Shown here: piece after piece, positions 1 through 64,000 of the stretch
Numbering within the stretch: the stretch's first letter is position 1
Layout of the letters: every line of letters starts with the position of its first letter
NCBI GenBank assembly: GCA_965178125.1
Contig: OZ237761.1
Location: 248,001-312,000 of the forward strand
Direction of reading: 5' to 3'
DNA: 64,000 bases
Source: Bilabrum cf. latius
Lineage: Eukaryota
The notes under the pieces: generated by a model
The model's database searches: none
Seen by the model: only the letters and a program-made list of their open reading frames with translations
What the model was told of the DNA's origin: nothing
Program-made: the position numbers and the translations under genes

Positions 1-1303
1 CGCAAGCAGCAAAGTAAAGGGCTCGCCACCGCAAGCTGGCATAGAGAGCACCGACTCGGAGTCAGGTTCGGGCAATGACGGTGAGGGGGGAGTAGGCTCA
101 GGCGAGGCAGTAGGTCCCACCAAAGAACAGGGTGTGGGCATTGCATAGGGTACGGGCAACGCTGGTGGCCAAGGCCAAGACAGCTCGGGCGGTGTACGAG
201 GCAGGAGACCTGGTGCTGGGGATGGCACCTGTGCCGACGTGGAGTTCGGTGGATCCGATGATGAGGATGAAAAAGCGAACAAACAGGCGTTGGATACGTG
301 CGTTAGTCTTCTCGAGTTCGAGCAAGGCGACGAGGACCCTGCAGCGAGAAAGTCTGTCGGTGCCAGAGTCCATGCAAGGAGGCAGCAGAGCATAGGCAGT
401 AGTGAGGCCATGACAGAGGGTGAGAAAGGCGCAGGAGAAGGGGGCAATGCCGCCAGTGTTGAGGCCACGGACGTTTGCCGGGAGATGCTGAAGGCCAAAA
501 AGGAGCAGGAGCTGTCGGCTCTATCTGCATAGGTAGGTGGGGCATCCAGCGGGGCGGGGGGCGACCGAAGTGGGCCTGCATGCGTAACTCCATCGTCGAT
601 TGCTTTGGAGCAAGGGGCCCACAAGAGCATGGAAGCATTTGGAGCAATTCGAATGATGAACGAGGCCGGCCTGTCCGAGGTATTCATGCCCAAGGTGGAG
701 GTAGGCGGCAAGTCCACGCTGAGGCGAGCACACCAGGAAGCACTTACAGGAGTGCGCAATCGGGCCGCTCCTTGGCTAGTGCTGTTGGACGATGGTGTGA
801 TGCAGACTGTGCTGAGCAATGTGTACAAGTTTAAGCCAGGCGACGAGGGGGAGTACGGAGACGCTTGTGGTGCGACGGAAGCCACGCCACCATTCGAGCG
901 GGTCCAGCGGGCGTACGTGCAGTTTGTGCTGAGCAAGCTCCAAGATGCTCTGCCAGAGGAATTTGACCTTGGTCGAAGGGCGGCTGTCCTAAAAGAGGTC
1001 CAGATAGCGGAGATAGCCGTCCGTATTTCGATGCTGGGCATCCAGGCTGTTCAATCATTGGAGGACTCCGTTGCGTACTTCTAGTAGGCTGGGCAAGCTA
1101 CTGATGCCAGTGCCGCTGACGCACAGGAACGCAGCCCACCAACAGGATCAAGTGCGGGTGACAGAGCTTCGAAGGTATTGACGCACGCCCAGAAATAGCG
1201 CGGATGGCACTGCTCCAAAACGATAGGATTGGCAGAAGCTAAGGCGTCCTGGTCGTCCGGGCCTCACCACTTCCGCTCGCTTGTGTTCCTAATGCCGATT
1301 TGA
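1..1303 (+). CDS. Repeat-unit gene A, copy 1 (unknown protein; 5' end outside window)
   Basis: ORF pieces 239-532 and 605-1084 share a frame and are separated only by TAG. With TAG=Q the frame is open from base 2 to TGA 1301-1303. Homologous to the minus-strand copy (base 1 corresponds to ~24656). Confidence 0.6.
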
Positions 1304-1646
1304 AGCTGCGTCTGCGCTTGCCGTCACTGCGTCGTGGTAAATTGGCTTTCTTCTAGATGTTTTAATGGAACGCCAAGAACGCGGCGGGCAGGTTCGGGAC
1401 GTCCGTTTCCAGTTGGGTGCAACCAGAGCCCCATATCCTGATGCAATAAGAACAAGCACTACAGCTCCTCCAGCAGCAGAATCATGCAAGGCAGTTCCAA
1501 TACAAGCTACAGCACAGCAACTTGAATAGCTATGCAATCAGTGACGAACATTCTAGTAGGTGTGAGGCGATGAACACGAATGGGCACAATTGCTTCCTTT
1601 TGGAGGGCCTCGTGTGTTTCGCATTGGACTGAAACGGGCAATTGGC

Positions 1647-3006
1647 ATGCGAGGTTGCCGTGATTTGCTGCTGCAAGACCTGCAATTCAAAAGAGATTGC
1701 AAGCTTGGGCGGCCGATTTGGCATCTGCGCTCGCTTGACCTGAATAGATCCTAGAGGCTGTGCGACGTACGCATCTTTGGTTGAGATAAACTAGTCGAAT
1801 ATCTGAAATGGATTGGAAGCGAACTCTTTTTTAAATCGCATTTGTCACTTCGCCGCAGGATTTGGAGAACCATTGCTACCAGGTTTTTGGAATGCCTGAA
1901 GAAAGGCAGCGACACCGAGGCAATCCAAATGTTCGAGCAACACCCGTACGTTCTAGGCAACGGCAAGTTCAGCGTTGCTGTGAAGCTCACCGGCAAGCAT
2001 GTACGATTCGTCTACGATTGAGACCAGCAGGCGTCCAGTCGCAGATTATATCCTCATGCTGCGAAATGTTCTATCGCGTACCTTTAGTCCTGCAGATAAC
2101 GTCTTACTCGGTGTCAAGTACGCCAGTGTGCTATGACCGACCAGTGGTGTTCGAGCACATGCGACAACATGCCAGCCGACCGTTCGAGGTGAGCAGCTAT
2201 GGAGTGTATGCTAGCAGGAGCGTTTGGCTACTCCCGCGCAATGGAGTCTGCAGCACAGTCGCGCTCATTGGCTTTTTTACCCACATTCGCAGTACCTGAT
2301 GCCTCAACTGTACCACAGCTGCAGGGAAGGTGCACTAGGCTGCCTCGAGCTTTTGCTCCGGCTGGGTGCGATGGAGCAGGAATGGGAGCCCCTCCCTAGC
2401 GATGACATGAAATGGTATCGCATTTACCATAATATCATAAGCACGGCTGCCGATTACTGCTTGCGCAACAGGCAGCCCGGGGCCTTTGCCCTGCTGCTCC
2501 GATTCGGGGGTCCGCTGCACCGCAAGGGCACTGCGACGGAGAGTGGGTGCTCCTGGATCCACGTGGCGTGGCTGTGGGTGCGAATGTACCATAAGAAAGA
2601 CACATCAAGTCCCCTATGGAAGGCCATGGAAGCGTGTGGGGACGGCTACAGTTCCCGCATGCCGAGCCGCATGAGCGCCCGAGAGGTGCTGGGCAAGCTG
2701 TTCGAGCACGTGCCGCTGGATATGCTGAAAGGTGCAGAGTGGGCAGATCCGCGTCGGGGGGACCAGCTTGTGCGGTGGAGACATGCGGGGGAGGCGTGGC
2801 GGGACCGGGGCCTAGTGTTTCGGGCGGCGAAGGAGGGCCGTCCCATGGAGCTGTCGAAGCGATTGCGACTGGGCCGGCTGGCCGGGGGTGCATGGGTGCG
2901 TGGCGATGTGGATGGTGTGTAGATGGACGCGTTGGAAGCAGCGCGTGCTGGGGGGCATGCAGGGTGCGTGTCAGTGCTGGAGCAGGTAAGGCAAGAGATG
3001 GAGTGA
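1647..3006 (+). CDS. Repeat-unit gene B, copy 1: spliced protein with ankyrin-repeat-like motifs
   Basis: Start MRGCRDLLLQ aligns with MNTCRDVLMQ in the divergent copy. Introns ~2001-2094 (GTACGA..CTGCAG) and ~2188-2291 (GTGAGC..TCGCAG) sit at the same positions in the divergent copy; one more intron upstream is unresolved. Ankyrin-like segments LYHSCREGALGCLELLLRLGA and DALEAARAGGHAGCVSVLE. TGA at 3004-3006. Confidence 0.55.
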
Positions 3007-3034
3007 GGCAGCACTCTGCCAAGCCTCGCGATGT

Positions 3035-3128
3035 TGGAGGTCACCCGAGAGATACCAGTGGCAGTGAGCGTGGATATTGAATGGAGGTCACCCGAGAGAT
3101 ACCAGTGTCAGTGAGCGTGGATATCGAA
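3035..3128 (+). repeat. 47-bp minisatellite, 2 copies (TGGAGGTCACCCGAGAGATACCAGTGGCAGTGAGCGTGGATATYGAA)
   Basis: Direct copies at 3035 and 3082, no spacers. Confidence 0.95.
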
Positions 3129-4272
3129 TGGCGCGTCCTTGCAGTGCGGGCAGCTCGGGCGGTGTAGGAGGCACGGGACCTGGTGCTGGGGATGGCAACT
3201 GTGCCGACGTGGAGTTCGGTGGATCCGATGATGAGGATGAAAAAGCGGACAAACAGGCGTTGGATACGTGCGTTAGTCTTCTCGAGTTCGAGCAAGGCGA
3301 CGAGGACCCTGCAGCGAGAAAGTCTGTCGGTGCCAGAGTCCATGCAAGGAGGCAGCAGAGCAAAGGCAGTTGCGAGGCCATGACAGAGGGTGGGAAAGGG
3401 GCAGGAGAAGGGGGCTATGCCGCCAGTGTTGAGGCCAAGGACGTTTGCCGGGAGATGTTGAAGGCCAAGAGGGGGCAGGAGCTGTCGGCTCTATCTGCAT
3501 AGGTAGGTGAGGCATCCAGCGGGGCGGGGGGCGACCGAAGTGGGCCTGCATGCGTAACTCCATCGTCGATTGCTTTGGAGCAAGGGGCCCACAAGAGCAT
3601 GGAAGCATTTGGAGCAATTCGAATGATGAACGAGGCCGGCCTGTCCGAGGTATTCATGCCCAAGGTGGAGGTGGGCGGCAAGTCCACGCTGAAGGAAGCA
3701 CACCAGGATGCACTTACGGGAGTGCGCAATCGGGCCGCTCCTTGGCTAGTGCTGTTGGACGATGGTGTGATGCAGACTGTGCTGAGCAACGTGTACAAGT
3801 TTAAGCCAGGCGACGAGGGGGAGTACGGAGACGCATGTGGAGCGACGGAAGCCACGCCAGCATTCGAGCGGGTCCAGCGGGCGACGTGCAGTTTGTGCTG
3901 GAAAAGCTCCAAGATGCTCTGCCAGAGGAATTTGACCTTGGTCGAAGGGCGGCTGCCCTAGACGAGGTCCAGATAGCGGAGATAGCCGTCCGTATTTCGA
4001 TGCTGGGCATCCAGGCTGTTCAATCATTGGAGGACTCCGTTGCGTACTTCTAGTAGGCTGGGCAAGCTACTGATGCCAGTGCCGCTGACGCACAGGAACG
4101 CAGCCCACCAACAGGATCAAGTGCGGGTGACAGAGCTTCGAAGGTATTGACGCACGCCCAGAAATAGCGCGGATGGCACTGCTCCAAAACGATAGGATTG
4201 GCAGAAGCTAAGGCGTCCTGGTCGTCCGGGCCTCACCACTTCCGCTCGCTTGTGTTCCTAATGCCGATTTGA
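3129..4272 (+). pseudogene. Gene A copy 2, 5'-truncated and frameshifted
   Basis: Homology to copy 1 starts just after the minisatellite. 1-nt deletion at ~3884 (GCGACGTG vs GCGTACGTG) shifts the frame; could be a sequencing error. Confidence 0.6.
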
Positions 4273-4637
4273 AGCTGCGTCTGCGCTTGCCGTCACTGCG
4301 TCGTGGTAAATTGGCTTTCTTCTAGATGTTTTAATGGAACGTCAAGAACGCGGCGGGCAGGTTCGGGACGTCCGTTTCCAGTTGGGTGCAACCAAAGCCC
4401 AATATCCTGATGCAATAAGAACAAGCACTACAGCTCCTCCAGCAGCAGAATCATGCAAGGCAGTTCCAATACAAGCTACAGCACAGCAACTTGAATAGCT
4501 ATGCAATCATTTTTTGATAATCAGTGACGAACATCCTAGTAGCCTGAGGTGTGTGAGGCGATGAACACGAATGGGCACAATTGCTTCCTTTTGGAGGGCC
4601 TCGTGTGTTTCGCATTGGACTGAAACAGGCAATTGGC

Positions 4638-5997
4638 ATGCGCGGTTGCCGTGATTTGCTGCTGCAAGACCTGCAATTCAAAAGAGACTGCAAGCTCGGG
4701 CGGCCGATTTGGCATCTGCGCTCGCTTGACCTGAATAGATCCTAGAGGCTGTGCGACGTACGCATCTTTGGTTGAGATAAACTAGTCGAATATCTGAAAT
4801 GGATTGGAAGCGAACTCTTTTTTAAATCGCATTTGTCACTTCGCCGCAGGATTTGGAGAACCATTGCTACCAGGTTTTTGGAATGCCTGAAGAAAGGCAG
4901 CGACACCGAGGCAATCCAAATGTTCGAGCAACACCCGTACGTTCTAGGCAACGGCAAGTTCAGCGTTGCTGTGAAGCTCACCGGCAAGCATGTACGATTC
5001 GTCTACGATTGAGACCAGCAGGCGTCCAGTCGCAGATTATATCCTCATGCTGCGAAATGTTCTATCGCGCACCTTTAGTCCTGCAGATAACGTCTTACTC
5101 GGTGTCAAGTACGCCAGTGTGCTATGACCGACCAGTGGTGTTCGAGCACATGCGACAACATGCCAGCCGACCGTTCGAGGTGAGCAGCTATGGAGTGTAT
5201 GCTAGCAGGAGCGTTTGGCTACTCCTGCGCAATGGAGTCTGCAGCACAGTCGCGCTCATTGGCTTTTTTACCCACATTCGCAGTACCTGATGCCTCAACT
5301 GTACCACAGCTGCAGGGAAGGTGCGCTAGGCTGCCTCGAGCTTTTGCTCCGGCTGGGTGCGATGGAGCAGGAATGGGAGCCCCTCCCTAGCGATGACATG
5401 AAATGGTATCGCATTTACCATAATATCATAAGCACGGCTGCCGATTACTGCTTGCGCAACAGGCAGCCCGGGGCCTTTGCCCTGCTGCTCCGATTCGGGG
5501 GTCCGCTCCACCGCAAGGGCACTGCGACGGAGAGCGGGTGCTCCTGGATCCACGTGGCGTGGCTGTGGGTGCGAATGTACCATAAGAAAGACACATCAAG
5601 TCCCCTATGGAAGGCCATGGAAGCGTGCGGGGACGGCTACAGGAGCCGCATGCCGAGCCGCATGAGCGCCCGAGAGGTGCTGGGCAAGCTGTTCGAGCAC
5701 GTGCCGCTGGATATGCTGAAAGGTGCAGAGTGGGCAGATCCGCGGCGGGGGGATCAGCTTGTGCGGTGGCGACATGCGGGGGAGGCGTGGCGGGACCGGG
5801 GCCTAGTGTTTCGGGCGGCGAAGGAGGGCCGTCCCATGGAGCTGTCGAAGCGATTGCGACTGGGCCGGCTGGCTGGGGGTGCATGGGTGCGTGGCGATGT
5901 GGATGGTGTGTAGATGGACGCGTTGGAAGCAGCGCGTGCTGGGGGGCATGCAGGGTGCGTGTCAGTGCTGGAGCAGGTAAGGCAAGAGATGGAGTGA
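4638..5997 (+). CDS. Gene B copy 2 (ankyrin-like)
   Basis: Near-identical to 1647-3006 at an offset of 2991 nt. Confidence 0.55.
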
Positions 5998-6025
5998 GGC
6001 AGGACTCTGCCAAGCCCCGCGATGA

Positions 6026-6345
6026 TAGTGGTCACCTCAGAGATACCAGTGGCAGCGAGCGTGGATATCGAATGGAGGTCACCCGAGAGATACCAGTGGC
6101 AGTGAGCGTGGATATCGAATGGAGGTCACCCGAGAGATACCAGTGGCAGTGAGCGTGGGTATTGAATGGAGGTCACCCGAGAGATACCAGTGGCAGTGAG
6201 CGTGGATATCGAATGGAGGTCACCCGAGAGATACCAGTGGCAGTGAGCGTGGATATCGAATGGAGGTCACCCGAGAGATACCAGTGGCAGTGAGCGTGGG
6301 TATTGAATGGAGGTCACCCGAGAGATACCAGTGGCAGTGAGCGTG
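6026..6345 (+). repeat. 47-bp minisatellite, ~6.8 copies
   Basis: Copies start at 6026, 6073, 6120, 6167, 6214, 6261, 6308. Confidence 0.95.
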
Positions 6346-6375
6346 ATTCGCCATGCTTTCTCGGGTTCTCGGGTT

Positions 6376-6514
6376 CATGGCCCCACCCAGCTCGAGTCGA
6401 GGCCCTCACTCATGGCCCCACCCAGCTTGAGTCGAGGCCCTCACTCATGGCCCCACCCAGCTTGAGTCGAGGCCCTCACTCATGGCCCCACCCAGCTTGA
6501 GTCGAGGCCCTCAC
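6376..6514. repeat. 35-bp tandem repeat, ~4 copies (CATGGCCCCACCCAGCTTGAGTCGAGGCCCTCACT)
   Basis: Copies at 6376, 6411, 6446, 6481. Confidence 0.95.
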
Positions 6515-9337
6515 ACACACACGTACCCCTACTATCCCTGCTGGGCCCTGCGTGAACCTCAGGTCAGGCGTGATGTCTTGCACCCGAAGCACGTACTACC
6601 CGGGGGCAGTGCTCCCCGGAATCCAGATCTGCATGGCAGTGGAGGCCCCATCCTGCCCCGCGAGCCACCGCACTGACTCGACCGCATCGCTGGGCACAGC
6701 CTCGGCACCCGCGCTCGCGATCATCTCCAGCTCCGAGTCCTCCAGCCTCTGCGACAAGTTGCTCCCCAGCAGCTCTCTCTACTGTTCCAGAGCTTCTTCT
6801 CGCGCCGCTTTCGCCTCATCCGACTCATCGCTGGCAGTGGCGCCCTGTCCTGCTCGTTCTGCAGCCTAGGCAGTCGGGCTGGATTCCATGGCAGGCTCAG
6901 ATTCGCCAGCATCGCCTGCTGCGCGACTGGGAGCCGTCTAAGCGACGGCAGCGACACCAGCTTTGGCTTCTTGGTCGTTTGCATCCCCTGCGGCAGCTTG
7001 CTGCGAACCATCCCCTGCATCGGTGCCTCGCCGACGCGCAGATCCCTCACCAGCCAGAAGCATCGAGTCACCCGGCTCATGAGTCATCCCCTCGTTCCAC
7101 GCGCGGCTCTCTGGAACAACGGGGACGCAGGCTATGGGAACGCGCATGGACCGCAACGGGTCCGATTCGGCAGCGATGCTGCCGTCAGCATGCTGAGTTG
7201 CGCTGCAAGCAGCAAGCGCCTGGCCTGTGAAGAGAGGGCCCGCCGGCGCGATACCAGTAGCAGCTGCACTCGTCTCCACCTGTGATTCATTAGCCGACAT
7301 GCCAGACGCTTCTGTTGTTCCCTCAGAGCCAGTGCCTCTGTCATCAGGGGCGTCCACGCACACGAGGTCGATCGCCAGCAGTCGGCCAGACTCGAAGCGG
7401 CAGCCGCGCGCATGGGGTGGCACGGCAAGCACTGCCGGATCCACCGGTGGATCGATGGGCGGATGCTCCTCTTCGGCGCTTGCCCCCTTCTTTCCCCCCT
7501 TCTTGCCTTTCCCCTTGTCTTTCCCCTTGCCCTTGCTACCCTTCTTCCCGCCAGCCGCGGCCTCTGCCTCCTCGTGTGCCCTGGCCTTCGCGGCTGCTTC
7601 CGCCGCGGCTTTGGCCACCTCCTCCCGTCGCCGCATCTCTAGTTCCCTTGCCCTGATCACGTCCTCCTGGCTCCATCCGAGGGCGAGGATCTCCACTATG
7701 GGAAGGGGGCGCCCTGCCCTGGCGCTGATCACCGGCTCGCCCGCTTCGATACCGTGCCGCGCCAGGCTTGCTCGCAGTGCAACTGCCTCTGGATCCGGCT
7801 CCGAGTCGTCAGCAGCGCCCGCTAGGGCAGCTGCTGTGCTCTAGGACGGTGACACTACTCCCGTGGATCTCGCAGCACTGGGCGCCGTTCTGGCAGCTGC
7901 AGACACAGGCAGACCGGCAGTAGAGGTGGGACCTGATCCCAGGATTGCGGCACCGACCCCCAGAGCCGCTAGGGCGGGGTGCAGCGGAACACTCCCGAGA
8001 CCAGGCGTACTATAATCACTCGTCACATCTCCCAACGGTGCACTCGTCACACTATCCCCTGCCTAGGCCTGCGCCTGCTGCTGGGAGGCAAGCCATCGCC
8101 CGTGAGCCCCGGCTGGTGCTTGCAGCAGGGGAATCCCCCATCCATCAGGACCTTGGACTGGCCCTGCTGGCTCTTCGCCCTTCTTGCCCTTGCCCTTGCT
8201 CTTGGGCTTGGGCTTGGGCTTGCTGCCCTTTGCTTTTCCTTTCCCCTTGTCCTTGTCCTTGCCCTTGTCCTTGGCACCCTTCTTGCCGCCCTTGCTGCTG
8301 CCAGCACCGTCCTCCTCATCGTCGTGGTCCGGAGCAGGGAGGATAGCGGCAGGGGGGAGCCAGGGGGCCAGGCGGAGGCACAGCTGCCTGGCAGAGTGCA
8401 GCGCACTGCCGTGCTCGAAGGGCCCGCAGTACCGGTACCCGAGGCACTTGCTTGCACTATCCGTGGCACCAGGGTCGGAGTCCGATGTAATCCGCGGAGT
8501 GATCGTCCTAACCACCGGTAAGGCAGCTTGCGTACCATTGTCAGCGCGATCAGCTGCTTCATCAACAGAGCGAGCAGCATCGGCTGACGGTTCCACATCC
8601 GCCCATCCCGCACCACCGGCTGCATCACCACTAGCTCCAACTGCACTTTTCGTAGAAATCGTGCTGCAATCGAGCGCCCGGTGAATTACTGCGCGCTCGT
8701 CCGCGGCAGGCAGCTCGAGGATGCCACGCTCGCACTGCGCCCGGTCCTGCCGGAAGTCGGCTCGCAGGCATCCCGGCATTCGTGCACCTATTTCGTGCAG
8801 TGGTGCCAGCGACATGTTTACTGGTCCATTCAATTTGCCGTGCTCCCAGTTGCCTTTCGTAACACTACCGTCTGGCTGAGACAGTTCGCCAGCGCCGTGC
8901 CTGCGCCCCTTGCTGAAGCTGCCAATGAACTTGCTGCCGTCGGCGCCAAACTCTTCGCCAGATCCATCCATTCGATTGTCTGCAAACTAGCCCGAGTACT
9001 TTCTTCCTGAAGGAAAGCGAAGTTCCCCGCGGCCGTGCATCTCGCCAAACTAGAACTCCCCTTCGTACGTTCGCCCATCGCCCCATTGTCGTCGTCCAAT
9101 CCCATGCAACTCCCCTGACTCGTCAAATGTCCCTTCAATGAATCCGTCGGACCCGCTACGCCCGAATTCTATCCGCCCTTCCCCGCAGCGAATGCCGCCC
9201 TGAACCTCGCCCTCGAACCTCGCAAACGGTCCACCATCTGCGCCACCAAATTCGCAAGCGCACCATCCACTCTACACACCTCGTCGATCCGTGTTGCCTA
9301 AAAAACCGTTTCGCTTGGTAGAGGCTTCGAATGCCAT
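6476..9337 (-). CDS. MORN1: MORN repeat-containing protein, MORN1-like (~953 aa with TAG=Q)
   Basis: Single frame from ATG 9337 to TGA 6476 with 9 TAGs and no TAA/TGA. MORN repeats: FEGEVQGGIRCGEG, YEGEF*FGEMHGRG, YSG*FADNRMDGSG, FIGSFSKGRRHGAG. C-terminal PG*YVLRVQDIT resembles the MORN1 tail. Confidence 0.8.
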
Positions 9338-9456
9338 CCTTTCTGACTAGCGATGAAAAGGATTCTGCTTCCCGAACGGACACAAGTTGCAATTCCGGGT
9401 CCACTCCTGCCGAGCCGCAATCTCTCTATCGATGGCCATTTTTTGCTCACCACATC

Positions 9457-11900
9457 ATGTCATAGGCACCCAGACGAGTAGTTCTAGTTGTTACAGCCTC
9501 CACGCAGCGATAGGCCGCAGCAGTGGAGCAAGAGCTGCTTGAACGGCAAAGGCTTGGTGTGCTGCGAGCCGATGCATTCTATGTCATCCCGGATCCTAGC
9601 TCGGCTCGTGTAGGGTCTGGAGGAGCCACATTCAATGCTTTACTGACTGCCCATGAGCTGGCCGCTGCCGAGTGAGTCTATACGGAGCGTGTACTTTTGA
9701 TGATGCGTTGCTATACGACTCCTCCAGATGCGCTACCATCGTTACCACTTGCAAGACCCACGCAGCCCATCCCTGCCCCCTCTGGAAGACACGCTGGTCT
9801 TTATGATACACAGCGGGGGCGATTCGCAGCGCCTGCCAGCTTAGAGTGTGTGCGGGAAAGCTTGGTCCGCGCTGCCATCGCTGGAAGCGAGCACGCTCGA
9901 ACTCATGGCTCCCATCGACCTCCTCCTCGAAGCCCTGCTGGACATGTTCGCCTCCGTTTCTACGGGTCTAGTAGCCGCGAGCTCGGACGTTCTCTTGTAT
10001 GCGCCGCCAGACACGCACTTCGCGTGGCCTCAGACCGGCGTGACGGGGCTAGCCGTGCCAGCCGACGCCAAGTTCGGTCCCAACCACGGCGTGTACCTGG
10101 TGCAGCCAGAAGACAGGCCCGTGTCTCCCTCAGGATCGCTGCATTCCGCCTCGTCCATGGGAGATCTGGCGGAGCTCGGGCCTGCGGGGGCAGCTGTCGG
10201 CGCGGGGGCCGAGTCTGCTGCGGGAGTTACCCTGCCTTCGCTGGGCCTGCAGCGCGCGACCAGCGACGGCGATGGTGCACCGCACGCGATTGCAGGCGGC
10301 GACGATGGAACCGGCGGCGGCGCCACGCAGAATTCGTCCCCGTTCGTCCCCGTGGACGGTTTCTTTCAGAAGTGGAGCATTCCCGATCTGAAGGCAGCGG
10401 GTGCCATCAGGCCCGACGGTTAGGTGCTGGTGGACACGGGCGTGGTGTACTTCAGCCGACCAGCCGCCCTGAAATTGCTCTCGCTCTCACGGAGCGATCC
10501 TATCAGCGCGTGCACGTACCTGGCCCTGGACATGCAGGCCAGGCCGCTCAGGATCGAGCTGTACTCTGACGTCATGCAGGCAATGGGGGGCGGGCTGGGC
10601 GCGTCCGAGGAGGAATATCTCAACATTGCAACTGCCGATGCGAACCTCGAGCGGGTGAAGGAAGCGAGGAACGTTCTTTGGAGCCAGCTGCGCGGCCTCA
10701 ATTTCTACGCCGTGGTGGTGGAGGGCGGCAAGTTCACCCACGTGGGTACCACCAAGGAGTACCTGCAGACCCTAACCACGGCCTCGTTGTTCGCGGACCA
10801 CTACGGCCTAAAGCGAAGGGCGGCGTGCTCAGAGGCTGGAATGCCCGTGCAATCCGAAGTTGCGACCGGCCTTGCGGTGGACTCGTCGGGAGCATGCCCC
10901 GGGTAGAGCGACAGCGGTGGGAAGAAGGGGAGCGGATCGGGCGCGGCTGTCGTGGCGGCTGCTGCGGCCGAGGAGGGTGTGACGAGTGTTTCGGTGGAAG
11001 CGTCATGCGTGGTGAATTCTGTGCTGTTCCCCGGGGGCGAGCTGGGGGCGGGCAGCGTGATCGAGCATTCTAGGCTGGGAGGGTCCTGGTCCGTGGGCAG
11101 CGGATCGCTGGTGTCCGCGGTGCGCAGCGTGCACGGCATTGCGGTGCCTGACGGGTTCACGGTGCAGGAGGTGACCATGCGACCTGGAACGCCAGCGCAC
11201 ACCGCCGCGATGGCCTCCAAAGGTCCCGAGGGGGCAGGCACCTGCCGAGCCCGGGTGGTGAGCGTGCTGGGCGTGACGGACACGATCAAGAAAACTAGCG
11301 AGGCGGCGGGGGCGCAGGTGTGCGGAGTCCCGTGGGGCAGTTTCTTCGCGGCGTGCGGAATTGGTGCCGACGGGAAAAACTCCGACGGCTCTGACGTCAC
11401 CGACGGCGCCATGGCGATCTGGCCCTTGGACGTGGATCCCAAGCACCGCACCATCTGGACGGCCCGGCTGTTCCCTGTCGTAGCTGTGACGAGTGAGGTT
11501 CGTGAAGGTTCCTCTGCTCTTGCGACCAAGGAGGACGACGACATGTGCATGTGGATGACCAGACTGCCGAGTCTGGAAGGGGCGCCGGCAGGCGACGTCG
11601 CGTCCATGCGGGAATCGGCCGCCGTGCGCGCCTGGCGCTCGTCACACCGACTCAGTCTCAAGGACCTGCTGCAGCAGGCAGAGGCGGGCGCTGAGTTCCG
11701 CTGGCGCCGCGCAATCCGGGAGATGGTCGACGTGGAGGTTGTGACGTCAGCGGTGCGGACAAAGAGTGACGTCACCATGACCCGCCTGCTCAGGCGACTC
11801 GCCGCAACAGCTGCGAGCAGTGGGCAGGCATCGGCGGCCGGGACCGGAGCCGCCGCGAGCTCCGGCGTGGGTGTGACGAGCGCGGCCGGAGTCGGCTCCG

Positions 11901-11943
<43 letters not shown>

Positions 11944-14038
11944 CATCCCCGATGGATCCGGAGCCGCCCGCGCCCTCCAGCAGCTGGAGGCGATCGCGGC
12001 GGGGGACGCCCCCGACGTGGGGGCACAGGCGCTGGCCATCGCTGCGCAGCTAATGTGGGCGGTGGCCGGCTGGGGCACCCACCAGCACTTTAGCGGCCCC
12101 GCAAGCCACCCGGACTGGGCCGAAGCTCTCAAGCTGCTGCAGGCGGGCGAGCCGGGGCGGTGGGGAACAGGCGACCAGGGAACAAGTGGACAGGGAACAA
12201 GCGAGTTCGAGCGAGCCGCAGATGCGCGGCGCCTTGCGGTTCCGCAGCTGCGGAACCTCCGCGAGTCTTGGAGCGGCACCGCGCATTCCCTCGGGAGGGC
12301 CGCTCGTCACTACGAGCGCGCCTCGCAGCTGGTGACCGCCCAGTCCGTGTACACGGCGCCGCTGAGCCAAGGGGCTGGAAAGGCCGCCGAGGGCGCGGAG
12401 GTGCTGGCGGCGGGCGAGTGGGCCGTGGCCACCGCGCCCGTGCGGGTCGACTTGGCGGGGGGGTGGAGCGACACGCCGCCGATCACGTACGAGGCGCAGC
12501 CGCCGGCGGATGGCGGTGTGACGAGTGGAAGCGTAACGGGTGGGAATACAAAGAGCGGTGCTTCCGACGGGGATGCGGGTGTGACGAGTGCAGAGTTCGG
12601 GGACAGCGCTGCGGAGAGCCAGGTGGACGCCGTGCACGAATAGATCCGTTCAGTTGCCAGGGCCGCGAAGCGCGGGGGCGGGCTCGTGGTCAACGCCGCT
12701 GTAACGCTGGACGGAAGGCAGCCCCTGGGCACCCGGGTTCGAACCTGCGACCGCCCCGTGGTAGTCATCCGGACTCGCTCCTCGCTGGACCCGAACGAGG
12801 CCTCGAAATCGGAGGCGGGTCGGTCAAGGGCGCCCTCGGAGAGCGGTGGCAGCGGAACTTCCGGCGCCGCGCAAGGTGCGGAACCCGTTGTTCCCCGGTA
12901 CGTCGTGAGCGAGGTGACGATCGATTCGCTGGTCGCGCTGGGGGACTACAACCGGCCCTCGGCCCGTGGAGCACTCGTGAAGAGCGCCCTGCTGTGCATG
13001 GGGCTGCTGCGGCTCCCGAGGGACGGCGACGGTGGTGTGACGAGTGATAGGGGTGGTGGTGTGACGAGTGGTGCGGTGCCCAGCCTCGCGGAGCAGCTGG
13101 CCGCCGCGCTGGGCGGGCCCGGGCTCGGGCTCGAGGTGGAGACGTGGTCCGAGGTGCCCCAGGGAAGCGGGCTGGGGACGAGCAGCGTGCTGGCAGGGAC
13201 TGTGCTGGCCGCGCTGGCTGATGCCTGCGGCAGGAAGCCCAGCCTTCGAGACCTATCGCACCAGGTTCTGCACCTGGAGCAGATGCTCACCACGGGTGGC
13301 GGCTGGCAGGACCAGGTGGGCGGGCTTTGGCCCGGTGTTAAGGCCAGCTCGTGCGCGGCGCGGTTGCCAGTGTGCGTGGAGGTTCTTCGTCTCGGGGCGC
13401 TCCCGTCCAAGCGCGGCTCAGGGGCGGGAGGGGCACGTGTGACGAGTGAGGCGACGGGGGAGGGGGCACTGCTTGGCTCTGGGCTGTCGCTGGCGCAAGA
13501 CGACCTGCTGACGTGGCTCGACGGCCGGTTGTTCCTCGTGTACACCGGGATCGCGAGACTGGCGAAGAATCTATTGTAGCGTGTGCTTAGGCAGTGGGCC
13601 CTGCGAGAGAACAACGTGACCAAGACGGTCCAGGGACTCCGCGCGAACGCGCTCGCTCTCGCGGACGCCTTCGCGCAGCGGAACGCCCAGAAGGCCGGCA
13701 GGTGCATCGACGCGTACTGGCAGCAAAAGAAGGCAATGGCGCCGCGGGCGGAACCTGTGCAGGTGCAGGCGATGCTGGAAGTGCTCCGGCCTTTCGTCAC
13801 AGGGGCCACGCTGGCCGGTGCCGGTGGCGGGGGCTTCCTCGTGGGCATCACCAAGCGGGCAGGCATGCAGGCTACGATTCGAGATGCGTTGCTCGGTGAC
13901 GCGAGGACGGCATCGATGCGGTGGTCGGTGCATTCCATTGCGGTGGATCGGAGCGGGCTGTGGGTACGTCGCGTCCCGGATCGGAGCAGCGGGGCAAGTG
14001 CTTCTGGGGGAGCGAGCAGGGGCGAGCACGGGCAGTGA
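9457..14038 (+). CDS. FUK: L-fucokinase / GDP-fucose pyrophosphorylase (FKGP/Fkp-like, ~1495 aa with TAG=Q)
   Basis: join(9457..9671,9766..14038), intron GTGAGT..CGCAG. Motifs VGSGGATFNAL, IHSGGDSQRLPA*SVCGKAW, FTHVGTTKEYL, APVRVDLAGGWSDTPP, PQGSGLGTSS, EQMLTTGGGWQDQVGG, LAKNLL*RVLRQW, GAGGGGF. 7 in-frame TAGs, TGA stop. Confidence 0.93.
11903..11941 (+). repeat. (AGC)n microsatellite encoding poly-Ser inside FUK
   Basis: ~13 AGC units in frame. Confidence 0.9.
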
Positions 14039-14141
14039 CCGCAGGGATTCGTGCTGATCAGGCCAGCAGCATAGCTTGCAATGAATTCAATTATTCTATC
14101 AAGTATACGGGAAAACTATTCATTTGAAGCGATGCGTCATT

Positions 14142-14882
14142 TCAGTCTGCATCCATAGGTGCTCCACCGCCCGCGCCTGCACCGCCTGTCGCTGCCGAAT
14201 CACTGCCCGTAGCTGGTGCCCCCGATGGCGCGGGTTCCTCTTCTACAGGTACAAATAGTCCCCAATCAGCAACCTTTATGGTTCCGAGGAACTCCTGAAA
14301 ATGACGCACAGGAGCGTCCGTTGCCGCGTCCTCAGCAGCCTTGCCATACGCAGCAGAGTGGCTCTCTGGGTCGATTTCGACGGGCAGGTTGTACTGCACC
14401 AGAATCTCGGCATTGAACTTGGCCCCCAGTCTCAGGACACATGCCAGTACTCGGACTTTGTTCCTTGCCCCGCCAAATTTCGTTGCCATCTGCCAACCTT
14501 CTACGTAGCCCACACTGTGAAGCTTTTTCTCGGATTCCCACTCCATCCCCGGCAGCTCTTTTTTCGTGAGCTCATTCAGTGCGTCTATTTTATGATGTTC
14601 TGGGGCTACAGCATTATTTCCTCGGGCCAGCTCTACGAAGTGAAACCGAGCGGCTTCTTTAATGTCGTCTTTCGGGCACCGCTCGACAATCTCAAACACT
14701 ATAGACTGATCCGTCCCATCCGACACAAAGCATTCAGTATTATCTTCCAGTGGACGAAATGATGAAGCGTCTACCCAGCCAGCGGGAAGTTTGGCTTGAA
14801 TCGCGCCGCCGTACAAGCCTCGCAATTTGCCGTCAGTTTTTTGAACGAATGACGGAAGTGCCCCTCCTGGTACTTGCGCCAT
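14142..14882 (-). CDS. MOG1: Ran guanine nucleotide release factor Mog1 (Mog1/PsbP fold)
   Basis: LYGGAIQAKLPAGWVDASSFRPLEDNTECF...DQSIVFEIVE...AARFHFVELA is the Mog1 signature. TGA stop, no TAG. Confidence 0.9.
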   Translation of the reverse strand: MAQVPGGALPSFVQKTDGKLRGLYGGAIQAKLPAGWVDASSFRPLEDNTECFVSDGTDQSIVFEIVERCPKDDIKEAARFHFVELARGNNAVAPEHHKIDALNELTKKELPGMEWESEKKLHSVGYVEGWQMATKFGGARNKVRVLACVLRLGAKFNAEILVQYNLPVEIDPESHSAAYGKAAEDAATDAPVRHFQEFLGTIKVADWGLFVPVEEEPAPSGAPATGSDSAATGGAGAGGGAPMDAD

Positions 14883-15410
14883 TGGTAACCACAGCGGTGT
14901 TTCGTTATAAAGAAGACAAACTTACGCAGGAGGTAGTCACAATGGTGGATTACGGGCCTACCTAGGTCGCTTCATTATTTTGGATCCGGATGGATCCGAG
15001 CAGCCCGCAAAGGTTGCAGGTTGTGCAAGTTGGATCCAGCTGTTACTAGTAGAGACGTATGCTTCAATTCCGTGCTTCGTTCTTGCATTTGTACTGCCCG
15101 CTCGATTGTTGCGAGACGAACGAATCAAACGCACATCGTCTGGAGCACGCGCAGCCCCGCTGTTGGGCAGCAGGCATTGCACCGCCTGAACAGACGCGCC
15201 ATCCAACTATAGTAGACTATCAGGATGGATCCATCAACAAGCGAATGCACCTGCTTCGCCGCTGCATAAGAATACTAACAGTACGCCGCAAGAAAAGCGT
15301 CTAGCCTCCAGCTCAAGCCCAAGGTATTTGATGCCTGCTAAAGTCTCATCCACGCTCAGTGCTATCAACCGGGCGACCACTGACATCGCGAGACTTGGCA
15401 GAGTGCTGAT

Positions 15411-16763
15411 TCACTCCATCTCTTGCCTTACCTGCTCCAGCACTGACACGCACCCTGCATGCCCCCCAGCACGCGCTGCTTCCAACGCGTCCATCCACAC
15501 ACCATCCACATCGCCACACACCCATGCACCCCCGGCCAGCCGGCCCAGTCGCAATCGCTTCGACAGCTCCATGGGACGGCCCTCCTTCGCCGCCCGAAAC
15601 ACTAGGCCCCGGTCCCGCCATGCCTCCCCCGCATGTCTCCACCGCACAAGCTGGTCCCCCCGCCGCGGATCTGCCCACTCTGCACCTTTCAGCATATCCA
15701 GCGGCACGTGCTCGAACAGCTTGCCCAGCACCTCTCGGGCGCTCATGCGGCTCGGCATGCGGGAACTGTAGCTGTCCCCACACGCTTCCATGGCCTTCCA
15801 TAGGGGACTTGATGTGTCTTTATCATATTTTATTCGCACCCACAGCCACGCCACGTGGATCCAGGAGCACCCGCTCTCCGTCGCAGTGCCCTTGCGGTGG
15901 AGCGGACCCCCGAATCGGAGCAGCAGGGCAAAGGCCCCGGGCTGCCTGTTGCGAATGCAGTATTTAGCAGCATAACTTATCATATTATGGTAAATCTTGT
16001 ACCATTTCATGTCATCGCTAGGGAGGGGCTCCCATTCCTGCTCCATTGCACCCAGCCGGAGCAAAAGCTCGAGGCAGCCTAGTGCACCTTCCCTGCAGCT
16101 GTGGTACAGTTGAGGCATCAGGTACTGCAAATGCGGCTAGAAAAGCTAATGAGCGCGACTGTGCTGCAGACTCCACTGCGCAGGAGTAGCCAAACGCTCC
16201 TGCTAGCATACACTCCAGAGCTGCTCACCTCGAACGGTCGGCTGGCATGTCGTCGCATGTGCTCGAACACCACTGGTCGGTCATAGCACACTGGCGTACT
16301 TGACACCGAGTAAGTCGTTATCTGCAGGACTAAAGGTACGCGATAGAACATTTCGCAGCATGAGGATACAATCTGTAACTGGACGCCTGCTGGTCTCAAT
16401 CGTAGACGAATCGTACATGCTTGCCGGTGAGTTTCACAGCAACGCGGAACTTGCCGTTGCCTAGAACGTACGGGTGTTGCTCGAATATTTGGATTGCCTC
16501 GGTGTCGCTGCCTTTCTTCAGGCATTCCAAAAACCTGGTAGCAATGGTACTCCAAATCCTGCGGCGACAAATGCGATAAAAAAAGTTCGCTTCCAATCCA
16601 ATCTTAGATACTCGACTAGTTAATCTCAACCAAAGATGCGTACGTCGCACAAGTCCTAGGATCTATTCAGGTCAAGCGAGCGCAGATGCCAAATCGGCCG
16701 CCCAAGCTTGCAGTCTCTTTTGAATTGCAGGTCTTGCAGCAGCAAATCACGGCAACTTCGCAT
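15411..16763 (-). CDS. Gene B copy 3 (ankyrin-like), inverted array
   Basis: Reverse-complement near-identical to 1647-3006. A degenerate minisatellite remnant lies at ~15348-15385. Confidence 0.55.
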
Positions 16764-17121
16764 GCCAATTGCCCGTTTCAGTCCAATGCGAAACACACGA
16801 GGCCCTCCAAAAGGAAGCAATTGTGCCCATTCGTGTTCATCGCCTCACACACCTCAGGCTACTAGTAGGATGTTCGTCACTGATTGCATAGCTATTCAAG
16901 TTGCTGTGCTGTAGCTTGTATTGGAACAGCCTTGCATGCTTCTGCTGCTGGAGGAGCTGTAGTGCTTGTTCTTATTGCATCATGATATGGGCTTTGGTTT
17001 GGATGCACCCAACTGGAAACGGACGTCCCGAACCTTCCCGCCGCGTTCTTGACGTTCCATTAAAACATCTTGAAGAAAGCCAATATACCACGACGCAGTG
17101 ACGGCAAGCGCAGACGCAGCT

Positions 17122-18272
17122 TCAAATCGGCATTAGGAACACAAGTGAGCGGAAGTGGTGAGGCCCGGACGACCAGGACGCCTTAGCTTCTGCCAATCCT
17201 ATCCCTATCGTTTTGGAGCAGTGCCATCCGCGCTATTTCTGGGCGTGCGTCAATATCTTCGAAGCTCTGTCACCCGCACTTGATCCTGTTGATGGGCTGC
17301 TTTCCTGTACGTCAGCGGCACTGGCATCAGTAGCTTGCCCAGCCTACTAGAAGTACGCAACGGAGTCCCCCAATGATTGAACAGCCTGGGTGCCCAGCAT
17401 CGAAATACGGACGGCTATCTCCGCTATCTGGACCTCTTTTAGGGCAGCCGCCCTTTGACCAAGGTCAAATTCCTCTGGCAGAGCATCTTGGAGTTTGCCC
17501 AGCACAAACTGCACGTACGCCCGCTGGACCCGCTCGAATGGTGGCGTGGCTTCCGTCGCTCCACAAGCGTCTCCGTATTTTCCCTCGTCGCCTGGCTTAA
17601 ACTTGTACACGTTGCTCAGCACAGTCTGCATCACACCATCGTCCAACAGCACTAGCCAAGGAGCGGCCCGATTGCGCACTCCCGTAAGTGCATCCTGGTG
17701 TGCTTCCTTCAGCGTGGACTTGCCGCCCACCTCCACCTTGGGCATGAATACCTCGGACAGGCCGGCCTCGTTCATCATTCGAATTGCTCCAAATGCTTCC
17801 ATGCTCTTGTGGACCCCTTGCTCCAAAGCAATCGACGATGGAGTTACGCATGCAGGCCCACTTCGGTCGCCCTCCGCCCCGCTGGATGCCTCACCTACCT
17901 ATGCAGATAGAGCCGACAGCTCCTGCCCCCTCTTGGCCTTCAACATCTCCCGGCAAACGTCCTTGGCCTCAACACTGGCGGCATTGCCCACTTCTCCTGC
18001 CCCTTTCCCACCCTCTGTCATGGCCTCGCTACTGCCTTTGCTCTGCTGCCTCCTTGCATGGACTCTGGCACCGACAGACTTTCTCGCTGCAGGGTCCTCG
18101 TCGCCTTGCTCGAACTCGAGAAGACTAACGCACGTATCCAACGCCTGTTTGTTCGCTTTTTCATCTTCATCATCGGATCCACCGAACTCCACGTCGGCAC
18201 AGTTGCCATCCCCAGCACCAGATCCCGTGCCTCCTACACCGCCCGAGCTGCCTGCACTGCAAGGACGCGCCT
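17122..18272 (-). pseudogene. Gene A copy 3, 5'-truncated at minisatellite (frame intact with TAG=Q)
   Basis: Homologous to the 3' ~1.1 kb of gene A; TGA at 17122. Confidence 0.5.
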
Positions 18273-18460
18273 TTCGATATCCACGCTCACTGCCACTGGT
18301 ATCTCTCGGGTAACCTCCATTCGATATCCACGCTCACTGCCACTGGTATCTCTCGGGTGACCTCCATTCAATATCCACGCTCACTGCCACTGGTATCTCT
18401 CGGGTGACCTCCATTCAATATCCACGCTCGCTGCCACTGGTATATCTCGGGTGACCACTG
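18273..18460 (-). repeat. 47-bp minisatellite, 4 copies (inverted)
   Basis: Copies at 18273, 18320, 18367, 18414. Confidence 0.95.
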
Positions 18461-18488
18461 ACATCGCGAGGCTTGGCAGAGTCCTGCC

Positions 18489-19841
18489 TCACTCCATCTC
18501 TTGCCTTACCTGCTCCAGCACTGACACGCACCCTGCATGCCCCCCAGCACGCGCTGCTTCCAACGCGTTCATCTACACACCATCCACATCGCCACGCACC
18601 CATGCACCCCCAGCCAGCCGGCCCAGTCGCAATCGCTTCGACAGCTCCATGGGACGGCCCTCCTTCGCCGCCCGAAACACTAGGCCCCGGTCCCGCCATG
18701 CCTCCCCCGCATGTCGCCACCGCACAAGCTGGTCCCCCCGACGCGGATCTGCCCACTCTGCACCTTTCAGCATATCCAGCGGCACGTGCTCGAACAGCTT
18801 GCCCAGCACCTCTCGGGCGCTCATGCGGCTCGGCATGCGGGAACTGTAGCCGTCCCCACACGCTTCCATGGCCTTCCATAGGGGACTTGATGTGTCTTTA
18901 TCATATTTTATTCGCACCCACAGCCACGCCACGTGGATCCAGGAGCACCCGCTCTCCGTCGCAGTGCCCTTGCGGTGGAGCGGACCCCCGAATCGGAGCA
19001 GCAGGGCAAAGGCCCCGGGCTGCCTGTTGCGAATGCAGTAATCGGCAGCCGTGCTTATGATATTATGGTAAATGTCATACCATTTCATTTTATCGCTAGG
19101 GAGGGGCTCCCATTCCTGCTCCATCGCACCCAGCCGGAGCAAAAGCTCGAGGCAGCCTAGTGCACCTTCCCTGCAGCTGTGGTACAGTTGAGGCATCAGG
19201 TACTGCAAATGCGGCTAGAAAAGCTAATGAGCGCGACTGTGCTGCAGACTCCACTGCGCAGGAGTAGCCAAACGCTCCTGCTAGCATACACTCCAGAGCT
19301 GCTCACCTCGAACGGTCGGCTGGCATGTTGTCGCATGTGCTCGAACACCACTGGTCGGTCATAGCACACTGGCGTACTTGACACCGAGTAAGTCGTTATC
19401 TGCAGGACTAAAGGTACGCGATAGAACATTTCGCAGCATGAGGATACAATCTGCGACTGGACGCCTGCTGGTCTCAATCGTAGACGAATCGTACATGCTT
19501 GCCGGTGAGCTTCACAGCAACGCGGAACTTGCCGTTGCCTAGAACGTACGGATGTTGCTCGAATATTTGGATTGCCTCGGTGTCGCTGCCTTTCTTCAGG
19601 CATTCCAAAAACCTGGTAGCAATGGTACTCCAAATCCTGCGGCGAAGTGACAAATGCGATTTAAAAAAGAGTTCGCTTCCAATCCATTTTAGATATTTTT
19701 TCTTAAACCAAAGATGCGTACGTCGCACAAGTCCTAGGATCTATTCAGGTCAAGCGAGCGCAGATGCCAAATCGGCCGCCCGAGCTTGCAGTCTCTTTTG
19801 AATTGCAGGTCTTGCAGCAGCAAATCACGGCAACCTCGCAT
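18489..19841 (-). CDS. Gene B copy 4 (ankyrin-like)
   Basis: Near-identical to the other B copies. Confidence 0.55.
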
Positions 19842-20185
19842 GCCAATTGCCCGTTCCAATGCAAAACACACGACTCGGAGGCCCTCCAAAAGGAAGCAAT
19901 TGTGCCCATTCGTGTTCATCGCCTCACACCTACTAGGATGTTCGTCACTGATTGCATAGCTATTCAAGTTGCTGTGCTGTAGCTTGTATTGGAACAGCCT
20001 TGCATGCTTCTGCTGCTGGAGGAGCTGTAGTACTTGCTCGAATTGCAACAGGATATTGGGCTTTGGATGCGCCCAAGTGGAAACGGACGTCCCGAACCTG
20101 CCCGCCGCATTCTTGACGTTCCATTAAAACATCTTGAAGAAAGCCAATATACCACGACGCAGTGACGGCAAGCGCAGACGCAGCT

Positions 20186-21327
20186 TCAAATCGGCATTAG
20201 GAACACAAGTGAGCGGAAGTGGTGAGGCCCGGACGACCAGGACGCCTTGGCTTCTGCCGATCCTATCCCTATCGTTGTGGAGCAGTGCCATCCGCGCTAT
20301 TTCTGGGCGTGCGTCAATACCTTCGAAGCTCTGTCACCCGCACTTGATCCTGTTGATGGGCTGGTTTCCTGTACGTCAGCATCAGTAGCTTGCCCAGCCT
20401 ACTAGAAGTACGCAACGGAGTCCCCCAATGATTCAACAGCCTGGATGCCCAGCATCGAAATACGGACGGCTATCTCCGCAATCTGGACCTCGTTTAGGGC
20501 AGCCGCCCTTTGACCAAGGTCAACTTCCTCTGGCAGGGCATCTTGGAGTTTGCCCAGCACAAACTGCACGTACGCCCGCTGGACCCGCTCGAATGGTGGC
20601 GTGGCTTCCGTCGCTCCACAAGCGTCTCCGTATTTCCCCTCGTCGCCTGGCTTAAACTTGTACACGTTGCTCAGCACAGTCTGCATCACACCATCGTCCA
20701 ACAGCACTAACCAAGGAGCGGCCCGATTGCGCACTCCCTTAAGTGCATTCCGGTGTGCTTGCTTCAGCGTGGACTTGCCGCCTACCTCCACCTTGGGCAT
20801 GAATACCTCGGACAGGCCGGCCTCGTTCATCATTCGAATTGCTCCAAATGCTTCCATGCTCTTGTGGGCCCCTTGCTCCAAAGCAATCGACGATGGAGTT
20901 ACGCATGCAGGCCCACTTCGGTCGCCCCCCGCCCCGCTGGATGCCCCATCTACCTATGCAGATAGAGCCGACAGCTCCTGCCCCCTCTTGGCCTTCAACA
21001 TCTCCCGGCAAACGTCCTTGGCCTCAACACTGGCGGCATTGCCCCCTTCTCCTGCCCCTTTCCCACCCTCTGTCATGGCCTCGCTACTGCCTTTGCTCTG
21101 CTGCCTCCTTGCATGGACTCTGGCACCGACAGACTTTCTCGCTGCAGGGTCCTCGTCGCCTTGCTCGAACTCGAGAAGACTAACGCACGTATCCAACGCC
21201 TGTTTGTTCGCTATTTCATCCTCATCATCGGATCCACCGAACTCCACGTCGGCACAGTTGCCATCCCCAGCACCAGGTCCCGTGCCTCCTACACCGCCCG
21301 AGCTGCCTGCACTGCAAGGACGCGCCT
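20186..21327 (-). pseudogene. Gene A copy 4, 5'-truncated at minisatellite
   Basis: Same truncation junction as copies 2 and 3; TGA at 20186. Confidence 0.5.
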
Positions 21328-21656
21328 TTCGATATCCACGCTCACTGCCACTGGTATCTCTCGGGTGACCTCCATTCGATATCCACGCTGACTGCCACTG
21401 GTATCTCTCGGGTAACCTCCATTCGATATCCACGCTCACTGCCACTGGTATCTCTCGGGTGACCTCCATTCAATATCCACGCTCACTGCCACTGGTATCT
21501 CTCGGGTAACCTCCATTCGATATCCACGCTCACTGCCACTGGTATCTCTCGGGTGACCTCCATTCGATATCCACGCTCACTGCCACTGGTATCTCTCGGG
21601 TAACCTCCATTCAATATCCACGCTCACTGCCACTGGTATCTCTCGGGTGACCTCTA
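21328..21656 (-). repeat. 47-bp minisatellite, 7 copies (inverted)
   Basis: Copies at 21328, 21375, 21422, 21469, 21516, 21563, 21610. Confidence 0.95.
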
Positions 21657-21684
21657 ACATCGCGAGGCTTGGCAGAGTGCTGAT

Positions 21685-23062
21685 TCACTCCATCTCTTGC
21701 CTTACCTGCTCCAGCACTGACACGCACCCTGCATGCCCCCCAGCACGCGCTGCTTCCAACGCGTCCATCCACACACCATCCACATCGCCACACACCTATG
21801 CACCCCCGGCCAGCCGGCCCAGTCGCAATCGCTTCGACAGCTCCATGGGACGGCCCTCCTTCGCCGCCCGAAACACTAGGCCCCGGTCCCGCCATGCCTC
21901 CCCCGCATGTCGCCACCGCACCAGCTGATCCCCCCGCCGCGGATCTGCCCACTCTGCACCTTTCAGCATATCCAGCGGCACGTGCTCGAACAGCTTGCCC
22001 AGCACCTCTCGGGCGCTCATGCGGCTCGGCATGCGGCTCCTGTAGCCGTCCCCACACGCTTCCATGGCCTTCCATAGGGGACTTGATGTGTCTTTCTTAT
22101 GGTACATTCGCACCCACAGCCACGCCACGTGGATCCAGGAGCACCCGCTCTCCGTCGCAGTGCCCTTGCGGTGCAGCGGACCCCCGAATCGGAGCAGCAG
22201 GGCAAAGGCCCCGGGCTGCCTGTAGCGCATGCAGAATTTGGCAGCCTAGCCTATGATATTATGTGCAATGCTATACCATTTCATGTCATCGCTAGGGAGG
22301 GGCTCCCATTCCTGCTCCATCGCACCCAGCCGGAGCAAAAGCTCGAGGCAGCCCACTGAGCCGTGCCGGCAGCAGCGGAGCAACTGGATATACAGTGACT
22401 GCATGGGCACTCCGGGGCACAAATACAATAGATATTCTCATGTGAAAGCAATAACGTAGAACCATAGCGACTACACCACTGCCTAAAGAGCTTTCGTAAT
22501 CTTGTCCATATGCTCACTTCGAACGGGCGGCTCGCGTGCCGGCGAATGTGCCCGAACACCACTGGTCGGTCATAGCATATTGACGCACTTGCTATTGTAC
22601 AGTTCTCTATCTGCGTTGGACGAAATGTTTCGATAGATGACGCTCTGGCACGTACGGAGACTGTATTGATCGTTTGCAGAGGAACATGGAGCTTCGGGAC
22701 TGCTTGAGGTCGTACATTGTTGGTGCTTAGTTGCATGGCCACATTAAAAGCACCATTGCCAAGAAAAAATGGGTGCTACTCGTACAACTGGGTTGCCGCA
22801 GCGTCACTGCCCCTAGCGAGAAGGCCAATAAACCTGGCCCCAAGGGCTGTCCACCATCTGTGATGCGAGTACGGGCTACAAGCAATACAATTTTAATATG
22901 TCTGGTCAACAAGCAAAACTATTTCATGCCCAATGTATGCATTTCGCACCTCATCTGGGGTTCACTTAGTCTGGGTACGCGCATATGCCAAATAGTCCGT
23001 CTGAGCTGCCTATCCCTTTCGAATTGCTGGTTCTGCATCAACACATCACGACATGTATTCAT
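21685..23062 (-). CDS. Gene B copy 5, divergent 5' half
   Basis: The 3' part is near-identical to the other copies. The 5' exons are diverged but alignable (QLYE*HPFFLGNGAF vs QMFEQHPYVLGNGKF; CYDRPVVF conserved) with conserved intron positions. Confidence 0.55.
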
Positions 23063-23410
23063 GTCGGGTTGTGGGATTGTCCGAACTATTCGTGATAAGA
23101 CTACTACTATTAGTTGAGTGCCTTGCTGTTCTCGACAATCCGGATGATTTCCACTCTTTTTGGTGCTGCAAGCAGTTCATGCATCAGCCTCAGGGCTGGA
23201 TCTCGTCGTTATGATTTTGAATATGCCGCGACAAAATTTCAGTTGGTTTCAAAGGGGCTAGTTCCAGTGTGCCCACTTAAGGGAGGGATCGCGACGATTC
23301 TAGAGCAAATGGCAGGCCATCCGTGTGTCCTGTATTCAATCGTGAGATGGCCCGCCAACGAATGATCAACTAGACCGACCCGAAGGGCGGGAGGGGAAAC
23401 TGATGCAGCT

Positions 23411-25681
23411 TCAAACGGGCAAAAGGAACACGATCGAGCGGTAGTGGTGAGGTCCGGATGACCATGTCGCCTCGAGCGTAAACGGTCCTTTTTCGGTGCT
23501 GCAGTGCCACCTCAGGCGTGGCTTACCACTAGCTTGTTTGGCGCTTTTATCTGTAGCGGCTTGGCCACCGCCCTCGGCTTTTTTGCCCGTCCCTACAGCG
23601 CCCTAGACAGGAGCAGCCTGGATCCCAAGCATCGAGATACGGACGGCTATCTCCGCTATCTGGACCTCAGTTAAGTCATCTGCCTTAACACCTGCACCGT
23701 CGGTCACCGTGTTAGCGAGACAGTCTAGCACAAACTGCACGTACGCCCGCTGGACCCGCTCGAATGGTGGCGTGGCTTCCGTAGCTCCACATGCGTCTCC
23801 GTATCTCCCCTCGTCGCCTGGCTTAAACTTGTACACGTTGCTCAGCACAGTCTGCATCACACCATCGTCCAACAGCACTAGCCAAGGAGCGGCCCGATTG
23901 CGCACTCCCGTAAGTGCATCCTGGTGTGCTTCCTTCAGCGTGGACTTGCCGCCTACCTCCACCTTGGGCATGAATACCTCGGACAGGCCGGCCTCGTTCA
24001 TCATTCGAATTGCTCCAAATGCTTCCATGCTCTTGTGGGCACCTTGCTCCAAAGCAATCGACGATGGAGTTACGCATGCAGGCCCACTTCGGTCGCCCTC
24101 CGCCCCGCTGGATGCCCCACCTACCTATGCAGATAGAACCGACAGCTCCTGCCCCCTCTTGGCCTTCAGCATCTCCCGGCAATCGTCCTTGGCCTCAACG
24201 CTGGCGGCATTGCCCACTTCTCCTGCCCCTTTCTCACCCTCTGTCATTGCCTTGCTACTGCCTTTGCTCTGCTGCCTCCTTGCATGGACTCTGGCACCGA
24301 CAGACTTTCTCGCTGCAGGGTCCTCGTCACCTTGCTCGAACTCGAGAAGACTAACGCACGTATCCAACGCCTGTTTGTCCGCTTTTTCATCCTCATCATC
24401 GGATCCACCGAACTCCACGTCGGCACAGTTGCCATCCCCAGGGTGAGGTCCCGTGCCTCCTACACCGCCCGAGCTGTCTTGGCCTTGGCCACCAACGTTG
24501 CCCGTACCCTATGCAATGCCCACACCCTGTTCTTTGGCGGGACCTACTGCCTCGCCTGAGCCTACTCCCCCCCCACCGTCATTGCCCGAACCTGACTCCG
24601 AGTCGGTGCTCTCCATGCCAGCTTGCGGTGGCGAGCCCTTTACTTTGCTGCTTGCGGCATCAGAACTCCGTACCCTCTTCGCTTCTGGGGAACCGCCGCC
24701 GACGCCCAGAACCTTCGCTGCTGCATCGCGCTGAGAACGAGTGCTCTTCTCACGCAGGTCCCGAATCTCGTCGGCACCGGCGCCTTCTTCAGTAGAGGGC
24801 TTACCCGCCCCTCCGCCTTTGATCGCAGGGGGCTGAGTCTTCTTTCTTTGCGGGCCACTTGCAGCCGCTGCGGCCTCATCAACTGGTTTTGGCTCCGGCT
24901 GGGGTGGAAATAAACCCCAAAACATGCTCGGGTCACGGCAATACAGCTGAGCTAGCTTCTTCCGACCAAGCTAGCTGCAGCCAGGATGTCCCAGCGATGC
25001 AAGTGCAGGGTTTTCCACATTGTGGGATGATGAAATATGCCCAAAGAGATGAGCAAGCCTGGGCGGTTTGGATAGAGTGATCACCCGCAGGCCAGCCTTG
25101 GCCAGCTTCGCCTCTTTACCAAGCGTGTGAAGAGATTCCTAGTATGACAGATACATTCGTATTAATGCTCCCGAGAAAGCCCCACTTCGTTTCATGGCAA
25201 CCTAGAACGCATCATGTGGCACACCGGCAGGGTTGCCCACAAACCCGATGCAGACAGCACCTTGCTCGCATTCGTCCACGAGAGTGGCCACATGTTCGAT
25301 CTTTTCGATCAGCACGTCGTCGACCACGAACATATGGGAGTTCCGCTTGCCAATCTTGACGACAGCGATCGGCTCCCTCTGACACTCCTCAGGCTTGCTG
25401 CCAGTGGGCTTGCACGACTGCAGGAGGCCCTCCGATTCCCAAATGTACCCGCCATCTAGCCAAACAACTGGAACGTGAGGTGGTGTTGGGATAGACACTT
25501 GCAATAGCGACCCGGAGGACGAGTTTCGGTGGCGGGAGGACCGAAAGCACTGCGGCTAGCTCCCCTAGGACTGCGAAAGTTTTTGTTGCTGCGTTTCACG
25601 AAGTGCATCAACACTACACAAGAAGCAAAGTCCAAGAAACGATGCTGTAGAGACCAGTACGAATACACTGGTGGACTGCAT
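23411..25681 (-). CDS. Gene A full-length copy, putative secreted protein (~756 aa with TAG=Q)
   Basis: ORF pieces 25202-25504, 24509-24925, 24125-24418 and 23603-24052 are one frame broken only by TAG. Candidate start MQSTSVFVLVSTASFLGLCFLCSVDA is signal-peptide-like and is followed by ETQQQKLSQS*GS*PQ. TGA at 23411. Start codon uncertain. Confidence 0.55.
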
Positions 25682-25789
25682 CAGCGGTGAATTGGAGGTT
25701 TGCAGATCTCGCAAGCGATCTTTTTTCGTCGCTATAGCAAAAGTGTACGCAAGTGGAAGCTTGAAGTCGCAACGAAGCTGGCCAGCTAC

Positions 25790-26443
25790 GGCAGGCCCGT
25801 CGACCTCGGAGCGCTCGGCGTCCGGATCGGAGGAGAAGACAAGTGGTGTCCTGGGACCGTGAGGACGCAGAAAGGGGCGGTACGCAGTGGCGTGCGGGTC
25901 GTACCCTTTGTGGTGGACGTGTTGGGGGGGATCGGGGAGAAGTCGGTCGAGTTCCTGTAGGTGCTCGATAAGCTGCGGAAGAAGAGGCAGGAGGACAAAG
26001 GGCGGCGGGTTCCGACTCGTCCGGCCAACGCGCGCCTCTCGTGGTCTTCCGTGGCAAAGGCTCGCCTCTCCGTTGCCGCCTAGCACCAGCACGTGCGCGG
26101 GGAACAGCGTGTGTACCACACTATGTACTCACGGGTCATGCAGGACCACTCAAGGATCCTCGATTTTGTCTCGAAGGGATCGAGGAGGGCTGCAGCGAAG
26201 GCCAAACGGGCGCTCGCAAGGGCGATCCGAGAGGACTTTGCCAGCCTGGCTGTAGGGGCAGCCGAAAACAACAACCTCGCCGTGGCGATCGCCAACGTCA
26301 AGGCAGGGTTGGCTCAGAACGGGCAGCAGGACGGGGTGCCGGCAGCGGGCGCCGGAGGGAACGTGAATGCCGACGCTCCCCATGGGGAAATGGGTCCCCA
26401 GGGTGGAGCTTAGGTGGTTTAGGCCATTGCAGCTGAAGCGTGA
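25790..26443 (+). mobile_element. 5'-truncated non-LTR retrotransposon, CRE-like restriction-like endonuclease C-terminus
   Basis: VRVVPFVVDVLGGIGEKSVEFL*VL...KARLSVAA*HQH matches the P-x-V-x-(E/D)-x-x-G-x-x-G...RLSVAxQ pattern at the end of RLE-bearing CRE-type elements. Frame ends at TGA 26441; AATAAA at ~26562. 5' boundary approximate. Confidence 0.6.
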
Positions 26444-26759
26444 AGTCTGGTAGGTCCCGGGCCCTCGTTCCAGATGTTTCTTCGTGATAGCGTGCGCTTT
26501 TGAGTTGAGTCCACAAAATATCAGATCCCCCCCAGTCGCAACTTGCGGAGAAGGGAAGATCAATAAAAGAATGGTAGAAACATCGATCGGAACGACCTAC
26601 CTGATCGACGATTTCCGCACATTTCATATCGGATATTTCCATACTTGATTCAATCTAGTCTGGATTCACTAAACCATTCTTTTGACTTGCGACTTGCAAC
26701 CACCAAGTTATCATTGACTTCTTCAGAAACACCCATATTCCAAGCATGCTCATCACGCA

Positions 26760-29182
26760 TCAAGCGCAATTCATCTGGGGCACGCGCAGCGTCGCTGCCC
26801 CGCTGTCGGGCAGCACGCAGTGCACCACCTGCACAGACGCGCCATTCGCCGCCCCGCGCACAGCTCCAGACCCAGGCACCAACACTGCCACGTCCACGGC
26901 CTCCCCCTGCCTGCCGCGCACCACCACCGAAAACCCGTCGCTGCCGGCCTCGAGCGCGCTGAACCGGTTGGGAGACACGGGCACGAACTTGCTCGGCTCG
27001 CCCAGCAGAGCGTGCCCTGATGGCAGCTCGGGGGCGGCGTTCCACAGCTGCGGTGTGGTCTTGTCGTTGGCGGGCAGGTGGATCTCAGAGAACACACGCA
27101 CGCCCGACCAGTCGCTGCCGTGCAAGTAAGCGTAGTACTGGGCGGGCGCTGGCGGTGCACCCGTGTCCCCCGAGTGCCTCTGGCTGAAGCCCTTCAGCAT
27201 GGTTGGCTGCACGGTGAAGGGGGCGTCGATGGAGGCACTCAGCACGCTGTGCCACCGGTAGGGACCCACGTCCGAGAAGGTGCTCCACAGCTCGCCCTGG
27301 GGACCGCCGCTGCCGAACGCGCGCTGCTGGAAGGTGAGGTCGATGGCAGTGGCGGGCTCGCTGGGCTTGAGGATGCGGCCATCGGCGGTGCAAGTGGACA
27401 TGATGTTGGTGCGGTTCTCCACGCCGATCAGGTCAGATGGGCCCACGGGGCCAGTGGACAGCGTGGACACCATCATCTGCAGGGTCGCTGCCGGCTCGCT
27501 GTCTTGATCGTAGACATGGCACTGCTGCTTGGCCGTGGATGAGTACGCGTCATCCTTCCACGGCGCCAGGCCCAGCGAGTGCGACAGAATGGCAGACACA
27601 CCGATGGACCATTGATCGTTGCCAGGGTTATAGTCTTCTGATGCTCTTGTTTGAGTCACCGCCGGGATCTCCACGCTCTGCATCACGTGCCTGGGGTACG
27701 GCATGCAGTACTGGATTCCCTCGATGCCTGCTGCGTCGGCTCCGGCGCCCATCTGCAGGAGCCACTGCCGGCCCAAGGTGGCAGAGGTGAGCGTGGCGTT
27801 GATGTTCTCGAACTCGTTGTGCAGCCAGTCTTGCTCGTACACCGCCATGCCCCAGTCGCTCGCGTTCCGGAACAGATCCACCCAAAACCTCTCCTCGGTT
27901 GGGATGGCCAAATCTTCGACAATAAAGTCGTATTGCCCGCCATTCTGCTTCGCGTATACGTTCAGTGGGTCCCAGTACCGGTTGTGCGCCACAAACGGCA
28001 TACCGATCTTTTCATGCAAGGTTTGCAGGCCGTCGGGAAAGAAGAACGGCATGGCTGTCCAATTGGTGACGCCCAGGGTCAGTCCCTTGAAGTACCACCA
28101 CGAGTCGAGCTGCATGGATCGGATCGGGATGTCCTCTTTGACCATGTGGGCGGCCACATCCTCCAGAGTCTCAGAGTAGGACTTGCCGTCCTCCGTGCAG
28201 TAGTAGTAGGTGGCTCCGTTGTCCGTGTAGTAGCTCAGGTAGTCGATGGTGCGGTCCCTGTCGGAGAGCACGCAGATGGGCTCCTTGCCGAAGCGGTGCA
28301 GCAGACCGCGGCCCCACTCCAGCATCGTCTGCGTGACGCCCTGCCCAGCGTGCACGATCGTCTCCAGAGTATAGTCGGCAGGGATACTCGTCACACTGCC
28401 CAGCAGCCCAGCATGCACTGCACCGTTCTTGTACACGTGAGACGCCGCCATGAAGTTGCTCGCTGGGGAAATCACCAGGGCGTTCTGCTCGCTCGTGGAA
28501 TCGAACAGCACCAGAGGTGCGCCGCCGCTGATGCCTCCCGGAATCTCCTCTATCTTGGACGAGTTCAGGCGCCCGGAATACGTGCACTCTCGGGTGGCAT
28601 TGGGGCACGCCATGTTGCCGGCCCAGGTCAAGTACCCGAGGGCCATCCCGTCGTCTCCTGCTGGAGTTTCAAACACAGGATACTCAGTGCCCACTGCATC
28701 ACGGTCATTGGAGCCAATGCTAGATACTCCTTTCGGGAAATGCTGCGATCCAACTGCTTGAGATCCATGAGCAGCACGTAATCAAGAACAAGTGAGGAAA
28801 GGCAATGCAGCTCAAGCATATGACTTACTTGCTCGAAAATAACGGTCTCAATGCCCCCATCAGTGTAGTCTCGTACTGCTGTGCGAACTGGCTCGCCAGT
28901 TGATGCTACCTGCCACTCGAACACTGTCCGCTAAAACGAACCAAATGGGTCGTACCCGGTCGACACTTTCGTCTACAGGAGCTGCAAGCCTCCATTGTGA
29001 TTCGTTTGCATAGTTCCACGCACGAACACCCCTGTAGTATTTGTATACAGCCACCGCTAGTCATTCACACTGAGTGCAACCCCGCCATCGGTACTCAGGG
29101 ACACCTGCAAGCCGGCTCCACTGCCTGCACTGGCCACCGCCGCACTCAGCAAAGTAGAAACGAGTAAAACAATATTGTGCAT
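26760..29182 (-). CDS. Secreted glycoside hydrolase-superfamily (TIM-barrel) protein, ~778 aa
   Basis: complement(join(26760..28742,28829..29182)), intron GTAAGT..CGCAG. Signal peptide MHNIVLLVSTLLSAAVASA. Motifs YYTDNGATYYY, MQLDSWWY, HNRYW, YEQDWL, IQYCM, RASEDY, STGPVGPSD. Three TAGs, all in exon 1. Exact family not assigned. Confidence 0.8.
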
Positions 29183-29604
29183 CGGGAGCTATCAGCAGAG
29201 TTTTGAAATGATTCGTTCATCCTTTGCGGTGAGGCATCACAATCCGGATCCTTGTACTCCGATCGAATGACTTCTGCAGCAGGATAATTGCATGCCTGGC
29301 GCTTCACTGCAGATCCCCTGGTATCTGATCATATCGAACAGGACCTCTCTCCCAAACCTCCAGCAAGCGATGCGTCTGCCCGGTGGGCCACGACAGCCGA
29401 CTGCAACAACGCCAGCGCTCTACAGAGCTCACAACTGCTCGGTTGGACCAGTCATCCCTTGATGTAGGATAGTCAGGCTGTTACTGAGGGAAGGCTCTTG
29501 CTGTCCCTTGATGGCACTCTGTGCCTGCACCACCAGCACCCGTTGGTGCGATGGGTAGATTGGTGAATCGTGTCTGTGGGCGACACGCTGCCAAAGGAAA
29601 TGAA

Positions 29605-30276
29605 TCAGTCGACTGATGCCCCCTTCTTCTCTTTTGCTTTCTTGGCCTTCTTTCGCTTCTCTGCGTCCCCACCGGCTGCAGCACCGTCGGCAGTTTTGAC
29701 TTTCTTCTTCTTCTTCTTTTTCTTCTTTTTCTTGGCCTCTGGCTCAGGCAGAGGAGGAGGGGGCGGAGGTGGTGCTGGGGGAGCCAGGAGCATCACACGC
29801 TCATCCACTGCTTTGGCAGACACCTGGATAGCAGGGGATACCCACCCTGCCGGCGTCTCAACCCCAACCCAATTCAGGCTGCCCACTCGTGCTTTGCACT
29901 TGTCGCTCGGGCAGTACAGTTTGCCTTCCACGTCTTTGCTTGCGCCTTCCATCCACTTCAAAGCTTCTTTGAGGAAGTAACTGTTCGTGTCTGAAACATG
30001 TGGTCCGCTGCCGACGATGCCTGTTCCTGGCGAAGCAGAACTCGCGGATTTCATTGCTCCGATTCCTTCGATCGCAATGTCTTTACGAAACAATGGCTAT
30101 CTACACCGCTTGCAGCACAAAACTCGAGTGCGCACTTTTACTGGGGCGGCTTCAGCGGGCGCAGCACAAGAAGCAGTCGCACATTCGGCAGCAGCAACTT
30201 GGACAGGTTCTGGTGACACTGGGCCTGCAGCTCTGCTTGGATGCGCTGCAATTGATATTGGTGGCTACTCTTCCAT
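29605..30276 (-). CDS. YVH1/DUSP12 C-terminal zinc-binding-domain protein without a visible phosphatase domain
   Basis: CCKRCR*PLF...SYFLKEALKWM...EGKLYCPSDKCKARVGSLNWVG...WVSPAIQVSAKAVD, Lys-rich tail, TGA at 29605. Start (MEE*PP) uncertain; an upstream exon is possible. Confidence 0.7.
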
Positions 30277-30836
30277 TTCAAGGCATCCGATTGCGACAAT
30301 ATTTGTCGTGGTAATGGCACGATCAGATTTCGTCGTTGTTCGCCCAGTGTGACGAGGACGGGCGATGGAGGGGCATCCTGTCCTGCATCATGATCCGCTG
30401 TACCAGCAAAGACCATCCTGCTGATTTGCTGCAGAGCCGCATTCCAAAGTGCAAATAGCTAGCAGGGTCACCCTGTGGTCATGTGCATGCCTAGTATTGA
30501 CGCCTTCGCTGTTACATGGTGACATACCGCCGTGTCCCCAAGCAGAATAATAATATTCCCACCGAGTGTGACCTGAGGTCAGGCTGAGGGTCGCAGTAGT
30601 TGCGCAGCAGCTGGCAGTTTGCAGAGCGTGATCATAATCTAACTTGTCTCGTAGATATCAACACTGGTACACAAGCGACAAAAAGCTATGGCAAACACCA
30701 TCTCATGGTGTATGCGAATTGGATCACGCTCGTGGGCCGGCCCAGCCCAAGCCCGTGCGTGACGCCTGCAATGGCTCAACATTGCGAAACATTGGCGCTG
30801 CTGCATGATGCGATCGACAAGCAATCCCGGAGACGT

Positions 30837-33800
30837 TCATAGAAACTCCGTCTTCTGCAGCACCACCTCTGCCCCGTCCGTGGCCTTGTATCCATGGAAC
30901 AGGGGCAGCACATCGGTGGGGCCCAGGGTGCTGGCACCCTTCCCCTCCTTGCGCTCTTCCTTAAGTTCTTCCTCATTTTCTTCTCCAACCTCTTCCACCT
31001 GGACCATGGTGCTCTTGCCGTTGAAGGTCGCCTTGATTGCATTCAAGTCGCCAATCGACGACTGCACCGCTTGCTCCCACGGCTGGGCCAGCAGGCCTGT
31101 TTCTTGCATAAGGCCCAGCACGGACAGCTCCGTGGTTAATGTGATGACGGTACGGCGCGAGTCCTGCCACTTCTCCGGCAATTTCTCAATGGAGTCGGCG
31201 TGTACAGCCTCCGCCGTGGATGAGCGGTCCAGCACGAATTCGAATCCCACCACTTGAGTACTGCTGCTAGCGCTTGCCACCACCACCAGCGGGTGGGACT
31301 GCAGCCGGGTGCGCTTCTCGTCCTTGCCCTCTCTGGTGGGGCTCTTGTTCGGTAGATACCGCTTCATGAACTTGGACAGCGGCTCCGGATCTACGAGACC
31401 CGTCACTGCCCCGATGAGAGCGGCTGGGCCCGCAGTGCTGATCCCGCCGTCCTTGGTCACGATTAGGTAGGGAGACGTACGGAAGGCCAGCGCCATTGCA
31501 ACGAGGTCACCCACCCTGGCCGAGGGCGTGCCGAGAGCGTGGGAAAGACTCGGCGTGCTCTCGTCGTGCAGGTCATCTTCCTCGTCCTGATCGCCAGAAG
31601 AGGCCAGCCCTAGCTGCAGGGCATAGCTTTTGAGAGCGTGGACGGTCTTGTCGATCGGGTGCCGCAGCTTACCGTGAGTGCTGGAGGCACGTGCACCGCG
31701 AAGAGTTCTTCTTCTCCTGTTGGCTCGCATGCCGGACCGGCCATGCTGCAGCTACAAGAGGACGGAATTCCCATCCTGGGCGCTGGATGGTTGGTCATTG
31801 CTTTCCAGCAATGGCGACACATCGCTCTTCAAAGCTCCTTGGCGTTCACGCGACGTCACTTTGCCCCTGGTGAGACGGCTGTCTTGGCCCGCTCGATTCA
31901 GAGTCTTCGTGTCCAAGCCAGACCCATCTCCGGACAGCCACTCCTCGAGCATGCCATCGTCGAATGCAGCCTGCAGCTCGGTGTCGAGCAGCTTCAGGTC
32001 CATCTCTCCCATGACCACTTGCGCGATGCGAGCCAGCGCTCTAGCGTCAGAATGCCTACCGTCCTTCTTGGCACCTTCAATGAGATCGACGAGGTGCATG
32101 ATGGCGTGCTCCAGGCCAGCGAATGCAGCCCGCTCGGGTCGCATAGTGATATCTGAGGTCTTGACGGAACCATCTTCGACGCTCTGGTCAAGTTGTTGCA
32201 CCGCATGGCCACCGTCTGTAGGGACTCCGATCCAGCGCGGCACGCAGTTGTCCCAGAACGCCGAAGCCACCTCGGTTTGCGTTCGGGCAGCCTCCACTGC
32301 GATGGACCTTGTAGCTGCAGCCAGCCTGCGCGTCAGCTGCTCCTGCTGCTCGAGGGCCAGGGAGGCAAGCTCGAGAGCAACCGCGGGCTTCTCCTTGAAT
32401 TTCTTTGCATGATCGGAGGCAATGCTGACCGCGATTTGGAAGGCAGCCTCTCTCAGCTGATCCAGATCTAGCCCGCCGGCAGGATCGTCGCTGAAGACGG
32501 GCATGCACTGGCTGTCGCCCAGCTTCCAGAGGTCTTCCAGAATCACGTCACGAGCCTCCATGGCAGCGAGCCTCAGTGGCTTTGACATGCCCACGTCACT
32601 CAGCGCGTATACCTCGGAGCGGGCCAGCCCAGTCTGCTCGTCCGCCACGAATGGCGTGGCGCCTTGGAATGCCAAGAACGCCGCCAGCCCTCGATGGAAG
32701 CTGTGCGAGTCGGTTGAAGAGCCTCCGAGCTCGCCGGCCAGCCAGAACTCCTCGTCTAGCACCTGCCGGACAGCGTCACGAAGCGGCGCATCGACATCAA
32801 GATCATCGAACAGCACGGGCCGCACCTTCACCTTATCCTCGCACAGCAGCCCGCTGTAGCCCTGCTCGCACTCGCAGACGGCGCGCAGTTTACCCAGCGA
32901 TGGTGTCGCCTCTGCCACGTCCATGGAAAGACTCACGGCATCGCGGAGTTTGCACTGCCCGTGTCCCGAGCAATACGTGGGCTTGTCGTCAATCGAGGCC
33001 TCACCGCACCAACCCTTGGACAGCCGACTGGCTCCGTTCACCGCCTTCTTCACGTCTGCCTCAGTGGCCCTCGGGACCGAGTAATCCTTGGTGACATGCA
33101 GGAACAGGGCAGGGGCATTCGAATCTGTGCGCGCCTCGACTAGATCGTTGCCTGTCTCCTGGTTAGCCCTGGTCGCCCTGTCAACCATGGAATACGGCGA
33201 GGCAGTCAGTCGCCAGTCCTTCTTCTTGGCAGCATAGGGGCTCTTGAATGCAATTGAATAGACCCGCTCCCCTCCCTTGTTGATGCGCAGGTACTAGTCA
33301 TTTTCGGGGAAGTTCTTGCTGGAAAAGATGCCTGGAGTCAGAGGCGCCCGCGTGCTTTTCACCTCCAGCTTGGAAATGGGGGGCCCGTTGCCATGCAGAG
33401 CGACCAAAGCCTACGAAAAAGCAGCGTAATTCTTCGCGTCGGGTTTCAGCCCCTTGTTTTTGCTGCGAGTGACCGCCCGACTGAACCCGACGGGCGCGAA
33501 CACCTGGTTCTCTCCCTGGATGCGCAGGTAGTAGTCGTCGTTGAGGCAGGTAGCTGTGCTCAGGCCTGCTTTTCGGTCCCCGATAAAGATCTTAGTTCCC
33601 TCCGCCTACACGACTGATACAGCTTGCGCTCGGCTGTATGCCCGCTAGCTGGGGCTGAAGGACTTGACGGGGCCAGAGACAGAGGTGTCCCTCATCTCGG
33701 GCTGGCTCTGGAATAGGTGCAGGTCGCTTCGACCTGCCTACGCGATACCAGCATAGGCGCTCTTTGCCCATGCATCGTGTTGCATGCCAACCAGATCCAT

Positions 33801-36800
33801 GGCTTGAGTCGAAGTCTGCATGTACACCTCCGTGCGTTCCATGCCGTCGAAGACGAGGCCAAGCATGCTGCGCCCAACCGCCGAGTTCTCGAGTTTGAAC
33901 CACTTGAACAGCTTGCGTGAGATCCCCTGAACTCCGTACACGGGCACGTCACCTCCCATAAGGCCTGTCACTGCTGGCCGTAGTCCTTGAATCTGCGCGA
34001 CACTGCCGGTGATGGACCCTTTGCCCAGGTCTCGCAAGGCGACCTCCAGCTCGGTTGATTTTGTCGCGAGCGCCGCACCTTCTCTGCTCTCCTTCTGGAT
34101 CTGTAAAGAACCAAGCGGTGCTATCTTGCTGTTGGACTCCATCTGCTCTTGCAGCTCCATTCGTAGCGTGACTGCCTACTGTTTCAGCTAAATGGAGGAC
34201 TTGACGAGGGCCAGTCCGTACCCTAGCCCTGTGTTCTCGCGACCGCTCCAGGCGTCGGAATCCAGTGCAGCCGCCGTCACGTCCAACCTCGGATCGTTGT
34301 CTCGAAATGCGACTAGGTCCACGACGCGATCGTGTTTCATCTTGTCAGAGCTAGCTAGATCAGTGACTGAGGCCTCGAGCGTGGCTGGGATTGCATTCTA
34401 GGCCGATCCAGGCGCAATCAGCCCAAGGATTCCCTGGTCGCCGAATCTTCGCCGCGGCATAGCAGCGTCCTTGCTGGCTTCCCACCCGGTGTATTCGCTC
34501 GGCCACAGGTGCAGCTTCTTCCGATCGTCCATGTTCGGAGGAGCTGCGTGGCATCGCAGTTGGAACATGGCTGAGTCCAGTTCCTTCAGAGCCATTCCGA
34601 GCGGTCCCGTAGCGATGGGGTTGTCGATCTTCGGATTTGTTGGGTCAAGGAGAAGCGGTGATCCCGCCTAAAGAGGCTAGTTCACGGTATCCTGCTCCAG
34701 GTACCGGATGAGTCCCGCAAGACTGGCACGCTGCGCTTCGTGCATTACGCACTGCTGGTACACAAAGTCGTCCAGCATGCGCCACAGCCGGTAGCCCAGG
34801 GCCTGCGTGAGCTTGTGCTAGACCTTGGCCTTGTACACTACGTCCACGATGGCGCTCACTAAACTGATGATGTTCTGCACCATGTCTTTCAGGCCGACCG
34901 CGATGGCAACCGCGTCTCCAACGATCGGGACGGCAGTCATGGCAGGCCCCAACACCTCCTTGAGCTCTCCTGCGAAGTCTTTGATGGTTGCGACCATCTG
35001 CTCCACTGCTGCGATTCCAGACTGTTCGCCCATCTTCATGATCTGCGAGACGGCCGCCTTGGCTAGTGCACCGGTGCTGATACCAAGTTCTTTCTATATC
35101 TTATCGATGCCAGCTTTGGTGCCTTCCTTGACTGCCTCGCCCACGCCTTCCTTGACTGCCTCGCCCACGGCCTTCGTCGCATCGACGACTGATGCCTTCG
35201 GTCGGGTTGCCACGGCGATCTGACGCTTCACCATCTAAAGGGCACGCGAATTTGAGCTCTTACCATCGTTGTAGGCCCTGTCCTTCTTGTCCCAGGACTG
35301 AAGACGCTCATTCGTGTCCGAAAGGCTGTCAGACTCCAGGAGAGCTTCTGCGGATAGCTGCAACTGTGAGCTCACGACATCGCGGATGACTTGCTCGTCT
35401 TCAAGCGTGATCAGCATGTCGCGCTCTGGATTGCTGCCCTGCGCATCTCTGCTTGCTACACCAGCCGACGAGAGAGCATCTAGCGTGGACTGCAGCTGGG
35501 CTAGCCCAGATGCCGCAGCAGCCGGCTTGCAGTATCTAAGCACGTCAAAGCTCGGGATGGCCCTGCCGCTCTCGAAGAACAGGGGAAGCAGGTTTACGGT
35601 GTCTGGCATCCACTTCCTCAGCCTCTTAGTCTCTTCGAATCTGTCTTCGAACAGGGCCTCCCAAGCGACCGCGAATTGCTTCTGCACCTCCACGTTTCCC
35701 AGGTCAAGCTGTCGCCGGAAGGGGCTGGTAGCGTCTGCTGGCTTGGTCGTCTTTTCGTACTCTTTCGTCGCGAGGTCGCCGCACCAGTCCACGTATGCCT
35801 TCGGTAGCTCCTTGGCTGGGGCACTGAGCACGCCTGCTGCTTGAGCTTCCTTGAGCAAAGATTCGGCGAAGCCGGCACGGCTGAATTTCGCTGATTTGTG
35901 CCAGCTCCCCTCCACCCAGTCCATCGGGGTTGCGAGCGGGTTCGTGGCCTTGTCGATGCTGATGGCAATCTTGTTGACGAATGCGTCTGCCAGGGTGTCC
36001 TTTATCTCGTCTAGCTTGGAAGAAGCTTTGTCGACCGCGCTGCTGAGCCAAGAGCGCTTCGCTCCGTTCCATCCACTGACATCGATGCGATACGTGCGCA
36101 GCTTCTAGTAGGCCTTGCCTGTGTAGAATTCCAGCTCGTGCTTGCTGTCGTCTTCAAAGTAGGACATTCTTTCATGCTCACGGAACTCGCCGTGGCCTGC
36201 GAGCAGCTTGCGGATCTTCTGCGGCGCTTTCAGCTTCTGTAGCAGGGGGTTGGACTCGATGTTTCGAATGGCCAGGGCCGCCTTGGCCGCGTTCATCTGC
36301 TTCTGCATGAAGCCTTGCGGGCGTACGATGAGCCCCTCCTTTTCAAGGGCCGACTTGGTGATGCGACGCCCTCGGGTGTTCTGAAAGAACTGGATCAGGG
36401 AGGCTCTGCCTTCGCCGCGAGCTCCACCGGTGCTCGTGTCGAAGGCCTTGATGAAGGCCACGAGAGCATCTCTGACCGCCTTGGCGCGGTTCTTCTAGTC
36501 CGTCATCTCGTTAGTGGAGCCTTTTCCGGGCATGGGTTTGACGAGCTGCATGTTAGTGTCTTCATCATCGCTTCTTGCGACCTGCTTGGCCACGGATCGA
36601 TCGATGGATGCTTCATCTTCATCACTGATCGAGGACGTCGATTTCTGCGACTTGACGGCCTTCGCCAGTTTCCCGGCTGCCTTGGTAGCCAGCCCAATCA
36701 CAAAGTTCACTGCCTGTTCCGCCTTTTTGCTGAAGCTCGGCTGTTCCGGAGAGACGGTCGCATCGGTGCATAGAGCCGACAAGACTGCTGCTTCGCGATA

Positions 36801-37549
36801 GTACTCGCTTTCACGCGACCATGGCTTGCCAGAGAGATATTTTTCGAGGGACGCGCAAAGACCTTCTAGCTTTTGCTGCGGGAGATAGGCGAAAGGAGCT
36901 GAACTTCAGGAGTTCAACATGATATATTGGCCAATACTACCAGATATGCAACGCACGTGGCAGCTGGTGGCGAGCTACCTCATGTGCGAGTCTGGGGTTT
37001 GTCATCAATATATGGCACCACTCGGTCTTACCGCAACAGGTTTTGAGTAGTGTAGCATATCCTTCATTATCTATCCGAAGCGCCAAAAGCCAATCATGCG
37101 AACAGCAGTCTGCGAAGTGCTCGAACGATGCAGAAGACTGGAGGGACGAACCTGATGATGCGCTCTGGTCTAGAGGGTACCTGATTGAATTCAACCGGTC
37201 TCACGTGTCCGATCTAGATCATGGAGCTAATAACTTGAGTGAGGGCAGTTGCAAGCTTCAGGCTGACGTTGATTCCTGTGATTATCCATTTTGTGGCAGT
37301 CAGGACTGCTGCTGCTATTTCGACGGGCTCTCCCGCCTCACTGTGTACTTGAAGCATTGAAGCGTTCAGAACGGAGTCATGCTAAGGACTAGTGCCAAAT
37401 GGAGGCGCCTCTGTGGCAATTAAATCTCCAGAGTACGTGGGACCGGTCTTCACTGCCCAGTCCAACCTCGGACGATTGTCGATCGTTGAGAGCCCACTGG
37501 TCATGCAGACAAGTGCCGCCAAAATTGCGGCAGAAGCAAGGGTTTGCAT
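30837..37549 (-). CDS. Large secreted protein (~2150 aa with TAG=Q) with one EGF-like domain
   Basis: Eight ORF pieces in one frame from 36875 to TGA 30837 (16 TAGs, no TAA/TGA). Proposed upstream exons 37205-37549 and 37032-37109 with phase-0 GT-AG introns. Signal peptide MQTLASAAILAALVCMTSG. EGF-like CSGHGQC...CECEQGYSGLLCE. Confidence 0.75.
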
Positions 37550-37818
37550 TTTCCTGTACGGGAGCCAACAAAAAAATCCCAATCAATCTCTGTGAATGGG
37601 AGTGAGGTGCGACTGGGTAGACTTGCTGGCTCCAAATCAATTATGCCTCACTTCGAGCTGGCTCTACCGATCGGAGCCTTTCGGTCGCGCCGCAGGTCGC
37701 AAGTAGCGCCAGCCCCCGGACAAACACAGCACGCATCCGTCTCAAACTTCTTCCTAGCACTCTGTCCGAGAATAAATCACCCCATCCGCAGTTAGTCAGC
37801 TTAGATTGGTCGGCCGAT

Positions 37819-40497
37819 TCAACCGCTCTGGAGCAATATCGCCGCGGGAGCCAGAGGAGGCAAATGGACCGCTGCCCAGGCCTGCCCGGTGCTCGAGGTG
37901 CTCGGGAAACACCGCGCACCACCCGCCGCGAAGGGGCCGGGGCTAGAAACGCACGGCCGCTGGCTCATCTGATCGATGGACCCCGCAGCGGGCCATGGAC
38001 CCGTCGAGCCCAGCCACAGGCGGACGACGACAGGCTTCGCACGAAGGTTCGACATCAATGCCACGGTGCTTCCATCCGGCAGCACGGATGACCCGCAGTA
38101 CACCCCGTACGCAGGGCTCGGAACCACCTCACTTGTCACACTGCGATCACTCGTCACACCTTGCAGCACCTCCTCGCAGATGAGGGCGGTGCCGAGCCCC
38201 TTCCCCTCCGCGGACGCGGCCGCCGCTCCGAGCTCAACGGATACATTGGTGCCAGGCTCGGCCATGGCCCTGGCGCCGCCCTGCATGTCAAACTGCCAGT
38301 ACGACACCTGCTGGTTCACCTGCAGCCATCGTAGCTCCGAGTCCGTGCGAGGCGACCCGCGCGCGGTGTACCGCAGCAGAGCAGCCGAGGGCTCCAGCGG
38401 GCTGGAAGCGTTGCCGAGGCACAGGAGACGGTGGGAGGGGCTGCTCTGTACCCACGACTGCAGCGCGGCGAACGCCCTGTCGCCGATGTGGGAGGTACCC
38501 GGGATCACGAGGAGCTGCGTATCACTCGTCACACCCGATGTGCTGTTGACTTCCAGATCGGACTCTGGGATCCACCCCATTGGCCACCCTCTCAGCCCGA
38601 AAAAGATCGACTCCACGGCCATCGCGGTTCGGGAGGTGGACAAAGGGTCTGCGATGAAGCTCGACTCCGAGTACAGGACACGGACTGGCCGGGTCACGCG
38701 CATGGGGTGGCCAAACACGCGCGTGCCCATGGCGGACAGCTCGATTCCCGTCCTCTCGATCGCGTCCAGGGCCCCGGGAAGCGTGGTGATGGACCACGGG
38801 AAGGCACCCGGCGCGGCCACCTGGCTTGGGGGACTCACAGTCTTCCCGCACACGTCGGGGTGCATTGCATTGCGGGCCCAGTACCACGTCTCCGCCCCCG
38901 CCAGCCCCTGCATGGCCAGGAACCAGAGCACCCCCCTCGTGTAAGCCGGCGTGATTTCTCCTCCGGAGCCCCTGTACCTGACCGTGGTGATCCCGTGCCA
39001 CTCGGTGTCCAGCACGGGCTTCGCGGGCGACAGGCTCTTGCTCAGGGTGTAGCCCATTGCGGTGCTGGCCCAGTCGGCGGCCCAGTAGCTCGCGTTCCAG
39101 GCCCACTGCTCCCTGGGCAGGATCAGCCGGGAGCTCGCATCATCCGCGGGTAGTATCCTAGAGTCCATCGCAGACACGTCCATGAGCCGAGTGAGCGCCA
39201 CTCGGTCGATGCCGTCGGCCAGCGGGGCGGCGAACGCGAGCTGATTCTGCAGCTTTAGCATGCACGCGGGTGCAGGGAGCTCTTCTTGGTATGACGAGTG
39301 CACTTGTTCCCTGGATCGAGCCGCGTCATCGGCGGAAATCGCCGCGGTCCGCATGGTCGCAAACCACTTCGTCACCCGCTCGTTGTTGAACCGGGCCCAG
39401 TCCGACCAGCGGGCCGCCACTGCCGGCCTGTTGCTGGGGTCTGTCCCAGGGCCCAGAGCGGGGGGCGGGGTCGGAGGCACCACGGCGGGGATATCTTCGA
39501 AACCGGAATAGCTGGCGTTCCAGGCAGCGTTGAGCGCCTCGATGCTGCCGTCGTACGCATTCGAGAGCCAGCTACGGTACTTGCCGAAGGTGAACGGGGA
39601 GGCGGAGGAGGTGAAGCCTGGCTCGTTGGCAAGGAGGTAAGGGCGGTACATTCTGCTGGCGTTTCGGGCGCCGGCTCTCTCCAGAGGAAGCGTGTGGTTA
39701 AAGGTATACTCCACCCCGAACGCAGCACCGGGGTTGTCGATGTCAAACCCAATAAAGTGCTGCTTCCAACCCGGACCGGTCACGTTGTTGACGCCCAGGT
39801 ATCTGTCTTCGACCCAGCTTGGCAGTGCCTGCGACAGAGCGAAGAACGCCGCCGGGAGGTTCCCCACCATGCCGTGCTCACTCAAAAGCTCGTTGTAGTC
39901 CTCAACGGCATACGGGCTGATATCCGGGCCGTGCGGGAAAAAGCTCTGCGGGGAGGTCCAGAGATCTACCATCACGGTTCTTAGCCCTGCCTCGGTTCCA
40001 TCTGCGCACGACGGGCCCCAGGTGAAGCCTAGCGCCAGGATCGGCGTGCCGTTCGACTGCAGCATGCCTCCTTCCATCACTACGCCCGCATTGGAGCCGT
40101 TGGATGAGGGCACTGGAAGTCTCGATGCAGATCCGTTCAGAACGAGCTTGGCTGATGCAATCGCGTTTTCTAGAGCGGAGAGCACCTCTGCAGTCTCGTT
40201 GACGGGAAGTGAAGCAGCGAGCTGTGCGTCTCTGTCGGGGTCCACATGGTGCGATCCGAACCACGCTGCGTACGCTGCTTGCGATATGTTCTTGTACGTT
40301 GTATCGTGCTCAATAAAATTGCATGCAAGTGTTGCTACTTGATGGCTGGCTGTCTCAAGGCTTGCATCTATTCCTGCGCTTCGCATGGAGTCGATCTAAG
40401 CCTGCAATACCTGCATGTCGGAAGAGACCCTACTCAAGCTGCACCCCAAGCATACTTCTCCACAAAAGAGTATAATTAGTGCGCCAAGTATGTGCAT
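37819..40497 (-). CDS. Secreted beta-galactosidase-like protein (GH42-like, clan GH-A), ~892 aa
   Basis: One TAG (40396) joins signal peptide MHILGALIILFCGEVCLG to the 855-aa ORF. Motifs LANEP (acid/base), YRSWLSNAYDGSIEALNAAW, DWARF, PVLDTEWHG (nucleophile), plus a trimerisation-like region LLVIPG. Confidence 0.75.
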
Positions 40498-40620
40498 TGG
40501 GTCAGATATCTGGAGAAAATGAGAAGAATAGATCAAAAAACTAAATGAAGATGCATGGCACTGCAGTTCACGTGTTTTCCGGAGGTGGAATTCGCTCGCA
40601 TCAGCGGCAGCAGCCAAAGC

Positions 40621-42144
40621 TCAAGAATTCAACCCCTTCCTAGCCCTGTACCTGTTTAAGCTCACCTCAAGCGCCGAGGACACCGCAGAACTCAGCACGA
40701 TGCCGGTGGTATCCGCCACTGACGCCACTCCCAACGAAAACTCCCTCAGGTGCGGCTTGGCCTGCTTCCGGATGAGCGAGAACGCCTTCACGTACAGAGT
40801 TCCGCCCAGCATTCCCACCCACAAGGACACCACCAGCACCGCCCAGCTCGATTTCACCGCATCCGTCATGGACTGAGCCAGGAAGAGGGCGAGGTTGACC
40901 AGCTGAAGGGCAGGCAGCGGCCACAGCTCGTTCCCTGGCATGGGCACGGACTCGCCGAACGTTCTGCTCAAGAATACGCCGCACTGATACGCAAAGTTGC
41001 TCCTGACATAAAACACATGAGAGCTGACCCCATCCCTAGGGAATCCGAGCGTGGAAGCCACGCCGGTGTTCACAGTGTACTCGAGAAAGTAGACCGCTGC
41101 CATCGACGCCATGTGTCTGGATATCGGCATAACTGCACGCAGCTTTTCCCAAAGGTCTGCTTCACCGTGTGAATGCTTGTCACCCTGAGCGGCCCCGATC
41201 GGGACCGGAGCAAACGCTTGCTCCCCGGCAGCTGCAGCCGCGCCCCCTCCCTCGGCCGGGGCAGCCAGCTCCAGGCCAGCGCCAGACGCGGACGAGAAGA
41301 CGGGAGACTACGGGCTCGAATTGCTCTGCTCTAATGCCTCGTCTCCGGTTGCCGAAAGGGGCACGCTATTGGCGCCAACGCGGCCGTCATGGTTGTGCTC
41401 GCCGCTCCTGGGCGCGCTTCCAGTAGGGACCTAGATCTGCGTGGCATCCGTGTCTCCTGGCGGGTCACCATGAGACACGAGAGGCTTCTCTGCGCTATCG
41501 CTACGGCTACTGTGATCCATTCTGCTTCCAGTAGCCGGTTTCTCTTCGGCTGGGTGGTCGTGTGGATCCACAGTCGGCGCCGTCAGGACCAGGTAGACGA
41601 CGCACAGGTACAGGACTGGGAGCGACGAGCCGAGCAACAGCGTGTTTTTCGGGGTCCAAGCTAGAACATCATGAAAGAGCAAGTACCACCCAGCCCCTGC
41701 GATTCCCGCAAACCCAGTACCGCTGGACCACGCCACCACGGAAACGTCCGAGTACACTGCCGTCGCGCTGAGAGCCGTCGCCTCTCCTAAGCCAGCCCCT
41801 GCGGATGCTACCATCACCCCGAGCAAACGTATCCCGACATTTTCAAAGAAACCAACCAGAAAGAAGCTCGCGATGGCAAAGAGACCGCATACAAGAAATC
41901 TAATATGGTACGGGATGCCGCCCGCGAAGGCCGGAGCGGCCAGCTTCACCACGAAAGTAGGGACTATGTCGCAGGCCAATATCACTCCCGCGTATCCCGC
42001 AAGAATCTGCTCCGCCGCACTTAACATCACTACGTACCCAAAGTTGTTCACGAGACCCATCACAAAGAATGCCACAGCATTTCGCCTTTGGACCCATAAT
42101 ACTGCACCCGGGCTGGGCCCGCGCTTTTCCTCAGCAGGCATCAT
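40621..42144 (-). CDS. CLN3: Battenin / CLN3 (BTN1) lysosomal membrane protein, ~507 aa
   Basis: AFFVMGLVNNFGYVVMLSAA, GLGEATAL, WSSGTGFAG, VYFLEYTVNTG, YQCGVFLSRT, GMLGGTLYV, REFSLG. The two ORF halves are joined by an open loop with 2 TAGs. Confidence 0.93.
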
Positions 42145-42476
42145 TAAAAAATTGTCAATTGATGTAAAAACTAGCGGCAGTCGTTTCGTGGGTATCAGAG
42201 CAGTGGACCAATCAGTGAGCTCTACTCGTCATTCGATCCTTGCCTGCACCGCTAGCAGCCTTGCTGGCAGCACAAATTGTTCATCTTCCGGTGATCTGTG
42301 TTGGCACTTAACAATTCAATCGCCTGACCTGGCGGTGTTGGGCCACATGCCCGGCGGCGCTGCCTAGGTGAACTTTCAGATGGTGCAAGAGTCCTCCTGT
42401 TTCCTTTGCCAGCCTCGTGAGATGCAGCATCTTTGCTTCGGTCACCGTTCACATGCCATTTTATTTTAGTCCAAAT

Positions 42477-45400
42477 ATGTTTAAGATGTTCTCGCTTGCT
42501 TATCCGGGCCGAGCAGTACGTCTTGGGGCGTTGCTGCCCTTCCTTGGCATCCGAGATATTTGTGCGCTCTCCCAGACTTGCACGGCTGTGCGAACAAGCT
42601 TGCGGGCACAGAGGAATCGGGTAGGCAAGGCAATCGAGCGTGATCTGTAGAGTAGAGCAGAGCACACATCCGGGAGCGAGGAAGTGGGGCTACTGTGGTC
42701 GATGGCGTATCGGCTCGTGCACCATGGAGGGCTGCTAACGCTTGCACAGACACAAGGGTGGAAGCAGCTTCGTGGTATATCGTGCAAAGGTATATCGGTT
42801 AATAGAACCGAGGAGTAGATACAGACCGAACAAGCTACGCATGCGTCGCAAGATTCGAGCAGTAGTGGAGCACTGGCAGCTGCCTACGATGTGGGCAACT
42901 GCAGCGCGACTCGACAGAGCCAACTGCCCTGCACGGAACCAAGCATCAGCCCGAGCGGTACCAACGACAGTAGCTAGGATGATCGATCAGCCAGTGTGGT
43001 AAGAATCTCACCCTCACACAAATCACACAAAGATCACCGGATGCAACAACGAGGAGGGGTAGATCGACTCGCACGGGAAACTGCCATCCACGACGACATT
43101 CCTCGCTTCAGAGTTGAGGAGAGCATCGCTGCCCCCACCTGTATGCAAGCTCTCTCTCGAGACCCGGATAGCGGCGGGGTCATTCGGGCCATCGTGGAGT
43201 GGGAAGAAGCCGGAAGGGTGCTGTGTGGCGGACAGGAGCGGTGTGCTGCTGAAGACGTGTAGGCCTGTGACGACTTTGAAAACGCAGTCGCAACAGCTCA
43301 GCTGGTGGTAGCTCTGTCTGGCAGCTTGAGGCATGTGCCGGGAAGGCTCGACGCGATTCGGAACGCTTTTAATGGCACATACCTCGTCGACCTATCCGAG
43401 GGTCACGCGCGTGAGGATGGCCCAGTGGGGATGGTCTCCGATGGATCCGATGGCGATCGAGCTGACGTGCCATGGACCGAGTCCGGGGTCGTTAAAGCGC
43501 CACTATCTGACTACCACGAATCTGGTGGTAGAATCAAGCTAAGAACACCCCACGATCTGGAGAAGTGCCCTCCCTCGCGAGCCGATGCCGATGCCGACGT
43601 GATGGAGCTAGACACGGCTAGAGGCAAACTCAGGTGCATGGTCGCCCCGTTGTCTCTGGGCGAGGCATATCCCCTGCCATTCAATGACGGCATCGAAGCG
43701 ATTATTGAACGGATTCATCAAGGCTAGGAAAGCGCTGCACGCGGTATGCGCGAGACAGTCTAGCCGGAGGTGCCGGCTGCCTGCACGTCGCGGATCCTCA
43801 CAGTGCGACGGACCATAGAGGAGAAACGCGAGGAAATCGACTCTGCTGCTGCCGGCATGATTGATCCAGATGCGACCCATTTCGCTGTTTGGAAAGCGCC
43901 AGGCCTGCAGCGAATTTAGGAGCTGCCTGATTGCTTGCCAGGTGCTTGTTCTGCAGGAGAGGCGACGGGCATTCGTTCGGGGGGCGCTGCAAGTGCTGGA
44001 ATCGTGGCAGCCCGAATTCCACTTCAGAACTCAGGTTTTGAGCCTTCTACGGGAACTGATGCAGTCTAGTGGATGCACCTGACGGCAACACTGGACGTTT
44101 CCAGCGCGGGTGTAGTACTCGGCCGAGTTGAGTAGCTCCACCAGGCTGCCACACAACGGCTCGGACTCATTGACGGCTACTGGTGCTACTGCAAGAGCTG
44201 GTCCTGCTGCAGGATTTTCTGCACGTCCTACCCGTGGCGGGCGTGCCTCGTCGGGTGGCTGGATTGCTGCCACGTGACAGTTCCTCTTGTCGTCTGGTTT
44301 GCGGTGGCGCAGGCACTGATCTGGGGTGCAATCCCACTAGCTTGCACCAAAGCGATCGTGCAGGATCGGTTGTTCAACGGCACATTTGCAGGCTACTCCG
44401 TGGAATTTGCAAACACGGCTGACGCGAACTTGTCAGCCCAAATTTTAGACGATGCCGTAGCCAAATGCAGCTCCACCAGCATACTTGAGTGGGGCAGTGA
44501 CGAATCAAGACCCTCTGACGCTCTGGACGCGCTGGATTCATTTCGGCTCCGGGCATGGTTGCAGTATTTGTGGATTGTAGTTTGTGCTTGTGCAGTTCCC
44601 GTCGTGTGTTTGGTGTGTTTTAAGCTGCTGTGGGGCTGCCGAAATGAAGCAGATGCCGTAAAGCTGACCCCGTGGATGCTGCTGCTCTGGAGCACCTGGG
44701 ATGCAGATACTATAACCGATGATGTATCATTCACGATCCGGCCTTGGTCCTGGTCGTCTGCTAACTGGCTGGAGGAACCGGGCTATGCGGAGACTACGCC
44801 CAGGTTGCCTCGTGAACTGGAGAAACACGAACTTGAGCTGATGGACAAGATGGGCAGTTCAGTAGCTGCTGAGCTTGCGTCTGTGCTAAGCCTTAGCGTC
44901 GTCCTTGCCTGCCTTTCGCTTCTACCCGAGGAGTCTATTGTATCAGTCCACACTTTCGAGGCGTTTGGTATCGCATCTGGAGTTGCGCTGATTGTTGCAC
45001 TTGTAGCCCTGCAGTGCCTGGATGTATTTCGCTTGGTTGTGCGCGGCAGCGATGGGAAGGTGCTGCCTCGTGATGGCGTGTGCTGCCCGCCTATGCAGCA
45101 GCTCGCAATCGGATGCTGCAGGCTGTCAGTGGCACGATTCGACCTTGCCTTGCTTGGTGGGCTATTGCTAGTTTGTGCCGCGCTATTGGCAGCCTCTCCC
45201 GGTGGAAGCATCTCAAGCAATGCACAGACTGGAATAGTCTGTGGATACGCAGGTATTTGGGTCTTCAGCACGTTCATGCGATTGGTAGTTTGCAATCGCA
45301 TGGCATGTCGCTGTGGTCCTGTCGAGCTGTACCGCAGGGTGTTTCTGTGCCAGGAGCCCGCGAGAGGACTCACTGATCTCCAAGCCGCCACGTGTACCAG

Positions 45401-46844
45401 CGAGCTGCAAGCGGCAGAACTAGTGCACGCATGTGTGGCTATTGTGCTGCTCATCGCATGCGCCGCCGTGGTCGGGCGCGACGTTCGCTTGCTGCACCCT
45501 TGGGTGCTTCTGTGGATAGTAGTGCAGGCACTTGGCAAGTCGTGGGCATTTGCGACGCACGATATAGTCTGCGGACGTTCCTGCAGTCCCACCAAGCATC
45601 GTGCGTGCTGGGACAGCGCGACGACCTGCTTCTGGGCGCGGTACCCGTGCTGTGGTGCGCTTGCTCCTTAGCAGAAACACACATATGCGGGTAAAATCCA
45701 AGAGCTTTCTTTCTCCATGCAGCTGATTGACTCCCTATGGGGCTCAGTGCACGGGGAAAACGACGGAAGCGATGCCCAAGGTCGTGCGTTCAAGACGTTC
45801 GAGCCTGTTGTCTCACCCAACTCGCCCGTGCTGTTGCTTCGATCGCCCTGTTTCTGTGATGAATTCATTGCTAGGTTGAACTTGGTGAGGCAAGCCGTGA
45901 ATCGGGGGTTCGTTGCTACTGACGCGAACTGCTTCCCTCGCTAGAATATTCCGGAACAAGCCCAATACCGCAAACGGAACAAGCATTGGCAGCCGCAGCT
46001 TGCGTCGTGTGCACTGAAACAGTTGCAAGTCGCCAGTGACCTCCTTCTCCTGCACGAGGCTCGCAACCGGAAGGTATCCGGAGATCGCCTGCTCAGGCTG
46101 CACCTGAGGCTGGAGGCCTTGTACGGTGCAACACTCCCCATACATGCAAGTGCAAACGCATACGATAATTGCCGTACGCAGACAGAAACAGGCGCATCCC
46201 CCGGGCCTGTTATGATTGGACGGTCCCATTTCCTTGATAGCTTTGAGATCGATCCTGCCCAGGTGCGTGCCTTGAGTGCAGCTGCGTTGGGTGCGGCCAT
46301 GTACGTTCTAGGCGGCCCGAGGTACCTGGTTAGGGCGTTCGTTGGCTTATTGTACTCTCGGCAGCACTCATCACAATGCGCCCAAGAAGGAGAGTTTGCA
46401 TCGCACTTTGCCTCTGGTTCAGCTGCTGCGCCTGCATCTGCTTCTGGCGCAGCCGCTTTGCGTGGTGCACCTGGGGTGTATGATAGGCTTGCCGTAGCCA
46501 ATGCACTCGATGCGGGCCGGCGGGCGTGGCAATGCATGATAGGAACGCTTGATGAGGCGCAAATTACTACCAAGAGCGATCCGGATCCTAGCTCTGATTG
46601 CAACAGTCACGGTGGTATTCGGGATTCTCCCTTGTGGATGGGCTCGCAGCGAAGGAGCCGTCTTGGGTGGACCTCGCCGTGTGCTTCTATCGTAGTCGAT
46701 TTAGGAGGTGGTAAGACGGTGTACAGCTCTCCCGCTTCGTGTCTCATGTCCCCGGATGATGCACACAGGGTGTTTGAGATCCCTGCGTGGGCAGTTCAGA
46801 GTGACGGCGATTCGGAAGACAGCGGTTTCGGCAATAGTGTCTGA
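42477..46844 (+). CDS. F-box-like N-terminus plus multipass membrane region, paralogue 1 (~1455 aa with TAG=Q)
   Basis: Six ORF pieces in one frame, 11 TAGs, TGA at 46842. LLPFLGIRDICALSQTCTAVR resembles an F-box core. Several hydrophobic helices at 44274-45560. Start uncertain (42453/42477/42486). Confidence 0.7.
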
Positions 46845-47413
46845 GTTTAATTAGTCAATTTGAATGGTATTTTGCTTTGTGAATGCTGTACGTTGCAAGA
46901 GTATGCCTGTGAACAGCCGAGTTGGAATCAGTGTTCCGGTTTTGGCCTCGCCGTGCGGGTGGTGCAACGTGCAAGTGACAGTAGACACTATCCAAGGTAG
47001 CTGTGGTCAAATGGCCCGAATTAGCGACGGTCAATTCCAATGCACGCCAATCATTTAGCGCGATGACTCATGCAAAGCAGCGCACGGGCGAGAGTACTAC
47101 TAGCGAGTTTCGCGGTCAGCCTCTGGGAAAAATGTAAGTTGACTGGTCAAAGCTATACAACCTGCTTTCCATGCCACTGCGAGCTGCAAATATACATAGT
47201 TCCATAACAGAGTGCGTATAAGCGATATGTTCATGCATCATTATACCCACATGCAGCAATGTGGCACGCTTGTCTCGATAAGGCGGTCGCCAATCTGCGT
47301 TCTCGGGTAGCAGCAAGTCCCAGCTCGGACGAGCACCGCTCGACTGCGAGGTTAGTTTACACGATACGGCGCGACAAAGCACGCGCATTCTACCTTGAGT
47401 CACGTAGCAATAA

Positions 47414-50400
47414 GCTTGTTTTGTGTGTGTCTGGTCTGGACCTCTGATCGCAGACGCTGTCAGGCACATCCTTCCACACCTGGGCCTCCAAGAGATCTGC
47501 GCCCTGTCACAGACCTGCGCTGCCATGCGAGCCAGCATACATGCGCAATAGCATCTAGTGGGCAAGGTCATTGAGCGAGACTTGCAAGTAAAGGCACATC
47601 AACGGTCAGGGAGCGAAGAGGTGGGCCGACTGTAGTCTAAAGCGTTTCGGCTCGTGCACCACGGAGGGCTGCTAACACTTGCTACGAGGCTGTTGTCTGA
47701 TGGAATGGAGCGTTCCTGTGTTACAGAGTACGGACGGCGGAATGCAGCTTCCGAAAGCACCAGGACACTGCGAGATTCTCAAGGTGCCAGCTTGGGCGGC
47801 GCGGCAGCAGCAGCCTGCCTGGATAACCCCGCAGCTGCAATATCTGCAGACATGGTGCTCACCACATCCTAGGCCTCTTGTTCCGACCAGCAGGTTCATG
47901 CTTGTATTCGTTCAGGCACGTCTACTATTTCGAACGGACCTCCGGGCAACTCACAGTCGTGTTTAGGTGTCCAGAGAGTGCGAACAGCAAGTTTGCCGCG
48001 GTCCAAAGACGTGTTGCAGAACCGGGCAGCGCGCAGAGGCACCCATCGCCCTTGCCCGCATCAAAACATCGCACCGCTTAGCTGCCTTAAGGCTCTCTCT
48101 CGAGACCCGGATAGCGGCGGGCTCATCCGGGCCATCGTCGAGTGGGAAGAAGCCGGAAGGGTGCTGTGTGGCGGAAAGGAGCGATGTGCTGCTGAAGACG
48201 TGTAGGCCTGTGGCGACTTTGAAAACGCAGTTGCAACTGCTCAGCTGGTGGTAGCTCTGTCTGGTAGTACCCAGATGTAGCAGGTGCCGGGCGGGCTCGA
48301 CGCAATTCGCAATGCGTTCATCAATCGCACACCACATGAGTGTCTGAAGGTGAGGGTTGGCTCGTGCAGAGTTGCCATCGATTCTCAATTGCGAACCGCT
48401 CCCATATGGACGACACCAGGCATATACAGAGCGGGTTTCAGACTAACTAGCGAAGTAAATGAACCTTAGAGGGCGATTGTGTCGGCCAGAAGACAAGAGG
48501 TTAGGGGTAGAGGCTAGCAAGCCCTTGCTGCTGGCGCAGAACCTGCGCCGCAGGCACCACTTGCGACCCTGCAAGGGGCAGTTCCACCCACTGGTGTGGA
48601 TGCAGCCAGGTGGATACACACGTCCGCACGCAGTTCTTCGAATATAGCATCAGCTCTGGAGAGAATCCAGAGCCTGCATGTCCGTGCCACTATACTACTC
48701 GCACAAGTCGACGGCTACTGGTGCTACTGCAAGAGCTGGTCCTGCTGCAGGATTTTCTGCACGTCCTACCCGTGGCGGGCGTGCCTAATAGGACTATCGG
48801 ACCTATGTCACGTCATCGTTCCTCTCGTTGCATCGATTGGGATAGCAATTCGACTCGCTAGTTATACTGTCCCGCTCGCTTGCACCAAAGTAATGATGCA
48901 GGATTGGCTACTCAATGGCACGCAAGTGGATACTGGTAGGTTTGAAAATCTTGCAGACGCAAATTCGATGGGAACTATATACCAAGCTCTTGGCGATGCC
49001 TCCGCCAGCTGTGGCTCAACTGCAATACTGGGATGGGGTGCTCATAATTCAAGTCAAGTCGACGCTCGAGCAGTAAAAGCTTTGGACACCTTAAGCACGT
49101 TTCGACTGGGTGCATAGCTGTAGATGGCGTGGGTCGTTATATGTTTAATTACTATTCCCATTGCATGCTCTGCGGCTTTCTAGCTGTTGTAGCGCTGTCG
49201 GACTGGAGCAGACACAGTTCGCCTAACACCATGCATGCCGCTGCTGAGGAGTTCCAGGGGTACATACACGCACGCTCTGTCTCAACAACATGACCTGTGG
49301 CCATGGACGCGCCGATGGAGGGAACAGCGAGCACACGACCCAGACGCCTACTCACGCTCTGCTCGGAGGATCAGCATATCTATCACGGAGTTGAACCACG
49401 TGGGGAGGATGGGAATTGCGCCAGCGGCCAGACTTGCCTCAACTGCGTGCCTCGCTCTGGTGCTTGCTTTCCTTGCATGCCTACCAGAGTAGACCTTATT
49501 GTCTGTGCACACATTGCGGTTATTTGCTACTGCGTCTGGTGTTCTATTGACTATGTCGCTTGCTGCGTTGCAAATCCTGAATGTCGTGCGTTTGGCAGGT
49601 GTGACGCGGGAAATCAACGGAGAGGCCTTTGCACGTGGCCGTTGCTGCCCGCCAATGAAACAGCTTGCACTGGGATGTTGCATGCTGTCGGAGACTCACC
49701 TCGCCTTTGGTCTGCTTGGCGGGTTATTGCTGGTGTGTGGTATTCTCCTATCCAGCTCAGCTGATGGATCCATCTCTCTCAGGTTGCAAGCATTAGTCTT
49801 CGGCATGTATCCTGGCATCTGGGTGATCAACACTTTTATTCGATTTGTTGGGATTGGTTTGTTGAGGTGGTCAATCCGCCCTGTTAGCTGGTATAGCAGG
49901 GTGTGCCTATGTGAGCGACTATCCGCGCAGTTGACAAGTTTGGAAGACGTTGCGTGCTCACGCTACGCCACCACTGGGGGATTTGCACACGCTGCTGGAA
50001 CCGTGGCGGCTCTGGCAGTAATTGCTGCTAAGATCGGTAGAGAAGCCCGCCTACTTCATCCTATCGTTCTGATGTGCATCGTGCTGCAGAGCTTTGGACT
50101 GGCCCTGGTTGTTCAGTGGTCACCCCCTGACCATATATCCAGCCGTTTCTTCAGAATCATCAAAACCATCACGGAGTCGGGGCGTATGTGTTGCAATGAA
50201 CCAGCCGCTTATCACCCACTCTTGTACGGCAGCGTGGTCAAGGAGCTCTCAAAAGCTATGAATGAGATAGAGTCTCTATGGGTTGATGTGCACCCTTCCG
50301 CTTGCGAAGCAGACTCGAGGAAAAGTCATGGGAACACCCACATGAGAGTGTTTGCTCCCGTTCTCTCAGCTGCAGCCACCGTACGTAATATGGAATCGCC

Positions 50401-51256
50401 GTGGCTATGTGATGAGTTCATGGCTAGGTTGAACTTGGTGAGGCAGGCGGTAAATCGAGGATACGTTGCGGTCGATGCAAACTTGGCCCCCCCACTAGCG
50501 CGCTCAATGCCCAAGCGCATTAGGGAGCCGGGGCACAATCACATCACCAAGACCAGACAACAAGTAACACACCAGTTGCAAGTCGCCAGTGACCTCCTTC
50601 TCCTGCACGAGGCTCGCAACCGGAAGGTATCCGGAGATCGCCTGCTCAGGCTGCACCTGAGGCTGGAGGCACTGCGCAGTGCATGCTTGCGGCTTCAGGC
50701 CCAGTAGAAAGCGATTGCTGGAAATCAGTAGTCGTGCATTAGCAGTACTGCAGCGGAACCTGTGCTGATTGGGCGGCCCGATTTCCTCGGCAGCTTCGAG
50801 ATCGATCCTGCCCAGGTGCGTGCCTTGAGTGCAGCTGCGTTGGGTGCGGCAATGTATGTTCTAGGCGGCCCGCATAAGCTCGTTCGGTCATTAAAGTGCC
50901 TATTACATGCCCATCAATAGCCTGCAAGGTGTGGAAATGCAGACTAGTTTGCATCAGGTTATCACTTCAAGTCAGCAGCTCCGCCTGTGTCGACTGCTTG
51001 CGCATCGAGTAGTGCAGCTGCTGCGCAATCCTCACCAGGCCTCGGAGAGTGTGACGCGGGCGCTCTAGCCACTGCGCTCGATGTGGGGCTGCAGGCGTGG
51101 ACACGCGTGATTGTTGCGCTGCGTGCCCGGCAGAATACGAGTCACGGGGGGCTGCAACGTGGTATATAGTGCGAATTGCGAGCCGATACCAGTATGGGGT
51201 GGACGTTGCCCTGCGCTTCTATCCTTGTCGATTTAAGAGATGGTAAGGCAGCGTGA
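47414..51256 (+). CDS. F-box-like multipass membrane protein, paralogue 2 (5' end unresolved)
   Basis: Frame open from after TAA 47411 to TGA 51254 with 17 TAGs and no frameshift. HILPHLGLQEICALSQTCAAMR; colinear with paralogue 1. Confidence 0.65.
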
Positions 51257-52152
51257 AGTCCTCAACATTCTCAGCGTGAATGTACCCAGACCTGAGGAGG
51301 TGCGAGCACTCATCGTTGCTGTCGTATAGTTGCTGCCACGGCCGTCCTTCGCGGGCCCCAGGCGCTGCTGCAAGCCTTCATCTAGGTTTGATTGAATCGT
51401 TGCCAAGACATGGATGCAATCGCTAAGTCGGACACCACTTTATTGAGTGATCAAGCAACTGATATCGGCGATTCAACGCAATCCAGTGCAGGGCCTCCGA
51501 GTTCGTCTGCACGGAGCAGCGCAGTGCCGAGAGCCCTGCCAGCGTGGATCGGCAAGGGTCTGGTGCACGAGCTGATAATAGATCTAGTCTAGATCACGCC
51601 TTGTCCTGTGGAACGCAACGGATGGACCCGCCGCACGAAGCCATGGCTAACATGGCACGAGAAATACGCATCCGAAGCTCTTGCATGTTCTACTAGCGAT
51701 GGCTGCGACACGATGGCAACTTCTACTGCGGCAACGGCAGTAAATCTAATGCAACGCAAATGCTGGATGGCTATCGGATGATGCAAGCTGGACAAGACCG
51801 AGCGCGACCAGTCCCATGGGCTTCGGTGGCAGAGACAACGCGTACAGAGTTGATGATGGCACCAATCAAAGGCGTGGGCTGAGACTGTGCGGCGTCTCCA
51901 ACGCGGCAATCAGCACGGTGCCATGGTCCGCTGATGACCAAGGAACTTGAGTCAGGCCGACTTAATGGACCTGCAGCGACTCCAGTTTGAACCGTACATC
52001 CATGTGCATGTATAGGTATCAACAAATTTAATACTGGTATTGAGTTCAAAAAGATCATAAACTGTATAAAGTACACAATCCTGCCACACCACACTCTTGT
52101 ACCCGGTACTCCAGGCGTTAAAGTACCGCGTCTGCGCGGTGTGTATGTCTGC

Positions 52153-55100
52153 TCAATGCAATCCCGAGTCCACGTCCATCTGGATGGACGCCTGCCTGGG
52201 CCTGCTGCTGTCTGACCCTGCGCCTAGGTAGTCGGACGCAGTTTCATCCGCCACTCTAGTTGGCCTCCTTGACATCGATGTCTCCGGGCCTTCTGGATGT
52301 CTAATACCAAAGGTGGGGCCACCCCGTGAAATGTCGATGTTCGTGGCGCGTTCAAGTGGCATGTTGTACCCCACTCTAGTTTCAACTCCGATGTCTCCAG
52401 TGCGGGCCCGTGTGCTGCTCTCGTATGGCTGGCGTCGCTCCATCTGCGGCGCCAGACCCTGATCTCTCATTTCATGCCGAGACAACAGCCGTATTCGCGC
52501 TAGCGGCGATGATGCTCGTACTGAGGCGTCGCTTTGGCGAGAGCTGCGCGAGAACCCTCTACTTGCAGGAGTCCATGAGGGCAATCGGGAACCGACTGCG
52601 TATGCATCGGTGTCAGACGTCATTGGCTGCGCCCACGTGACGTCTGCCCGATACTTTGCTGCGCTGTCATCTCGATTCAAGTGCCTGGTGTCCTGACTCT
52701 GCTCAACATTGCGACCATCACGCGCATCCACGTGGTCCAGGTAGGCCTGTGAAGAGCCCCCAAGCCACCACAGTGGACCCTCCGAGCAGTCGCCACCACT
52801 GCCACTACCGGTACCACTGCCTTCACCGAACTCCTTTGGCATCGCAGCACCTGCCATAGCTAGCTGTTGGGGACTTGATGAAGTGCGATACCCAAGTGCT
52901 GCGTCTGGAATCGAGGTTCGAGCAGAGCTATGCCGTGAGCTGGGTCGCCCCACATGCATACGCTGCAACCGCCCGCCGTGCCAGCCAAGTGCACGGAGCT
53001 GGGCTGGAGCACCCGCACTGGGAGATATGGCCACCTGGTGGGCTGCTTGAACGCTACTCCTGCGCATCCGCACGTCCTGCTGGGCGGAGCCGTCTGGGAA
53101 TTTACCTTGCCAAGAAGAGATCGATGCAGGCGGATCTGGCGGGCTGGTGTCGACTCGCAGCCCTGCACCCCCGCCAAGCACAGCTAGTGCATTCACTGTC
53201 TAGCGCGCCGGTCCATCCGAAGACACCGAACTTGAAGTAGCCGCTGGCGGGGGCATGGACACTAGGCCGCGATCCCTAACCTCAGGATTACCCAAGGCAG
53301 TCTCCATCGCGGTAGGCGCTCCGGGAAGAAGAGTTGACGAGATTGGCCTGCGATGGCCACCATAACTGATACTGCTTGCCGCCAAGAGACCGCGATCCCC
53401 TGCATGCGGATGCGATATAATTGGTGGCGGGATGATTCCGGGGGATTGCATGATTCGGCCACCGCGCGATCGGGATTGTGCCCTGGGTGAGTACTCTGCG
53501 GTTTTCCCAAGGGATGGCGTCGGCTGCTAGAGGTGCTACTACGTTGGGTGCTGCAATTGCTGCCGCAGTTGCAGCTGAACCGATGCTTCTCCTCTGCGTT
53601 GGAGTTTGGCAGACACCTAGCTCCACGTCTACGCATAGCTTTCCGTGGATGCGCGTCGGTCCTTCCTCCGATCCGGCAGTGGCACCTCACGGCTGCCCCA
53701 CGCCCCGCTCGAATAGCGCCGCCGCGCTGATCCGTGCGAGGCGTTGCGATGAGTTAAATGCCTTGTTGAACTACCTCGCGATAGTCGAGAGGCGACTGGG
53801 ACCGACGGGACGGCCACCGGCGAGGAGGATGGATACCCAGCATCGCTCGAGCTCATGGCAGAATCGGCTCTGGAGCCACGTTCCCCAAATATAGCAGACC
53901 CAGCTCGACTTCCGCTCGATATTGAGCTGTCCAAAGCACGAATGGCCTCCCCTAAACCGGAAGAGGCCTCCGACTGCATCGACTCCACCACCCGCCCGCG
54001 CAGCGCCCCAACCGTTCGAAGGGCAGCGTCCGGCGCATGCGACCCACGGGGGTGTACGGCGTCCTGCCCGCCGCCAAGGGCGTCTGAGGCCCGAGATCCC
54101 TTTGCTGAAGCTTGGGCAAATTCTCTCCATTGGTGTGGTGGCCCTGATCGCTGGCCTAACGATCGCACCTGCTGATAAAGAACGTCATGAAACGTCAACC
54201 GACTATTGCGGCCCATAGAAGCGGATGCACTCGACCCTTGCACGTCTGTAGCAAGACGAACCCGAGAGTCTGGCTCCAGAGCTCCGGTTTCAAGTGGTGC
54301 TGCCGCGATAGAGTCCCTGTGGGATCCAGACGAGTCCATTTCAATCGGAGATTCGGGGGCCAAGGCTGGCTGGCTCACGGCTGCCGTCTTACTTTTAACG
54401 CGCGAACGCACTGATGAGACCATGTCTTGCTATGCAGCAAGACAGACATCATGCCTGCTGTCTCTTGGAATGCGTACGCTGAGTCCAGACTCGCCCGTGC
54501 CGCCTCTGCGTGCTAGCAGCGGATGTATCGCGCCTCCAAAACCAGCACCGACAGTTTGGCTTGCCTGTACCTGCTGGGGCCCAACCTCGAGGTCGTCGTC
54601 ATCTACCACAACTGCACTACCCTATGGAATAGAGCCACTGTTTCGCCTGGCAACTCTTTGCAAAGACGACTTCGGAGGCATGGTGCCCCTGGGAATCCTC
54701 CTCTGCATGGTCGCCTGCCGGCTCCACGCGTAGTCCACCAGCTGGCTGGAGGAAGAGCCCTCCAACAGTTGGGACGATGACGACCCGGAGGGTGATCCTG
54801 CGTGGGACTGAGCAAGCACGAGCGGAGCTCCAAATGGATGCGGGTTCGAGGGCCCAGACGAGCCCGATTCGTCCGTTGTGACCCTGGAACTGCGACCGCT
54901 TCCGAGCCTGGCTTGTTGCTGCTGCATTACAACCTTCCCTCCGTGTCGTTGCCACCTCTACTGAAAACGAGCCGTTCGGGCGCGCGGAGGAGGCGCATGC
55001 TACCCCTGCTTGCCTCTCGAGTCCTGCACCGCGTCGTCCGCGAGTGCCTGCCGCTGGCGAGACAGTTGCGTGTGGCTAGGCATGGATGCTTTTCTTGCTC

Positions 55101-55957
55101 GAGTCCCAGGCGATCTCTTCAAAGCGGCAGTCGGCAACCTTTGCACACGTGTTCCTGTCCGTTGCCGCAGCAAATTCTCGGGCATCGTTATAGACGTCAT
55201 GATTGCAGCAGCCTAGGCTGCCGCAACAGCGGCCGCTGCGGCTGGATCGCATGCTTCGTCTCCGCTGCATTCGCCCGAATATTCCCCGTCCCGTCGACCA
55301 CGTTTTTTATCTGGCTTGCCGTCGCTAGCTCGAGATTCCCGCTTAATGCTTCGTTTCCTGCCCCTTGCAGTTTGCTTGCCGGGTGCCTTCGCTTGGATTC
55401 TGGAACGGTCTTCTACGAGCACGCCATCAACAATCTTTCCACGTCTTGAAAGACTGTAAAATCTGTTCTTCACGGCGTTTTCTCCCCGGTTTTCAAAGTG
55501 AGATGCGATCTTAACCCATTGGTTACCGAGCGTGCCGCGCAGCTAGATTATTCTCCTGTCCTCTTCAGCGGTCCATTTGGTCTTCTTGATGCTTGGATCA
55601 ACAATATTTCGCCATCTGCGGTGAGAATCATTGAATTGCCTCGAAGACTGGGATCAACGGGCATGCACTCGAAGTGTGGCATTTCAGGCAAGATCACGTT
55701 GTCGTGCTCACCTCTCTCTGCATTGCTTCGCAGATCTGCCTGTGTTTAGCTCCAACGATATCGTGTGCCAATTGCCATGCTATCCATACTTTAACTGGAG
55801 CTCATGCAATCTCTCGTCTTCCTGCGCAGGGATGGGCCAGGGATTGCACCTGTCGAGCTACGAGACTTGTGCGAGCGGTCTCACCGGCTGCCCACCAAAG
55901 GGGCTGTTATCTTACATCAATTGTCCATTTCTTCCTAACCCCTGGTTTGGAGGGCAT
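52153..55957 (-). CDS. R2R3-type Myb transcription factor with long low-complexity C-terminus (~1204 aa)
   Basis: complement(join(52153..55615,55712..55821,55916..55957)). KWTIDEDERL...YG*HGNWHTISLELNTGRSAKQCRERWRNIVDPSIKKTKWTAEEDRRII*LRGTLGNQWVKIASHFENRGENAVKNRFYS. 13 TAGs, TGA stop. The Myb domain is absent from the supplied ORF track. Confidence 0.9.
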
Positions 55958-56185
55958 TCTTGGCTTAAATACTGTCGCGAAGGCTCAACGTGAATACGGA
56001 AAATATGCCGTATTGAATTGATACGCTACAATAGAGCCAGAACAGCCTAAATCAGAATAGAGGGAGGTCCCCTGCCTCTCTCCGGAAAGCATGGGCGAAG
56101 ACAGCTCTCGCTCAGGACCCTTGGGACGAGAAGCTGGAGCGCACCAGCAGGGCCAAGCCAATCGTCGAAGACGCACTCACTCGGA

Positions 56186-57818
56186 TAGAGCGTACGATTG
56201 CGCGGTCATCGGAACGGACAGCTGTCAAGGAGCTGGCCAACCGAGTGGTGCAGGTGATCAGGAACCAGCTGCGCTAGCAGGAGTAGCTGACGTGCAGGCA
56301 GTGGATGCGAGGCGATGCGGCGGCTGCTCTTGCCGCCACGGCCACGCAAGAGCTGATAGCGGCAACCAATGCGAACGCTCGGCTACAGCGACGGATGTTT
56401 AAGCCCCACGGCTTGCTAAGGGACATAGAGAGGCAATGGGCCAAAGGCATGAGCGCGTGCATGCTAGCCTCTCTGAAGGATCGTGAGACGCAGAGACGGT
56501 CATGGAGGAGGAAATGGTGGGTCCCGGCAGGGGACCCTGATGTGGGACTGGACCGCGCTTTGTGCCGGGCACATGCTCCGCACCTGTATGCTTTCTCCCT
56601 GTGAAGGCATCAGGCTGAGGGCTTGTGGGGGACCACATTGATGGCGAATAAAGGGGACTCGGCGGTGTAGGCTGAGATTGGGGGGCCTTTGGCCTGAAAG
56701 GGTCGGGGGTCTTGTAGTCCTTGTTTGAGGACTCCCCTGGATTCAGGTGATCACTCGAACTCCTTCCGGGGCAACGGTGCATCTGGGTGCTTGTGGAATC
56801 TTTACCCAACAATGTATTTCAGCCTAGAGCGCACGATTGCACGGTCCTCGGAACGTACAGCTGTCAAGGTGTTGGCTAACCGAGTGGTGCAGGTGCTCCG
56901 AAACCAGCTGCGCCAGCAGGAGCAGCTGACATGCAGGCAGTGGATGCGTGGTGATGCGGCGGCTGCCTTAGCCGCCACGGCCACGCAAGAGCTGATAGCG
57001 GCAACCAATGCGAACGCCCGACTACAGCGACGGATTTTCAAGCCCCACGGCCTGCTAAAGGATATAGAGAGGCAATGGGCCAAAGGCATGAGCGCGTGCA
57101 TGCTCGCCTCTCTGAAGGATCGTGAGACACAGAGACGGTCATGGAGGAGGAAATGGTGGGTCTCGACCGGGGACCCTGATGTGGGACTGGACCGCGCCTT
57201 GTGCCGGGCACACGCTCCACACCTGTATGCTTTCTCCTTGTGAAGGCATCAGGCTGGGGGCCTGTGGGGGACCACACTGATGGCGAAGAATGGGAACTCG
57301 GCGGCATAGGCTGAGAACGGGGGGCCTCTGGCCTGAAAGGGTCGGAGGTCTTGTAGTCCTTTGTTTTAGGGCTCCTCTGGATCTAGGTGATCACCCAAAC
57401 CCCCTCGGGGGGCGACGGTGCATCTGGGTGCTTACGGAATCTTTACCCAACAATGTATTTCTGTATTTCTGTATTTCAGCCTGATGAGACGGTCATGGAG
57501 GAGGAAATGGTGGGTCTCGACCGGGGACCCTGATGTGGGACTGGACCGCGCCTTGTGCCGGGCACACGCTCCACACCTGTATGCTTTCTCCTTGTGAAGG
57601 CATCAGGCTGGGGGCCTGTGGGGGACCACACTGATGGCGAAGAATGGGAACTCGGCGGCATAGGCTGAGAACGGGGGGCCTCTGGCCTGAAAGGGTCGGG
57701 GGTCTTGTAGTCCTTGTTTTAGGGCTCCTCTGGATCTAGGTGATCACCCAAACCCCTTCGGGGGCGACGGTGCATCTGGGTGCTTACGGAATCTTTACCC
57801 AACAATGTATTTCAGCCT
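56186..57818 (+). repeat. Head-to-tail array of three 5'-truncated copies of one element (possible non-LTR retrotransposon 3' ends)
   Basis: Units <=56186-56825, 56826-57482 and 57483-57818 all end in TGTATTTCAGCCT; unit 2 has (TGTATTTC)x3. Each carries the end of an ORF (..RAHAPHLYAFSL TGA) plus a ~220-nt tail. Confidence 0.8.
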
Positions 57819-58051
57819 TGCAGCCAAGGGCTGCCCCCACCATCATGGCCCATGGATTTGGTGGAAGGGCGCTAGTAAGGTCTGTTTCTTCAACATGCGT
57901 CATCATGATTGCGTACTCATTGGAATTGAATCACAAAGTGGTACAAACCTACCAACGGCGCGAACGCCGGAACCAACTCGGTTGAGAATAAAGAAGCACA
58001 CTTTTGTGGGTCCTTTGCATTCAATTAGCGGCGGCGCGAGCGCGACGCAAC

Positions 58052-61000
58052 TTATTGGCCGTGAAGGGCTGCCCGGCCGGTGCCCGCATCACGAAGCAAG
58101 CCGCCCTCGGCAGCCGCCGCGATCCATGCTCGTCGAGCAGCTGCTCCCGGTCCTCTCCTCGACCCAACCGACCGAATCACCGCAGTGCTATCACCAGCAC
58201 CGTGACCACCCATCCCGCCCGGAGCAGCCTCGTTACGCGCCTCTTCCCATTCCCCCCACGCTTGCAATGCGTGGCCAGGGGCGCGTCCCTGCAGCCACCC
58301 ACCCATAGGCGCGGAACGGAAGCCAGCCCACGCGACACCCGAGCCACGATCTCCATCATCCTCATCTCCGTCCCTGCCGCTGCCTTCACCAGCAGCAGTG
58401 CTAATGCTATCTCCACTCATCACACCTCCGTCCAACACCTGGACAGACACAGCCGATGCGGCATCCGCAGTCACGAGGCATGCGGCACCGAGCCCGAGCA
58501 AGCCGGCGGGCTCGGCCCCCAGGCTCGCCCGCTCGCCTCGGGCAAGTGCTCCAGAAACGGTCGCAACTCCGAGAGCACCGTCACCGAACGTTCGCACGAG
58601 TTCGCTGATAAGCACCCGTGCAGCAGGTGCCCTGGCATCCCTGGGCCCGGCGGCAGCAGAGCCAGCGAGCGGCGGCTCGGGCACGCCGGTTGCAAGCTCC
58701 GATCCGATCCACCGAAGCACACTCTCCAGCGACTCGCTAAATGATCGCGCCTCCTCCCGGGCGCCCCCATCGGTGGCCGAACCGGTTGCAACCGCCGCCG
58801 CGCGACCCAGCGCCACGGCCCACAGCGCCAGGCCAGCGCCGATCGACCCTGCTCGCGCACCAGCCGCAGCTCCACGCCTCCCAATCACAGAAAGAGGCCT
58901 CTCTGCGCCGGCATACGGGATACCGCCCTCTCCCGGGACAACGCCGCCATCGCTACCAGCAAGTCCAGATCCTGCACCGGTTCCCGAGCCAGCGGCAGGC
59001 GCACCCAGCCCAGAGGCCGCCTGCAGTGCTGCTAGATCGCTGGCCATATCGCTGCCAGTTTGGCCACCTTCGGCCGAGATTCCTTGCGCATCAGCATCGC
59101 CGACCCTTCGTCTCTTGGCCTCCCTCCCGGCATCGTCACCGGCAGAGTCCCTGGACCCTCCGTCGCCTTGTGCGGCGCTTGCATCTCCGCCAGTCATCGC
59201 GCCGTTGGCATCGCCGGTCGCGACCGCACCAGCTTGCGATGCACCCTCACCCTCCTCGCCGCCCCTCTGCCGCTTCTTGCCGAGGAGCCCGGGGGCACCG
59301 GAGGGCTGACCCGCTGCACCTGCATGCGATGCACCTGGCTGCTCGTCACCGCCAACCATGGGCACCCCCATGGCCCCTGCCGAGCCCTTTGTCTTCAGGT
59401 TGGGCTCATAGGGAGCAGTCAATGCCGCGTCCCTGGCCTGATCCACACCACCAGCTGCAGCTGCCTGCGTGGCAGCACGAGCCGCTTCTGCCGCAGCCTC
59501 TGACTCTGCCGCGAGCGCCACGGCCATGGCACGCAGCACCGCTGCCAGGCACGGGACATCGAGGGCCCACCACGGCAAACCGCCCGCGCGGGCACCGGGT
59601 GCATCGTCTGCCCACGCCAAAAGGCTGCCCACACCCAGCCAAGCGCTCGTCACGCTGCAGGCAGGAGCGGAGAGCGTGTTGATAGCTCGGTTCAGTCGAG
59701 AGGCCGCCTGAGCAGCTGCCGCGGGCGACAACCCCCTGAGGCGGGGCGCCCCCAATGCGGGGACAAGACCCCCCGAGCTCACCCCGCATTCCCCTAGGGG
59801 TCGCGCCAGCAGCCGGTCCACAGCCCCCCCACCCGGCCTCGCCTCGACAACACCAGCGGCACCAGAGGGCGTCGCAACGCCGCAGCACAGCCCCACCAGG
59901 GCGGCCTCACAGGGAACAACGTCCATCCAACCGGCCCGAGGAACACCCTATGCGTCGCTGCTGGCCCACTGCCACCAAGCCTCGAATGCCTGCGCGGGCG
60001 TGCTGCCTGGCACAGGCAGAGCCACCTCCTCTGCACGGACCCGTGGTGGCGGCGGCCATACCCCGCGCGGAGGCTCGTCCCGCTGTGGTGGCGGCGGCGC
60101 CGCGACTCCCTGCGGAACCATCTGCGCCACGTCTCCCAGCCAGCCTCCCCCACTCGATTTACCCTCACCATCTCCATCACCGCCACTGGCCGCAGCAGCT
60201 GTGACAGCTCCCTGTGTCACCGCTTGGGGAGCAACAGCCAGCATGCAGCGGAGAAGGGAGGCCTTCATGGCCTCGCGGTCGGATCCAACCACCTGTTGTG
60301 CCGCTGTTCCCTCGGTAGCGTAATACGCAACGGCCCACTCACCTCCTGCCAGAGCCGCGGACACGCAAGCAGCAGCGAGCGACTTTCCGTCGGAAGCCGC
60401 CCCGCCTGTTGACCCCCCTTGTTCCCTGGCCGCTTTGACCAGCTCGTGCAGGGCAGCCACGTCGCCCTCTCCCTGTCCTAGTGCCAAGCCGAAGCCTTCG
60501 GCTGCCTGCAGCAGCGGCACCCAGCCCTCTGCCGGAGTGGCAGGCGGGTCACCACCGGTGCCTGACTCAGACAGCTCCGGCCCGATCCCGCACGCCGATG
60601 ACCCGGCCTCGTCGCTCAACAGAATGGCCGCGCCGACCGCCGCCGACGCGACCGCGGGGCGCGGCGCCGGTAGCGGAACCTGAATGAGCACACCGTCGTC
60701 GCCCCCATCGGCACAGCCCCCTGAGGGCACGACCGCCGAGGCCCAGCCGCGGCTCTTCTTCAGTACGCCGGTGGATTCTGCGACCACTTTCTGGAAGGGT
60801 CCGGCGGGGGCCGGCGGGGACCCGCCGCTTGCGGAACTGCCCGCCTGGCGCCGCGCAGCAGTAAGTTCCGCAGCGGTGGTGGCGTCTTCCGCGGCCATGG
60901 CTCCGATCAGTTTGCCCGCCCTGAGGCACGCGCCCGGACCCAGGGGATCGGCCAGCGAGCCCATGGGGCATGCTGCAGGCTGCTGTGGCGAGTCGCCATA

Positions 61001-63178
61001 CTTCAGGGCGACACGGCAGTGCAGTGCAAGCGCCCGAGTGGCTCCTTTGGACACGGCAGCAACGGCCTCCGCACCGGCCTTGCCCTCCGGTTCCGCTTGC
61101 GCGGCGCCCAGCTGTGCCTCGGCCTCGGCCTCGCGAAGATGGAAGGCAAGCTGCTGCACAAAGGAGGGAGCCACGCGCCCGCCTGCAGGAGAACCCGCTG
61201 CGATCGCCAGGCGCGTCACCGCTGCGGCCGCCGCCGCGGCGTCAGGACCAGCAGGTGCCTTAGTCGCAAGTGGCAGCAGCGATCCGTGTTCCCTGGACCA
61301 CTGCAGCGCGCAAAGAGGCGAGGAGCACGGCGAATCGAACCGAAGTAAACCCGCTCCTGCAGATCCCGGCGCGCCGGTACTAGCCTCGATGGTGGCAACT
61401 TCCGGTTTATGCGCCCCCCCGGCCCTGTTCCCTACGGTTGCATCCAGCCCCAGCATGCAGCGCATTGCCGCACCGGCGTGCGGATCGGCTGCCACGAGCC
61501 AGTGGCACGCGTCGTCCACCACGAGCCACGCCAGCCCGGCACCGATCGGCTGAGCCTTCTTCGGAGCACTTGATGAAGATGAAGACGACGACGACGATGC
61601 AGCCGATGAGCGCCTGCCCCATCCCGCTGCAGCGGCAGCAGCAGCGGCAGCCACGGGCTTCAGCACGCCTGCTTCGACTGGCCTACCAGCTCGCGGTCCG
61701 CCGAAGTCAACGGACGCCGGTGCAGGGGCAATCAGCAGCCGGCTTACCCAGCCCACGGGAGAGTGCACCGCCGCGCACTCGTCACCATGGATTCGTTCTG
61801 AGGTTACAACCGGTCTGAGGGGCGCGCCCCACGGGATGGGCGACTACCTAAGACGCAATGAACGCCTCTCCTCCTTCCCCCGAGCATCATCATAGCCTTT
61901 GGTGAGGGACTGCCAGAGGCAGCCGCTGGGGGCAGCGGAGGATTCGTGCAGCAGCGCAGAGGCAGCTGCGGTGGCCGCTGGGCCCCAACTACCCAAAGTG
62001 TGCGCGGCGTCGTCGATCGCCGCAGAACCAGAGTCGTCATCGACTGCAACGATCGCTACCACGCCCTCGTCGGCTTCTGCGCCAGCGGAACCAACCGGCG
62101 CCGCGCTAGCCGATTCCACCATGGCCCAAACAGTTTCCAATCCTCCCACTTGATCAGCGGCATCGCCAGCAACAGCGCACGCAGCAGCAAGTGCCGCCGC
62201 ACCAGCAACGGCTGACCCAGTGACGATCGACGGCGAATCTACGGGTTCGTCACCGCTACCATTCTTCAAACCACACGCTACTTCCAACTGGGATCGCACA
62301 TCGTTGGACCAAACGGCACCAGCTGCAGCCAGCCACGGCAATAACCGGAACAGCGCCGCCACAGCCGAGACGCTGCCCCGCCGCAGCGCCGCCTTGAGTG
62401 CCTCTCGCACGTGGGCGACAGCGACTGCCCTCACGTCCACGGCAAACGAGTCCGCTGCGGATCCGCCGGTGGTGGCACCTTCCGCTCGAACTTGATCTTC
62501 ATGCTCGCTCAGCATACGCCCCCAGCCCGCGACTATTGCGGCGATCGCAGGGGAGGCCCAAGGCCTCTCGAGGGCCATGCGGAGCAGCCACCTGCAAGCC
62601 GTGTGCGCTCTGCTCTTTGCGATCGCGCGGAATGCGACGGAACTGGAACTATCCGATTCTTCTGATGCGTCTTGCCCGTTTGATACGGCCTGGGCTTTGT
62701 CAGCATCTGCATCCGAGGCGACCATCGGGACAGCAGCGCTGGCGCCTGGCGGCTTCCGATGCACAGCCGCCCAAATGTCATCCGACGCCTCCTTCGCGCT
62801 GGTGCTTGAAGAAAGCGCGGACATTATTTTGCCTCGGACATGCCTAGCAAACCTAGATGCGTCCCTAGCTCCGCCGCGGCTTAGGTACTCCTGCACGGCT
62901 GCCCGCTCTTCCGTCGTAAGGCTAGCACATGCTCCCAAAGCTAAGGCTGCCGAGGGCTCTCTGGCCTAAATGTCTTCCTCTGTTGCTGCAACAAACTGCG
63001 ACTATAGTCTTGATGCAACAGCAGACGCTCCTCCTCCGCTGCGGCCCCCACCGCTGAACCGCCGTCCCCTGCCTCGTCCACGCCCTCTGCCGCGGCCTCG
63101 CCCCCTCCCGCGGTACCCTCCCCCGCGGCGTGGCTTGAACGTACGTCTATGGTCTCCGTCGTGCTGGTGCGCCTGCAT
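58052..63178 (-). CDS. Large Ala/Gly-rich helical protein with N-terminal RG repeats; possible divergent cap-binding protein CBP80 (MIF4G-like), ~1708 aa
   Basis: Three ORFs in one frame joined by 4 TAGs, ATG 63178, ends TAA 58052. Segments WLLRMALERPWASPAIAAIV, VREALKAALRRGSVSAVAALFRLLPWL, WLVVDDACHWL and RLNRAINTLS...AWL occur in an order reminiscent of NCBP1; the identification is weak. Confidence 0.6.
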
Positions 63179-63299
63179 TTGAATTATAATTGCCTGGGCT
63201 TAGCCCTGACCTTTTTCATTGCTTGTATTGCTGGGTGTCGATGAAAGCACACGCTACCATCCACGAACTGCAATCGAATCATTTGCGCCTTCTAGTAGC

Positions 63300-64000
63300 A
63301 TGAGCGAATCTCCTAGTCCTGCGCGTTCGATTGATAGTGATGCATCACGTCCTGATTCAGCCACTGGCTCGGGCACTGCTGGGGCTGGTGCGGACGACGG
63401 GCGTATTCTAGTGTTTTGTAGAGTTCGTCCGACAAGAAGTCCGTCTGGGTGGATGAAGTTTGTGCCACAGCGTGGTAGGGTCAATTTTGATGTACCAGAT
63501 TCCTATCTTGAGAGCCATGGGGACGCAGCAATCGCAGCCGGCGGTTTGCAAGCCCGAGACAAGCACCACGAATTTGCTTTCAACGGGTTGATAGGGATGG
63601 GGGCAAAATAGAACGAAGTATTCGACGCAGTTGCCAAGCCAGCAGTAGATAGGTTAGTGCATGCGTAAATATCTCCGAAACTTTGGATGCAACACGTTTT
63701 TCTTCTCAATTCCAGTCTGTCACGGCCAGTCCATCTGAGTATCTGATCGGTCTGCCTGCCACGCAGCGCACTGTCTGGATATAATTCAACTATATTCGCC
63801 TATGGTCAGACCGGAAGCGGGAAAACGTTCACCATTACCGGAGGCCCGGACAGGTACGAAGACAGGGGCATTATCCCGCGCACGCTATCGTACATTTTCA
63901 AGCGGGCGCGCGCCATGGAAGGCGAGGACGAGGCTGCCCCTCCCACACCTGCCTCCGGGGACGGCGACCCGGACGGAGGTACCGAGGGGGAGGGTACAGA
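63300..64000 (+). CDS. KIF6: Kinesin-9 family motor, KIF6-like (3' end outside window)
   Basis: [31 protein letters not shown], intron 63653-63766 (GTTAGT..CGCAG), then [41 protein letters not shown]. Confidence 0.92.

Follow-up and report, generated by a model that had tools for sequence, protein, structure and literature searches.

A dispersed 12-base word in the genes of a TAG=Gln protist, found mostly on the smallest chromosomes, suggests an undescribed protein-binding mark

Introduction

Several systems are known in which a short DNA word recurs in coding sequence or marks particular chromosomes. HIP1 of cyanobacteria is hyper-abundant in coding DNA, and its one-base variants are biased to certain positions, as in the 12-mer studied here; HIP1, however, is a palindrome, occurs throughout the genome and is linked to methyltransferases of the host, whereas the 12-mer is non-palindromic and chromosome-biased (PMC4390886). 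The uptake words (DUS/USS) of Neisseria and Pasteurellaceae are non-palindromic, occur in thousands of copies and lie in ORFs in several frames and on both strands (PMC2817400). Like the 12-mer, they occupy poorly conserved stretches and raise the encoded peptides, but the rise is about 2-fold, compared with about 20-fold in the rich domains described below (PMC2817400). They are also described as spread genome-wide with a large share outside ORFs and belong to competent bacteria, whereas the 12-mer is chromosome-confined, has 5 of 157 copies outside ORFs and belongs to a eukaryote with no known uptake and TTAGGG telomeres.

In Drosophila, MRE and POF are likewise cases of a short motif enriched on particular chromosomes. 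The dosage-compensation recruitment motifs of C. elegans are short, genome-wide yet enriched and clustered on particular chromosomes, and accompanied by companion motifs; the present case differs in that about ten chromosomes are involved, none known to be a sex chromosome or to differ in ploidy, and in that the copies sit inside codons (PMC5451215). In budding yeast, short chromosomes and end-adjacent regions have break factors boosted by an intrinsic mechanism that is under selection (10.1101/406892, 10.1101/201889), and mo-2 arrays of mouse give such a boost in cis (10.1101/536136). The 12-mer shares with these systems the small chromosomes or segments, the regions about 100 kb from ends and the cis features, which in those systems raise the binding of break factors (10.1101/406892, 10.1101/201889, 10.1101/536136). 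The yeast abstracts name no sequence word, whereas here an exact, dispersed word lies in codons and is known from sequence alone (10.1101/406892, 10.1101/201889); mo-2, a minisatellite of the mouse PAR, is a tandem array rather than a dispersed word (10.1101/536136). The motifs of PRDM9 resemble the 12-mer in a possible zinc-finger reader from a minisatellite array and in sites away from promoters (PMC4230742). The 12-mer differs in being exact, abundant and common to distant relatives, with 2,506 exact against 2,561 one-mismatch sites. PRDM9 hotspot motifs erode and turn over fast.

Results and discussion

Host organism and host genes

The window (the whole 64-kb stretch of DNA analysed) contains three long frames that carry most of the copies.

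6476..9454, minus strand: MORN-repeat protein, 992-codon frame with 10 TAG
9704..14038, plus strand: fucose pyrophosphorylase-fucokinase (FUK), 1,444-codon stop-to-stop frame with 5 TAG as Gln
37819..40620, minus strand: 933-codon frame with no Pfam match at E<=0.001

The names FUK and MORN given in an earlier note on this DNA were confirmed by Pfam; its name "GH42-like" for the third protein found no match at that threshold. With TAG read as Gln, and only then, the host genes are whole. The host is an intron-poor, stramenopile-like protist with TAG=Gln, and its telomere unit is TTAGGG. No description of a TAG=Gln nuclear code in Bigyra or this lineage was found among the papers retrieved, judged by title and the start of the abstract. 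The main text of a related bicosoecid genome preprint has no passage on "motif" or "genetic code", and the papers listed in a search on the word strings were all unrelated by their titles.

Copies of the word in the window

The nine exact copies of the 12-mer GTGTGACGAGTG reported earlier were all present at the coordinates and strands claimed. None of 100 dinucleotide shuffles of the window contained any copy. At up to one mismatch the window held 17 matches, and the shuffle mean was 0.32.

8017..8028, minus strand: 11/12 copy ATGTGACGAGTG, sense, MORN gene, reads D-V-T-S
8041..8052, minus strand: exact copy, sense, MORN gene, S-V-T-S-A
10977..10988, plus strand: exact copy, FUK aa 425, G-V-T-S-V
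11484..11495, plus strand: 11/12 copy, FUK aa 594; missing at the aligned place in ortholog P0049
11636..11647, minus strand: 11/12 copy, antisense in FUK, R-S-S-H
11871..11882, plus strand: 11/12 copy, FUK aa 723; within an insertion relative to P0049
12516..12527, plus strand: exact copy, FUK aa 938; within a short insertion relative to P0049
12579..12590, plus strand: exact copy, FUK aa 959; aligned P0049 is AAASS, without gap
13035..13046, plus strand: exact copy, FUK aa 1111; paired with 13059, 24 bp apart
13059..13070, plus strand: exact copy, FUK aa 1119
13437..13448, plus strand: exact copy, FUK aa 1245, R-V-T-S-E
28385..28396, minus strand: 11/12 copy, sense, 673-aa ORF 26760-28781
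38130..38141, minus strand: 11/12 copy GTGTGACAAGTG, sense; 18 bp from 38148
38148..38159, minus strand: exact copy, sense, ORF 37819-40620
38523..38534, minus strand: exact copy, sense, ORF 37819-40620
39289..39300, plus strand: 11/12 match, antisense, ORF 37819-40620, H-S-S-Y
58414..58425, minus strand: 11/12 copy GTGTGATGAGTG, sense, G-V-M-S-G; the most frequent of the inner variants

The five 11/12 matches claimed before were all found, one of them at 11484 instead of 11485, and three more were added: 11636(-), 39289(+) and 58414(-). All nine exact copies are sense and read V-T-S. The claim that the word is always sense and always V-T-S did not extend to the 11/12 matches, since 11636 and 39289 are antisense to host genes and read xSSH and HSSY, and 58414 reads VMS. 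The match at 39289 is altered at a core position and may be a chance match. The placement in low-complexity insertions held for FUK, where comparison with P0049 put the copies in variable loops or insertions.

Abundance, reading frames and codon use

The exact word occurred 2,506 times in the 48.6-Mb genome, 1,253 times on each strand, and its reversed control once; a further 2,561 sites had one mismatch. Among 118 exact copies from genome samples, 70 read VTS, 15 HSSH, 11 LVT, 10 CDE and 9 TRH, and 3 lay outside ORFs; 35 were antisense. The sense-only, VTS-only rule failed in these samples as well. All five stop-free frames were used, several of them within one Pfam-confirmed protein.

A VTS peptide motif combined with codon-pair bias would fit the prevalence of the VTS frame, the commonest in a larger sample (85/142). 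Codon use, however, predicted 0.02 copies where 142 were seen, and composition plus codon bias failed to explain the frequency. The preference for GTG ACG AGT was borne out: the exact word filled 2,506 of the 3,011 synonymous GTGTNACNAGYG sites (83%), and the same-peptide control word GTGTCACCAGCG had 14 copies in the genome. The CDE, HSSH, TRHT and LVT peptides were raised too, and poor chromosomes have similar codon use yet lack the word. The chance that a peptide motif is the cause is almost negligible. The one dominant codon set, the scarcity of GTGTCACCAGCG and the five frames upheld the proposal of a nucleotide-level signal: the word is a DNA-level word, RTGTGAYGAGYG.

A signal in RNA (an RNA-binding protein, a small-RNA target, or a splicing or read-through cue) would be consistent with the 104 of 142 copies in sense orientation and with a word that begins GT and contains AG. 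But the other 38 were antisense, some of them in Pfam-confirmed proteins, and in poor genes the sense excess goes with peptide tolerance. Run X7 may be RNA, though that is a guess and none of the runs is recorded as RNA; its contigs cross seven exact copies ungapped, and frames are open through the word. A signal in RNA would also leave the chromosome restriction without reason and has only a slim chance of being correct. An Rfam search of the window gave 0 matches, indicating no known structured RNA there.

Distribution over chromosomes

The chromosome bias of the word is new here. In the fully listed subset, the 8 smallest chromosomes (9.8% of DNA) held 30 of 90 copies (p 9e-10), and density fell with chromosome length over C1-39 (rho -0.52). 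The control word GTGTCACCAGCG had 1 of 14 copies on the rich set, which comprises about ten chromosomes and blocks of others. C14 and C32 were also rich. In 100-kb samples, 0 copies were found in C13 and 46 in C14; the contrast between sampled domains was about 50-fold, and the pattern looked two-state rather than graded. Copies were depleted within 50 kb of contig ends and in excess at 100-300 kb, a peak exaggerated by a tandem set of six gene copies on C10. Telomeres were checked at contig starts (26/42).

The size rule alone was insufficient because C14 (1.22 Mb) is rich while the smaller C26 (0.93 Mb) and C30 (0.86 Mb) are nearly empty; these two and C13, also nearly empty, are so even near ends. 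C14 has 20 kb with 326-bp tandem repeats at 430-450 kb. This candidate fusion point showed no telomere array and no match to contig starts. A telomere-like repeat was ruled out by the TTAGGG unit. A subgenome marker of an allopolyploid was rejected as well, there being no homeologs: FUK (single copy in the genome), SMC-like, hydrolase and esterase queries gave one strong locus each. A SET gene query gave one strong locus and weak paralogs.

Placement in gene bodies, companion words and GC content

The word avoids intergenic DNA and gene starts. ORFs contained 152 copies (97%) and 5 lay outside, where 17% of the DNA is found (p 8e-8). The first 300 bases of genes had 1.1 copies per 10 kb, compared with 6-10 beyond 900. 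The main feature is restriction to a chromosome class and to gene bodies, invisible to the earlier note, which had only the window in view. Four other words co-occur with the 12-mer, with no fixed spacing between them and it. The companion word M2 had 864 copies against 14 of its control; its T-flanked subset was only mildly skewed (21/93 on the 8 smallest chromosomes, 1 on C14 and 5 on C13). The spacing statistics proposed earlier were carried out, and 193 pair distances gave no periodicity at 10-11 or 147-200 bp.

The main rival is regulation of a whole class of chromosomes, set apart by copy number or chromatin state: the word and its companions would bring a complex to their gene bodies, as dosage-compensation motifs do on X chromosomes. 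Because introns are few, such elements would have to sit in codons. Copies in ORFs but sparse in gene starts, and the two-state pattern, agree with such regulation. Companion words without fixed spacing resemble clustered recruitment motifs (PMC5451215), and more than 1,000 C2H2 finger candidates, with long arrays bearing a SUMO-interaction-like stretch, offer possible readers. However, there are about ten rich chromosomes plus blocks instead of one sex chromosome, the finger arrays sampled seem to evolve fast although the word itself is ancient, and regulation alone leaves the link to small size or ends unexplained. It is considered unlikely, though less so than the other rivals.

GC content was higher around copies (0.686 vs 0.625), but this peak, a candidate hotspot footprint, was gone in the paired within-gene test (GC4 0.714 near copies and 0.698 far, 17 genes, p 0.93). 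No GC shift was found in Lys, Glu and Asp codons, and no GC enrichment in DNA outside ORFs. GC4 of motif genes was 0.677, compared with 0.632-0.638, with a window-level rho of 0.33. The weak GC footprint counts against a role in recombination, for which a footprint is expected.

Functionless molecular drive would over-transmit the site-bearing allele in gene conversion or mismatch repair, so that copies accumulate in frequently recombining regions to the detriment of proteins. The bound site could block breaks, or methylation-guided repair could build the site as proposed for HIP1. A proteome distorted in every open frame, as with uptake sequences (PMC2817400), for example 96 occurrences of [GSRC]VTS[VAGED] in 75,962 aa compared with 5 in 83,439 aa, several unrelated words rising together as under a general bias, and copies without positional conservation are consistent with drive. 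Yet unconstrained intergenic DNA should fill first, and the word avoids it. CpG observed/expected was alike in rich (0.83-0.91) and poor (0.77-0.92) regions. Among 11 C5-methyltransferase (PF00145) matches, the one read adjoins a virophage-type integrase, not host-like DNA, and the word is non-palindromic, GTGTGACGAGTG being unlike its reverse complement CACTCGTCACAC. Drive is improbable.

Gain, decay and conservation of copies

An insertion footprint had been among the options raised earlier; here it would be a transposon footprint or terminal repeat that entered in units of 9 or 12 bases. The word length is a multiple of 3, GTG stands at both ends, and some FUK copies lie within insertions. 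Some transposon terminal repeats start CAC, as does the reverse strand of the word. Against insertion, gains were by substitution: one C38 paralog carries the word, four paralogs differ there by 1-3 substitutions and the alignment is ungapped across the word, and in FUK the copy at 12579 aligns with P0049 by substitution, also without gap. Relatives about 90% identical had no gap over 12516/12579. Flanks shared nothing beyond one base, neither empty sites lacking the unit nor inverted pairs were seen, and decay was position-specific, not uniform: in the one-mismatch spectrum (78 variants) the synonymous positions 5 and 8 varied 1 and 3 times and the non-synonymous position 7 varied 14 times. 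A footprint is very unlikely.

Metagenome relatives with TAG=Gln, whose SMC-like protein is 35% identical, carried the same word in the same frames at other places. Of 123 metagenome loci, most were unrelated simple repeats, and 11 were accepted as relatives by TAG=Gln lengthened frames or presence of the same peptides. The two viral loci with the word were both simple tandem repeats. As far as these sequences indicate, distant TAG=Gln relatives retain the word itself while individual copies come and go. For four genes that the relatives carry within their motif-bearing stretches or next to them, the host orthologs lay on C17, C20, C25 and C33, none on the host rich set (0/4, too small a sample to decide; p 0.05 vs 0.55).

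Proposed role of the word

The location of the word within genes, chiefly on the smallest chromosomes, suggests a protein-binding mark, so far undescribed, by which entire chromosomes would be labelled and the proteins they encode reshaped. Judged from the sequence, GTGTGACGAGTG is very probably recognised as double-stranded DNA, in the form RTGTGAYGAGYG, by a conserved and sequence-specific putative reader. Very probably, too, new copies come from one or two point mutations where coding sequence is tolerant, some are doubled by slippage, and a force restricted to some chromosome domains fixes them in any stop-free frame that the protein tolerates. Prediction of the reader from C2H2 finger residues gave no convincing match, and neither of the two finger proteins read showed a SET domain.

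The preferred reading, at a probability of roughly 40%, is that a protein bound to the word singles out small chromosomes and domains near their ends for the meiotic axis or recombination. The force that fixes the copies would then be selection for recombination of small chromosomes and of domains about 100-300 kb from ends. Once bound, the protein would tether axis components of meiosis or pro-break factors to gene bodies at a distance from promoters, and each megabase would gain axis and crossovers. If binding also protects the site from being cut, the site would escape erosion, in keeping with a consensus that is sharp and has lasted long. Larger chromosomes with rich blocks (C14 and part of C12) may contain former small chromosomes. 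Among candidate meiotic genes, the genome has two matches to Spo11/TopoVI-A, one to Mnd1 and three to HORMA, any of which may be paralogs that are not meiosis-specific.

Conclusions

It is an open question what selects small chromosomes for recombination, and likewise how regulators choose chromosomes; in both, the cis signal is usually diffuse. Here the cis signal, if the reading is true, would be an exact 12-mer and directly testable. The word is also an example, from a eukaryote, of DNA sequence that imprints peptides (GVTS, CDEC, HSSH, TRHT, LVT) on the proteome by the thousand. Tentatively, and at somewhat less than even odds, the results suggest a eukaryotic lineage that has evolved a limited set of exact DNA words, placed in codons for want of introns and read by conserved putative proteins. 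The words would give small chromosomes an identity of their own (a separate chromatin state, or additional meiotic axis and crossovers), would be regained on karyotype change and would reshape the proteome in the way that uptake sequences do in bacteria.

Word as a nucleotide-level signal

The nine exact copies of the 12-mer (the word) reported in the earlier note were confirmed, and none of 100 shuffles of the window gave an exact copy. Sites at one mismatch numbered 17, against 0.32 expected. Genome-wide, 2,506 exact copies were found, 1,253 per strand, with 1 for the reversed word as control; one-mismatch sites numbered 5,067, against 234 for the control. The word phenomenon is real, genome-wide, and more striking than first described.

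The copies had been described as always sense-strand and read as V-T-S. This held for all exact window copies, but two one-mismatch matches were antisense and other frames were used in the genome samples. The 118 copies in 564 kb of samples were read as VTS (70), HSSH (15), LVT (11), CDE (10), and TRH (9), with 3 outside frames and none in the stop-bearing frame. The frame chosen was the longest stop-to-stop, and 2 of 23 frames scanned resembled shadow frames, which may somewhat inflate the antisense proportion. All five peptides occurred within one Rieske-domain protein, and three within a kinesin.

The exact word made up 2,506 of the 3,011 genome-wide sites of the synonymous pattern GTGTNACNAGYG, and GTGTCACCAGCG, encoding the same peptide, occurred 14 times. 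VTS tripeptides with even use of synonymous codons, one of the refutations named in the earlier note, were contradicted by this proportion. In domains dense in the word (rich; 66 genes, 75,962 aa), counts of the five peptides were 96, 22, 16, 12, and 18, and the exact word lay behind 85, 19, 14, 11, and 13 of them. In nearly empty (poor) domains (63 genes, 83,439 aa), the counts were 5, 1, 0, 1, and 3. Codon use predicted 0.02 copies in this comparison. The avoidance of synonymous codons, this prediction, and the use of several frames upheld the view of a nucleotide-level signal, not a peptide motif.

The variant spectrum covers 179 exact copies together with 78 sites that differ from the word at one base. 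Positions 1, 2, 7, and 11 carried 23, 12, 14, and 12 changes, position 10 carried five, and positions 3–6, 8, 9, and 12 carried 1–3 each. Synonymous positions 5 and 8 were fixed, and a Thr-to-Met change at position 7 was tolerated. The flanks showed a G preference at −1 and nothing else. This position-specific pattern suggests a protein-read site, and we infer that a conserved protein binds the word.

C2H2 finger candidates numbered 1,067 in the genome, of which 150 were scored. Many of them form arrays of 87-bp units in clustered genes. Two array proteins were examined:
L315:1474-3387 and L316:504-2183 (genome stretches), C2H2 array proteins, 14–15 near-identical fingers with varying contact positions, 87-bp units
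A SET domain was absent from both. The family is large, with tandem clusters on C3, C4, C5, C13, and C20 and an N-terminal VIDLVS stretch, which we take to be a SUMO-interaction motif. These proteins are possible readers of the word, as candidates only.

Distribution among chromosomes

Chromosomes are labelled C1, C2, and so on. In the fully listed word subset HGTGTGACGAGTGT (90 sites), 30 sites lay on the 8 smallest chromosomes, against 9.8% of the DNA (p 9e-10), and none on contigs beyond C42. Adding C14 and C32, chosen after seeing the data, gave 47 of 90. Exact copies on C1–C3 numbered 83 in 6.3 Mb (13 per Mb; genome mean 52), and density fell with chromosome length (rho −0.52, C1–39). Direct samples, partly placed near known matches or gaps, were rich on C14 (46 in 100 kb), C40 (41 in 40), C42 (13 in 40), and C39 (6 in 20) and poor on C13 (0 in 100 kb), C1 (0 in 40), C26 (1 in 40), and C16 (0 in 20). 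All ten 10-kb samples of C35–38 and C41 held 1–9 copies, and end-near samples of C13, C26, and C30 held 0–1. On large chromosomes, copies were scarce less than 50 kb from the end and in excess at 100–300 kb (202 sites, p 2e-4), a peak to which a gene repeated six times in tandem on C10 contributes.

The motif-poor middle of C14 contained a repeat block, which could be a centromere or fusion scar:
L307 and L308, C14:430001-450000, tandem repeats of 326-bp and 86-bp units, few ORFs
A satellite-like sequence common to the starts of C2, C16, C17, and C28 (L032, L087, L088, L098) is probably subtelomeric.

Position within genes and companion words

In rich domains, 152 copies lay in frames and 5 outside, where outside DNA made up 17% (p 8e-8). 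Close to the first ATG the density was 1.1 per 10 kb, and past 900 bases it reached 6–10. The companion words TGCGCGGCGCCG, GCGGAACC, GGTTGCAACC, and GTGCATCGCAC numbered 36, 115, 47, and 29 in 330 kb of rich domains, against 4, 21, 8, and 2 in 310 kb of poor ones. They correlated with the word (rho 0.54–0.66, 71 windows), and no fixed spacing to it was found. TGCGCGGCGCCG had 864 copies, against 14 for its control, with one subset only mildly skewed in distribution. Companion words were seen in rich domains of C14, C40, and C42 (L121–L130, L141–L148), where GTGCATCGCAC reads as GASH. Rich-domain proteins contained 12.4% Gly, versus 10.2%.

Regulation of the gene bodies of rich chromosomes, resembling dosage compensation with its chromosome-targeting recruitment motifs (PMC5451215), would account for the preference for gene bodies, for the split into two states, and for the presence of companion words; we consider it rather unlikely, though it is the main rival to the preferred reading.

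Origin and age of copies

The word was compared for 235 copies with all DNA examined, and paralogs were present for one. This C38 family member has the word; its four paralogs differ by 1–3 substitutions in a gapless word region. An ortholog (60% identical) of the fucose pyrophosphorylase-fucokinase gene (FUK) lacked the copies, one being an aligned substitution and the others lying in short insertions. Some FUK copies do lie in insertions, but the insertion footprint proposed in the earlier note was not supported, given the gains by substitution. Neighbour distances below 30 bp (7 of 112) are consistent with slippage. Contigs of sequencing run X7, guessed to be RNA, spanned 8017, 8041, 10977, 12516, 12579, 13035, and 13059 with no gap and no altered base, and about 90%-identical runs spanned 12516/12579 (X9) and 12579 (X10) gaplessly.

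Among 123 metagenome loci, chosen for holding a pair of copies, 11 seem to originate from TAG=Gln relatives. They use the same frames for the word, which has 35 copies there in 39,760 bases. Identity to this genome was 35% for an SMC-like protein and 76% for a SET domain; the SET gene of the relative contains three copies that its ortholog here lacks. The word itself is old, and single copies turn over. Overall, the word is a DNA-level, strand-free, substitution-born signal confined to gene bodies of one domain class.

Host genome and neighbouring elements

The assembly comprises 48.57 Mb in 111 contigs, with the window at C27:248001-312000; 42 contigs of 0.54–2.85 Mb sum to 45.95 Mb. Of these 42, 26 begin with CCCTAA arrays. 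Uninterrupted long frames appear with TAG as Gln and TAA and TGA as stops. Long intron-free frames with this nuclear code run across the whole window (e.g., 9704-14038), and the code is common to the metagenome relatives. The FUK TAG codons (aa 240 and aa 1292) align opposite Gln in homologs. No report of a nuclear TAG=Gln code in the host lineage was found in the openly accessible papers and main preprint texts searched. The nearest named CLN3 homologs carry the EukProt prefixes GECG and PLAT, presumably bigyran stramenopiles, and are relatives only, since identity is 38–51%. The host is probably a stramenopile-like protist.

Other loci were:
Window 2-6345 and 17122-26128, gene family of ~3-kb period in two inverted clusters, 47-bp tandem arrays flanking each unit (at 3035, 6030, 18273, 21328)
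Window 42372-46844 and 47414-51256, tandem pair of paralogous membrane-like proteins, 1,280–1,490 aa
Window 30837-36905, 2,022-codon frame, 16 TAG, EGF-like Cys stretch by eye
L042:2911-9442 and L041:128-7189, C27 at ~226–247.5 kb, left of the window, low-GC insert, GC 31–33%
L317:1133-2212, C5 DNA methyltransferase adjoining an integrase gene
No Pfam match was found for the first three. The insert encodes a virophage major capsid (PF22031), a packaging-type ATPase, and an rve integrase with chromodomain, in frames open under the host code. By gene content it is identified as an endogenous mavirus-like virophage, which fits the bigyran/stramenopile placement (PMC8547959); it holds no word copies. 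Five near-identical full C5 methyltransferase matches (C2, C3, C5, C7, C9) are likely carried by virus-like elements.

Comparison with known systems and possible purpose

The word acts on proteins much as an uptake sequence does, and it is distributed like a chromosome-targeting motif. On the features tested, it did not belong with DUS, HIP1, PRDM9 motifs, or transposon footprints. No report of the word (judged by title among the matches listed) or the phenomenon was found in the openly accessible papers and main preprint texts searched.

Functionless molecular drive would explain the DUS-like peptide distortion, as described for uptake sequences (PMC2817400), but leaves the avoidance of free intergenic DNA unexplained and is improbable. 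Within it, a HIP1-type route (PMC4390886) is opposed by the word not being a palindrome, and would call for a host methyltransferase, whereas the one methyltransferase examined adjoins an integrase gene.

Crossover assurance, in which small chromosomes and end-near domains would be favoured, is the preferred purpose of the word, at a probability of about 40%. It is preferred because it is just these two features, small chromosome size and closeness to an end, that increase the binding of break factors in yeast (10.1101/406892, 10.1101/201889), because a cis sequence does so in the mouse PAR (10.1101/536136), and because the genome has Spo11/TopoVI-A, Mnd1, and HORMA matches. Against it, C14 is rich and C26 and C30 are poor despite their size, and GC4 in motif genes is only modestly higher (0.677 versus 0.632–0.638). 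A local GC peak around copies failed the paired within-gene test, and codon shifts with the motif were limited to Gln and Phe.

Follow-up and report, generated by a model that had tools for sequence, protein, structure and literature searches.

The table 6 genetic code, found in many ciliates, hexamitid diplomonads, ulvophytes, Streblomastix and Amoeboaphelidium, reads both UAA and UAG as glutamine and keeps UGA as the sole stop codon. UAG is leucine in the rhizarian exLh and in the TARA phyllopharyngeans, and serine in Scotinosphaera. In the crAss-like and Lak phages with code 15, TAG stands for glutamine and the release factors are the bacterial RF1 and RF2. In Iotanema spirale (Fornicata), nuclear UAG is read as glutamine with UAA and UGA as stops; the accessible text of its report describes a predicted tRNA-Gln(CUA), an altered eRF1 with T32G in the GTS motif, and 104 UAA against 15 UGA terminators (PMC5304391). 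UAG alone also means glutamine in the phyllopharyngean ciliates Hartmannula sinica and Trochilia petrani and in Protocruzia tuzeti, and in the accessible part of that report UAA ends 86.9-98.3% of the genes and UGA is the rarest stop (PMC11687900). In the text available for the rhizarian exLh, UAA is again the main terminator.

We analyzed a stretch of 64,000 nucleotides, hereafter the window, which very probably stems from a protist with a compact, GC-rich nuclear genome, where UAG has changed from a stop into a glutamine codon and UAA and UGA still terminate, the pattern of NCBI table 15. As in Iotanema, only UAG would be reassigned, to glutamine, with UAA and UGA retained and the same mechanism predicted. 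As in the UAG-only ciliates, whose origins are independent of other lineages, UAG is widely used for glutamine and UAA is not reassigned. Unlike Iotanema, which stops mainly at UAA, the window has 21 TGA terminators to 1 TAA, 59% GC and a fucokinase placed near Cafeteria; unlike those ciliates, it shows the reverse use of UGA and UAA, and its genes are long and ordinary and lie on a contig, of that GC content, no shorter than 64 kb. In exLh, the TARA phyllopharyngeans and Scotinosphaera UAG is likewise uncoupled from UAA, but it encodes another amino acid. The table 6 lineages share the change of UAG from stop to glutamine, whereas here UAA is absent from the frames and ends a gene. The phages have the same codon table, but the window is nuclear DNA of a eukaryote, containing spliceosomal introns and genes for CLN3, Mog1, Myb and kinesin.

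The window contains 22 stop-to-stop reading frames with 16,703 codons (main features in Table 1). Two repeated genes account for ten of the frames, and if each is counted once, 14 are left. TAG occurred in frame 118 times, which is 0.7% of codons, and was present at least once in 19 of the 22 frames; the ten longest frames alone held 84. No TAA or TGA was found inside any of the 22 frames and no TAG at any frame end in the window. The initial annotation had counted about 90 in-frame TAGs, a value between our totals of 84 and 118, against no TAA and had proposed a further search for in-frame TAA; the search, run within the window, found none in the 16,703 codons. Its statement that termination is almost entirely by UGA was also borne out, since TGA closed 21 of the 22 frames, 13 of the 14 non-redundant ones and nine of the ten longest, and the lone exception was the TAA at 58052-58054. 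When TAG was treated as sense, the maximum frame length went from 859 to 2,023 codons, and frames of at least 500 codons held 14,953 residues instead of 4,904. Treating TAA as sense instead hardly moved the latter number (4,904 to 4,949) and fused no major frames.

Table 1. Features of the window, with in-frame TAG codons and terminators.
Feature	Coordinates	Strand	Remarks
3-kb unit (genes A and B), two copies	1..6400	+	TAG in frame in every copy; all end in TGA
MORN-repeat gene	6476..9454	-	10 TAG; ends in TGA
Fucokinase / GDP-fucose pyrophosphorylase	9728..14038	+	Pfam PF07959, PF00288; 27 homologues; five TAG; ends in TGA
Mog1 gene	14142..14921	-	no TAG; ends in TGA
3-kb unit (genes A and B), three further copies	15357..26128	-	last fused to longer gene 23411-26128
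Glycosidase-like gene	26760..28781	-	no TAG; ends in TGA
2,022-codon orphan gene	30837..36905	-	16 TAG; ends in TGA
933-codon secreted-protein-like gene	37819..40620	-	1 TAG; ends in TGA
CLN3 gene	40621..42228	-	2 TAG in non-conserved loop; ends in TGA; no match to solved structures
Membrane-protein paralogue 1	42372..46844	+	11 TAG; ends in TGA; no homologue outside window
Membrane-protein paralogue 2	47414..51256	+	17 TAG; ends in TGA
Myb gene, main exon	52153..55653	-	Pfam PF00249; 12 TAG; ends in TGA; upstream exon seen
Next in-frame TGA after the TAA terminator	57917..57919	-	past the transcript-like contig ends
Short 3' untranslated region	57996..58051	-	contigs X5/X6/X7 stop at 57996/58002/58009
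TAA terminator	58052..58054	-	reads TTA on + strand; closes 1,715-codon frame 58052-63199
CDS, lineage-specific Ala/Gly-rich protein	58055..63178	-	ATG 63176-63178; TAG at 63002-63004, 62966-62968, 61844-61846, 59948-59950; no Pfam family
Kinesin gene, 5' part	63300..64000	+	TAG 63609-63611; 114-nt GT..AG intron 63653-63766

In the two other frames of the same genes, TAA, TAG and TGA occurred 152, 275 and 583 times. The contrast between these TAA and TGA numbers and their zero counts in frame indicated that both are kept out of the reading frame and that TAG is not; the density of the 118 in-frame TAGs is in line with the off-frame TAG density. Because TAA and TGA served to delimit the frames, the absence of internal TAA is partly circular. 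With TGA as the sole stop, the big frames stayed separate, and the only sizeable change was a 247-codon upstream extension of the frame that ends in TAA, an extension that falls outside the transcript-like contig described below.

The surplus of TGA among the stops is not an anomaly in its own right. On both strands of the window TAA occurs 472 times, less often than TAG (1052) and TGA (1588), and at the TGA:TAA ratio of 1588:472 the probability of at most one TAA among 14 terminators is 0.14. The excess thus matches the trinucleotide ratio and requires no special explanation; the predominance of UGA over UAA is a consequence of the GC-rich composition.

A context-dependent code of the Condylostoma or Blastocrithidia type, in which UAG is glutamine internally yet terminates some genes near the 3' end, is very unlikely. 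The TAA-ending gene has very short untranslated regions, as in such organisms (about 50 nt 3' and about 16 nt 5', measured to the contig ends), and a minority UAG stop could escape notice among 14 non-redundant genes. Across all 22 frames, however, the TAG nearest to a frame end lay 29 codons before the stop, leaving the last 28 codons free of TAG. The fucokinase and the TAA-ending gene end in TGA and TAA, respectively, at conserved C-termini, the fucokinase TGA lying about 20 residues beyond the ends of its homologues. The base following TAG was distributed as after CAG (p=0.69), so that TAG has no read-through context.

Pfam domains and homologue alignments run on across in-frame TAGs, and where the residue can be judged by alignment, UAG stands for glutamine. 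This assignment is based on three strongly conserved columns, two in fucokinase and one in the kinesin motor, all three glutamine and none tryptophan. The fucokinase TAGs at 9842-9844 and 13577-13579 face Q in 18 and 17 of 27 homologue rows, and the kinesin TAG aligns with a glutamine of KIFC1 (5wdh) in 'GSGQDEVFEEIA' (E=0.0026). In addition, one TAG of L004, a locus of a related organism, pairs with CAG in the window. Glutamine frequency in the neighborhood of TAG was 0.052, the top value among 61 codons, compared with 0.051 for CAG, 0.048 for CAA and 0.037 overall. The remaining TAGs of fucokinase, CLN3 and the orthologue pairs fall in variable columns, with A, H, G, T, P and E as partners.

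The comparison of paralogues gave a different picture, in which TAG stood opposite TGG (Trp) seven times and opposite CAG or CAA only twice, unlike what is expected for a synonymous exchange of TAG and CAG. At second codon positions the four close gene B copies showed six changes, two of them again TGG/TAG. Differences among these copies were distributed 29:13:6 over codon positions 3:1:2, mostly at the third as in coding sequence, and 20 of the 38 varying codons were synonymous. The TGG pairs would suit a UAG that is sense for a residue other than glutamine or for several residues (tryptophan too, for example), decoded by a suppressor that arose from a different tRNA, but we consider this highly improbable. 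Tryptophan typically ranks with the best-conserved residues. It was found at only 4 of the 25 paired TAG columns of the paralogues (47% identity), where more would be expected if TAG were tryptophan, and at none of the three conserved columns. The neighborhoods of TAG are rich in glutamine and poor in tryptophan (0.0098, against 0.0176 overall). One transition suffices to turn TGG into TAG, and this change is mildly favored whichever frame is read (5 of 136 changes); with such mild support, we rejected a mutational hot spot as the full explanation of the pairs.

If UAA and UAG were both glutamine, as in table 6, TAA would be merely rare through GC richness. This is almost certainly not the case, although TAA is the rarest trinucleotide and only one gene needs it as a stop. 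A-ending codons are not rare in the window, and CAA (191) and CAG (439) predict about 51 in-frame TAAs if TAA were used like CAA, against the zero observed. Off-frame TAA is also common in the same genes. Together with the TAGs on conserved glutamine columns, this agrees with the initial annotation that of the two codons only UAG is sense.

The gene that ends in TAA was compared with its orthologues, fragments of which share 96%, 62% and 50% identity with its protein. In the loci L001-L003 of a related environmental organism, the orthologue terminates after the identical last residue (...GQ), and TGA TGA TGA stands at exactly the position of the TAA, and the public fragment P0047 also ends at this C-terminal residue. 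A second in-frame TAA lies nine codons further, at 58025-58027 (- strand) within the 3' untranslated region. Contigs X5, X6 and X7, from two studies, stop 43-56 nt after the first TAA, whereas the contig of the DNA run X1 continues. As X5-X7 end before the next in-frame TGA, a read-through of TAA would leave no TGA inside these contigs; this is a weak hint at TAA as the terminator, since X5-X7 behave like RNA but are not recorded as RNA, and X5 is rated, as a guess, "probably DNA". From these sequence comparisons the TAA is to be read as a real terminator, known from one gene, and the earlier claim that this gene truly ends in TAA held.

It is extremely implausible that the TAG-bearing frames are artefacts, namely pseudogenes, unspliced introns, assembly errors or RNA-edited genes. 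Many TAG-rich frames are orphans, and no homologues were found for the 2,022-codon orphan and membrane-protein paralogue 1, which hold 27 TAGs together. However, at the stop densities of the window, frames that run for 1,000-2,000 codons with neither TGA nor TAA are impossible by chance, and both conserved domains and orthologues extend across the TAGs. Contigs from four runs in three studies agree letter for letter. The 5,199-nt contig of run X5 corresponds to 57996-63194 with zero letter differences and no gap, covering all four TAGs of the TAA-ending gene; X5 and X6 contigs are also joined across the kinesin intron and keep its TAG, while X1 is not joined. Pyrrolysine-type recoding, with rare UAGs in a few specific genes, was rejected in view of the frequency of TAG, its spread over the frames and its place on glutamine columns.

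The same TAG pattern was found in the related organism. Its frames of 825, 423 and 643 codons contain 5, 1 and 10 TAGs and no TAA or TGA. These 16 in-frame TAGs, over two genes orthologous to genes of the window, show that the code is common to at least two species. The alignment of L004 with the window extends over 762 residues at 55% identity and spans five TAGs of L004 and one of the window, and opposite the Myb TAG at 55543-55545 the orthologue in L002 likewise has TAG. As for placement, Cafeteria supplies the closest named homologue, and the fucokinase grouped with Cafeteria (stramenopile) in a single-gene tree, which was built without fornicate sequences and was the sole informative protein tree.

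By analogy with other UAG-only lineages, UAG would be read by a dedicated tRNA-Gln with the anticodon CUA, one base from tRNA-Gln(CUG) and unable to pair with UAA. An eRF1 in which recognition of the third-position G is lost or weakened may still recognize UAA and UGA. The window holds no tRNA or other RNA genes and no eRF1 gene.

The code is of the known kind that assigns UAG alone to glutamine, and what is new is a GC-rich, UGA-terminating lineage. No published report of this code was found in the literature searched. Nor was any nuclear UAG reassignment in a stramenopile found in that literature, which comprised few subscription journals and no supplements. The accessible part of the Incisomonas genome paper mentions no code change and provides no link to the window (PMC12614181). 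The origin is likely separate from those of the published UAG-only lineages, because these end their genes mainly with UAA and because the protein tree puts the organism near Cafeteria. That it is an independent and so far unreported origin, belonging to a clade of two or more species of heterotrophic, stramenopile-like protists rich in GC, is a tentative proposal to which we give somewhat less than even chances.

If this proposal is true, stramenopiles would gain their first non-standard nuclear code, and this would be the first UAG-only lineage with UGA rather than UAA as the main terminator. High GC content does not push UAG out of a genome, and such an origin would therefore favor capture of the codon by a suppressor tRNA through an ambiguous intermediate over codon loss under AT pressure. 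Splits between UAG and UAA are rare, being known from few unrelated lineages, and serve as natural experiments on the reading of the third base by eRF1 and on the takeover of stop codons by suppressor tRNAs. A GC-rich lineage ending its genes in UGA suggests that the loss of UAG recognition is separable from the question of which stop codon is mainly used. In the protein collection searched, no exact matches to Mog1 and the glycosidase-like protein were found, and a protein atlas gave no informative taxonomy for the latter. Gene calling under the standard code breaks such genes up, as the public fragments P0045-P0050 show. For this genome and its metagenomic relatives, annotation requires table 15.

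The frame of an orphan Ala/Gly-rich protein ends in TAA on the minus strand after 1,715 codons. The initial annotation had claimed from this gene and its neighbours that UAG alone is sense, that UAA is still a stop, and that termination is almost entirely by UGA. When TAG was counted as sense, the longest frame in the window grew from 859 to 2,023 codons and the residues in frames of at least 500 codons rose from 4,904 to 14,953; with TAA as sense instead, the latter number was essentially unchanged (4,949). The 22 modelled frames (16,703 codons) held 118 in-frame TAG and no in-frame TAA, as had been noticed from the sequence, while the two other frames of the same genes held 152 TAA, 275 TAG and 583 TGA. 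TAG is thus equally common in and out of frame, and TAA and TGA are kept out of frame. If TAA were a glutamine codon, about 51 would be expected in frame from the CAA:CAG ratio of 191:439. TGA ended 21 of the 22 frames and TAA one; since a 3-kb repeat with two genes (A and B) accounts for 10 of the 22, the non-redundant tally is 13 TGA and one TAA. The predominance of UGA therefore holds but is nothing special, because trinucleotides in the window (1588 TGA vs 472 TAA) already give a probability of 0.14 for at most one TAA among 14 stops.

Several genes were examined for translation through TAG. In the fucokinase/GDP-fucose pyrophosphorylase gene, Pfam domains flank the TAGs on both sides, and the alignment with 27 homologues runs on to a C-terminus about 20 residues short of the TGA. 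Gene B shows the substitution pattern typical of a coding frame: among its four close copies, differences at codon positions 3, 1 and 2 number 29, 13 and 6, and 20 of the 38 varying codons are synonymous. Run X5 yielded a contig of 5,199 nt that matched the window exactly, with no gap or differing letter, and included the entire orphan gene with its four TAGs. In the kinesin gene, of which only the start lies in the window, the TAG was still present in contigs of X5 and X6 that had lost the intron. No run is recorded as RNA, and X5 was guessed to be 'probably DNA'; we infer that these contigs are transcripts because the joint without the intron does not occur in DNA run X1 and because contig ends coincide with gene borders.

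The amino acid at TAG fits glutamine, on the basis of a few sites. Three strongly conserved columns contain a TAG, and glutamine occupies all three: 'SQRLPxQSVCGKAW' (18 of 27 rows) and 'LAKNLLQRVLRQW' (17 of 27 rows) in fucokinase, and 'GSGQDEVFEEIA' of KIFC1, with which the kinesin motor aligns (E=0.0026). As weaker support, the neighbourhood of TAG is the richest in Gln among 61 codons compared, and a CAG in the window stands opposite one TAG of a relative, the environmental organism of metagenome loci L001-L004. Tryptophan misfits the three conserved columns and the Trp-poor neighbourhoods of TAG. Counting against the simple glutamine picture, TAG faced TGG seven times and CAG or CAA only twice in pairs of the two membrane-protein paralogues and of the gene B copies, and of the six second-position differences that separate the four close B copies, two were TGG/TAG. 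This exchange, a transition, shows up in all frames as a mild hot spot (5/136 changes); we found no explanation for the excess. Context-driven read-through is argued against by the following base, which is distributed alike after TAG and CAG (p=0.69). The TAG share of Gln codons was 17-26% in low-GC3 genes (MORN and both membrane-protein paralogues) and 0-9% in high-GC3 genes (glycosidase-like, fucokinase and a 933-codon gene), a trend consistent with a mutational origin of TAGs in places of weak constraint or weak codon bias.

With TGA as the sole stop, the large frames stayed unfused, and the one sizeable change was a 247-codon upstream extension of the orphan frame, which falls outside the transcript-like contig. 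The TAA itself acts as a stop. Searched with its C-terminal 1,190 residues, the orphan protein matched five public fragments, of which P0047 (50% identity) terminates at the same residue. Four metagenome contigs of the organism of P0050, a near-identical cluster-mate of P0047, carry the orthologue together with the neighbouring Myb gene, arranged as in the window, with alignments of 762 residues at 55% and 396 at 50% identity. The relative reads '...LLGQ' followed by TGA TGA TGA (L001, 1272-1280), where the window reads '...LHGQ' followed by TAA. A second in-frame TAA lies 9 codons further on, and the next in-frame TGA 45 codons on. Contigs of X5, X6 and X7, from two studies, end before this TGA and the DNA contig of X1 continues past their ends; such agreement hints weakly at the end of a transcript. 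Going by where the contigs end, the UTRs look very short (3' about 45-56 nt, 5' about 16 nt).

In the relative, frames of 825, 423 and 643 codons contain 5, 1 and 10 in-frame TAGs, with no TAA or TGA, and one TAG of the Myb gene is TAG in both organisms. On this comparative evidence the code is common to the two. Beside the shared TAG, the relative's Myb repeat has two extra TAGs; the order of orphan gene, then Myb, is common to the window and L001, L002 and L003.

The window has a GC content of 59%, and long reading frames crowd both strands. All genes that could be recognised are eukaryotic: besides fucokinase and kinesin, they comprise MORN-repeat and Myb genes, identified by Pfam, as well as CLN3 and Mog1. 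Genes for tRNA or other known RNAs were not found in the 64 kb. A 114-nt GT..AG intron of the kinesin gene is absent from contigs of two runs and retained in the DNA contig, and a further exon lies upstream in the Myb gene, so introns are present but sparse. The frames of CLN3 and the next gene share a phase with one TGA between them; two separate genes with a gap of about 120 nt are likely, since the first ATG of the next gene, with a signal-peptide-like start, comes 41 codons on. The fucokinase frame lacks the N-terminal 'VVVTASN...' of its homologues and lies only 250 nt from the divergent MORN gene; its start may be in an unrecognised exon, or it may be truly shorter.

The 12-nt motif GTGTGACGAGTG occurred 17 times (at most one mismatch) against 0.32 expected, in 15 cases on the coding strand in a single frame read as (G)VTS. 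Copies are often paired, 18-63 nt apart, in gapped or unconserved stretches of the fucokinase alignment, and they have no longer common flank; they may represent mini-insertions in frame, a signal at the RNA level or a motif of the peptide. Four copies of the 3-kb unit are 94-97% alike and the fifth 77-79%, with arrays of a 47-nt repeat at the borders. Gene B looks ankyrin-like by eye and matched no family.

Coordinates of features in the window
Feature	Position	Strand	Remark
3-kb unit (genes A and B)	1-6400	+	two tandem copies
3-kb unit (genes A and B)	15357-24656	-	three copies
Gene B copies	2137-3006, 5128-5997, 15411-16280, 18489-19358, 21685-22437
35-nt tandem repeat	6375-6514		four copies; overlaps final codons and TGA of MORN gene
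GTGTGACGAGTG sites	8017-8052, 10977-13448, 28385-28396, 38130-38534, 58414-58425
Fucokinase region with N-terminal stretch missing	9704-9830
TGA between CLN3 and next frame	40621-40623
Membrane-protein paralogues	42372-46844, 47414-51256
Shared Myb TAG	55543-55545
Direct repeats, 639 and 354 nt	56186-57830		78-91% alike; between orphan and Myb genes; last copy ~166 nt short of transcript-like contig ends
Next in-frame TGA after orphan gene	57917-57919	-
Contig ends (X5, X6, X7)	57996-58009
X5 contig	57996-63194
3' UTR of orphan gene	57996-58051	-
Orphan gene frame	58052-63199	-	TAA at 58052-58054
5' UTR of orphan gene	63179-63194	-

UAG is sense and fits glutamine, and UAA and UGA are stops, so that the core of the initial annotation was borne out by TAGs on conserved glutamines and by the TAA at the relative's triple TGA. 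Stops are UGA-dominated here, whereas in the counts given by the sources UAA dominates in Iotanema (104 UAA vs 15 UGA; PMC5304391), the rhizarian exLh (56 vs 15; PMC5304391) and phyllopharyngean ciliates (86.9-98.3% UAA; PMC11687900). By analogy with what these papers describe, a predicted tRNA-Gln(CUA), differing from tRNA-Gln(CUG) by a single anticodon base, would decode UAG and be unable to read UAA, and eRF1 would cease competing at UAG (PMC5304391, PMC11687900). The best named fucokinase homologue is that of Cafeteria roenbergensis (43% identity), and in a quick single-gene tree the query joined the Cafeteria group and unnamed sequences in a clade of 15 rows that had support and left out Aureococcus and Heterococcus. 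The literature searched, with most subscription journals outside its scope, yielded no stramenopile with a reassigned nuclear UAG and no GC-rich, UGA-terminating organism with one. The code is the known UAG-only-to-Gln code, carried by what looks like a new lineage, rich in GC and with at least two species.
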